A DNA stretch of 64,000 nt from Nageia nagi (taxonomy: Eukaryota > Plantae > Pinophyta). Shown one piece after another: positions 1-64,000 of the stretch. Below the pieces are notes generated by a model. It was not told the origin of the DNA, made no database searches, and saw nothing but the letters and a program-made list of their open reading frames with translations. The stretch spans positions 42,532,001 through 42,596,000 of the forward strand of contig JBITNC010000001.1 in NCBI GenBank assembly GCA_050084985.1. Reading direction: 5' to 3'. Position 1 is the stretch's first letter. The number at the start of each line of letters is the position of its first letter. A program made the position numbers and the translations under genes.

Positions 1-2330
1 TTTTGCAAAATGATAAACTTTTTTATAATATATAAAAGACAACTTTTATTTATTTGCTTTGTTATTTGTGATATGCATTTATGATAAGTATGAGAGCTAA
101 AACTCCACACAAAGAGGCATTCATTAATTTTTAGTTTATCAAAATCCAACCATGAAAGAGGATCACAAGCGATCCATTCTTGATAAAAATGCTCCTGTTA
201 TGGTGTCAAAATGATCCCTATTCTTTCCATCATGATGTTGATTATTTCATCTATCCAACTATCAGTTGCATTAGTGTTAGTAAGATTGTGCATGTTTACC
301 AAATGACATAACCAGAGGGCCTTGTGCCTCCGTTGGTACTAGCTTCATTCCATTATTTTCCTTATTATGCCCCTATGATAATGGGCTCTTTCATCATGTT
401 TTTTGTGTATACAATATTCTTGTGTTGTGTTATGGTATGGGGTTCTTGTAAATCTCTAATTTCTCATTATCTACATGTACAAGGGTCTTTTTTTATTCTT
501 CTTATTTTTTGAATGATATTGCTTTCTTTAGGGGTTTTATGTTTGGATGGACAAGATGTTTCTTTCACTATTGTAACTATTGCTATCATTCTCATAGTTG
601 ATGGTTTCCTTTCCTTTCTTTTAAATTTTCAAGAATCAATTTTCACCATGTGTTTTTCTTTTTGAATCATAGACATAATCATCTCAGAGAGATGTTGCTC
701 TAGATAGTTAAAAAATTCCAATATCATTTCATCTCTAAGGGATTTTATCAACATATGTTTTAGCTCTTTTTCATTTAGATTTATGAATGTTGTTGCTTTC
801 CTCCATGCTTTTACAAATTCATCAAATGGTTGGTTCTCACCTTATCTCATTTTCACTAAATCAACAAGGGTTAGTTTTCTTTTTATGTTGTGTTGATATT
901 GATTTAGGAATTTTTTTTTAATTGCTCATAATTGGTGATATTTTTATTTTTAAGACTATAAAACCATTTGGAAGCTTCCTTCCCTAAATTAAGTTGAAAT
1001 AATCTTGCTAACATATCTACATAATGTTGATGGTTACAAGCTACTTCCTCAAAGATTATGATGTGTATTCTCGGATTACTAATACCATCATATTTATTTA
1101 AATCTATGTCTTCCCTTTCCCATATTTTGCCTTTTATTTTTGCACAAAAGGGGTTTCTTTCATTTAGCTGTTCACCCTTTTTTTCTTTACTTAATAATGT
1201 TAGCCTCTTTAGTTGTTCAACCATTACTTTCAGTTGTGCCATTCTTTTCTCTGATTTTTTTTTTGTTACACATAGTTACATTGTTATTGTTTTTCTTTTT
1301 CTCAAGGGGATCGAGTTTTTCAGTTTCTTCCTCATTCTCATATTCAAGTGTTTTAGGAGTGAATCTCCCACTTTGATCTCTCCATTATTGGATTAGTTGA
1401 TTGTCTAACTCTCTAATAATTACTTTCCTTACACATATTTGAGCTTTTTGATAAGACCATGTGCTTGTTGTCTTTCTCAACTCTATCTCTTTAATCTTTT
1501 TTCTCTATCTGACCAATAAGGGTAAGCGTTGATAAGTCCTTATGCCACAGAGTCAGTTTCAAGTTCTATTTCTATTTCACTATCTAACTCATCATCAAAT
1601 TCTACTGTCTTATCATCCAAATGTTCATAATTAGCTTATTTTGGTGTTATTGGTTCATGACTTTTTAAATTTTTTACAAGTGTTAAGGGTGATGAAGATT
1701 GATGAAGGTTTAACTCAAGGATGAAAGGACAAAGCATACAACATTTCACATGGATTTTTGTAGAAAAAATGGGCCATATGCGATGCATTTCAACAAGATT
1801 TAGATCATGGAAGGTTTTGTTTTGATTTACTAAGGTGTACAACAAAAGGGGTGGCTCTAGAAGGTGACCTATGACTGCTTATAACCAAAAATTTGTAGAT
1901 GATATGTAATGAATGAGCTATGGTGGGATCTTTCGTAAACTTATAGAATATCCTTGGTAGTTTATGAATTCTTGTACTAACCTCAATTTATCTTTTGTTA
2001 GTTTTAGATTATTAGATTTTTCAGATCAATAGAGGGCTAATTGTAATTTATTTTCAAAAGGTTGGACTATTTCTTCTTTAGGGTTCTCATTGTCTTTGAA
2101 ATCTCCATGATAAGATTCATCACTAGGAAAATTGGTTTCAATAGCCAAAGGCACACTATCTTTATTTAACCTATCAATTTTTCTTATTGATGTCACACCT
2201 TTCCATGGTTTCCTTTTTCTTTTGATTGGCTCAAGTTTTGATTTTAATGAGAAGAGATCTAACAAATTATTCATATTTTATTATATTTTCAAAAGTTGAG
2301 TTTCATGTCAGTTTCACCAAATATTTACAA
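1..2330 (-). mobile_element. gag: Degenerate Ty3/gypsy (non-chromovirus-like) gag region
   Basis: ORF 904-1242(-) KYDGISNPRIH...LARLFQLNLGKEASKWFYSL...ITNYEQL matches the retrotransposon gag pattern. Homology continues through stops and frameshifts toward position 1. Ends approximate. Confidence 0.7.
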
Positions 2331-3229
2331 ATATTTTGAGAAATGTAAATAAATAAATAATTACAAAACCCAAGATACTTATTTTGAGCTATGGATAGCA
2401 ATTTAGATCACATATAAAAATGAATAAAGAAGGCAACCACTCTAGAATTACGATGATAATACCAATCAAGAATTGTAATTTATGTACTTACCTTACGAAG
2501 TGTACCTGACATCAAAGGATGATGATATATTTGATGCATTGATGGTAAAGGAATCATGCTTTAGAAGATGTGACCTAAAATATTGCAAAAAGAGGACCAT
2601 AGGTGGTTTGTATGGTGTTTAGAAGGAGCACCAATGGTATATTTAGCTTGAGTAAGGAATGCCAATGATATTCATCAGAAGTGCTTTTTGTTCTCAAACC
2701 AAGTCAAGTATTTGTATATGGATATTTTGAATAGAGATGTGAAGTCAGTATAAATCGTTAACATCATAACAACTTGCATAAGGAAGTACATAAACCATAA
2801 CCTTGAATGGCAATGTCAAGAGACACCTAAAGGATTGCCACCACCAATACCAGCTATGGGATCATGTACCTTATTGATGTGGACTTACTATTAGATCCCT
2901 ATTTATATAAATAATAATATGACCTACTCCTTAGGTCAACATGTACCTACATAAACAAGGTTAGCTTACAACATATAACAATATTTAATCATTGATATCA
3001 TAAACATATTCAAAATAAGCATTAACATTAATACATTAAATATTCTAGATGTGTATTAGTGCAAGCAAATGTACTTATTTAAATGCATAAACAAATTTTA
3101 TGCGATAACAACAACATTACTATTTGGTAAATTTCTTGAAAATCAAATGCAAAAAGGCTTAGGATAGACAAAATGATAAAGAAAACCAAGAATTAACTCA
3201 AAAACTCTAACAGAGCATAAGTTTTTACC

Positions 3230-5600
3230 TAGCTAGTCTTGCAACATAGTAAAAAGATCCATCATCCTTGCTTGCTCCTCCCTTATATAGTCATTGACAT
3301 GATATTTTTAATGTACAAAAATGATTTTGATGCTCTCCATTACGCTTGCTTGGAGATGAAATATTATGGTTTGGTTCTTCAAAATTTCCATGATGTTGGA
3401 ATAACCATTTTGATATTTTATCACACCAAGTATAACATAGTTTAGTGTATAAAAATAATATTGGGGTATATATACAATATAAGGCTACATGACTTTCCCA
3501 AAAACTTGCCATCTATCAACAAAAATTGACTTAACAATAATTAACTTGTAAAACACTTTCTTAATCTTCATAATTGCTTGTAAAAGTGTGCATAAGAGTT
3601 AAAAATAAACACTAAAAGTTTAACACATTATGGTAACTGTATTTTCAGTATGCATTGAACTTTTAAACTTCACTGGTCAAAAGGATATGGACTGCCATAT
3701 TGTGAAGATTCTTTAGTATTAGACCAATATGTCTCTTCATGCATAATTACCTTTCTTGGCAAAAACTCTAAGAACTCATATAGAAATGGTCCCATATTTT
3801 TGTATGTATTACTTCAATAAACTCGTAGTTCGATAGATTATTCACTTACTTTCAACTTCAATGCGTAGCTTTTGATTTCTTCAAGAAAATACTTCCAAAC
3901 TATTTTTAGGTTATTGCCTTCTCGGTTTGCCTATGAGAAGTTATCCTGAAAATAATCATTACAATGTCTGACAATGGTGTAGAACATCTATAACAAACAT
4001 CATCCTTTTATGACAATCATGTGGGTCAAATGGCCTCCAAGTTACTTCATCTAAGCATAATTTATCCATTTTAGACATATATTTCAATAGAGACTGATGA
4101 GAATTAAACAAAAGAATAACCAAATTTATAAGGCAATTTTAACCAAGGGATATTCTTGAATTCAATTATCATTTTAACCCTAACATCCTCTACACTTTGC
4201 TTGACCAATTCTAACATAATCAATGAAACATGGCATGTGTATTGGAAGTGCCTTTGGTGGGACTTTTGAACCATAAACCCTAATAAAAGAATATTATTCA
4301 AAAATAAAGTATTCACCAAGTCTTGACAAAAAATTGACCAAGGCTTCGTTGGCTTGAGATATGGGTTTCCCTTTTATAATGATATGCAAGTGGGATATAA
4401 TATGATGATAAAATTATCTTTTCCCACATAGGTTTTTGTTTTGGTGAATCATCTTTAACCTGGTTTGAATAGTGTTTGCATCTTCATCTCCCAATATATA
4501 CAATACTTCATGTGATAATTGACCCAAAAGAAGATGCATGAGAATTGAGTAATATGAGAACTTGGGAAATCTAAATTGCCCTGTTCGATAGCATTTTTGA
4601 GCTTTGTCATCTCATTATTCATCTTGTTACAAATCTACATGTTATAATTAAATATTTATATCCTACCTTTATTACTACTTGCTTACATGAGGGAAAATAT
4701 TTCCTTTGTTACCAAATGTTTTTATTTGATACCTAATGCTATTTGGATCATAGTCACCCAAGAAATGAACATGGGGTTTAAGTGAGCCTTAGAAAAAGGA
4801 AATACTCAGGGATATAGTTCTTCTCTATTGAAGTGAAAAGGATATGACCAATATTTGGCTACATAGTCATTAATTTCTTAAGCCAATGAAAGTAGATCAA
4901 TAAGAACACTATCCAAAGTTTGTTGAAAAAATTCCTAAATTTTCTTACTTGGATGGAGAAAACTTTCCTACCATCTAAATTTTTGATGGTTCTATCAATA
5001 CGATAATAAGATTATATTAACCAAAAACATGAGGTTACGGTTAAAAAGTACCTTAGAACATATAATGTTCTCGATGTAAGAATCCCACTTTAAATTATTC
5101 AAGTTCTTATCCTTCTTTCATCCATTATTTTGAATAAAGACTTAATTACATATAGATGTATATTAAGAATATCTCTCACCTCCTTGAATTTGGATAGTGG
5201 AATCACTTGCATTTCCTGAATACCCTCATTTTTGGGTTGACCATGTTGGCTTGAGTGCTATAGAACCCCAATGAAACTTTTGGATATATGATAACCATAG
5301 AATTCCTGCTTAGGTCCTAATATGAAAACTTCAAGACTTTGTGCGCTTCCCTTTTTATCTTTGGGGTGATACTCTTTCAACTTCAAGCTTGGTTGCAACT
5401 ATGATTATTTGTAATCTTTTTGCTATTAAAACCTTTGGTCACCCCTTCCTCATGCGTTCCTCAATTTTGATTTGATAGTAACCATTGTAGCTTAATCATC
5501 ATATCATATATCATAAAAAGTAACACACCATATACCAAGGATTTGGGTAACACATGTTTGCTGTCTATTGCATGAGATAGAGGCTCAATCATTATTAATT
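3230..5600 (-). pseudogene. Decayed accessory ORF of an LTR retrotransposon, antisense to the PPT/LTR at 6667-6678
   Basis: Minus-strand remnants GEYFIFE*YSFIRVYGSKVPPKALP...IMLELVKQ (~4190-4320) and MDKLCLDEVTWRPFDP (~4020-4070). They resemble extra ORFs I recall from gymnosperm LTR elements. Many stops. Confidence 0.45.
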
Positions 5601-5750
5601 ATACCTCTATTCATTATTTGTATTCTCTCAATTCTCTCAAACCTTGTATCTTGAAATGACTCCTGAGTGTTTATAATCAATGCAACTTAATGAAATCTTT
5701 TATCTAATGGAAAAAATGGCCTTATCCAACAAGAAAAAGACTAGGAAAAC

Positions 5751-5992
5751 CTTTAACCAATGATAATGTACCTTAATCGACATGTTATAACTTTACCCGA
5801 TGACACCAATCCATACCCAATGGTTGAGTTGCTTACCCGACAGGATCTAGGCTTACCTGATGAAGGTTCAGATTGTTCGATGGAAACATGTCTTACCTGA
5901 TGACTCAATATCTTACTCGATGAAGAATAACCTTAGCTGATGAGACTTATCCTTACTCGATGACAAGGAACCTTACATGATGGATGATTTTC
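5751..5992 (+). repeat. Strict 20-bp-period array: ~12-nt conserved core CTTACYCGATGA plus ~8-nt variable part, about 12 units
   Basis: Units start at 5751, 5771, 5791, 5811, 5831, 5851, 5871, 5891, 5911, 5931, 5951 and 5971 (e.g. gcttacccga, gcttacctga, tcttactcga, ccttactcga). Confidence 0.85.
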
Positions 5993-6666
5993 TTGCTTTA
6001 TAATTGGTTTAAGGGGTCAAAATGTTTCCTTTTCTCCTCATGAACTAAAGTTATTATGTACACAAAATTTGGAGAATGGTTTTTTAATAATTTTACTTGC
6101 AAGTTACCATTACACAAGATTTAATACTTCAATTTTGTTTGCAAAATTGGGAAGGTGCATTGGGTGCCAACATGTGGGAATGTTCTAATATTAACGATTT
6201 CAAATCAATCAAGGTGATCGATATTGTATGAGACATAATAATAACATTAATTATAAACTTTGATTTTATAGTAAAATTTGTTTGAAAATCAAATTTTATT
6301 TAATGTTAAAAATAAGTATGGTAAGGGACCCGAGCACCAACTACCAATGTCAATCCCTGTTATTTCTTGAGAGGAAGTATGGGTTGCATTAAAGACAATA
6401 CTCAGGTACTTCTATATACTTTCTCATCTTAATCAAAAATTTTGATTTTATGATTTTTGAACACATTTAGTGTATCTACATTGAATTAGGAAGTTGAGAA
6501 AACATAAAAATAGATATGTTTAAAGATTAGTAAGATGATTTATATAAGTCTATATGTACTTAGAAAGTGTATTTGAGATAAAAAAAAAAAAGCTAATTTA
6601 CTTGTTTGTTTGAATGATTTATTAAGATATATATTGTAGTTATGTTAAAACATTAACTATGTTGTT

Positions 6667-7160
6667 AAGGGGGAATATGTAACTCCCTCCTCGATTTGTT
6701 ATGTCATATATCACTATGTGATTGGCATTATGATGCAACTTTGATGTTTATGATATGTTGTTAAATGATATTTTTATAAGATTTGATGTTGGTTTTGAGT
6801 TGTGTGTATTGCAGGAGTAAATGGACCAAATAGAGTTGGTCACTAAAAATGAAAGTTTGATGATCATAGATCACTAGGGCAAACATTTTGCATGTTTTCT
6901 TAACCCTTATCATAGATCACTAGGGCAAGATAAATCATGTAAATACATTGCATTTTACATATTTTCTTGACCTTTATACATTAATTAAACTAAATTATTA
7001 TTACCAAGCAACAACTGATGTTATATGTAACATTAAATAAATAAATAAAAAGAATTAATTGTCAAAATAAATGAATGAATAAATAATTAAAAAGAATTTA
7101 TCATGTAAATTAATTAATGAAGAAATAAATAAAATTACGAATATGTAAGTAATTATTAAA
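6667..7160 (+). mobile_element. Polypurine tract and 5' part of a gypsy-type 3' LTR
   Basis: AAGGGGGAATA is followed by TGTAACTCCC at 6678. The right end was not identified. Confidence 0.55.
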
Positions 7161-7164
7161 TGTA

Positions 7165-9305
7165 TGTTCAATTATTGAAGGGCAGTCATAGAATGAGGAA
7201 GGACAAATAATTGGGGAGAGCATTATTGCATCCGTATGGTTCTTGGTCGGTCAGTCTTTGGAGCAGACAAATATCGATGATGGAGGATTGACTCCAAAAC
7301 AGGGGATTCTTCATAGTTTTGTTTTGAGGAGTTCGTCTATTTTAGTAAATCATGATGGAGAAATGAATGGATGGAGTGTGGCTTCAGATCACAGCACAGG
7401 AGGAAGAAGGCTTCAGGAAAACAAAACCAGGTCGGCTCCCTCCTTTTTCTTTTGGAATGCTTGTTTAATCATGCTTCTGTGCACATCCATTTTGATCCTT
7501 TGTACCAGTTAGAATGCAGACCATTTGCATATGTCTTGAAAATTAGTTCTCTGTAATATCGTTAGAATTCACAGATGGGTAATATATATATATATCGTGT
7601 TTATTCTGTGATCATTGCAAGCAATGTGACTGTCTTCATACACTCAAATCTGCTGAGACACGTCTCAATGCATACTTGCTTACTACAAATACTGATACAG
7701 TCCTTTTGCAGTATCGCAGTCTTTGAACATTTGAAGGCTTTTCACAACTCTGTTAATAGTTTGAAGGGAGTGTGTTGAGCTTTACCTCAATATACATGCG
7801 TTCTGGCATTTAATTCGTAGATCCTTGCATTGAAGTTGTTTTGTGCATATTTTATGATTTTTGAGTCCATAAGATTGAGCTTTTTGTGCTACTGTTCTCT
7901 AAAGTGTTTTTCCAATTTCTGGGAATTCTTACAATCATTGCAATCCACGGAAGGGTGCGTCTTTTACTGATTTTTGACAAAGGGTTTAGCTTTACACTGA
8001 TTTTTGCATCTGTTTAAAAGTCTCTAGACCTATTTCAGAAAACCATTTTTCGCAAAATATTTCAAATTCAAAATACACCGCCAAAATAGCTTTAATAACA
8101 TTATTAGAAAAATAACGAGTGGCTGGTGACGGTGTTTGATATGTACTTGAGAAATAAATATCCACACGCATCAATTTATTATTCTGGGTTTTTAGCTGAG
8201 AATGGTTGCGACCTTGCCTCTGTGTGCTTAATAGCCTACTCGACTTGAAGCTAGTATGTAACTAGAATATAGGTATATTTGTATTTTGATCCATTGTTTT
8301 ATTGCTGACATAAGTTGAATGGTGAAGAGCGAATCATTTGGTTTTCCATTGGAGTAATTTTTTTGGGTATATGATTTTAACCCGGCCAGAGTGTTGTTAG
8401 TTCTATATCTGCGTAAGCAAAACCAATGTGTTTTGTTATTGGGTGAGAGTCTAAGTTGTATAAAACCAGAGTCGCGTATTTCCTCCTGAGCAACTTTGTA
8501 ATAATAAAAATTGCATTATGAATGATGGAGCAATTAAACCTCTACTGTTTTGATGCGTGATGGGATCATTATGTTACTAATGTGACAATACTTCCTCTGT
8601 CGAGCAAAACTTCCCTTTGGCTAGCCATGTATCAATTCATGGAGCAGAAATTATCTCATGGAGTTCAATGATTATAAGAAACGTTTACATTGGGATTTCC
8701 CTCTAAACATTCACACTCATACAAAACACTTCACCACAAGAACATTATCAGATCCGTATATCATAATCAGATACGGTGTACCCCAATGCTTCCACAAATA
8801 TTAGTTACACCATTTATTGTAGTGCAGGCTGTGCAAACATAGATGGTATATGAGTGTAAACATGTGGTGAATCATTGCTATATCTTGTGATTCTCTATGG
8901 TTTCTTCTGTTGATCTATTAAATTTTCGTTTTTATTATTAGAAGGGTTTGCTTTCAAGGATCTTATTTATAGTCTAAATTCTAACATTGCATCTGTAAAT
9001 CGATATGGTGTTGCAAAGAATTTATGAGAATGAAACATTAGATCTAATATATGAGATTTGTATAAATAAATTAAAAAGGAAAACAATTTTTTTAGCTGCA
9101 TTTCAATATATTCTCCTCATGATTAAAAAGCACAGATTCTTTAGTTGTATTTCAATAAATTCTCCTGTTATACAAAATGGCTAAAAAAATGTTTTTTTTT
9201 TTATCTTTATTTCAATAAATTCTTCTCCTATACAGCATGGTTAAAAGAGTAATCAACAATATTCATAGCTTGCGTTTCTCAAAGGAGATTATGCAGAAAG
9301 TCACA
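7165..9305 (+). other. PPR-snippet mosaic array A (non-coding; continues at 14733-14885 beyond the copia insertion)
   Basis: Short sense fragments of PLS-PPR motifs in different frames: VLGRS 7239-7253, GILHSFVLRS 7303-7332, FFWNA 7447-7461, ALKLF 7827-7841, ARVL 8385-8396, AYFLLSNF 8474-8497, IISWSSMI 8650-8673. Confidence 0.8.
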
Positions 9306-9930
9306 TGTTGCAATTACTCTTCATTAGACTTCAGAATTCGAGCTTAAAATTTCAAAATTCAACCTTTCTGATGAAACGTAGCCCCTCTAGGACATTTCTT
9401 GGAAAAATGTCGTCATGTTTCCAAAAACGCACCCACGTTTCCTAAATGCGTTGACCTGATCGTGTTTCAGTCTGACAGTTTAGAACAGTTAAGGGCGAAC
9501 TGTCAAATAGTTTTTTGCCCTTTTCAGTTGAATCTTTGCTCTTTTTTCATTTTGTTTCTTTCAGTTAAGCTTTGGGATGTATAAATAAATAATCTAGACT
9601 TGTTCTTCGTTTGGATTGTGGTGTAGATTGATGTAACTTGGAGATTGCACCTAGACTTGTAATGCAAACTGTTTTACGAAATATCACAGTAAAGTTTTCT
9701 TCAATAAATCATCAGTTCAATCCCAATTTCGTTTTATTTAATGCATTAATGAATGTATGGTAAATGTTAATGCATTGTTCATTATAAGTTTATGGTAATA
9801 AACTTCATTTGGTATCGGAGCTTGAAGATCAAGGATTGAGTTTTTTTGTTGGGTTTGAAAACTGTGGGTTTTGTGCAAAAGTTTGGAAAGAATTTTTTGC
9901 AAATCCAAGTTGTGTTGAAGATTTGTTGTA

Positions 9931-10983
9931 ATGGTAAGCAACTCAAATCCAATACCAATCCTTGAATTTGATGGAACTAATTATGAATATTGGAGCATCA
10001 AAATGATGACTTCTCTTGAAGGAAAAGATTTATAGGACATTGTACAGGATGGCTACAAAGAACCTAATGATTGAAGTGTTCTGGATGAGGAAACTAAAGG
10101 AGACCAAGGAGAAGAAGAAGAATAACTTCTTGGCTTTGTCTCATATTCAATCTAGTCTTTATAAGAGCATTTTCCCATGAATTTCTACTTGCAAAACCGC
10201 CATTGATGCATGGAAAGCCTTGAAAGAAAGCTACCAAGGAAGTGTCAAAGTGAAGGACATGAAACTTTAGACCTTGAGAAGAGATTTTGAGAATCTCAAG
10301 CAGAATGAAAATGAGAGTGTGGGTGATTATTGTGTAAGCGTGAAGGCCATAATGAACAAAATGGCCACCCTTGGTGATGAAATGGACAAAGCTTTGGTGA
10401 TTAAGAAAGTCTTGAGGACTTTACTTTCAAATGGGATATTGTGGCTTTTGTTATTGAAGAGACCAAAGACCTTTCCACCATGGAGTTTGATTAGTTAGTT
10501 GACTCTCTTACATCACATGAAGAGAGGTTTTTGAGAAGATCTAACATTGGTGCAAGTGAAGAACAAGCATTCTCATCCATGGAGAATGAAAGCAATAATA
10601 GAAGAGATCAAGGTAGAGGCTCTAGAGGTAGAGGTCAGAATGGAAGAGGAGGAAGAAGAGGCTCGTCTGGAAGAGGAAGAAGGAGAGATCATATTCCTAA
10701 TGGTGACCAAGCCAATAGTGCAAGCGCAAGAGGAGGATTTAGTTCCAGAGGTAGAGGAAAAGACAAGAAGAATATGCAATGTTATCATTGTAACAAGTAT
10801 GGTCATTATGAGAGGGAGTGTAGGCTCAAACAAGCCTCTCAAAATAGTAGATCAGCCAATTATGGAGAAGAATCCTATGAAGAGGATGTCTTGTTTCTTT
10901 CTATTGTCCAAGAGGAGAATCATGGAGTCAAAGCACTTTTTTCACAAGACAAATTGGAAGATTTCATCAATGATGAAACTTAG
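9931..10983 (+). pseudogene. gag: copia gag (frameshifted)
   Basis: FDGTNYEYWSIKM, LRRDFENLKQNENESVGDY, RGG-rich tract and zinc knuckle CYHCNKYGHYEREC. Confidence 0.9.
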
Positions 10984-13900
10984 GTTCTTGATAGTGGTTG
11001 TTCACACCACATGACCGAAAGAAGCTTTTTTCATCTCTTGATCATTCCTTTAGTTCCAGTATCAAACTTGGGGATAAGAAAACCTTGGAGGTGATTGTAA
11101 AGGGGGACATGGCGGTTCCTACCAAAAGAGGTACTATGAAAGTAAAAAATATCTATTTTGCTTCTAATTTGAAACATTCTCTCTTAAGTGTTGGGCAAAT
11201 GCTTGAAAATAATTATAAGTTGGTTTTTGAAGATAAAATGTGCAAAATTTATGATAATAATAAAGGTGGAAGGCTGGTCACTATAGTAAAAATGAATAAA
11301 AACAATTTTTTTTCCATTAAGTTTGTTGAGCAAGGGGGAGGCTTTGCTTTTGTGAGCATTGATGATAATGCAAATTTATGGCATTTGAGATTTGGCCATT
11401 TAAATTTTCAGAGTTTAAAGCTTTTATCTCCACTTGTGTATGGTTTGCCAAAGGTCCAAGATACTTCAAAAGTTTGTGAAGGGTGTGCTCTTGAAAGCAT
11501 GCAAGGGGACACTTTCCAAAGAATGAAGCATGTAGGGTCCAATCTCTTCTACAGTTGGTTCATAGTGATCTTTGTGGACCATTGCAAACATAAAGTATAG
11601 GTAAGCTTCTTATTTTCTTACCTTTATTGATGATTTTTTCAAATATTGTTGGGTGTATTTTCTTAAACACAAAGATGAGGCATTTGAGTGCTTCAAGGAT
11701 TTTAAAGTTAGTGTCGAGAATCAGAGTGGGCATACTATCAAGTGTTTAAGGACTGATCATGGTGGTGAATTTTGCTCTAATTATTTCTTGAAGTTTTGTA
11801 AAGATTCCGAAATCAAGAGGCAATTAACATCACCCTATACACAACAACAAAATGGGGTAGCTGTAAGAAAGAATCAGACTTTGGTAGAGATGGCAAGGTG
11901 TATGATGCACACAAAAGGTTTGAGTAATTTTTATTAGGTTGAAACTATAAGGATTGCTGTTTATATTTTAAATAGGAGGCATACAAGGAGTTTGGATAAT
12001 ATTACTCCATATGAATGTTGGCTTGGAAACAAGCCAAGTGTGAAACATTTCAACGTATTTGGTTGTGTAGCATTTGTTCATATGAGTGATGAGCATAGAA
12101 AAAAGCTTGATGTTAAGAGTGAGAGGTGTATTTTTATTGGCTATAGTGAATACTCCAAAGCTTATATATATTTTTAATCTAATTTCTCACAAAGTTTTGG
12201 TATCGTGAGATGCCATTTTTGATGAAGGGGGAAGTTAGAAGTCTCAAAAATACCAAAAGTTGTTTGTTGATGATAGTATGTTTGAAGAAGTTGCTTCAAA
12301 TGATCAAGGAAGTGTTCATCCTGGGCCATGTTTCACATAGTCAAGTGCAGCCCATATTTGATTCCTCATCACAAATGGGATCTTCTAGTGCATCATCAAG
12401 TCCACAAAATGGTTCTTCTTCACCTCCATCACCAAGTGAGTTTGTAAATCAGTTAGTGAAAGGTAAAAGATTGTTGAAAGATCATCCATCTTCCCGAATG
12501 TTAGATCAAAATTTTTTTAGAAGGTTGACAAGGAGTCAACACAAGGAACTTGATACTACATTGCAAAGGCTTGAAAACTTGCAAATGCTGGGAGATGAAG
12601 ACTATGGTGAGCCCAAAGGTGATATGGTAAATTATGCTCTTATTTCTATTACTTCTGATGCACATGTTTCTAAATCTTCTCAAGTTACTAAACTTGTTGA
12701 TTTTAAGCCTTCTTGTTTTGAACAAGCTTGTTCTAACAAAGTGTGGATGAAGGCTATGAATGAGGAGCTGTCTTCCATTGCTAAGAATGACACATGGGAG
12801 TTGTGTGATCTCCCACAAAAAGAAAATGTGTGGATGTAAATGGATCTACAAGATCAAAAGGAATAGTGATGGTTCCATTGAAAGGTATAAAGCATGCTTG
12901 GTAGCAAAAGGGTTCACACAAACTTATGGCATAGACTATGAGGAGACTTTTGCTCTTTTTGCAAAGCAAGAGACCATTTGGATGGTGCTTTCATTGGCAA
13001 CCCACAAGCATTGGAGTGCGTATCACATGGATGTGAAGAGTGCATTCCTTAATGGCTATCTTGAAGAAGAGGTATATGTGGCACAACCTCAAGGTTTTGA
13101 GGTTGAAGGCAAAGAGGATCAGGTATATAGATTGAAGAAGGCCTTATATGGGTTGAAGCAAGCTCCAAAAGCTTGGTACACAAGAATCAATGACTACTTT
13201 CTTAAGTGTGGTTTTCAGCGAAGTAAGAGTGAGCACACTTTGTAGTACAAGAAATAAGGTATTGATATTCTACTTGTTTGCTTTTATGTTGATGAGTTAT
13301 TGTTTATGGGAAGTAGTTGTACATTATGTGATTCTTTAAAGTTGAGATAAAAAAGGAGTTTGATATGAATGATCTTGGTTTGATGAGTTACTTCTTAGGC
13401 ATGGAAGTACATCAAACACATGATGAAATATTTCTTTGCCAAGCCAAATATATTAGGGAGATGTTGAAAAAGTTTGACATGAGTGAATGCAAACTTGTAG
13501 CTATTCCAATTGCTCATGGAGAGCTTTTATGTTCTGATGATGGGGCTGAAGAAGTATGCAAAATAGAGTATATGAGCATTGTGGGGAGTTTAATGTTCCT
13601 TTGTAACACAAGGTCAGATATATTTTAAGTAGTATCTCTTTGTTCTAGGTACATAGCTGATCCTTCTTGCTTTATACTTGAAAGCAACCAAGAGAATACT
13701 GAGGTATGTACGTGGTACAGTAAATTATGGCATCATTACTTTTCTACTGATAATTAGAAGTTGGTTGGTTTTAGTGATAACGATTGGGAAAGTAATCTTG
13801 ATGACTAATGGCAACTGCTTTTCATTTGATATGAGTTGATTACCTGGAGTTAAAAGAAATAATCTACAATTGCTTTGTCTTCTATTGAGGCTGAATATAT

Positions 13901-14220
13901 AGCATTGACCTCAGCTGGTGCACAAGCCTCGTGGTTTAGGAAAGTTCTTGATGAGATTGGTGAGAAACAAGAACATTCTATTACACTTTTTTGTGATAAC
14001 CAAAGTGCCATTAAGTTGGCACAAAATCCAGTACACCATGCACGTTCTAAACACTTTAATATCAAGTATCATTTTATTAGAGACATGGTGGAGAAGAATC
14101 TGATCAAACTGAGGTATTGCAATACTAAGGACCAAATTGCCAATATATTCACAAAACAAGTTAGATCTCAGTATCTGATGTTGAGAGATTTGATTGTAAG
14201 CCCTCTCACCATCAAGGGGG
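10981..14220 (+). pseudogene. pol: copia pol: protease, integrase, RT, RNase H (multiple stops and frameshifts)
   Basis: [71 protein letters not shown] and CDNQSAIKLAQNPVHHARSKH, in copia order. Confidence 0.95.
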
Positions 14221-14732
14221 AGTATGTTGTAAGTACATTTCATCAAACTTCAGAATTCGAGTTCAAAATTCCAAAATTCAATCTTTCTGATGAAATGCAC
14301 ACTCCTAGGGCATTTTCTGCAAAGACACTACCGCATTTCCAAAAATGCGCTCACATTTCCTAAAAGTGTTGACCTAGAGCGTATTTTGCATTTCAGTCTG
14401 ATAGTTCACAATAGTGAGGGGCGAATTGTCAAGTCATTTTTTGCATTTTCAGTTGGCTTTTTGCTCATTTTTCATTTTGTTTCTTTCAGTTAAGCTTCGG
14501 GATGTATAAATAAATAATCTGGACTTGTTCTTCGTTTGGATTGTGGTGTAGATTGGTATAACTTAGAGATTGCATCCATACTTGTAATGCAAACTATTTT
14601 ACTAAATATCATAGTAAAATTTTCTTCAATAAATCATCAATTCAGTCCCAATTTCATTTTGTTTTATGTGTTGATGAATGTATGGTGAATGTTAATGCAT
14701 TGTTCATTATAAGTTTATGGTAATAAACTTCA

Positions 14733-14885
14733 CCAAAGATAACACTGCAATCTAGGTGGTTTACAACTTTACATCATGGAAGAATATATAGGTCACTTCT
14801 TGCAACATTATTTTTTGATGATTTGAAATTTCTTGCTAATAGAGTGGAATTTGGAGGAGTTGTAGCTTACATCAGGAAAAATAAA
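14733..14885 (+). other. Continuation of PPR-snippet array A
   Basis: Colinear with 19772-19915 of array B (AAAGATAACACTGCAAT...GCTTACATCAGGAAA). Confidence 0.75.
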
Positions 14886-15130
14886 GGGAAACTTACCAAA
14901 ATACTTTTGTAAGTTCATGAAATCATCAAAATACTCTTCAATCTTTGCAAATTACCAAAATACCTTTATAAGTTCATGAAATTTCCAAAATACCTCTGTA
15001 AGTTCATGAAATTATCAAAATACCCTTCAATATTTAGAAATTACCAAAATACATTTATAAGTTCATGAAATTACCAAAATACCCCTATAAGTTCATAAAA
15101 ATCACCAAAATACCTTTAAATTTTATGAAT
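14886..15130 (+). repeat. ~29-30-bp tandem repeat (AAATTACCAAAATACCYTTRTAAGTTCATG), about 8 units; resembles a Mutator/foldback-type terminus
   Basis: Repeated (A/T)CCAAAATAC core starting after GGGAAA at 14886, followed by an AT-rich tract. No partner TIR was found, so the family call is tentative. Confidence 0.6.
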
Positions 15131-15434
15131 AAAAAAATGAAAAATATTTTAATACTCTTGTATAAAATAATGATTGCAATATTTCATTCTATTTATTTAT
15201 TATTTACAAAATTGAATACTTTTAATTTATTGTAATAAAAATTCATTGCAAAATTTACGTTTTACATACCAATTGAATCTAAAAAACCATAAAATCATAT
15301 TAACATACATTTCTTTAAAGAATTATAATTTAAAAAAATATTTTATTTATTTATTATTTAAACAATAACTCTTCAATTTTATTTTTTTCTGAATGAAAAA
15401 GACCCTTCAATTAATATAAAATCTCTTTCATACA

Positions 15435-17510
15435 AAAAAGGGGGCGGGTGGAATTAAGCATACTCTGTGAGAAAGAACAACAAATAAACAAAAAAGTATC
15501 CCTTTTAAACTAACTCTAGGTTAGGAATTCATTTCGGAGGAACCTGATTGATGGAGCAGGGTGCATTCCCTCAATAATCAAGTAAGTTTTGCAGATGGGA
15601 AATCTCCACGTTCACTTCTTCAACTTAAATAATAATTTGCAGCCTGCATTCGTAGAAAATAGCATATTTGTCCGCTAAAGAAAAGGAAAATGAAGCTTTT
15701 TGCCAAGCAAAAATAATATCATTCTTGACCTTCCAAAGATGATATAAAATATTGAGCTAAAAAATATACCAAATTTTCCCCAAGGGTTCAGAGAATTGAA
15801 TAGGTTCTCCTAATAACACATGAACCCAGGAACATAAAAGGTCGAAAGAAGGAAAGAATCCAACTCAAGCGGTTGAGGCTTTAAAACAAGACCAGACTGG
15901 GTTGGCCACCCCCAAATATTGAAGCCCGTGGCCAATAGGTAAGCCTTGATAGGCTCAATGCAAAAAACCTTATTTAGGGTCAAGGTATCGGGCCTAGATT
16001 ATAGAAAATCATAAACTCCATTTAGATTAGGTGAAAACAAGATCCCAACGATTGTTCAGAAGCTCAAACATAGGGACATTAGAAGATGATCAAAGATAGC
16101 CTAATTTGGGTTTAAACTTTTGAAGATGGATATTCTTAGGCCAACGTCAATTATCCCACCAGGGCTTTTAAAAATATCATCTCAGTTTCCTCCAAACGAA
16201 AAATGGGGTTTTGTCAAGGATGACTCAAAGGTAGCTTTATCATATGCTTGCAAATTGAACTTGTTGCAAAATTGCTCCCAAGGCAACCAATGCTTGGTCT
16301 GAAAATAAAAAAAATATTGGAAAGAGTTAATTCCTTTCCTATGAAAGTGAAGGGCTCTAAGCCACTGAATATTTTCCAAAGGCAATCCATCAAAGTTGAG
16401 AACAAGAGAAGCTTGAAAGGCAAAGGAAATACTAAGAAATTTAAACACCTCACCAAGCTGAATCCATTTCCAAGGAAAGAGGCTAAGTCATTGAGGCATA
16501 GGTGTTGATGCCTGTCTGAAGTAGGAGGTTTTCTGCCATTGAATACTGGAGCCAGACGCATACCAAAAAATATTCAAACACTCTAAAGCCGATCAAACAG
16601 ATTGTTCATCTTCAAGAAGAGTTAAAAAAGAGTCATCAACAAAATGGCCATTAATGAGTTGCAAGGGGGAGTTAGGCAAAGCAATTCCCTAAATCACACT
16701 CTGTTGGGCTTTATGTGGCAAAAGATAATCGAAAGCCTTAGCAGTTAAAATAGACAGGTAAGGGGCTAAAGGGCAACCTTGATGGACAGAGCGAGCAAGG
16801 GTAATGGGAGGGGATTGAACACCATTCATAGTAAGAACAATAGAGGCATTTCGAATCAACATTTAGACCGACTGAAGAAAAACAAGGCCAAACCCAAGTG
16901 CCGGGAGCATGGATAAGATAAAGTGCCATTCAATCCTATGATAGACTTTTTCAAAATCATTTTTAATAAACAAAGCTTCTTGATCAAAGACCCTTGCCCA
17001 TTCCATGCCTTCCCAGACAACAATAACATAATTTAAGATATAACGACCCTTTACAAAACCTGTTTGCTCTGGACGAACAATCAAAGGAAGCAATGATCTA
17101 AGGTTAAGAGCTAAAGCTTTGGCAATAATTTTATAGCTCATATTTAACAAAGTTATAGGTCTCCAATTGGTAATGATCTCAGGGTCTCCTTGCTTTGGAA
17201 TGAACTTATTGCTTTTATTAATTAATTGTCCTAAAGAGCCAACGGTTATGCTTCCTTGTACACTCGAAGGAGATCAGAGCCAACAAAATCCCAAAATTCT
17301 TTGTAAAACTCACAAGAAAATCCATTAATTCCAGGAGCTTTCTCATCAACCATGTGGGAAAGAGCAGTCTTATGATCCTCAAGAGAAAGAGGATGATCAC
17401 AAATATCCCTTTGAACTTCAGAAAGTTTTAGAGGTATAACAAAGCAGCACTCCTTAACGGTGTTTGGCCGAGCATCAATAAAAAGTTGAGTAGAAAAAAC
17501 TTGCCAATTC
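15435..17510 (-). mobile_element. L1-clade LINE ORF2 fragment (reverse transcriptase), decayed
   Basis: KAPGINGFSCEFYKEFW, WRPITLLNMSYKIIAKALA, EQTGFVKGR, DFEKVYHRIEW and LINGHFVDDS. Confidence 0.9.
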
Positions 17511-17783
17511 ATGTAAGAATTATGTTTATTTCAATTTATATAAAAATATTTATTTATTTCAAAAAAATATTTTATAAATTTATTGGATCATTTTAATAAT
17601 ATTATTATTTTTTTTTACTTTCTAACGACTATAATTTTATGTAATTAAAAAAATTACTAAAAATTTACATTAAAAAAATTTAAACAAATTAATTGAAATG
17701 TTAAAGGCTTAAAGAATTTTTTTCATTATTTTATTTTTTATAAAAGTATTAAAAATATTTTTTATTTTTTAATTCATAAAAAA

Positions 17784-20434
17784 ATATCGATGAGAGGATT
17801 GACTCCAAAACAGGGGATTCTGCATCGTTTTGTTTGGAGGAGTTTGTATATTTTAGCAAATCATCATGGAGAAATGAATGGATGGAGTGTAGCTTCAGAT
17901 CGGAGCATGAAGGAGTACTGGAGACCAGAGCAGGGGAGGAAGAAGGCTTCAGCAAAACAAAACCAGGTCGGCTCCCTCCTTTTTCTTTTGGAATTCACGT
18001 TTAATCATGCTTCTGTGCATATCCATTTTGATCCTTTGTAGAATGCAGACCATTTTTATATGTATGAAAATTAGTTCTGTAATATCGTTATAATTCACAG
18101 ATGGGTAATATATATTCTGTTTATTCTGTGATCAATGCAAGCAATGTGACTGTCTTCATACACTCAAATCTGCTGAGACAAGTCTCAATGCATACTTGCT
18201 TACTACAAATACTGATACACTTCTTTTGCAGTATGGCAGTCTTTGTAAATTTGAAGCCTTTTCACAACTCTGTTAATAGTTTAAAGGGGAGTCTGTTAAG
18301 TTTCACTTGACAGTTACTTCAATATACATGAGTTATGGCAATTAATTCGCAGACCTTTACATTGAAATTGTTTTTTTTTGAGTTCATAATATTTAAGTTT
18401 TTTTTGCTAGTGTTCTCTAAAACGTTTTCCCAACGTCTGGGAATTTATTACAATCACTCCAATCCACGGATTTTTGACAAAGAGTTTAGCTTTACACTAA
18501 TTTTTGCATCTGCTTAAAAATCTAGAGTTTTCTCAGAAAACCATTTTGTGTTTATTTAAATATCTCCGAAACATATGGTCTCTACAAGAAAACACAAAAT
18601 ATTTACCTTCGCTGTACGCACAATATTTCAAATCAAAATACACCGCCAAAATAGCCTTAACAACATTATTAGAAAAATAATAACGAGTGGCCGGTGTTAT
18701 GTACTTAAGAAATAAAAAAATTGAACGCATCTATTAAGTATTCTGGGTTATATATATATATATACACACACACATAATAATGTACCATGTTTTATTGCGA
18801 CATAAGATCAAAGGTGAAGAGCGAATCAGTTGGTTTTACTTTGGAATAACTTTTTGGGTATATGCTTTCGACCCTGCCAGAGTATTCTGCATCTGCGTAT
18901 GCAAAATCCCATGTGTTTTGTTATTGGGTGAAAGTCTAAGTTGTTTACCCGTCCATAGTCATGTGATGTTGTATCTGGTTTGAAAACCAGAGTTCCGTAT
19001 TTCCTCCTGAGCAACTTTGTAATAATAAAAATTGCATTATGAATGATAGAGAAATTAAACGTCTACTGTGTTGATCATTATCTTACCAATGTGACAATAC
19101 TTCCTCTGTCGAGCAGAACTTCCCTTTGGCTGGCCATGTATCAATTCATGAAGCAGAAATTATCTCATGGAATTCAATGATTATAGACATGTATACCAAG
19201 TTTGGGAACGTCCTGAAGACCCGTGTACTGTTTTGACAAAATGCTGCACAAAGACACCATCAAGTTTATAGGCTATGGCCAGAATGGGCTTTCGCTCGAA
19301 TGTTTGTGACGAATGTTCTGATAGACATGTCTGCTACTTTTGGGAACAGGGAAATATCTGAGTCATAGAGCATTCTTAAATAAAATCTTGCATGGTCCTT
19401 TTGAGCTCCCTGATTCAAGCAAACATAAACACGATAGAGCAGGGGAGATGGCGATACAAAGAATAGATGGGAATTGGACATCACTATAAATAGAGTCAGT
19501 AGATCTAATATATGAGATTTGTATGAATAAATAAATAAAAACAAAAAACAACATTTTAGCTGTGTTTCAATAAATTCTCGTCTTATACAGTGTGACTTAA
19601 AAATCAGATTTTTTTAGCTGTATTTCAATAAATTCTCGTCGTAAACAAAATGGCTAAAAAAACAGTTTTGAAGCTCTATTTCAACAAAATTCTTCTCCTT
19701 TAGAGTATAGCTAAAAGAAGTAACCAACAATATTCATAGCTTGCTCTATCTCAAACGTGATTATGCAGAAAACCAAAGATAACACTGCAATATGGGTAGT
19801 TTACATCATGGAAGAATATACGGGTCACTTCCCTGCAACATTTTTTTCATATGATTTGAAAGTTTTTGCTAATCTAGTGGACTTCGAAGGAGTTTTAGCT
19901 TACATCAGGAAAGATAAATATGAAACGAGTGACAAAATAGATAAGGGCAGTGGCCATTATTCCTACAGAGGATTATCCAACGAAGCATACATTTGAAACA
20001 ATTATCTTGAGAACAGCTTTTTTCATGACCAAATCAAAAGGAAAGATGTCATTGTAACCTATTTTGGCGGACCTATCGCACAAATTTAACATCTTTGGCG
20101 GATTGAGATTTAAAATGAGAACACGAAATTTTAAATCGCAATTTTTTGTTTTGTTCTTTCCCATCAAAATTCACAAAGCGTCTGTAGCCGCTTTTTACTT
20201 TTTTTGTTTTGTTTTTTTTTTTTTATAATAAGGGTATATTTACCAAAACATGGGTTTTAAATCAGAACCTAAAATCGATCACAAAAATGGTTTGTAAAAC
20301 AAAAAACCACTACCAGTTATACTTGGTGGTAGCTAAAAGAGATTAAAGCATCATTAGAAACACAAACAAAATTTGGCCAGAATACATGTCAAACTAATTA
20401 TTACATTACAGCCTACATATGACCACAAAATATA
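17784..20434 (+). other. PPR-snippet mosaic array B (paralog of A with swapped and inserted segments)
   Basis: Colinear with A from 17784. Contains IISWNSMI joined to IDMYTKFGN 19183-19209, FDKM 19232-19243, GYGQNG 19271-19288, plus GLSNEA, LENS and IKRKDVI near 19970-20055. Confidence 0.8.
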
Positions 20435-22640
20435 GACTCTACCATAAGCTTTTTGCATATCCAGTTTGATAATCATGACCTCCTCCTTAGAAGTTTTGAT
20501 GGAATGTAAGGTTTTATACATCAAGATAATGCCATCGGGTATTTCTCTATCTCTTGCAAATCCATCATGCTCAACATATATGATTTTAGAGAGAACTTCA
20601 CCCATTCTATTTGCTAATAATTTTGTGATGATTTTGTAAATAGTGTTACAGAGGCCTATTGGTCTAAAATTCTTCAGGTTATTTGCCCCTTAAACTTTAG
20701 GAATGAGGGTAAAAAAAAGTGGTGTTCCAGCTCTTTAAGAGTGTCTTATGTCTTTGAAATTCTTGGATAGCCTTCACAACGTCATCCCCAACAATATCCC
20801 AAAAGTGATGAAATAATCTTGCCGAAAAACCATCAGGTACTAGTTTTTATCTTTATCCATCATGAACACCGTTGAGGTAATCTCATCTTCAAAAAAGGGG
20901 CTAGTAATTTTAGGTTGTCTTCTTCTATAATTAGGGGGTATGTTTTCAAGAAGCTCTCTGATAGCGTTTTGATCCTCTTCACCATATTTTGTGAGCAGAT
21001 TTTTATAAAAGGAAACTAACATGTCTTTGATTTTGGCTTCATTTTCTGTTACACTTTTATCATCCCTTTCCAGCGTGCATATTTTATTGAAGGCTCTTGT
21101 TCTTAAAGTTGATAGCTTAAAAAATTTTATATTTCGACCCCCTTCTTTAATGCAGGATATTTTGGATTTTTATTTCCAGAAGATTTCTTCTCTTTTCAGA
21201 ACAGCTTGATATTGGTCTCTCATGGAGTTTTCTTTTGCAGCAGTTTCCTAAGATCTTCCTTCTTTCTGGATAGTGGTTTCAATGAAATCAAGTTCTCTTT
21301 TTATTTCTTCCTTCTCCTTGTCGATGTGCTTGAAGCTGTTTATGCTCCAAAATTTCAAATTTTCTTTCACTATACTAAGTTTCTTTTGAAGCTGGAACAT
21401 TTTTGTCCCCTTTATCTTCGTGTTCCAACATTCATCAATTTTCTCTTCCAATTGTGGGTAAGTCATATAACTTCAAATATAAAAGGGGCACACTTTTTAA
21501 CATATGGGGATGCTTGCAGTAACAAGGGAATGTGATCTAAATCAATTTTAGTTTGGTTGAGTAATGCGTAGTCAGGGAACTTATCAAGCTAAGAGGAAGA
21601 GCATACTTCTTTGTCAAACTTAGTTTGAATTAGATCTTCTTCCATATGCATATTGTTGCAAGTAAACTCTGCTCCTGTCAGATCCAAATCAATTAATTAT
21701 TAGTATTTGATTTTTGAAGGAATTTTATTCATTTATTTGATGACATTCTTCTTGTTTTTCCAACTCTTACCCTTTTGAACTATCTTCCATTCATTGTGTC
21801 CATTTTTGTTCTCATTGTCAGATTTTGTGTGGACTCTTTTTTCATCATCTCTGTTTTTTTTTTTTCGGACAATCTTTAGCATAGTGATTAAAGCTTTTAC
21901 AAATATCATATTGCATTGAAAGGTTTTCATAATATATCAGTTGAATCCATGCTTGTCCATATTCGGTTTTTAATTTAACTTCTCTCCTTAGGGGCTTAGT
22001 AATATCCAAGTTAACAATGAGTCTAGCATCCATGAATTTCTATTTCAGATGCATGGCTCTTTCAATTGTTACCAGTGAGCCAATTACTTTGGCTACTCCT
22101 GCTATAACACTGGGATGCCAACAGGATGGGTGTAGCCCTGGTAATGAGACCTAGGTAGGTATGAGATTGAAATTTTCTATTTCTAACGAAAAGCTCTTAT
22201 CCCATCTCTTGATTACAAGCCCCTTTTTTCCAAGGAACCAAGGTTCGAGCTCCATAACTATATGAAGATCTTCTTCGAAATGAAATTTGTAAATCATGAA
22301 TTTCTTAGGAAGTGCAATTAGGGAAACTGTCCCTTTAATACTCCATTTATCACAAATCCAGCTTTGGATAAGTTCAATCAAAGGTCTTATTCCTATGAAT
22401 CTATTAACTAGGGCATTTTTCAAATTGCTTTCTCCTAGTTCAGTAATGTTTTTCGGGATAGTGATACTAATTGCTTGGTGAAATCAAGCTCTAGGACCTC
22501 GCTTATGATCGTATCTACAAATGATTTTTCCTGTAACAACATGCTTCACCATTCCTGTAAAGGCTTTGGGTCAGGTCTCATTCTAGCTTTATTCGCTATG
22601 TTGCCTTGGTCATTGGGCTACATCTCACCCTAAATCGTCG
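20435..22640 (-). mobile_element. L1 LINE (ORF1, end of endonuclease, 5' half of RT), internally deleted and 3'-truncated
   Basis: ORF1 DUF4283-like segment (22151-22423), zinc knuckle ARLIVNLDITKPL...CKSFNHYAKDC, and RT FRPIGLCNTIYKIITK...IKLDMQKAYGRV. Confidence 0.9.
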
Positions 22641-23690
22641 TGCGTCAAGACCAAATTTCACCCAGATTGTAACACCTGTTATCTTGCACTAGCATTGAAA
22701 GAACTTTTGCAGAATATTTGGTTGCAACATTTTACTTTTTGTTGTAATTTATTTTTAAGTATTTCACTTTTGAAACTTGATTAAGGTTGATTTGTACAAA
22801 AATTATACATCCCCTTCTTTTTCTTATATTTTGGTTAACTTAAATAGCTTCAAGTTATTTTCAAGTATGTGTTTTAGGATGACACTAGTGGTAAGCACAT
22901 TCAACTCGACCAAAAACCCCTTCAAAGGAACGATTTCAAATGTTGTAAGGCCATCGGAAGATTTTATATATATACTTTAGACATTATATATAATAGAAAA
23001 ATATTTTAAAATATTAGTTACTAATCATAATAGAAATAATTATGATAGAAAATAAAATATATAATTTTTGACATGATTTATATAAGTTAGAATATAGGTT
23101 GAGATATGTAAATTAGTTTTTATATACCTCTTTCTATATGAAAAAAGGTGAGAGATATTATTCTTCACACATCTATCTCATTTCTTGGTATCTGTTTTAA
23201 TGTTAATTTATTAACTTATATATTAATTTATTTATGTTATATATTAATTAACGTCAAGAGGTTCACATGCGATATTTTATCTCTCCACTCCAACCTTGCT
23301 GCAACTAAGGAACGCTTATCGACATTAATGAGTTACTATGATTCAATTTTTTTTTTTGATATACAAATATTTTTAATCTACAAATTATCTTATAAAAATA
23401 GTTTAATTTTAATTATTTTTTATTTTAATTCTTTTTCTTGTATTATGATAGTTATATTCATGGAAATTTAATTAATCAATAATTTACTAATAAGTTAAAT
23501 AGAAATATTTCATATATCTTTTAATTATAGAAAAGGGATGGGGTTAAGGTGAGGAGCATTTTCATGTCTAGCTCATAAGTTAATAATATATAAAATTGAA
23601 AAATCAAGCTATTCTTCTCTACAGTAGAAATGTCATCATTGATACCAACATATCTAAAAATTCTACTTGGTATTAATAATTTCATAATAA
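22641..23690 (+). other. PPR-snippet mosaic, continuing B after the L1
   Basis: VDLY, NYT(F)P, FKLFSSM 22849-22869, GKHI 22890-22901, QEVH, SNLAA, GTLID and RNVI. The AT-rich part is more decayed. Confidence 0.65.
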
Positions 23691-24545
23691 CTATAGTATT
23701 ATTGTAGTATTTCCTTATAACCTTGGAATAAAATTGAGCAAATTCAAAAATAATTTATCCTTTATGATTTTAGAATTAAAAACAATATACCATATCCTAT
23801 ACTTCTCATGGAAGTTGGGTTGCTTCCTATTGATATTGAATTCGTAAAATAATATATATTATATAATTATAAGCCTTCGAGGCATAGATCACCTTTGACT
23901 GCTTGTAGTCATCGAACAAACTTTTGCATCTCATTAATGTCTTAGAAGAAGTTGGTTGAAAGACTTTGATAAATGGATTGATTAACCCCTCCTAATAGTG
24001 ATAAATTAGAAGTGCAAATTGCAAATAAAGTAATTCAAATTGTTTAGATAGATGACAATACTAGAGATAAAAGAAAGCTCTCTTACTATATAAATATCAT
24101 TAATCCAAAACTTGAACATTCTTCATAACCACATAAGATTTTTAATTTCAAAAAGAAACTTGCAATTACAAAATTAAGAACTAATTCACACAAGCTTCAT
24201 AGTGGAATTAGTAGATAGATAATACTAAAAATATATTTGGATAAAAGAATTTGTAAATTTTGGAACTTAAATACCATAAAATATGAGACTCATTTTCTCT
24301 TTTGTTTTTTCCCACTCTATAAACATATAAGAAAAACCTACAAAGGTATGTGCGATTAAAGCTCAATCCATGAATTCTTAAACCAATACAATCAAAATAA
24401 GATTGACAATTTTATTATATAGCTTACTTATATAAGAAATAATCATCCAAATACTCAATTGATATATTTTTTTCTTATTTGGATAAATTTTGATAGGTCC
24501 TACAAACCTTTGGGTTTAAAAGGATAATAAAAGACTATAATATTA
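23691..24545 (+). mobile_element. 5'-truncated RTE-type LINE 3' end
   Basis: WNKIEQIQK...YPILLMEVGLLPI and KLRTNSHKLHS...RICKF...ETHFL (C-terminal zinc-finger region). Clade assignment from recall. Confidence 0.7.
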
Positions 24546-24549
24546 TTAT

Positions 24550-26725
24550 CATAATAGGTCCTATATATAGCTAAATTTGAATACCAAATGAATGATTTAG
24601 AATTCTAACTACCCCAATAAATATAAGACTTATTTTGCTCACTCATTTGAAGTGATGACAAAGAAAGGTGCATATAGATACATGGATGAAGTCATGAGGC
24701 GTGGATAACCACTCTACCTAGATGAAGTAGAGTGCTACAATTCCATCATAGCACTAGTGCTTAATAAAGTCCCTTCTTTCTTCCAACATGCCTCTTCTTG
24801 ATCTTCTTTATCCATACCTTTAAGATAACCAACTTCCTTTATCCCCTCTACATTCTAATATATCATAAATCACACTCCATTAGGATTTTATCTCATCATA
24901 AATTCTATCAAATCTAACTCTATCTTAGGTATGCCTATAACAAATAAGATAATATTTATTCATTTAAATCCATTTTCTACATAAAATTCAAATTTTGATT
25001 TGCAATTTAAATTTTGTTATGGTTTATCTACATATGGAGAAATGGAATTCCTCATGATTGTTCTTGGAAACCTTGTTGTGAAAGGAAATGCTTTGCTAAT
25101 ATGAATGAAAATTTTGCCAAGTAAGATCAAAATTTTGGTCGGACAAAAGTAGAGAAGAGGAGGTAGATGCAAATTTAGACGCCATCTTACAATTATGATC
25201 ACTTTACTCTTTCATATAAAGTGATAAGCATTAATGTTTAATTATTTTTCTTTCTAATTGAATCATGGTACATGTGAAATATGAGTAAAGATCCATCTGA
25301 AGTATCTACAGGAAGACTAATACAAATATTAATTTTATTTGAATAATCTCCCTTTGAGATGAAGTCTATAGAAAAGAAAAGGAATGAATTTATAGGTGAG
25401 AACAAACTAGAGCAAAGGAGGTATATGTAAATTTAAATGTTACCTTACAATTATTATCACCTTACTCTTTCATAAAAATGTTAGCAAACATAACACTCAA
25501 GATTTTTGAATGCCACTCAAATATACTTCAACGATAACCAAGGTTTCGTGGGAATGTAAATCGTCAAACCGTGATGAAAATACCATTCAAATTCATAGGT
25601 ATTTCCTCTAATTTCCTATTTATTTTGCAACATACATTTCAAATATATATCTTTAGAATAGCTTTTTTCATGACCAAATCAAAAGGAAATATATCATTGT
25701 AACCAATTTTGTGCATAATCCACATTGCTATGATGTTATGAAGAGACAAACATTAATATCTTTGGTGGATTGCAATTTAAAATGAAAATACGAATACTCC
25801 ATCTTACTTCAAAACCTATCAAATTTGATGATGATGGCATCAAAATCTTAGTTTAAGTAAACAACTAGATGAGGAAGAAACTATAAAAAAATTAGCAATA
25901 TTCAACTTTATTCAATATGATTTTAAGAGGCATAAAATTAAGATGCACGATTATGAGTCCTCTACTCTATTAATGATATAATTAAAATAAATTTAAATTG
26001 ATTACTTATAGTGTACTTATTAACAAAGTTGATAATTTAATGCTTAATTAATGGACCAAATATGTTCTATGAATAGAAAACTATATGATAATAACCCTCA
26101 TAACCATTAGAATGCGCTCAAGTATTGTGTCCTCTCCCAAGTAGTGGCAAGTACATTCAACTCATTCAAAAAAACCCTTCAAAAGGAACGATTTCAAAGG
26201 TTGAAAGACTATTGGAAGATTTTATATATACTTATTATATTTAATAGAAAAATATTTTAAAATATCAATTACTATTTATAATACATATATTTATGATAGA
26301 AAATAAAATATATAGTTTATGACATGATTTATATAAATTAGAATGTAGTTGGAGATATGTAAATGAGTTAGTATGATTCAAAATTTATTTGATATACAAA
26401 TATTTGTTATGTACAAATTATGATTTTATAAAAATAATTTAATTTTTATCATTTTTTTACTTTAATTATTTTTCTTGTATTATGATAGTCATGTTCATAG
26501 AAATTTAATTAATTAATATTTTACTAATTAATTAAATTGAAATATTTCATCTATCTTTTAATTATAGAAAAGGGATGGGGTTAAGGTAAGGAGCATTTTC
26601 ATGTCTAGCTCATAAGTTAATAATATATAAAATTGTAAATTAATTTATTTCCTCTACAATAGAGATGCCATCGTTGATACCAATATATCAAAAAATTCTA
26701 CTTGATATTAATAATTTCAAAATAA
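24550..26725 (+). other. PPR-snippet mosaic F (24770-24960 is an unrelated unclassified insert; 26140-26725 duplicates 22885-23690)
   Basis: FEVMTK, VMRRG, CYNSIIA, GNALL 25084-25098, DHFT 25197-25208, NMSKD, EFIGE, QIHRY 25588-25602, FNMILRG and RKLYD. Confidence 0.7.
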
Positions 26726-27410
26726 TTATGGTATTACTTTATAGTTGTGAAGTCTAGGGTGGAAGTATTTCTTGACAAATTTAGAATAAAATTGAGCAAA
26801 TTCAAAAATAATTTATCCTTTATAATTTCACAATAAAAAATAAAATATCATATCCTATACTTTTCATGGAAGTTGGGTTGATTCCTATTGAAAATGAAGC
26901 CTTAAAATAATATATATTATACAATTATAAGCTTTTGAAGTTAAATCACCTTCGATTACTTATAGTCATCAGGAAAATCTTTTCTATCTCATCAACATCT
27001 TCAAAGAGGTTGGTTAAAAGACTTCGATAAATGGCTAAATTTACCTCTTCTAATAGTAAAACTTAAGAAGTACAAATTGTAAATAAAGTAATTCAATTTT
27101 TTTTGGAATGATGATAACATCAAAGATAAAAGGAAACTCTTTTACTATATAAATATTGTTAATAAAAAACTTGAACATCCTTCATAACCACATAACGTTT
27201 TAAATTTTAAAAAGAAACTTGCAATTACAAATTAAGAACTAATTCACACAAATTTCATAATGAAACTGGTAGATGGATAATACTAAAAACATCTTAGGAT
27301 AATAGAATTTGTAAATTTTGTAACCTAAATGCCATGGAATATGATACTCGTTTTCACTTTTTTTCTTCCCAATCTACAAAAATATGAGAAACTTACCAAC
27401 GTTATGCATA
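26726..27410 (+). mobile_element. Second copy of the RTE-type LINE fragment; remainder at ~30408-30610
   Basis: Colinear with 23691-24350 (VLLYSCEV*GGSIS...KIEQIQK; KLRTNSH...ETGRW). 30408-31040 continues the alignment to 24340-24985. Confidence 0.75.
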
Positions 27411-27534
27411 ATAAATGATGGAATTTTTTTTTTTTAAAATATGGTGAATCAGATTCAAAGTTAGTAGATGAGAATTTATAACTTATAAGTGAAGAGCTTC
27501 TTCTATCCTTCAAAGATGAGAATCTACAAAATGA

Positions 27535-27635
27535 TGAGCATAAGAAATCTCCCTAAATGAGCGTAAGCAATGCTCCTTAAACGAGCATCTTAAGATATCT
27601 CCCTAGACAAGCATAAGCAATCCTTCCTAGATGAT
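27535..27635 (+). repeat. ~24-bp tandem repeat, about 4 units
   Basis: Recurrent AGCATAAG(C/A)AATCTCCCTA(A/G)A(T/C)G. Confidence 0.6.
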
Positions 27636-30405
27636 TATCTCAATGGAGGTAAAGAAAAGCATTTGTAATTCCTTAGAAATGTAAAATGTTCATCAAACCG
27701 AAGCAATTTGATTTCTCTACAAGTTAAGAACTTGAAATGTACGTGTATCTGAACGTAAGAAATAAAGTATATATAGTTGGTATAATTGGTGATTATGTTA
27801 GAAAATAGTAAATTATTTATCATTTCAAGGTAATTACTTACAAAAATATAGGAGGTGTAAGTGACTATTTGCACTTATCTTTATTAAGAAAATTGAAAAT
27901 ATTAATGAGTTAACTTGAAATTTTTTAATCTTTGTATATGTTGGGCTAATTGGTGCTATATTCGAGGTCCGCATATTCAATATATTTAAATACAAAAGAT
28001 CCCTATATTCATCAATTTGTAAATATTACCGCTATGAATAACATTGAAACATACACCCTACCTTAGTTTTTTGAAATACTTTAGTTTTTCTATACAATCT
28101 TATAGCACTAACACATTCAACCAGACCACCTTAAATATAGATCATACAATATTATGTAAGCACACCACAGAGAAAGAAAATAAGTAGTCAATAGATAGTT
28201 TCAAAAGCTTGGACCATATCATTCAAGTGTGCATTAATTTCACATCTCAAACTTCCAATAAAGTCCAACTAATAAACTTGTCAATATAATTAGATGCATA
28301 ACTTAGACTCCAATAGAATTATCCCAATATGAATAAAGGATAAAATATAATTTGAGACTACATTAGGGTCATGAGAGTAGGGTGAATGAGGATTGTTAAT
28401 TTATTTCGTTTAATCTCAAAGTTTATATTTAATATGATATGAAATTCATCTAAGTACGCCATACAGTTTGAAATAATGCAACTATGCCATATTATATGAA
28501 ATAATGTTAGTATACCATATAATATGCAATTATTCAAATATGCTCTATAGTTTCAATTATTGTTTAAATGATTCAAATATGTTTTACGATACTGCTACCG
28601 CAACATTCAATTTACAAGCATTAAGTAAATGCATCCACCTCAAAGAAGCTTTTTTTTTTTTTAAAATTGAAAAGAATTATAGAACGTAATAGATATATAT
28701 GCAAAATATGGAAGATGCATGATGCAAACACAGTTTCATGGGTACAACAAGGATGCCAACTTACCACTTTTGACTATTTTTTGACGCTTAGAAAATTTTT
28801 GGGTTAAATAGTTGCTTTCTTTATTCAACAAAATTTATGTGTTGAATAATTGGTTTCCTTCTCCAAGAGAGTTTTTGGATCATATGCTGTATTTAAATCA
28901 TTTCATATCATATCATTATTTATTTTGTAAAAATGTTCTCATACAAGCGAGGTAATGAAAGAGACCCATAAGTGATAAGTGATACAAGCAGAGGCATATG
29001 GTAGAAGGGAGGGGAGACAGCGAGACGAGGTAATTGCAATTGTACCATAAGGCATGAAATGATTTTCCCATGTAGACATGGGTCAGTGCAAAAAGTTATG
29101 TCCACTTAATGGCAAAAAGTTGGGTCCACTTAATGGCAAAAAAGTGGAAATCTTTTCCTAATTTTCAAGTTTGGTCATATTAATCTCAAATTTGAAGCAC
29201 TTAGACATGGAATCTTGAAGAAGGTCATTCAGATAAAAAAGTAGTTCATTGACTCTAGTTTTCAAATATATAATTTATTCCAATACTCAGATGATAAATA
29301 TTTATTTTTGATAGGTATGAATAAAACTCACTATTTAAAAAATATTATTTTAGGACCATAGCATGTATGTGTCCGTCACACATATTTTAATCTAGACTAA
29401 AGTATTTTTTTAAATTCTTTTGGAAAAATATACCTAATACAATCAAGCTTTTCTTGGATATTGTTTCATAATATTTTCATGAATATTATTTTTTTATTAA
29501 TTTTTTATGGGTCATAATTATAGTTTTGAGAAATGCTCATATTCGACATGCACAATTTGACTTAAAGATATCAATTTTTCAATTTTTTTTAAAATTTTAT
29601 AGAGAATTATCTAAAGGTTGTCTCCATATTTTGTTTTTTTCAACATTCTTTAAAAAAAAAAATTATTAAAAAATACTAATTTATTTTTAAAATTTTTCTA
29701 TCATAAAACTTCCTCTTTATGTGGACTCATCTTCTTGCACCCACCCACATAGGCATAGCTGAAGCAAAATAATTTATACCATGTCTGGTAGGTGATTCTC
29801 AAGATAGCTTGTACGAGCCGCACCATTCGATTTACAAACACCAAATACACACATGCATACACCCAATTCAAGGTGTATAGGTATTTTGGTAGTGAAGTTC
29901 AAATCCCCTCAAGATAGCATGCATGGTCGAGTAGGTCAACAATTCATGTATAATGATTAATCTTACAATTGTAGAATATACACAAAATGAAAGATTGTAG
30001 AGACTTTTAAGAATATTCAAATGTTATGTGTAAAATTGGGTACATGATGAAACACTATACTTTACAAAAGTGTCAAAAGCTAGTCTACAAGTGGAAAGTT
30101 GGCAAAACATATTTGTAATACTTAGAAAATGTTAAACCTAAAATTTTAAATGTTATGTTGTATTACCTCCACAATAATCATAATAAATTATATTTCCCTA
30201 AGATACCCTATTCAAAACATCATGAATTAGATTTATCATCATTATGCTTCAACATTGTTCATAATGTTACCTCATCAATTTGTGAATATTCAATGCTATG
30301 CATTGTTCATATTCAAGGTCCGCATATTCAATATATTTAAATACAAAAAATCCCTCTATTCATCAAATTGTGAATATTTTCCACTATACATAACATTGAA
30401 ATCTA
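27636..30405 (-). other. PPR-snippet mosaic array C, inverted relative to A/B/F and interrupted by a MITE
   Basis: Minus strand: HYT*IVDLLDHA 29955-29920, AILRGF 29918-29901, MGKSFHA 29071-29051, NYLVSL, SLGEG, LLNAC, NIISYN 28508-28491, PNVVS, GGLVE, AIRLYRK and QIHVH. Confidence 0.8.
29080..29746. mobile_element. Non-autonomous TIR element (MITE) with 4-bp TSD ACAT
   Basis: Left end GGGTCAGTGCAAAAAGTTATGTCCAC; right end reverse-complement GGGTGGGTGCAAGAAGATGAGTCCAC. ACAT at 29076-29079 and 29747-29750. Confidence 0.7.
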
Positions 30406-31499
30406 CAAAGGTATTCATGATTATAGCTTAATCCATGAATTCTTAAACTAAGAAAATCAAACAAAGCTGGGTAATTTTATTATATAGCTTACTTATATGA
30501 GAAATTAACATTCAAAAATTTAATTGATATATTTTATTTTCTTATGTGAATAAAGTTTGATAGGTCCTACAAATATTTTCGTATAATAAAGAACTTATCA
30601 TGTTATTATCATAATAGGTCTTATAAATACGTAAATTTGAATACTAAATGAATTATTTAAAATTATAACTACCCCAATAAATATAATACTTATGTTGCTC
30701 ATTCATTTCAGGATGCTAAGGGAAGGTGCATGCAAGCACATGGATGAAACCATGAGAGGTGGGTAGCCATCTACCTGGATAAAGTAGATTGCTACGATAC
30801 CCCCACAATATTAGTGCCTAACAAAGTCCCTTATTTCTCCCAAAATTCCTCTTCTTGGTCTTTTTACCCTTACTTCTAGACAAACCAACTTCCTTTATCC
30901 CTTATACATTCTAACATGTCATAAATCACACTCCATTAGGATTTTATGTCATCATAAATTTCATCAAATCTAGTTCTATCTTAGGTATGCCCATAATAAC
31001 TAAGATGATACCTCTTTATTTAAATCCATATTATACATAAAATTCTTTAGTAATTTCTAAAATTATAAAGAATATATTTTTATTACCTTTATAGTACAAT
31101 CCATAATATATTTTATCTAGGTCTCAATATCCTCAACAACATAGAGAACTCTTTCATAGTTTGAAATTTACTTCTAGCTAAAATTATAATTCTTCCTCAA
31201 TCCAACACTTTTAAAATAATTCATATGATGACCTTTTTTGAACAACTAAAACTCTAATCCCAAAATCTCGTAGCAACATTTGGGTCGAGGGAGCCTATGA
31301 GTGAAGTGAAGTGATATTTGGGGTCTTCAACGATATATACTCTCGTGACTCATTCTTAGTAGAGACTAGTCTCTTTAATCAAATATGTAATACAAATATT
31401 CTACATAGATCATTTGTACTAGAGACCTCCCATCAACATATTCAAAATAATAAACTACTCTCCTTTCTATTTAAAAAGATAAATGGTACCAAGCCATCA

Positions 31500-34400
31500 A
31501 TTATTAGGGTTTCTACGTTCATGCTCGTATTGAGAATTAGGTGTTACGTTAAAACAAATACATAGCATCCAAACATCCTTTACATTTAAAAATCAATAAG
31601 TAATAATGTATGCATGAATATTCAAATCTAGCTTGTTTAAAAAATCACACAAGATATTAGAAAGTACTACAATTATCCCATACGCATGGTGCTATGTATT
31701 TAATACTATTTTATAAAATTTCACATGCTAGAGTAACGTGTCTTGAGATGATATTAAAGTCAACTACTTCTAAAAAGGAAATGCATCGTAAAATGGTCCT
31801 CACTCAAGTTATATTCTTTTAGATTGTCATTTATTGAGTAGGAGTTTGACTAATGAATATTTCATATCATTTTCCTTCATCATTGAAACAATCCATAAAT
31901 TCTTTTTTAGTTGATTCTATCATTTTAAAATTTATCTTTTAGCCTGAGTTATTACCAAGCTTATTTTGATCTTGATTGTTAGATCCAGTATTCATTTTAT
32001 AAGGGTTATATGAAGATTTTCTTATCGTTGAATCTATGTGCATTTCTAAGAGTATTATTATTTTTAAGGTTATAGTTATCTTAATGGTAAGTATCACTTA
32101 TTAAAGGGGGATTCAAGTAGATAACATCATATTACTACTAGACTAACCCATTGAGCCTTTTCTTAATAATTAAGGACTCCTAGGGTCATCTCAATTGTTA
32201 TCAACATATTTTTGGTTAAAGAATGTAGGATAATTTTTCTTCTCCTGATTGAGTTGATCTCTATAATATGAATTATACTCTTGTGTTTTCTTCAGAAACA
32301 TTAGGGTTGCCTTAATATAACTAAAATATACTTTTACTTTCCTTCATAATTGAGTTTATTACCATGTGCATTAATACAAAGTACTAAGTTTCTTTCTATG
32401 ATTCATTTACAAGAATCCATGGTTAATAATACCAATTCTTAGTGTTTGATTTATTTTTAACCCATACTTTTATACAATATTATTAAATAGTTTTCTTTAT
32501 ATTAAGACCTTTTTATATTTATATAATGAGTTATATCTTGTGAACATATTAGAACAATAAGATTTATAAATTTATTTTTATGCAAGATAGAAGACTATGA
32601 ATACAAAGTTAAAGATCATAATTTTTTTACATTATATTTACTAATATTATGTAAAGGTACTAAGGTTATCTATTAAAGGCCTTCCTAAGTATAATTCAAT
32701 AACATACATGGTGATTACAAAATTAATTCTTCTTTGATTCTTACCATTGATATCATTTTTTTATCCTTGTATTCATATTATTTTATATTTTCTATTACTT
32801 ATCTTTATGTGGAATTATATTTGGAGTTCTAACCTTACCTTTTTAAGTAACTTCAAATAAAAAACATATCATTAATATAAATAAGTTATAGGTAGTATAT
32901 GATGAAATATCATCAGCTATCATTCTATAAGTGTTGTTACATAATGATAAGAGGATTTTTTTACATTCTTAAATGAAAAAATACATGGTAAACATATAAA
33001 AGCTTGGTCTAAAAGGTCTTCAATGCATCTTCGTCTTCTCGATGTGGTCCTTTCCATTTGTCATCTTTCGAACTTTTCCCAAGGATCCAAAGATTATAAG
33101 ATTGAGTACTATGAGAGGTGTTGAATTCTTGAGGATCAAGATAACTCTTTTCTTATTTATGATCAATATGCAATTGAATTTATCTACGTGATAGTTCATT
33201 TTTTAAAACTCTTTTTTATGGATTTTAGGAGGTTTTATTTCCATTCTAGGACTACCTCTTTTCTTTTGTCATAAGGTACACATGAACTTTATTCGAATAA
33301 TGTTATAGCCACACCACATTAAAATTTATATTTTATCCTTTCATTGCATTCTAGTGATGCTTGATACACACTATTAATTAAATGGTGTTTCATCAGATAA
33401 ATTTGATATCTTTCTCATAACTAATATTAAAATCATAACAACTTTACTATTATACAAAATTAAAGTAACCTAAACTTTACCATGGTATTATATATTGGGT
33501 GTAACAAATATTGAAAGTATTTAGTTAATACCTCTATTCACTCTCATTACATATTAATCATAACATCTAATTTAATTGAATTTAAAATATTTTACTTCAC
33601 ATAAATTTATTTAAAATCTTTTCAATTAAACTTGTAAAGCAATTACTACTTGGCGATTAACCTTGACATTTTGTAAATGGAAAAGGGATTCTTATGGTGG
33701 TTTTCGACTAATACCACTTAAGTTCTATGGACTAAAAATAATTCTTTTGACCATAATCCCTATCATGTATGTTGATGGCCTATGAAGGCTCGGACCAAGT
33801 TGTACAATGAGGGAGCTTCATCGAACTACAAATTAAACCAACTAGACCTTTTATTGTCTAAAAATACCATCTAACTACGCTGATGTGATTTGGTAGAGGT
33901 ATTAAGCTCGAAGGGAAATGTTAGATAAATGAATTTGTGACTTATTTATTTGAAAACCTTTCCCAACACACAGATCTAGAAGTGTACAACATGAAAGAGT
34001 TTATTGAGAAAGGCACCTATATAATACACAATGCTCTAGAGTAAGGAGGCATAAACTATTCTCTTGCCTTATAAATCTCAAAGAAAATATCGTCCAAAAG
34101 ATTTTGTACTCCTATTTACTTGTAAACCACACCTATCCAGAATGAGTGAAATGTAGTGGGGGTTCCTGAGATAGGCATAATACTCTTAGAATATGGAGGT
34201 GCTGCATACTACATTTCTTGTTATTCTTAGGGACTATTATGACCACAAAAAATGTAGAGTGGAAAGCATCTCACAGGAGTGAAGTCCTTGGCAAAACCAT
34301 CAATGATAAGAGAGAGATAGGGATCTTGAATGTGATTGCAGTCAACTTTATGGTCAAACATATTTATAGGAAGAATGGGTGGAATAAGAGACTCAAAATT

Positions 34401-35875
34401 GGTTCACCCTGCAATCCTATAGATTTCATCCATAATCTTCTTATTTTTGAGCCATGAATTAGCATAGATTGATAGAGTACTTTATAGGAGCCTATGATTG
34501 GATAATCCCAAAATCATGTAGCAACGTCATTCCATGGAAGCATATATGCAAGGGAGTGGAGTTGAGGGAGCCTACGAGTGAGGTGAAGTGATATTCGAGG
34601 TCTTGAACAATATAGACTCCCATAACTCATTCTTGGTAGGGACTAGTCTCTTCAGTCAGATATGTAATATGAATATTTTACATAGATCATTTGTGCTCGA
34701 GACCTCCCACCAATATATTTAAAATAATAAACTACTCTCCTTTCTATTTAAAAAGATAAATGGTACCAAGCCATCACATGTCAAATAATCCAAATTACAT
34801 ATCCTTACAATAAAAGCCAGAATAGTATCAATAATTAACTTATTAACATTTTGTAAACCTTTATCAAATAATCCTTTCCATACAACATATTAAATAACAT
34901 CAAATAAATTTATATTTTTAGCTAGACATTTTAGCTTTAATATCTAAAATGCAAAGGAATGCACTTGGGCTTAAGTGAAGGGGGCTTCTTTCTCCACGAG
35001 ACTCTAGGCTAAGTTGAAAAGAAAGGAAAATAATGAGATATGAGGTATTTCTTTCTAAGGTTTCTCTCTTTATTTATAGCTAAGGTGGCTATAATATTTC
35101 CATACAAGTGGCTACTTGTCCCTTTAATAATTTTTGTGGGGAGGATGTAGGTATTTTATTTTATTTTATGTGGTGGGTCTCAATTAAATTTGTTGGAAAG
35201 TTTGGTGTCATAAAATATTTTGGACTCTTTTTATATTAGACTACAAATTGAGTTCAATTATTTCGCACACCTCACACAAAGAAACAAGATAGGTGGGGAT
35301 CCTATCTCAATTATTTTCACAACCTAACAAAATACCTTTGTAACATCCATAACATGACATAGTCCTTTTTAACTTTTTTAAATTTTACCTTATTTCACTA
35401 AAAACTTTTTGTAAAAATTTAAAGTCAAAAGAATGGAATATTCTTTGCCTCTTTCAAAATAAATTTCAAAAATGCATATCAAAGTTTTAACATCTATTTT
35501 TACCTGTGGTGATCTCTTCGTTTTGCAAGTCAATTTTATTAGTTCACACACACACATCCACACATTCATCATCATAATTGATAATCATGCTTAATAATTA
35601 TGTCATGCATCTATATGATTTATGATGGTTATTAGAGTTTGTCAACAAACCAATGCCAATAATTTTCTCACTCTTATTCTTCCGTTTCCATCACCAACTC
35701 ACCTTTGATCCTTTAGATCTTTAATCGAACTTTTCATCTCGATTCAACCTATAACTTGTATTATAAAATCTCGAAGCTAGCATCAAATCGACATAAATAA
35801 TGTATATCTCTACTCAAAATTAGTTCTCATAACATAATTCAAACTTAATGTCATTAAAATCCTTGATGGTGCTCG
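31500..35875 (-). mobile_element. Long gypsy LTR, copy G (5' tip and U5 end missing)
   Basis: Inverted homolog of 35910-36975. TATA 35078-35071, anchors 34780-34762 and 33270-33255. 31500-31860 aligns with 51000-51200 and 55740-55980. 31265-31500 duplicates 34515-34778. Confidence 0.75.
33640..34715 (-). other. LRR-receptor-kinase snippet cassette inside LTR copy G
   Basis: Minus strand: MSYGSL 34630-34613, HDFG 34518-34507, LQGE, VDCNHIQ 34346-34326, IPISL 34324-34310, IIDGFAK, QHLHI, LRVLCLSQ 34189-34166, EIYKA, TLLDL, FLDN 33864-33853, PSLYNL 33813-33796 and LSGI. Confidence 0.7.
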
Positions 35876-35878
35876 AGT

Positions 35879-38800
35879 TGTAACGACCCTCCCAATTTCA
35901 CTGTTAATATTTGAGTATTATCGAGGATTCAAATGAAATTAAGTTTGAATTAAATGCTGTAATGATAAATTTTGAATAGCGATATGCTTTATTTGTGTTG
36001 GTTTGATGCTAGCTTCAAGATTTTTGACACATTTTAGAGGTTAAATCAATATGGAAAGTACATGAAAAGATCCAATGAACTAAGGGTGAATTGGTGATAG
36101 GAACGAAAAGGTAATTATGAGGAAATGATTAGCATTGATTCACTAATAAACCCTAATGATCATCGTAGATCATATAGTTGCATTGCATAATTACAAAGTA
36201 TGATTTTTCGATAATGAATGTGTGGATGTGTGTGTATACTAATAACTTTACCATACAAGATGAAGGGATCATCACAAGTAAAATGAGTGTTAAAACCTTG
36301 CAATATATTTTCGAAACTATTTCGAAAAAGGCAAAGAATATTCCCTTATTTTGAATTTGAACTTTTACTTATGGTTGTTGATAAAATGAGATGAAATTTA
36401 AAAAAATAATAGTTGGAAAAGACTAATGTCACTTTGTGGATGTTATAAGATATTTTGATGGTTTATGAAAATAATTGAGATTTGGCCTTACTTATTTTGT
36501 TTCTTTGTGTTAGGTGTGGAAAATAATTGGCTTTAATTTGTCAATTAATATAAAAAAGATTCAAAGCATTTAATGTCACTACACTTATCAACAACTTTAA
36601 TGATACCTACCACAAAAATTATTAAATGGATGAGTAGATATTTATTTCGACATATTTGGACCTCCTTGGCTATAAATAAGAGGATGGAACATTAGAAAAT
36701 ATAACTAATATCATCTCATTATTTGGAGTTACGTAAAGAAGAGAAGCCTTCTATCAAGTCCAGATGCATTCCTTTGCATTGTAGATATTTAAGCTAAAAT
36801 GCTAGTTAAAGATGAAGATTTATTTGGTGTTATTTGTATGTTCTATGAAAGGATTATTTGATAAAAATTTATGAAATATTAATAGGTGAATTGTTGATAA
36901 TGACCTTGTTTAATTGGAAAGGACATACTTTTTGTTTGATTTGACATATTGCATGTGATGGTTTGGTACCTTGTCTTTTTAGAAGTATGAAGTGTAGTTT
37001 ATAATTTTCTTTTTCATTTTAGTTAATGGTTAGGTAAAATATGGATCCTTTGATTTTATTTGGAATGTTATGAGAAAAAAGTTGTATATGAAAGGTATAT
37101 GAATATATTTGTTGAAGATTCATGAGATTATTTTACTTGATAGATATACGTGAAATATGTGCTCTTACTTGAAAGAAGAAGTAATTTAAGAATTTTCATT
37201 TCAAGATTGTTGGAAATGAGTACAATGATTGAATGATATATATATATATATATATTGGTTGAAAAGACAAGTCTTTATGCGCCCCATGCTGTTTTCATGA
37301 GAGTCTATTTTGTGAATAATGTGAGTTTAGCTCTTACTACTCTTGAATGCCCTTCCCTTCAATAATATTTTAATGTCAATCAGTAGTGCTTGAATTAACA
37401 TAGTAAAAAATATGGTAAATCTATTATATACTCGCTTCTCTCCCCATGATGTGCTGTCATTATAGCTTTAACAACCTGCAAATGAAATGCCATTCAAGTT
37501 TGATTCCATTTAGTTTTGCTCAGGAAACAGTAAAGCCAAGGAAGGGAGGTGAGAACTCACAATCCTTCTTATCTATATACGTATTTGGATGTTCAAAGTG
37601 ATTAAATATGATCTACTCTGTGATAGTATATCTCGTTTTCCATTTTTATTTATAGGTCGAATATAGTCTATCCTGTGCATATCCTCATGGATATGAAACC
37701 ATTCGAACAAATATCGTCTCTTCTCTATGAAGCTTCTCGTGCCTTGGGAGATATGTATTTCTTGATGCTGTTAATAAACCTCCTTTCCTCTGTTTTTCTA
37801 TTCTTGTTAACGACTCTAAGAAGCATGCGATCCCTTCTCCTTTTTCTCTACATTCTCTTTAAAGGGTTGCACCATTGGAAACTATATAAAAACCATCCAA
37901 GTTGTATTAATAGAGTCTATATTACCAAACAATAATTGGATTTAATAGATCTATGATGTTGGATCTCCATTGCAGATGAAGCTTCAGCGTTGAAGGTCTC
38001 TCTACCATATTTCTAGCCTAAAATGGACTCGCTAGTCAAGTGCTACTCTTGTAATGGATAAGAATACTACGAGATAAATGTTTTAAGAATTAACTTCACC
38101 TCTATCCAAAATGAGACCTCTCAACATTCCCTTGCGTCGACCATGGTCTCACGCACATTACTCATGGTTTGCTTTAGTAAAATATTAGTTGATTTTTGGT
38201 ATATTCCACCTTCAATGTTGTATACCATATTGAAGCGTAAATTTAATTTTGTATTGTCTTAATATAAAGTAATATGATGCTTAATCTCCTTTATATTATT
38301 AGACTATAATTGTAGTGACAAAGAAATAATAATTAATAATATAATATAGTGTGAATTTATTTCGAGTAAGATTATCTTACTTTAATAAATGATGAAGTTG
38401 TTGTTAAAAGATTGTTGAAGATTATGTAACATCATTTAATGCATAAGAAGTTTTTCAAGCATTTCTAGAGTGAATTCGAACTCAATCATATTTAAGGATG
38501 AATTGCGAATGTTGTAGTTCATGTGACCAAGGAAGGGAGGACTTAAAAACCTCCTGAGGTTCATAGAATGAGTTTTAAGAATTAGATGCCATATAGTTAA
38601 TTATATTTGCATTATGGTCGTAAATAAGACGAGGGTTTTCCTGATCCTCGAACTCCTAACCTTTCCTAGTACTTGATCCACCCACCATTATTCGTTGGGA
38701 GAAGTTCAAAGATGAAGATGGAAAGAGCTACACCAAAGAACGAAGTTGTATTTGAAATCAAGTTTGAATTCGTTACCATGTAATTATTAGCTTAAATTTG

Positions 38801-38975
38801 TAAAGGGATGCTTATTAAATAATTAGGATTACCTTCTTTTATTATCCTTGTGTAATAACTTTGTATTAACAATTGATGGAATTTTCATGTAATATTTTAG
38901 ATTTTACTTTAATGAGTATTTATTCTAATTTGTGCTTATATAGGTTCTTAGAAAATAATTTAGATTCCCTACAAG
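35879..38975 (+). mobile_element. Long gypsy LTR, copy D (3' end uncertain)
   Basis: Starts TGTAACGACCC at 35879. TATAAATA 36671-36678, anchor CATGTGATGGTTTGGTACC 36952-36970 and anchor GACCAAGGAAGGGAGG 38525-38540. Confidence 0.75.
37020..38300 (+). other. PPR-snippet cassette inside LTR copy D
   Basis: WNVM, YVLL, YGKSI, NEMPFK 37481-37498, SFAQE, ALGDMY 37741-37758, LKGC, NGLASQ 38022-38039, FTSI, TFPCV 38124-38138 and TMVS 38140-38151. Confidence 0.8.
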
Positions 38976-39447
38976 GTAATTATTGAATGGTATTCGAGGT
39001 GTCTTTTTTAAATCAAATAATACTTTGCATAAAAGAAGTGTAATCCCTAACTTAAACTTCTATCATGATAATGAAGAGAATAATACCATTACCTAGATTG
39101 GTTCAAATATAAAGAATTAAATCACATTTAGAAGAAAATTCTTTTTTTATGATTATCTCTTTCAACCCTAAAGATTATGAATTTCAAATTATGAGATTGT
39201 AGGTTACTTACCTCAGGTATGTAGGCTCTTAGAGACTCTTCTTGACTTCTAGTTGGATGATTACTTCATGTACATTGAAATCGGTTGTGGTTAATGGTTA
39301 TATTTGGCAAAGTAGTGAGTGTCAAACTAGATCTTTCTTACTTCACAAATATGTAAAAAGTTCTCATCTCTATTGTATCTGTTTGGAGGAGAACTCTCTT
39401 ATTTTTCTCTTCTTCTTCTCTCTTACTCACTCTATCTCAATATTGCA

Positions 39448-39950
39448 TGAAGGGGGAGTGTTGGAATTATAAAGGTTATATTAAATTTTCTATGTAAATT
39501 CATTAATACTTAAGGGTATCATTTGATACCTTAAGTATTTTAGTGAATATGATAATGTAACTTGTCCTACACTCCATGTCATAAGCATGCCCCTTGGGTA
39601 AAAGGATATGCATGTCATGCTTTTACACATTGGATAAAAAGGTGATCCAAAGAGGGATTTTGGCCTATAAATAGAAGACTTTCTCTTTGTAATTATATAC
39701 CAATTGTGGAGTAAAGTTATGTTATATGATAGAAGTGTATGAGTTGAGATTAGGAGGATTCTAAGAGAGTTGTATTTGTGATTGAAGTAAAGATCTAGTT
39801 AGTGGATGTACTCCTAATTGGAGGAACCACTTTACATCTTGAGTTACTTTGTGAGATTGTCTTGTTTGTGAAATTGTTGGATATGAATTTGAGAGCTTTT
39901 TTGTGATCTTGGTAGTTTAAGATTGTTCTTGTTATAGTTCAATTCTCTCA
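39448..39950 (+). mobile_element. copia-type PPT plus ~490-bp LTR
   Basis: TGAAGGGGGAG followed by TGTTGG at 39459, CTATAAATA at ~39665, candidate CA end at 39950. Confidence 0.55.
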
Positions 39951-42900
39951 AGAAAAAGATGATTTTACCCATTTGGATCTCCATTTGGGGTTCATCTTCC
40001 TTGTCACCCTTATCATTGGGTGATTTTGATGAGTCTAGTGAGACCCTAATACCATGTTGAAGTAATAATTTTTTGTACCTTTGAATTCGTATTTTTCATT
40101 TTTTTAATCTCTCGCAAGGAGGCATTAAGATATGCGAATGCTTATTCTTGCACATTCTGAATTTTTTAGATCAACTTCCATTCTTGATCGATGAGGTCAA
40201 TTATCAACCTATTTCACTTTGCAAAAATACAATTCCAAATTCTTTCAAATTCTTCTCTTTCCCTTTAGAGGTGCTATATTTGTTCTTCAGTGTTCTTTAA
40301 CTGTTGTCGTAAATATTTGTTCTTCATGATGGCTTACATCTTTGCCATTATTTATTATTAGTTATTTGACCCTGTGTTTATATAAGTGATGTAATTTTAA
40401 GATGTTTTAACTAGCTGGATAGGACATGACATCATATGTGCAAAGTTTAAATGGAAATATTGTATCTTTGTCAACCATAATATCCTTCAATAATATCTTT
40501 AGTATCTCATTAGATTTTCTTTTGAGGGTAGGAATACTCTCCAACCATAACTTCTTGATGGATATTTTAGTGCGAATCTTCTCTTCGTCCACTCATGAAT
40601 GCTTTTGTACACCTCATGCAATTATTAACTAACTTTTTTTGGATAGGTATTATATTTATAGGTGGAGCTTTTGTTCTATCGGTGTATTTTGCTAGCAAAT
40701 AATGATGATTCTCAGATGAAATCAGCTTATGGCACATCTTTTTGCTCTCCCAAATTAGGTACATGAAAGTATTATCCATTGCGGGGTATGTAACTTCTTA
40801 TCGCAACGTTCTTTAGAGGCGATGGAAATTCTTCTTCGTAAAGATTTAGCTATCATCACTCTATATCATTCGAACAATTTTGGTTGTTACGTGATCACTT
40901 AGCTCGAAATTCATGAGTATTTATGCTTCTCCATTCATTTTTTTTCTATTCTCATCTAATTTCTAGAGTTATCCACTACATATTCCTTATAATCCATTGT
41001 TGGTGAAACTTGTAGCTTTCATAGATCCTTTCTCAATATCTCCAAGAGAAAGCTTAGGACCTCTTGATGTCTTGTGGATGCTTTAGAAGAAAAGTTTTCT
41101 TTGGTAGACTACCTATTTTTTTACAATTTTTATGCGATAAGAAAATTAGACTGTTTCCCACCTATTCTCATCATTTTACCATTTTTGAACCATTTTTTCG
41201 AATATAATAACGGATTTGATTTTGAAATCCTTCGATTCTAAGTTATCAGTTAATAAATTTTATTATGCCAATTCGGAGTTATCTGATTAAGGTAACCATC
41301 CATCATATTTTTCGAGGGAATCTAATAATAAATTCTTAATTTTAGTAAGCTATCCACTTTTACTTATTAATAAGACTTTTTCATTCATTTAATAAGTGAA
41401 AAGAAGAAATTGCTACTTCTCATAATATTTTTGATAACATAGAACTAGTACATTTAAGAATAAGCAATACATGGAGGAAGAATTCAATTTTATTTAGTAT
41501 ATAAAGAGATTCTTTTCATTCCTTTCATTCTCACTCACTAACGAGATTCTTTTCTTTATTAATAATCTCTTCGTTCTCCTCGTCGAACAATGAAATTTTT
41601 TGACTCATTGCTCCAAAGTACTCAATAATCTCACGTGTAAGGGATAGGGACATTTCGACCACATAAAAGGGTAAAATATCTTTTCGTACTTGGCTTCATG
41701 ATTTTCGCATTGTTTTCCTTTACTTGAAAGTTTCTTCTTATGCTTTCTTATTTTATTTCCCTTTTCGTGATTTTAAATAGGTTTGTAGTGTATTATCATC
41801 TTTTATTTTCATATTCTATCAGAATTTTGTTTTTTCTTTTGATATTTCTTTTCCTTTCATGTTCTTTTCTTTCCTTCCATACTGCAATAAAATATTCATC
41901 TTAAGATGCAACATATTATCATACTCAAACTCAAATTTTTTTTATTGAAAACAATATTTATTACATAGCATGATGAAATTTTTCCTAAATTCAGTCCATT
42001 ATATACTGTAGATATTCAATAAAATGTAATTCTTCCATGTGTACATTAGCCTCCATGGCATTTAACAATTTTCCTTCCTATGAAATTTTTTTTATTCAGA
42101 TCACACCACCTACAGTTAGGGTAAACCATGAAATGAACTTGTAGATGGTTACTGAGAGGCTAAATTGCATGTGGGCTAATGTACACATGTAAGAATTAAT
42201 TTTATTGAAGTTATAGAGTACATAATGGATTAAGACCTTAAGAAAAGCTTTATTATATTATGTAATAAAAATTATTTTCAATAAAATTTTCTTTTTTTCT
42301 AGTTTGAAAATGATAATATGTTCCATCTTAAGTTGAATATTTTATTACAGTATGAAAAGAAAAGAAACATCAAAAGAATATAAATAAAGAAAAACTCTAA
42401 TGAAAATATGGAAATAAAAGATGATACTACACTACAAACCTTTTTAAAATTATGAAAAGGGGAAGGAAAGGAGAAACCATAAGAAACAACCTTTCAAGCT
42501 AAGGAGAACAATAATAAAATTATTAAGTCAAGTACGAAAAGGGATTTTATCCTTTTTATGGTTTGAATGCACCTATCCTTAGATTATTGAGTACTTTCGA
42601 GAAATGAGTTAGAAAATTTCATTGTTCAACGAAGAGTTCAAAGAAATGATCAATAAAGAAGAAGATCCTGTTAGTAAGTAAGAATGAAAGGATAGGAAGG
42701 AATATCTATATGTACTAAAGAAAATTGAATATTTTCTCAATGTAATACTCATTTTTAAATGTACTAGTTTTATTTCATGAATGTTATCCAAAACTTTTTT
42801 AAGAAATAAAAGTTTCTTCTTTTAGTTATTAAATGCATAAAAAGTCCCATTAACAAGCGAAAGGAGATAAATTACAAAGAATTATGAATTTGTTATTAGA

Positions 42901-44250
42901 TTCTATCAATAAGTTCGATTGAAAGCACCTAAATCGGATAACTCCGAATTAACATAGTAAAATATATTAACTGATAACTCAGAATAGAATGATTTTGAAG
43001 CTTGATTCAAGGTACTATATGTAGAAGGATCAGGAATATAAGTTATTGTGTTCAAAGATATGACTCGAAAATGATAAAATGATGAGAATATGTGGAAAAG
43101 AATCCAATTTCTCCATTGCCTAAATATCATAAAGGAATAAGTAGTCTTTCAAGGTAAATTTTGCTACCAAAACATCCACAAGATAACAAAAGATCCTGAA
43201 CTTTCCATTGATGAGATTGAAGATGGATCCATTTAAGCCATAAGTCACACCAATAATAGATTAAAGGGAACATATAGAACTACCCCTTCAAGTGAATCAT
43301 GATAGGGACAATCGAATATAGGAACGTAAATGCTCCTCAATTTTGAGTTGAGTAATAAAAAAAAAATTGTTCAATGGATATAGAGTAAATACAGCCAAAT
43401 CTTGATGAAGAAAGAAGTTCATCACCTCTAAGGAACGTTGCGACAAGAAGTTGTCAACCCCATGATGGATAACATTTTTCTGCACCCCATCTGTGAGAGT
43501 GGAGAGATGCGTTGCAAGATGATTTTCTTTGTGACTTACCAAGATTCACTAGCAAAATGCATCGATAGATTAGGAAAACTTTGCCTTTAAATCTTACACT
43601 TATCAAGAAAGGGATAGCTAATAATTTTTAGTGGTGTACGAAAGCATTCGTATGAGTGGATGGAAGGAAACTTGCACTAAAATATCTATCGAAACATTAT
43701 GTATGAAGAGTAATTGTACCCTCAAAGGGGTTTCTAATAATGTGCTAAGGACATTATTGAACAATATTATGGTTGATAAAAGCACAATACAACCTTACAA
43801 TTTGTGTTTATGGTATGACAACATTCCAACTAACCAGTTAAAAACTTTTAAAAATGTTGTTACTTATATAAACATGTGATCAAAAACTATTAAGGATAAT
43901 TGAAAAGATGTAAGGTATCATAAAAAATGAATATTAGACAAGTTGAAGAATCAAAAACAATAAGTATCGGAAAAGAAGTAAAGAACAAGCAATAGTTGTA
44001 TAACTCATCAACCAAGAGCGGAAGCAGATCGAGCACATTCAAAGCATGCAAGAATAAGCATTCGCACACTTTAGTACCTCCCTATAAGAGATAGAAAAAT
44101 GGATAAGGTGGGCTCAAATGTATGAACAATTATTGTTTCAACATGGTATTCAAGTCTCTTGGGTATCATAAAAGTCCTTCGATGATAAGAGTGATAGGGA
44201 AGATATACATCCAATGGATAGTCAAGTGAGAGAAAGTCCCAATTTTCTTG
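39951..44250. repeat. Large diverged inverted repeat (~2.1-kb arms) of a gypsy 3' internal region, centre ~42112
   Basis: CATGTGTACATTAGCC 42036-42051 vs GGCTAATGTACACATG 42174-42189. TGCGAATGCTTATTCTTGCA ~40133 has its reverse complement at ~44047. Confidence 0.85.
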
Positions 44251-45865
44251 AATTATTAATAGATTTAAATAAGCAATTAATTTCTAGAATACTGCAAATG
44301 AATGTTTAGTTTCTATTCATACTTTCAGATATGTGAAAGTAAGGAAAATTCTAAAAAGATAATGATTTTTGCTTACCTTCATGGTATGAGATGTAAAGCT
44401 TTAGTGGGAAAAATTATAATAGATTGAAATGAACCCCATAGCATCACATAAAAAGCCTTATTAAGATGTGCTAATAAGGAATTTTGGTAAGAAAGATGTC
44501 ACTTGATATTGAAAATGAGTTTCTATGCCAACAATTGGTTATTAAAGGAGAATGAAAAGAATCTCTTCAGATTCGGAGAGATACTGTGAATCAAGAAAAG
44601 ATCATCTTATTGATTAAGCGAAATTAGTTAGTTATAGAAAATGAAAGGTTCCAAATATGAGAATGAGAACTTCAGAAACAAGTTCAACTTGATAAAAAAA
44701 AGTTAATGTGTTAACTCATCTTTGAGAGAAATTGAGTATTGGAAAGAGAAAACTTGAGGATATGAAAAACTTTTAGCTTAATTTGGGATAAATTTATTCC
44801 AAAATATAATATCAAACCTTAATGAAGGAAGTTCAAGTAATGTCAAACTTTCAATGCTAATTATGAATAAGGATGTATTCTTTAATTATGAATACTTTGC
44901 TAATATTTTAAATCAATAATAAAGATGTGATTCATAGTTATTGTAAATATTCTTTGAAATATCATTAACAGTTTTACTTGGTTTGAATCTAAAGAACTAA
45001 GAAAAAAGGGGTATGAATCAACATGATTGATCTAAATTTATGCCTATTAGATACATAAAATGTAAGGACCTAATGAAAATATTGTGTAAATCTCACATGA
45101 ATAAAGGTGAGATAGCATTTATGTTTCAAAAGATCAGGTGAGGATTTGTTGCAACTAATAGGTTAGTTACAATTCCTACAAAAAGTGATGATTTTTTGAT
45201 GAAAATAAGAAGTAAAATACCATGATAAGGAAGTTGTTGCTTTCTAAAGATATTTAGATTCCCAAGATATGGGCACGAGATCTTGGACCACTGGGTATAC
45301 TAACCGATAGATATGGGGAGATTAGTTATCTTACCTCAAGAAAAAAGGATAGTAACCGAGAAATCTGCATTATATTGAATGAGGATAAAGTTGCAGTCAT
45401 TTCTTTTTTATGGGTTAATGAGTGGGAATGATGATTATTTTAGGGATGATGTGCTTTGTCCATAGTTTAATGGAAGATATGTCATATGTTGTATGATCTT
45501 ATATTGGATTAGCGACATTTGGGATAATATGGACCCCAAGATAAAATCAAAACCTAACGCTATGATCAAATGTGCTACTGCATTTGATTGGTTAGTAGAT
45601 AGCAATGGCGGGATCACGTTAATGCATTTGACTTAATCCACGAAAAGTTATAGAGATGAACACCAAAAATGAAAGGGTTGATCAACTTAACCCACTTGAG
45701 GATCAACTAGCCATTGACATAGACTTAAGTTGGAACGTCTTAATATCCCATAAAAATATCGAATTTTGTGTAAAATTTTAGACACCATGATGAGTGCTTT
45801 CAAGAAAATGATAGATGAAAAAGAATGGAGCACATAGGACTGTATTATTCCTAAGAGGGGGAGTA
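42160..45865 (+). mobile_element. Decayed 3' internal region of a gypsy element ending in a PPT
   Basis: AAGAGGGGGAGTA immediately before TGTAACGACC (45866). 44620-45865 aligns with 60070-61653. Confidence 0.7.
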
Positions 45866-47059
45866 TGTAACGACCTCGTTGCACCCTTAAATTTGAATTT
45901 ATGAAATAAATCCTTAAAAACTCATTATGGTTCGAAGTTCATCTAATAATTTAAAATGTAAATAAGATCGTGGGATGATTAATGATACTTCATCTATTAC
46001 AAATTGATGCTGGTTTTGAGATTTTGTATAACACAAGTAATAGTTTGATCTAGCGAAATAACATGGAGGAATATCCTAGGGACCCAAGATAAGTGGTTAT
46101 GGAAACGAAGTGGTAAAAATGAAAAAATGATTAGCATTGAATTGCTGATAGACTCATAAGGAACCCTCATAAATCATATAGATGCATGTTAAAAATATAT
46201 TTTCAATAATTTCTCTGTGTGCGGGTGTGTATGTGCACTAAAAAATTTATCTTGCAAAATGAATGGATCGTCACAGGTAAAAATGTTTGTTAAACAGTTG
46301 ATGTCATTTTCGAAATTTATTGACTAACTAAAGGAATATTTTATTTATTTAAATTCAAATTTTAACTAGGAATACTAGTGAAAATTAGTAAAAATTAAAA
46401 AAAAACTTAAGGGTAAAAGGATCATCTATCTTTTATTAATAATTATAAGATTATTTTGACACCTTCCAAAAAAAATTGAGTTATCTTCCCCACACAAATT
46501 TTTATTTTATGGTAGGTGCAAATGATTTGATACAAAGTTTTTGTTCTTTTGTGAAATATGTGCAATCATTTTTGGAAGGTATAGGGTAAAGCCCCTTTAA
46601 AAAAATACAATAAAAAAAATCTCCACCCTACGCATGAAGTGATGGGATGGAAAAATAATGCTTTCCTTGGAAGGATTATATTATATTTTATTTATAAATA
46701 TTGAGGAATCGTAAGGGAATGGATATACATCTTCTCTTGATTCTCTCTTCCCAAGGGCCTTGGTCTAGAGTCCCTTGGAGAGAAAATCCTCCCCTCTCAA
46801 ATCCAAGTGTTTTTTTTTGCATTTTTGATAATGTCTAGTTGAAATATGAATTTATTTGATATTATTTAGTATGTTTTGAAGAAAAAAATGCTTGATGAAG
46901 GTTTATGAATAAATACTAAAGGAATTAATTGCTAACATTATTATTATACTTGTTTAAGAAATATTTTATTATTTTATTTGATAGTTTTGCATGTGAGGAT
47001 TTGTACCTCTTGTCTTGGAAGCGGGTAAAGTTTCTTATATTAAATTTGAAATCTGTTAG

Positions 47060-48900
47060 GAAGGGAAAGAGCAAAGTACCATTCCATATGGCATATTATA
47101 TTTTATTTATTTGAAGAGATGTGTCTTAAACATCCTTCCGTCTTGAAGGCTCATAGGAGGACATTTTAGGAAGTGTTCTAGATTATTCATTGATCCACCT
47201 AAGTATAGTCTATTCTATGACTTTAAATATCATTTCCATGCTCGCGTAATCTTTTATGGACCTGAAAACTAGTAAATTAGATGATGCCTCACCTCTATGA
47301 TTGACCTGGGAAGTTCTCGTAGGATTGGATTGTTTACATCTTTTCTAGAGTCATCATTGTAACACCCTTTTGAGAGCATACTATCCAGGTCCTCTCTCTC
47401 AAGTTCCCATCGTAGCATTGCTAAAGTAATGTTACCAAAGGTCCTTTATCTCTACACTTGAAGTCCATGACCTAGCATAGTTTATGTTGGAGAAATACTG
47501 GCCAAGGTTTAAGAGTTTGACTTTACCCTCAACAACGGAACTATCTGCCCTTTCTTTCAGAGCACCCATTATAGCACCATATCAGAAGAATACGAGCAAG
47601 GATCATAATTTTTAACTAATCTTGAAGTATAACATTCACATATTCTCCTTAGATTCTGTATCGAGGCACATGATGGAAGATTTCTGGTATAGGTCATAGA
47701 GTTTGATCTTATAATCACGTCTGCTCCACAACCTTCAACATAGCGTATATTGGGAAATATTGGAAATGATTGCTGAGTCTACCTTTACACTTGAAATGGT
47801 GCTCCCACTGTAGGACATTTGGGAAGAACACTAGCAAAGGTCGTAGAGTTTAGCTTTGGTGGCCATTTTGATAAAAAATGCTCGTAAAAGTTGCAGAGTT
47901 TGGTTTTGCACTTAAATATCTCGTAGCCTTTTAGAAAACCTAATTTATGCATATCCGATTATGATTGGGTCTGCACATTCCTTTTTCATTTTTTTATGGA
48001 TCATATGATGGCCAATTTTGGGAAGGATGGTTGTAGAGGTAGCAAAGTTTGGCTTTTCACTTGATAACTATAGATGCTTAATGTATCCATACCCTTTTTA
48101 CGCATATCTCGCCAATATTGCACCATCCAAGACTACATCTCGATGAGGTAAATTGATAATGGATTTTCATCATATTCCATGCTAGAAAAATGCTGGCCAA
48201 GATCATAGAGTTTGGCTTTATACCCAACTGCTATGCCTGATTCAAATCTATCCAATCCCCATCTTAGTACAAGTTGAAATAATTCTGGTAAAGATCGCAA
48301 AGAGTGGTTTTAACATTGCATTTGTTCTCTAACCATCCATGCCATCTTCTAGTTTTCTATCATAGCCCATAATGGAAGTATGGTGACAAAGGTTGCAAGG
48401 TTTAGTTTTACTCTTTTAATGTTCATGCCTCCATCTATAGTCCCCTTCGTAGCACAAGCTAAAGATCACAGAGTTGGGTGCTACACCATCTTATGCACTC
48501 TATTTTGTGCAAAGTCTGAAACCCTTCATAGGATCTTTCCAACGTATTGCAAGTGAAGTCATAAAAAGAACAAAATATTACGCAATCTCAACGTAACATC
48601 CATTGCGTCCACTTGATGATTCTTTGGACTACGATTGAATAAGTTAATTTTCCAACTAGGCCATTTATTCCTTTTCCTCGTATCTATCTCGAGAGAAGCA
48701 TTTTAATTAATTAGTAGACCATATAAACTATCGAAAAGTGTCCTACGAAGCATTTGATTTGGATTAGTTTGGTTTTGAAAAGATAACTTAAATTTATTTT
48801 CATATTTCAAGTGGTCTATTGAAATTTTAATGGATAAATGGTATTGAGCTTGGATTGTAATGAGAGATTCATAATATATGACTTGTAATCGATTGCATAC
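47060..48900 (+). other. PPR-snippet cassette inside LTR copy H, split by an insertion at 47358-48485
   Basis: LFEEM 47107-47121, SVLKA 47137-47151, ARVIF 47240-47254, KLDDA 47274-47288 and TSMI; after the insertion ILWTTI 48619-48636, REAF and EAFDL. Confidence 0.75.
47358..48485. mobile_element. Solo-LTR-like insertion with degenerate internal repeats
   Basis: Termini TGTAACACCC...GGGTGCTACA are mutually inverted. About 9 copies of an AAG(G/A)TC(A/G)(T/C)AGAGTTTG-like motif. Flanks TCAT/CCAT. Confidence 0.65.
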
Positions 48901-50280
48901 ATATATAAAGAACAAAATCTCTACCTTATGTGTGTAATACATTTATAAGAAATGATGGATTTTGCTTGGTAACCATATGCTTAAGTATAGAACTATTTAA
49001 TTGTGGAATAATATACACTAAAAAATAAAACTAGTGAATAGTACATCCATAACTTGAAGATAATCTAGAGATAATGTAATTTTATGCTAGAAGTTCTTGA
49101 TTATTTTGATGAGATCCAGTATATGGTCTAGGAAGGGAGGTAGCTTCACCAAAGACATAAAACCTCTTGAGACCATAAGTTGAGTAAAAATCTAAGTAGG
49201 TGGTATGTCAAATGGATGAATGAAGGTATACATATAATGCATTAGGGTTTAAAAAGAAGAGCTATCCTGATCCTCATATGCTCATAAATCATTCTTAGTA
49301 CCTATGACCACTCACTCATGGGAGGCCTTGAAGGGTTCGTAAAAGGAAGATTGCACGAAAGAAGATGGAGACTCCTTCCTACTTTCAAACCCATTTCTTA
49401 AAGAGTATACAAAAAGATGTAATTGATCTATTTGATATTATTTGATATAACAATATTATAAGGGGTTAGCAAGAGGAAAAGCTAACAACCATTCCAAGTG
49501 TTATGATCATTATATACCTAATATCAATATATAGGATTTGGAAAGCATTTTTGAAATGAACAAAGAGTATTGAAGTAAAGGATTATGCTCATATATAGTT
49601 GGAGATATTTATAACGTACCTAATTGAATGGTCAATATAGCATAATAAAACAATCTAAACAAAGTTTATTCCTATTATTATACCTTTGAATTCATTGATG
49701 GTTTTATAGATTATTGGAAAGTTAATAGGATGTGAACTTGATAATATATGCAAGACCTATCTCTATCATATGTTAGGTTTTTAAATAATTATGCAAGGAT
49801 CTTAATATACTTATGGATGAATTTATCACTTAACTAAGTATTGTTAATGGAATGAGTTTATATGGTATGCATCAACCCTTAACTACAAATTGATAGGAAT
49901 TTTTTTGAAAATTAAGTTCTTTAAACTTAGATTTAAATTCTTGACTTGAGAAGTGGTTCCAACAATTATCTATTGAAACTTAGGATACAAATATAAGCAT
50001 TTCAAAATGTAGTTAAGAAAGATAATTGTAAGAATTTTAGATTGGGAATTCGACCTAATGTCAAAGCTACTAATCAAGTTAGAATGAAAGGATTCTTGAA
50101 ATTTAAGCTTATGTCATCGTGATAGTAAAGGCCTCACTTGAATAAAATTAGAGCACATTCATCATGGAAAACCGCATGCAAGTGAGGTGGGTTTGCATGG
50201 TGAATGTGCGCTAATACTTACCTAAGGGAGGTAGTATCTAGGTAAAGTATGAAAAAACATCATCATATAATCTATGTTTT

Positions 50281-51200
50281 GACTTATTCCCAACATCCAA
50301 AACCTTAAAATTTCAGACCTAATTTTTTTTGGATTAGTTTAAACACTCGAATGATCTAGGGATGGAACAAATGATCCACATGAGCATATCAATATTGCTA
50401 GCTAGTCAGCACTCAAATGGCAAGATTGGCTAAAATTCGGATTAAGAAATCTTGATCAATCTCTTCTGGTGTTCACTCTCAAATGCTCATCCTGTTGAGG
50501 AGATGCCTTCTACATAACCCTAACATTTCCACTCCTCAAACTATGTAACAAATATTTTGGTCATGGTGTAATGGTTTCTTACTTGGGCCCATATCACTTG
50601 AGAGAATGTAGATCCACTAGACTACATAACCTTTCACATAAGTAGATATTTTGTCCTAAGCAAACTTCCTTGTGAGAGGGTAAACATCATTCTTATGGAA
50701 TAGTCTTCATACTTCTATATGCTAAAATGCAAGTCATATGATTACTAAATTATTCTCATCTAGTAATCGTAGTTTTATCAATTGTTATCCTCATCTGACA
50801 TCTTGTCAAGGATATGAGACACTAACTTGCCTATATCTATCGCTTAAGCTTACCATGGGGTTTGGTATTCTTGTTCTCATATCTTGGGAAGCCATGGGCA
50901 TTGAAGCAATACCCTCAATTGGTTTGTAGAGTCTAATAAATATTAAGCAAGATTATAAGATAAAACCACCCTATATCCTATCGAACCATTAATTGATCAT
51001 GAATCAATTATTAGGGTTTCTACATTCATGCTTATATCGAGCATTAGGTGTTACCTTAAACAAATTACACAACATCAAAATATTTTCTATATTTAAAAAC
51101 CAATAAGTAATAACGTATGCAAGAAGATTCAAATCCAACTTGTTTAAGAAGTCACACAAGATATTAGAACGTACCATAATTATCCCTTTATGCATAGTGC
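50281..51200 (-). mobile_element. Distal (U5) remnant of the 3' LTR of the gypsy element
   Basis: 50281-50950 aligns in direct orientation with 54895-55570. It is joined directly to integrase sequence, implying a large deletion. Confidence 0.7.
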
Positions 51201-53450
51201 TGCGTATATAATATTGCGAGGATACAGATATCCACCTAGATGTTGATGTTCTGCTTTAACTTTTTTACATTCCAAGCATTTTTCCACAAACTCTGTTATA
51301 TCTTTCTTCATTCCATCCTAATAGAATTTTTATTTCAAGTCTTCTCTCATCTTTATTCCTTGTAGGAGTAAATTTCTTAAATCTCCTTTTTTGGGATGAT
51401 TAATCTATCTCAAAAATATAAAATTCCATCTTTTTCAGAAAAGTCTTGAGATGAAGGATTACCTTTATCATTTTCTCGATGGATTTGCAGTACGAATCCT
51501 TTAGTTGCGAGATTCTCACTTGATCAAACAAGTCAAACTGCCTTCTTGTCATGGTATTTACATGTCTTCTCCGACTTAATGCATCTACCACTTTATTTTC
51601 TTTACCCTTGATATACTCAATGCTAAAATCATATTTGGAGAGGAATTCCATCCATCACCTTTGTCTAGCATTTAATTTGGGTTGAGTGAACAAGTACTTC
51701 AAACTTTGATGATCGGTTTCCAATTTGAAAGGTTTTCCTAGCAAGTAATGCCTCCACATCTTGAGTGCGTGCACTATAGCTGCTAACTCAAGATCATGTT
51801 TAGCATAATTCAACTCATGTGGCTTTAACTTTTTGGATTCATATGCTACGGGATTTTCATTTTGTGATAGCACTCCATCCAAACCCTTTAATGACGTATT
51901 TGTACACACTACAAAGTCCCCGTGTGGGTTAGGGATAGTGGGAACTAGTGTGGATGTAAGTTTTTCTTTCAGAGTTACGAAAGCATTTTTGCACTTCTTA
52001 GCCCACTTAAACACTTTGTTTTTCTTCTACAGATTGGTGATAGGATTTGCTATCTTTGAAAAATCCTTAACAAATCTTCTATAATATCCAGCTAATCCCA
52101 TGAAACTTCTTAGCTCAGTCACATTTGTTGGTGTAGGCCAATTCAATATTGCTTCTACCTTTTTAGGATCAATTGAGATTCCTTCAGCAAAAATAATGTG
52201 ACCTAAGTACTGAATGTGAAACATAAAAATCACATTTAGATAATTTACCATATAGCTGATGTCATCTCAAAACCTCTAAGGCTAATCTCAAATGATATTT
52301 ATGCTCCTTCTCATTCCTTGAGTATATGAGAATATCATCTAGAAAGATTAGCACAAATTTGTCTAAGTATTCTCGGTAAATATTATTCATCAGATTCATG
52401 AATGATGCAGGAGCATTCATGAATCCAAATGGTAAGACCACAAACTCATACGTCCATATTGAATCTTGAATGCTATCTTATGGGTATCTAATTCTTTTAT
52501 CCTTAACTAATGATATCCTGACCTTAGATCTATCTTGAAAAAGATAGCAGTATCTTAGAGCTAGTCGAACAAGTCATCAATCCTAGATAGAGGATACCCT
52601 TTTTTGATGATGACCTTGTTCAACATCCTGTAGTCAATACACAATCTCAATGTTCCATCCTTTTTGACAAACAATATAGGAGCTACCCAGGGTGATACAT
52701 TAGGCTTTATCAACCCTTTCTCCAAAAGATCTTGTAACTGCACTTTTAACTCCTGCATGTCAATGGTGTGCATTCTATAGGGGGTTCTAGAGATAGGTTC
52801 AACTATTGACACTAGATCTATTGAGAAGTTAAATTCTGTTTTTGGGGGTAGACCTGGTAGTTCCTTGGCAAATACATCCTTATATTCTCTCAACACAGGA
52901 TACTTGTTTAATATTTATATGTCTTTATCCTCTTCTTTCACTTTTTTGACCTTAACTGCAAAGATCATTTCCCTTTTTCTAATACTTCTTCTCATTTGCA
53001 TGGCTGTGATCAAGTAGGGTTCAAATGGTCCTTGATCACTAAACACCCTATATTGATTTTGGGATAAATCAGTGTATTCCACCCATCTCTCCTAGAAGTC
53101 GATCAAGGCCTTATATGCCATTAACCAATCCATTCCTAGGATAATATCATAGGAAGCTAAGGGAACCGCATACAATTCCCACATAATAAATCCCTTAGGT
53201 AACTCAATCTCAACATTCCTAAAATATTATTTGATAGAACACTTTATTAGACCCAAACTCTATTTGCCATCCATTTGTCAAAAATTTTGATGCCTTAATC
53301 ATTTCTTTAACTAAAAAATTTGAAATGAAACTGTCCATTGCATCATAATCTATCAAAACTTTAAAAGATTTACCAGAAAGTTTACCCAAGATCTGGAGAG
53401 TTGTAGGTTTTCCTTGAGCTTGCCCTGATCCAGTTGCTACAAAACTTCTA
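51200..53450 (-). pseudogene. pol: Ty3/gypsy pol (protease, RT, RNase H, start of integrase), chromovirus/Tekay-like
   Basis: [14 protein letters not shown]...[83 protein letters not shown] and CLECKKVKAEHQ. Confidence 0.95.
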
Positions 53451-54770
53451 TGATCATTAGGTGGGTCTATCTTAAGAGGGCATTGACTTGCATAATGCGC
53501 TCCACCATAATTGCAACATCCATCACACGGATCTGTCTTTTGCTATGAGTTGTTATTCTTAGGCACATACTAATTATTTCTTTATTCAGAGAGTCCTTTG
53601 TTCGGGTTCCTAAATCCTTGATTTTCATTCCCATGATTCTGATTCTGGCTTCTAAATTGCTGATTCTTCTTCTAGAAACCCTTCTTTTTGAAACCCTTGT
53701 TCCCAGGTCGTTTCTTCTCAAATCTAGGAAATTTCCATCTTTACGATTATGATTGACCTTTCTATTGCTATTGTGCGGAGCCTGTTTCTTAGCACCTCTA
53801 TTCTTTCAAAAATATTCCTTGCCTTTTTCATCCAAGAAATAGTTCATAAAGGTTTTTGTAATGCCCAAGTTATTTTTAGCTCCCTTGGCCAGATCATAAG
53901 CTTGTTCCAATGTCTTAGGTTTAGGATGTTGACCATAGTCTTGATTTTGGAATCAAACCCTACCAGGAATCTATGAACCTTCAGATGATTTTTGTCATAT
54001 GGAACGTACTTAAGATGTTTGACAAACCTCGAATGATAGCTTTGCACACTCATGGAGCCTTGTTGAAGTGTAATATTCTTCATATTTCTTGTCGAAATAA
54101 ATTGAAGGAATAAATCTTTTCTAGAATGCTTCCACAAATTTTGGCCACTTCAACTATTAAACTCCATGCTCAACTTTGTAGGCATTCCACCATTTGAGAG
54201 AAATATCTTGAAATTTGTAGGTAGCCCACATGGTCTTGGTTTTTGGCGATAGATTTTTCATTGAGAAGTATGTTTCGGTCTCCTCTATCCACACTTTTGC
54301 ATGCTTACCTTCATGCTTTCCATTAAACATGGGTATCTTGGCCTTTGTCAGATCAGCTACAAGTTCTTGTTTGATCCTTTCCTAAATCTGGTTGTTCAAT
54401 CCACTTGATCTTGCTTGTGCTAGGACTTGATCAGATTCTTGTCTTGGAAGATCAACTTGCTGACTCAACAGATTTTTTATTAGTTCTTATTGCTCTGCCA
54501 CCTCCTCTTGGAGTCTTGTGATGGCTTCTTCTCCATTTTTCTTATTAGAATGGCTAGAAGAATTCTTAGTATTATTTGTGGGAACCTATCGATTGACATT
54601 CCTCATTATTCCTCTTCAAGAGTTTTTCCTCCTAACATTTATATTTCGACCCCTAACATTTCTTTGGTTTTTGGCATTAGCATTCACAAGAAGGCTATAT
54701 ATGACACTTTGTCAAAGGTTTCCTAAAGCTCTGGTTACATGTCTTGGGGTGCCATAATATGAGTCAACCA
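53450..54770 (-). pseudogene. gag: Ty3/gypsy gag, decayed
   Basis: LQQGSMSVQSYHSRF...VHRFLVGF and zinc-knuckle remnant CCNYGGAHYASQCP. Confidence 0.75.
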
Positions 54771-54868
54771 AATGGTATTGTTATTAGGCTCATGCATACT
54801 CATATGGACTTCCTAAACTTTTATAGCAAAAGAGTCATGGACCATAGGCCCAAGGGTTTGAACTTGAT

Positions 54869-54880
54869 GCTCTGATTCCA
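54869..54880 (-). promoter_or_regulatory. Primer-binding site (tRNA-iMet type)
   Basis: Minus strand TGGAATCAGAGC (one mismatch to TGGTATCAGAGC), 1 nt after the LTR end ...CATTACA. Confidence 0.8.
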
Positions 54881-54881
54881 A

Positions 54882-57800
54882 TGTAATGCAACCACTTATT
54901 CTCATCAACCAAAACCCTAAATTTCAGATCTATTTTTTTTAAATTAGTTTAACATTTGAATGATCTAGGAATGAACCGGGCGATCCCACATGAGTTTAAT
55001 AATGTTGCTAGCTATTTCAACACTCACATGGCAAGATTGGTCAAGAACTCGGGGTAACCAACCCTAATAAAATTTCTTGGTGTTCACTCCTCAACACTCA
55101 CCCTGTTGAGAAGACGCCTCAAAAGTCACCTCACCATTCCTATTCCATGTCTTGTGTGCAATAGGCTTTCTGGTAATGGCGTAGTGGTTTTCTACTCGGG
55201 GCCCATACCACTTGAGAGATCGCACTTCCACTAAGTTAACATCAATACCTGATGATAACTCTCCATATCATAGGAGCAAATAGCTTATCGTAGGCAAGCT
55301 TCCATATGACTGGGTAGTGTTGGCTATGGAACAATCATCATACCCCTATCTGCTAACGACAAGTGGTATGACTACTAGTTACCCTCACCCGGTAATAGTA
55401 GTTTTTTCGATTTCTATCCCCACTTGACACACTTGTGGGAGGATATGGATCCTAGCCTGCCCATAACTATCGTCTAGGCCCAACATGGGTCCAGCATCCC
55501 TTGCCCATAACTTGGAGAGCCATGGATATTAAACAATATCCTCAAATGGTTGTTTAGTCTAACTTATTATTAATTGTGTTGACGAACAAAATCACCCATG
55601 ATCTAAAAATGATCAAATATGATTTCAATCAAGGATAATGGTACAAGACACCATGCATAATAATTAACTTTAAGACACTTGACATATGAGCTGAGTTCTA
55701 ACCTCAGTTTAGCACTATTCATCTTTGCTTATGAGGCATACATGGGAAGTCTTGGTTATAGGCTTGCTTAAGAAGTCACGTAATTTTATTTATCCCATAC
55801 ACATTGTATCATGTATATGGGTCTACATTTTAAGAGTCCTCATGCATACGTAAAGTAACAAGTCGTGAGGTAGGGTCCTTGTCGCTATTGTTACAAAGGT
55901 AATGTGGCACGAAGTGGTCCTTATGCAAGGAATATTCTTTTTGTTTGTCATCTAGCAGTGTAGGTTTACTTGGCGAAGGTTCTCCACCGTTTTTCTTGCA
56001 TTATTATATCCATGCCAAAAGTTCTTTTGGGTTGGAATATTCTTTCAAAATTCTTCGTGGTCCTTAGCCAATATACGGTGTAATCTAAGTTAGGTTTTAT
56101 TTCTTTAACTATGATTATTGCCTTATTATTTTAAAACTCCCAAACTTTTCCAAAAAGGATCCTAAATAATCCCATTTATTCCCATTGAGTCCCATTTGTA
56201 CCCATTTTGATTTCGAGAGTCCTTAAAGTTTCCCAAGTGCTTCCAAATTGTCTTTTGGAACTCTAATTTGAATTTAGGATTGTTTCTAATTCATTGAGTT
56301 AATTTTGGGTTTATTGAACTTTTCTATCTCTATACTTGCCACTATTACTAACATATAATTAATAACTTACCTATTAAGAACCAATATATTTGATCACAAC
56401 AAACCTTTTCCTTTGATCAAGTCTAGTTCTAAGCGAAGAAGCATAAAGCATTTAGTTTCATGCTATTTACTTCAAAGAAATACAAGGCTTCATAATTTTT
56501 ATCGACCCTTATCAATTTGTAATCCCATTTCATGTAAAAACAAATATCAATTTCTACTCCTAGTCATGTAATCATTATTAGTCATAACATTAAACAAGTA
56601 TAATGCCATTTGCAATAAAGAGGAAGCTAATTCAAGTACAATACTAATAATTTACATACTAAAACTGAGTCATTGAAGTATAAACGCATCTATGTTTCAA
56701 GGTATACAAAATGAAACAATCTCTTTATATATATCTATGTTAATACAATAATCTTGATCAATTACAAAAAGGTTAAATATACATTCGTCTATATCTAAGT
56801 TAATGATATTTACAAAGCTTCCATACTCTAATTACAAATGATTACAAAGGATCATAATACATCATTACTTGTAAAATAAATGTAATACAGTAAAGCACAT
56901 CATATCATCTCAATAGCTTAGTACGTCATCTTATTGTGAAACACCTCCATCGATCTTCGAGCATCAAGCACCTTCATAGACCTTTGGTGTGTGGTCGAGT
57001 ACTAGGAGGGAGGAGGATCAAGACACCCCTTTTTAATTGACCATGATACAAAAAAATTACATGATTTCTAACTCTTAGACCTTAGAAGGATTTTAGGTCC
57101 TTTTCAAACTACCTCCTTTCCTTGGTCGTATATTTAATAATCCATCTTATATGAAGTCGATAACTAACATTAATCCATTTTGACTATTAATCCATTATGT
57201 TATTGCCTACTATGATCGTGCATACCATGACAATCATACTTGATATCTTTAAATTTTATTAGACATAATAACCAAGTAATTAATACAAGACTCAAGTCGA
57301 CATCAAATTAGTTGAGGATGCAAATTCTCATTATTACCACATTAATTAATCAGTCCATTAAGTTTTAGAAAGCTAATATTCTATTTCATATATGCAAGCC
57401 TAAGAAATTTGTCTATTAATATCTTAGATTACCTTCCTTATTACAACCTTCTTTAATCAACATTAAATCCTTCATTCCCTTAAACTTTCTCTCTCCATTA
57501 CTTGTTTTAGCATAGATAAACTTAATAAAGTATCTACCATAATCTATTGTGTCCTCAAGTCAGCGTTTTAAACTTATTTACCTGTGAATGCTTTCACGTT
57601 AATAAATCATACAATATATTTAAAAGCACCTTCATGGTCGCTTATTGGACTTTACTGCCTTCAATACTATCAAAACTGTGGTGATTCTACAAGTACGAAC
57701 TATGTTCTAGAATAAACATTTTTTTTTATATAAAAGAATGGATTCTGTCTCAATTTCAATTTCAAGGTTCTGTTGCACAGCGTGAAGGAGTTCAAGCAAA

Positions 57801-60041
57801 ATATGTGAAGTGATATAATTGTATAAGGCTACGTTGGCAGAATAACTCGACGCTTCTTATACCAAGATGTAATTTACTCCAATTATGTTTTATTTGGATT
57901 ATTCTGCTGTTCGAGGGAACCATACAGAGCCGACTACTCAGGGCGCCTTCCAAAATTACAATTTCATTTGTGAGGGGTTCATGCTAAATGAGGGAGAGCA
58001 TCAATAGATGTAACGCCTTCCAGCAGATCATTCAAAGCCAGTGTTTATAGATTTCTAATACTATACGCCCTCGAAGGAGTTCGCAGAGGAAAGTAGTAAC
58101 ATATCTCAGAGATATGTTTCAGATCTATAGACGCAGTGGAAGAACTCATGATATGGAAGACTCACAGGACCTTCATAAGGGCGCGTCTCCATATTTAATC
58201 AATCTCTGAAACTTCAATCTACAGCCTTCCATAGAGGCTCAGAGAAAACTAGAATAGGAAGGTGATAAGAAACTATGGTTCTGCAATGCACATAAATTTG
58301 GAGAATTTGATTAATGGCGAGGTATAGTTGTGGTAAGCGGAAGGTCGAATCCTACGCCCAACCCTCTTTCAGCAAGGCTATCGTGAGAGGAGATCAGATC
58401 CGCCATGAAAACAATAGGAATATAGTATAAAAACAATAGAAGCCAAGAGAAGGAATGATAACTAAGAGTAACAGATGATATCACGTGTGAATTCTTAAGA
58501 GATTCAGACAAAAATAAAAAAGAAGTAGAAACATCCGTGAGCCATGGTGATTAGTAAAATATTAAATCTTTCATGCTTTTTCGATGTACAAACCCAAAAG
58601 TAGGTAAGAAAAACAATAATTATTTTAGCCCTTTAGTTAAAGAATATTGTATCATTCCAATTTCAAAACAAATAACAACTTTCCAAATCAAGAGTAGACA
58701 AGAGTTAAATAGGGGCACCTTGCTTAAAGAAGGGAAAGAGAGAGAACTCTACTATTTCACGAGCTCCAAAATGAGAAGAGATAGCTTAATTATTTAGTGA
58801 TGGCTTATTTTTTTAGTAGTAGAAATTATGTGATTAGTCCCATCAAAATATGATAAAATACTTTTGTAGAAGAAAAATAATAAAAGAAAATTTCAATCAT
58901 TTACTTTTTAAAGAAAGGACATGGTATTAACCTTTACATACAATATATCAAACCATTATGTCTCTTCAAATAGTAAAAGATCTTTAACAACAATTAATTC
59001 TATGAAATTTTATCAAATATTATTTTCATACAACTCATCAAATACATCATAATAGGACTACTTTAACTAGGTATTAAAAAAAATAATGCATTTTAATTTA
59101 AAGAGATAAAAAAAACTTCATTTCTTCACATAACTTTACACTCAAGTTTGAGAATAATAAGAATGAAATAATAAGAGATAGGTAGGTTTCTCCTAATGTT
59201 CTACTCTTTTATTTATAACCAAGGAGGTTCATGTGTGTCCAAATGAACGTTTTCTCATACTTTTAATAATTTTTGGGGTAGTTTTGTTTAAAGTTGATAA
59301 TTGAAATGATATTAAAAACTTTGGAACTTTTTTATTAATTGACAAATTAATGCTAACTATTATCCATACCTAATATAAGAAAATAAAACTAAGTAAAGTC
59401 ATTACTTCATTATTTTTCTACCCATTAAATATCTTGTAATACCACAAGGTGACCTTAGTATTTTTTCTAATAGTGTTTTTACTATTAGCTCCATGTGGCA
59501 ATAGTATGGGCATTCATTTTAAATTTTTACCTCATTAAATTTATTTTTTCTAACCATTTGTAAATTTTTAAATTTAAGGAAGGTATACTTCTTTTTTTCC
59601 TTCCAATTCAAATTCGAATTTCAAAAACACAAAACAAAGGAGACACACCTTTATCTGTGACGTGCCTTATCTTGTAGAGTAAGATTTATCCACACATTTT
59701 TGTAAACATATTTTCAACAAGAAATCAGATAATCATAACAATTATTCTACATGCAACTACATGACTTATGATGGTCATAGGGTGTGTTAGCGAATCAACG
59801 TTAATCATTTCCTCCTTACCCTTCTGTTCCCGTTACCAATTCACTTTTGGTCTTTAGGATCATTGGATCATTTTTTTTCTTGTGACCTGTGTCAAAATAT
59901 CTTGAAGCTAGCATTAAATTATCACAAATGATACATATTCCCTTATTAAACTTATCATTACCATAGCATTATTCAAACATAATCCATTCAAAACCTCGAT
60001 GTTACTCGAAGTCAAATAGTGTTTTGAGGTGGGTCATGATA
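54882..60041 (-). mobile_element. Apparently complete ~5.1-kb 5' LTR, copy E, attached via the PBS to the gypsy gag-pol
   Basis: Minus-strand start TATCATGACCC (decayed TG) at 60041 and end CATTACA at 54882. TATA 59217-59210, anchors 58941-58923 and 57127-57112. Segments align with copies D, G and H. Confidence 0.7.
57550..58700 (-). other. PPR-snippet cassette inside LTR copy E
   Basis: Minus strand: LITM, MADLI, LQIYVHC, TIVSY, LIKYG 58202-58188, TTFLC, ICWKAL 58028-58011, VVGS, GSLE 57921-57910, LFCQ, SLIQL 57830-57816, TCRI and VLKA. Confidence 0.75.
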
Positions 60042-60499
60042 AAAAAGATCATGTTAATGGCTCAGCAAAATCAGTTAAAAATAGAAAATGAGACATCTCT
60101 TATCTAAAAGTGGGAATTTGAGGAGAAAATTTAAACTATTCAAGAAAAAGTATTGATGCATATTAGTACTTCTGTTAGGGAGATTGAATTTTGGAAAGAG
60201 CAAACCCATGAGTATGTGAAATTTGTAACCCAATTTGGAATAAAATTATCTCAAGATATGTTGATAAATCCTAATGGTGAAAGTTCAAGCTATGTCAAAA
60301 TTTCAATGTTAAGTTCTAAAAGGGAAGGATCCCTTAATGATGTATTTGTTGTTAATCCATTTGATTGTTAATAAATACATGGTGTTATATTTCTTCTTAG
60401 CAAATTATTATTTCTTGGAAAGAAATGCAAATAAAACTCTTTGTGGAGTTATGTGGGAGAACTTAATGATGATTTTCTTTGATCCAAATTAATAAGTAT

Positions 60500-63400
60500 G
60501 AACATTTTCTTCAAACTTGATCATATTAAAGATTACTATTTTTCCTTAGAAAAAGTGTATGAATTGAGATTTTTATGAAGATTAATTAATATTATGGTAA
60601 AATTTTATGCTTATTAGGTCAAAGTAAAAGACCTAACATACATATAACTAGAATGTTGTTAATCCCTCACATGTATAAGGGTGAGGTGAATATTTAATGA
60701 ACTTTCAAATAAGATAATTTAAATTGTTATAGGATAAAATTCATATGAATAAGAGATAATTATTTAATATTAACCTTTCTATTATATGGTAATTAAATAT
60801 CAATGAAGATCTATTTTGAAAAAAATTATGAATGAATTATTTTACATTAGAAAGTATGGATAAAAAAGGTAATTTCATAATTGATTTATATTTGTATTTA
60901 TATTTACACATGAAAAAATATTTATTTTGATGAATATTGTATAACAGTCTGAATTGAGATTGAACTTAAATACGTGATGAGAAAGTAGTTTACTTTATAA
61001 ACATATTTGAGTTTTCAAGATATAAAAACATGAGATCGAACCACTATGGATACTAACTGATAGATATAGAAAGGTTAGTTATCTTACTTTAGGAGAAGTG
61101 GTAGTAACTAATAAGTCTACGATATATCGAATGAAGATTTAAGATGTAGTCATTTCTTTATCATGAGTTAGTGAATGGAAATGATGGATATTCTAGGGTT
61201 GATGAGTTTTATCTATAGTTTTGTAGATGATAAACTCATACATGTAAGATCTTATTTTGGATTAGTGCCACTTTGGGTGATATGGAATCCAAGATGAATC
61301 CAAAACATAATGCTATGATCAAATTGGCATTCGTAATTGACGGCTTAACAGATAGAAATGGTGGGATCACATTTAGACATCTGATTTAATCCATGAAGGG
61401 TTATGGTGGTGAACACTATCAATGAAAGGGTTGTTCAATTTTGATAGTTGATCAACCTAACCCACTTGAGGGTCAACTTGCCATTGACACAAATGCAAGT
61501 TGGATCGTCTTCATGTCTCTTGATAACGTTGAATCCAATGTATTTTATTTCAATATTTTGGAATAAGAATTATTATTTCTATTTTATTAAATAATATGAT
61601 AAAATTGATGAGAAGGAACATAAAGGATTGTGTTATCCCTAATAGGGGAAGTATGTAATGACCCTATTATACTTGCTTCTTTGACCAATAGGTATGAATC
61701 TTTAATTATGATGATTGAGTTCTATATATATATACACCTAAGATTGATAATTTTTTTTAATTATGATATGAACTATAGGTGTTATCCCTGGGAGAAATGG
61801 AAAAAGATCCCATACTATCAAAACTAATCTTTTAATGACTTTAATAATTTGGATCGTCTAGGATTGTGAATCTCAACAAGTAAAATTGTGTAAAGACATT
61901 TATTGTGAATATTATTTTTCCTGATGAATTAATTAAATAGAAAAGGAAATTTTTAAATACTTATATTTTATTTTACATCAAGGTATTTTATTTTTATTTT
62001 CAATAATTTTAGATATTGGTGAAAACTATTTACTTTAAGGATGAGTTGGGAAAAATAATTAAGCTACTTTAGGACCTAAATATTATTTCCTTCCAAATAC
62101 CTCAAAATTTTATGTGATGAGTTGAAAAATTATTAAATTTATTTTATAATCTAATTAAAAGGAAAAAAATAACACCTAAAGGTATTAGATGAATATTCCA
62201 TTTCAAATTATTTAAAGCCCACATGAGGTGGTTCAAATTATCATAGTAAAAATTAATAGTAATTTGAGCCACTTCATGTGGGATTCAAATAATTTGAGGT
62301 GGAATATTTGTATAATACCCCTAGGCTTTATAATTATTATTTTTTCCTTTTGAACTATAGAGTAGGTTCAATAAATTTTAGAAACATCACATAAAATTCT
62401 AAGGTATTTGGGAGGAGGTAATATTTATACCCTAGGGTAGATTAACAATTATTTTTCCATCTCATTCCTAGATCAAACATTTTTCACCAATCCTTAAAAT
62501 GATACAAGATAAAAACAAACTAGGGTTCTAAAAATTTTCTTTGCAATTTAATTAATTCATCATGCAAAGTAATATTCACATTAAATATGTTAGCATAAAA
62601 TTTTAACTGTTAAGATTGACCATCTTGCAAGATCAAAACTTTAGAGTCATCATTAATCAAAGAGTTAATTTTAACAATATGGATCCTTTTCCATAACTCT
62701 TATATATACTTCCATTGTTTGTGATTTTTTAGCTTATCTTAAGGCCTGTAAATCATAGCATACTTAGAAATAACATTAATCTCAAGTATAAAAAAATAAC
62801 TAAATCATCATAACTAAGATTTAATACCTAATTGATTATAATAGGTATAACATGGTCATTACATACTACTCCCCTTAAGGATAATACAATCCTCTATGTT
62901 TTTTTTGTAATTTATCAAGTTACTTGAAAGGACGTATCTTGTATTAATATAGAAAAATATATTCTTATTCCAAAGCATTGGAATAACATATATCGGATTC
63001 AACATTATCAAGGGATATTAATATGATCCACCATGAGTCTATGTTAATGGTTAGTTGACCTTTAAGTCGGTTAGGTTTATTAACTACCGAAATTGATCAA
63101 CCCTTTTATTTCTAATGTTTGTTAACACAATCTTTTGCAAATTAGGTTAGATGCTTAAATATGATCCCACCATTTCTATCCACTAACCAATCAATTACAA
63201 ATACCAATTTGATCACATAATTAGGTTTTGGTTTTACCTTGGAGCCCATATCATCTAAGGTGGTTCTAATACAAAATAAGATCATACAACCCATATGATT
63301 TTATCATCCAAAAAACTATGGGTAAAGTACATCTCCAAAATAATCATAATTTTCAGTCATTGACATGTGATAAATAAATGATTGTAGTTTATATCCTCAC

Positions 63401-64000
63401 CTGATATAGCATAGATTTTTTAGTTACTATCCCTTCTCTTGGGATAAGATAACTAACATGTCCATATCCATTGATCAATATCCATAGTGGTATGAGATCC
63501 CATGCACATATTTTGAAAATTGAAATGTCTTTAGAAAGTAAACTACTTCCTCATCATGGTATTTCAGTTCAATCTCAATTTAGATTGTTATGCAATATTC
63601 ATTAAAATAAATATTTTCCATGAACTATATTCTCAAATAAATGCATAAACATAAATATATTTTTAAATCAATCATGAAATTACTTTTTTATGCATACTTT
63701 CTAATGTAGAATTATTCATTCAAATTCTTTTCATAACAGATCCTCACCCGATATTTAATTACCACATAATAGAAAGGGTTAACATTAAACAATTCTCCTT
63801 TATTTAGGTGAATTTTACCTTATAACCATTTAAAATATTATATTTGAAATTTCATTTAATAACCGTTTCACCCTTATACATGTGAAGGATTAATAACATT
63901 CTACTTATACGTATGCTAAGTCTTTTACTTTGACATAATATAATGACTTGCTTGATGATACCATTTGACCTCAAGCACTATTGAAGACGTAAATGAAATC
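60500..64000. repeat. Tail-to-tail inverted pair of gypsy 3' region + PPT + LTR start, centre ~62250
   Basis: PPT+TGTAATGACC at 61654 vs GGTCATTACA+PPT complement at 62854-62880. Innermost arms CCCACATGAGGTGGTTCAAATTA 62218-62240 and TAATTTGAGCCACTTCATGTGGG 62260-62282. Confidence 0.85.

What the first reader, a model, noticed from the sequence alone, without database searches (positions are those of the whole stretch)
33255..60041. Gypsy LTR family with a fixed slot holding a variable cassette of host-gene snippets
Seen: four copies of one long LTR (G 31500-35875 minus, D 35879- plus, H 45866- plus, E 60041-54882 minus) align from the TG start through the TATA box to a CATGTGA..GTACC-like anchor. 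They then become unalignable for ~1-1.8 kb and realign at a GACCAAGGAAGGGAGG-like anchor. The intervening DNA differs in each copy. In every case it is a chain of 12-30-nt pieces reading as motifs of one host multigene family, all sense to LTR transcription, in scrambled order and frame. Copy E is joined by a PBS to a gypsy gag-pol and copy H follows a PPT, so the slot is inside a true LTR, ~350-500 nt downstream of the TATA. Established: PPR and LRR-kinase families are major phasiRNA sources and targets; TAS1/TAS2 and miR7122-triggered TAS-like RNAs silence PPRs; Pack-MULEs and Helitrons capture much longer fragments. Inference: the retroelement builds and exchanges spacer-like libraries of host sequence in its transcribed leader. 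These could seed trans-acting siRNAs against host families, soak up host siRNAs, or shield the element from silencing. I do not know of a described equivalent, but cannot search the literature.
Basis: partly seen in the sequence, partly recalled or inferred. Interest (0 to 1): 0.95.

Follow-up and report, generated by a model that had tools for sequence, protein, structure and literature searches.

The report
Variable LTR middle, one backwards PPR array
Four old copies of a very long plant retrotransposon LTR do share a fixed stretch whose content differs in every copy. It is not a library of short host-gene snippets: one copy, plus relatives elsewhere, holds a decayed, backwards, tandemly amplified piece of a PPR gene, and the other three hold nothing recognisable.

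Summary
The anatomy is confirmed. G, D, H and E are related Ty3/gypsy LTRs with a PPT, a tRNA-iMet PBS and gag-RT-RNaseH. They align through a TATA block to anchor 1, become unalignable for 1.5-2.2 kb, and realign at anchor 2. They are only 68-77% identical, so they are old sublineages, not copies of one LTR. Public DNA runs show the flanks at 250-3900x summed depth and E's slot at 0-33x, so the variability is family-wide.

The snippet reading fails. Peptide words shared with 150 real PPR proteins are not enriched in sense frames (z -0.9 to 0.7).

One real signal remains, and it is antisense. H's slot is an array of at least 9 decayed units reading KPNSxTFxSxLP backwards. A related LTR (L069) carries seven 84-93-nt PPR S-motif units there, with a 107-aa ORF (Pfam PPR, 1.5e-24). 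L019 carries a third antisense tract. D, E and G show nothing.

Best reading: a hypervariable LTR middle, plus an old capture of a PPR fragment that became a minisatellite. No function is shown. Earlier notes of this scan report antisense PPR cargo in other LTR families of this genome.

The parts
54882..60041 (-). LTR copy E, the 5' LTR of a truncated Ty3/gypsy element
   Evidence: It aligns to D and G at its 5' end. It ends ..TTACA before the PBS. Its conserved blocks are highly repeated in DNA runs.
57128..58928 (-). Slot of E: 1.8 kb, low-copy, with no recognisable origin
   Evidence: Unalignable to the other slots and to the E-like relative L028. Summed depth is 0-33 against hundreds to thousands on the flanks. 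No PPR signal on either strand.
54869..54880 (-). Primer binding site, tRNA-iMet type (TGGAATCAGAGC)
   Evidence: sequence
51655..54137 (-). Decayed gag, RT and RNaseH of the E element; no integrase found
   Evidence: Pfam: Retrotrans_gag, RVT_1 and RT_RNaseH
50282..51213 (-). LTR 3'-end fragment J, 83% like the end of G and 70% like the end of E
45866..50281 (+). LTR copy H, a 3' LTR preceded by a PPT at 45852-45865; its 3' end was not recognised
46906..49124 (+). Slot of H
   Evidence: It lies between anchor 1 (about 46990-47010) and anchor 2 (49125-49140).
47481..48520 (-). PPR-motif-derived degenerate tandem array, antisense to the LTR, with at least 9 units
   Evidence: nhmmer finds units at E 1e-8 to 1e-13. 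A tblastn cluster of 17 HSPs covers 47614-48160 on the minus strand. Antisense 5-mer z is 3.1 to 4.1. Antisense peptides include KLNSTTFASVLPKC.
35879..39400 (+). LTR copy D; it starts TGTAACGACC and its 3' limit is uncertain
37009..38524 (+). Slot of D, with no detectable host-gene content; 111 nt are shared with the D-like relative L019
31496..35875 (-). LTR copy G, lacking about 30 nt at its 5' end and abutting D head to head
33237..34720 (-). Slot of G, with no PPR, LRR or kinase signal; its last 290 nt or so are shared with relative L019
36665..36679 (+). Conserved TATA block CTTGGCTATAAATAA in D; its counterparts end at 59223 in E and 35084 in G, both on the minus strand
38525..38540 (+). 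Anchor 2, GACCAAGGAAGGGAGG, in D; also at 57112-57127 (minus strand) in E and 49125-49140 in H
   Evidence: 4 matches against 0.11 expected by chance.

Best explanation
The 'slot' is the hypervariable middle of the roughly 5-kb LTR of an old, very abundant Ty3/gypsy family. The ends of the LTR, a TATA block, anchor 2 and the last 700 nt are kept. The 1.3-2.2 kb between anchors 1 and 2 turns over quickly, so sublineages about 30% diverged share nothing there.

In one lineage (H, L069 and the D-like L019 copy), part of the slot descends from a fragment of a PLS/SS-class, At4g02750-like PPR gene. It entered the LTR in antisense orientation, probably by a reverse-transcription template-switch accident or a nested insertion in a master copy. 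Single motif-sized units were then amplified in tandem. L069 has 84-93-nt S-motif units. H has units of about 50-160 nt built on the start of the L motif. Both arrays have since decayed.

Shown: the anatomy, the family-wide variability, the PPR origin, the orientation, and the tandem structure.
Inferred: the capture mechanism, a single origin for the PPR fragment, and the absence of function.
For: - LTR hallmarks and coding order.
- Copies are 68-77% identical with colinear anchors.
- Slots are unalignable.
- Depth is 0-33 in the slot against 250-3900 in the flanks.
- Six further LTR copies from metagenome contigs have the same anchors and different slots.
- L069:8677-9000(-) scores 1.5e-24 against Pfam PPR.
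- L069 has seven tandem units.
- The alignment to real PPR proteins runs on into the H-type unit.
- The H-type unit is present in L069 and L019b.
- tblastn clusters occur only antisense in H, L069 and L019, with a clean reversed-sequence control.
- 5-mer test.
- Window-wide scan.
Against: - PPR signal in H is weak per hit (best tblastn E 0.009 among 150 related queries). Pfam sees nothing in H's fragments.
- No donor gene was found. The best short relatives are 30-45% identical.
- The content of the D, E and G slots is unexplained.
- Other LTR families of this genome are noted to carry antisense PPR cargo. That pattern is odd if capture is purely accidental.
- The real transcription start of the LTR is unknown.
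Confidence: 0.68

Rival explanations
1. The element actively builds and exchanges spacer-like libraries of 12-30-nt sense snippets of host PPR/LRR-kinase genes in its transcribed leader, in order to seed, soak up or evade small RNAs.
For: A position-fixed variable region lies downstream of a conserved TATA block. PPR-derived sequence exists in some slots.
Against: - Sense frames show no PPR word excess (z -0.9 to 0.7).
- The real PPR tracts are antisense. They are tandem duplicates of one unit, related by descent between copies.
- Three of the four window slots, and L028, L056 and L095, have no signal.
- No LRR or Pkinase was found.
- About 4% of random 5-aa words already match the PPR set, so 37-69 apparent 'motifs' per slot are expected by chance.
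Confidence: 0.04
2. All slots began as antisense PPR cassettes, with different PPR fragments taken up in different sublineages at one preferred LTR position. D, E and G have simply decayed or been overwritten beyond detection.
For: - Three independent LTR copies have antisense PPR at the same position.
- Different PPR genes would be mutually unalignable.
- Unchecked first-reader notes describe position-fixed, always-antisense PPR cassettes in other LTR families of this genome.
Against: - H is as diverged as D, E and G, yet is still detected. D, E and G give z 0.0, -2.4 and 0.6 in antisense frames and no HSP at E<=1.
- H, L069 and L019b share the same unit, so they reflect one capture, not three.
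Confidence: 0.15
3. The PPR array is not cargo of the LTR. It is a separate PPR-carrying DNA transposon (CACTA/Pack-type) nested in an ancestral LTR, as was found elsewhere in this genome.
For: An earlier follow-up note (s1-844042) reports such a CACTA element inside another LTR element. The slots are where foreign DNA accumulates.
Against: - No CACTA/TAGTG termini with matching TIRs or a 3-bp duplication flank the arrays in H or L069.
- The tract lies in the slot of three diverged LTR copies, between the same two anchors. It therefore travelled with the LTR, however it first entered.
Confidence: 0.1

Closest known systems
Gene-fragment capture by plant LTR retrotransposons (rice/sorghum survey PMC3726574; maize, bioRxiv 10.1101/777037; review PMC13317346)
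   Same: Host coding sequence lies inside the element's boundaries and is propagated with it. PPR, LRR and kinase domains are among the domains most often seen in captured genes (PMC3726574). Abnormal template switching is known to put foreign sequence into LTRs, as in BARE-2 and Veju (PMC13317346).
   Different: Here the fragment sits in the LTR itself, not the internal region. It is antisense, reduced to one or two PPR motifs, and amplified into a tandem array. No donor gene was identified.
Tandem repeats in hypervariable non-coding parts of Ty3/gypsy elements that seed satellites (Ogre/Tat; PMC7004042)
   Same: Short tandem arrays arise and vary between copies inside non-coding retroelement sequence.
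   Different: Those arrays lie mostly in the region between pol and the 3' LTR and are not gene-derived. Here the units derive from PPR motifs and lie within the LTR.
U3 variability between retrotransposon subfamilies (Tnt1A/B/C; from my own knowledge, not checked here)
   Same: Conserved element ends with a sharply variable LTR segment that defines subfamilies.
   Different: The Tnt1 variable boxes lie upstream of the TATA box and are about 100 nt long. Here the variable segment is 1.3-2.2 kb and lies downstream of the conserved TATA block.
TAS / PPR-phasiRNA loci (TAS1/TAS2, miR7122-triggered)
   Same: Non-coding RNA with sequence related to PPR genes.
   Different: No miRNA trigger site, phasing or small-RNA data are available. 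The PPR class here is the PLS/SS editing type, not the P-class RFL targets. The sequence is far too diverged from any known PPR (30-49% aa identity) for siRNA-level complementarity to be assumed.

Membership tests
Ty3/gypsy LTR retrotransposon | Direct long terminal repeats ending TG..CA | tested here: met
   TGTAACGACC starts at 35879 and 45866. E ends ..TTACA at 54882. No intact 5'/3' LTR pair is present in the window.
Ty3/gypsy LTR retrotransposon | PBS after the 5' LTR and PPT before the 3' LTR | tested here: met
   PBS TGGAATCAGAGC at 54869-54880. PPT AAGAGGGGGAG before 45866, also present in two further copies.
Ty3/gypsy LTR retrotransposon | Gene order gag-PR-RT-RNaseH-INT | tested here: inconclusive
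   gag, RVT_1 and RT_RNaseH are found in that order. No integrase or chromodomain was found in the window or in L019. The lineage (Tekay or other) is not resolved.
Host-gene fragment captured by an LTR retrotransposon | A segment with significant homology to a host protein family inside the element's boundaries | tested here: met
   L069:8677-9000(-) scores 1.5e-24 against Pfam PPR, between LTR anchors. H 47614-48160(-) gives a weak tblastn cluster plus motif peptides.
Host-gene fragment captured by an LTR retrotransposon | The same fragment is carried by several copies, so it moved with the element | tested here: met
   The H-type unit is shared by H, L069 and L019b, in the slot and antisense each time.
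Host-gene fragment captured by an LTR retrotransposon | An identifiable donor gene | tested here: not met
   The best matches are 30-49% identical at the aa level. The host gene set is not available.
   5-aa word test against 150 PPR proteins: sense z -0.5, -0.9, 0.5 and 0.7 for G, D, H and E. The host CDS itself was not testable.
   Slots of related copies share segments by descent: G with L019a, D with L019b, H with L069, and L069 with L070 and L095.
TAS-like / phasiRNA-generating locus | A miRNA trigger site and phased 21-nt siRNAs | not testable with these tools
   No small-RNA or degradome data are available. Run X1 is only guessed to be RNA.
Nested PPR-carrying CACTA transposon | CACTA..TAGTG terminal inverted repeats with a 3-bp target duplication around the PPR tract | tested here: not met
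   No qualifying pair was found in H, L069, D, E or G. Decay could hide them.
Retroelement-borne minisatellite | Head-to-tail units inside non-coding element sequence, with copy number varying between copies | tested here: met
   H has at least 9-11 units, L069 has 7 S-units plus 1 H-type unit, and L019b has 2.

The most novel reading that the evidence does not exclude
Antisense PPR-motif arrays at a fixed position in the presumed transcribed leader of LTRs are favoured rather than accidental. Several unrelated LTR families of this conifer-type genome carry them (this gypsy family, plus the copia and other families noted in earlier windows). LTR transcripts would then supply antisense RNA to the large PLS-class PPR family, either feeding siRNAs against PPR genes or shielding the element.
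Probability: 0.08. Interest if true: 0.75.

Novelty: new variant of a known kind. Interest (0 to 1): 0.38.

Why it matters
The finding shows how to separate a real signal from motif over-reading. About 4% of random 5-residue words match a PPR set, so any AT-rich kilobase 'reads' as PPR snippets.

What remains is a clean example of two known processes combined. A host PPR fragment lodged inside an LTR, backwards, and was turned into a minisatellite. Different sublineages amplified different motifs.

Together with the other notes from this genome, it makes one question testable: are antisense PPR tracts in LTRs over-represented, and do they make small RNAs? If the answer is no, this is ordinary junk turnover in a giga-genome that removes old repeats slowly.

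Tried and rejected
- **Rfam on the window:** nothing.
- **TRF:** missed the H array because its units are under 70% alike.
- **Pfam on stop-to-stop pieces of the four slots:** 109 sense and 111 antisense pieces gave no PPR, LRR or Pkinase. Pfam is also blind to fragments that are visibly PPR-like, so these negatives are weak.
- **Profile HMMs built from real PPR segments:** not more sensitive on stop-split pieces.
- **Peptide-level comparison between slots:** noise only.
- **Palindrome 39948-44251 as coding sequence:** no Pfam hits.
- **Nested-CACTA explanation:** no TIRs or TSD.
- **Donor search:** no close PPR relative.
- **Species identification:** not achieved; the runs are coded.
- **LRR-kinase claim for G:** tested only with Pfam, because no LRR-RLK protein set could be fetched from window-derived queries.

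The HMMs were used only as search profiles for non-coding repeat units.
Full report
**Setting**

The window is AT-rich (about 30% GC) and is a nest of old repeats with no intact gene.

- H is a 3' LTR. The polypurine tract AAGAGGGGGAG directly precedes TGTAACGACC at 45866. Two more copies of that junction lie at 61654 (+) and 62863 (-).
- E is a 5' LTR. It ends ..TTACA at 54882. It is followed by TGGAATCAGAGC, which matches the tRNA-iMet primer site at 11 of 12 positions, and then by decayed gag, RVT_1 and RT_RNaseH on the minus strand.
- No integrase was found, so I call the family Ty3/gypsy and leave the lineage open.

**The observation**

The four copies are not copies of one LTR. Where they align they are only 68-77% identical:

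| Pair | Identity | Aligned length |
|---|---|---|
| G-D | 71.5% | 1172 nt |
| G-H | 70.5% | 437 nt |
| G-E | 68.5% | 302 nt |
| D-H | 68.1% | 420 nt |
| D-E | 72-77% | 283 and 280 nt |

(All.)

All four share the CTTGGCTATAAATAA block and about 300 nt after it, up to a GCATGTGA..GGTACC-like anchor. They realign colinearly at GACCAAGGAAGGGAGG, which has 4 matches in the window against 0.11 expected by chance. A TCCTGATCCTC..TAGTAC block follows.

Between the anchors lie 1484 nt (G), 1516 nt (D), 2219 nt (H) and 1801 nt (E). These do not align with each other by word-7 blastn, nor as translated pieces.

The variability is a property of the whole family. Contigs of two public DNA runs were laid on E at 80% likeness or better.

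- The conserved blocks reach summed depths of 250-3900.
- Positions 57118-58837 reach only 0-33.
- A second low stretch lies at 56258-56945.

So the anatomical observation is real and more than chance.

**More copies**

A scan of metagenome contigs for the anchor-2 16-mer listed 120 loci. Six of them are plant LTR relatives.

- L028 is E-like: 73-80% identical on both sides. Yet its 1288-nt slot shares nothing with E's slot.
- L069 holds a whole LTR, about 5.6 kb.
- L019 holds parts of two LTRs.

Slots of related copies do share pieces by descent:

- G with L019a, about 290 nt.
- D with L019b, 111 nt.
- L069 with L070 and L095, next to anchor 2.

**Testing the snippet reading**

Pfam finds no PPR, LRR or Pkinase in 109 sense and 111 antisense stop-to-stop pieces of the four slots. 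I later found that Pfam is also blind to visibly PPR-like decayed fragments. I therefore built a better test.

A 107-aa ORF in L069's slot turned out to be a genuine PPR (Pfam PF01535, 1.5e-24, three repeats). I used it to fetch 150 real PLS/SS-class PPR proteins.

*Peptide-word test.* I counted 5-residue words shared with this set in the three frames of each strand and compared the count with 100 dinucleotide shuffles.

| Slot | Sense z | Antisense z |
|---|---|---|
| G | -0.5 | 0.6 |
| D | -0.9 | 0.0 |
| H | 0.5 | 3.1 |
| E | 0.7 | -2.4 |
| L069 | 0.5 | 6.5 |
| L019b | -1.1 | 1.8 |

About 4% of words match by chance. That gives 37-69 'PPR-like' 15-nt pieces per slot with no biology behind them, which is enough to explain what an unaided reader sees.

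*tblastn.* I ran the 150 proteins against the window and the six loci, with reversed sequences as a control.

| Target | HSPs | Best E | Strand |
|---|---|---|---|
| L069 8563-9397 | 2144 | E <= 1e-5 for 1657 of them | - |
| L019 1685-1984 | 34 | 8.8e-5 | + |
| Window 47614-48160 (H slot) | 17 | 0.009 | - |
| Window 19075-19306 (outside the finding) | 23 | 0.002 | + |
| Reversed control | largest cluster 3 | 0.065 | |

A sliding 5-mer scan of all 64 kb singles out the same two window places for PPR-like content. One further window, over the gag coding region (53251-54750, minus strand), also reaches z 3.0.

**What the PPR tracts are**

In all three LTR copies the PPR reading is antisense to the LTR. 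H's LTR is + and its PPR reading is -. L069's LTR is + and its PPR reading is -. In L019 the LTR is - and the PPR reading is +.

- **L069** carries seven head-to-tail units of 84-93 nt (nhmmer E 1e-19 to 1e-26). Each encodes a 31-aa S-type motif (..RRAYELFDRIPHQNVVSWTTMIIGY..). They are much more alike than neighbouring motifs of a real PPR protein, so one motif was amplified after capture. The alignment to real PPR proteins runs on past the S units into the next motif.
- **H.** That next motif is, at the DNA level, the unit repeated in H (E about 1e-13).
  - H holds at least 9-11 such units between 47481 and 48520, spaced 52-185 nt apart.
  - Read backwards they give KLNSTTFASVLPKC, AKPNSATFTSI, EKPNFATSTTILPKIG, LGIKPNSMILASI and VKLNLATFVTILP.
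  - This is the G-x-KPN-x-x-TF-x-SVL-x-AC start of the PLS-class L motif.
  - A loose pattern for it occurs three times in H antisense and nowhere else in six frames of the window, the loci or the reversed controls.
  - Remnants of the S unit lie between H's units.

The irregular spacing and the descent relation show minisatellites built from one captured fragment. They are not colinear gene wrecks, and they are not scrambled snippets.

No CACTA-type termini or target duplications flank the arrays. No close donor gene was found: short relatives are 30-45% identical, and the two that carry a name are from Cryptomeria (At4g02750-like) and Taxus.

**Explanation**

The slot is the fast-evolving middle of a long LTR whose ends and a few internal blocks are constrained. 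One lineage picked up a PPR fragment backwards and turned it into tandem arrays. The other lineages hold low-copy sequence of unknown origin.

Capture of foreign sequence into LTRs by aberrant template switching is known. So is capture of PPR, LRR and kinase fragments by LTR elements (PMC13317346, PMC3726574). Tandem arrays in variable non-coding parts of gypsy elements are also known (PMC7004042).

Whether the TATA block is the promoter, and so whether the slot is transcribed as leader, is inference only. It would imply an R-U5 of about 4.3 kb, which is unusual. A contig of run X1 matches 57686-58076 at 99.5%, but X1 is only guessed to be RNA.

**Relation to earlier notes of this scan**

Other windows of this genome carry notes of antisense PPR cargo in LTRs of a copia family and of other families. 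Two follow-ups call the cargo real but functionless. One case was resolved as a nested CACTA element.

I did not test those loci. They raise the modest possibility that antisense PPR in LTRs is favoured in this genome, which I rate at about 0.08.

**Verdict**

It is wrong on orientation, grain, generality and mechanism, and its function is unsupported.

Noticed in passing
window 34721-37008, 39948-44251, 60612-63940: Three large imperfect palindromes with arms 70-72% identical. The first is LTRs G and D lying head to head. The third is two copies of (internal 3' end + PPT + first ~600 nt of an LTR) converging on about 62276. The middle one is non-coding. Contig L019 also joins two LTR parts in inverted orientation. 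The cause is unknown.
   Followed up: partly
window 19075-19400 (+), weaker at 7811-8123 (-): A decayed PLS-class PPR fragment inside the 2.3-kb repeat pair A/B (7269-9299 and 17782-19918). Pieces read ..ISWNSMIIDMYTKFGNV.., ..FDKMLHKDTIKFIGYGQNG.. and ..FVTNVLIDM... tblastn gives 23 HSPs (best E 0.002) and the 5-mer z is 4.4. A/B lack obvious TG..CA ends, so their type and orientation are unresolved.
   Followed up: partly
window 9305-14732: A Ty1/copia element (zf-CCHC, gag_pre-integrs, RVT_2) with LTRs 9305-9807 and 14224-14732 that are only 84% identical. Its PBS is TGGTATCGGAGC at 9810. It is inserted into repeat A.
   Followed up: partly
window 31284-31499 and 34561-34776: A 216-nt direct duplication (89% identical). 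A copy of anchor 1 plus the first ~160 nt of G's slot reappears exactly where LTR G breaks off at 31500.
   Followed up: no
window 56258-56945: A second low-copy stretch inside LTR E (summed depth 1.6-78 against 245-857 beside it). The 'slot' is therefore not the only variable part of the LTR.
   Followed up: no
window 58187-58393: A 207-nt module inside E's slot recurs in the DNA runs at about 85% identity. The contigs carrying it differ on both sides, so it is a moderately repeated piece in other contexts.
   Followed up: no
window 57341-58841: CpG observed/expected is 0.6-0.8 in E's slot, against 0-0.6 in the 5' part of the same LTR. The core of the slot is also GC-richer (about 34-42%). 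This fits the sibling note on CpG retention. The cause is unknown.
   Followed up: partly
window 14890-15130: A tandem repeat of about 45 nt (..ACCAAAATAC..TAAGTTCATGAAATT..), 5-6 units long, at the end of repeat A.
   Followed up: no
window 39453-39913; L069 12671-13194: This stretch, about 3.6-4.0 kb into D, matches in reverse the sequence ~600 nt beyond the end of the LTR in L069. A second TATA-like block (TTGGCCTATAAATAGAAG) sits at about 39661. D is probably truncated near 39400 and joined to another fragment.
   Followed up: no
window 50282-51213: The E element lacks integrase and most of a 3' LTR. After RNaseH it runs straight into an LTR-end fragment that resembles G's end (83%) more than E's own end (70%). 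This suggests deletion or recombination between elements.
   Followed up: partly
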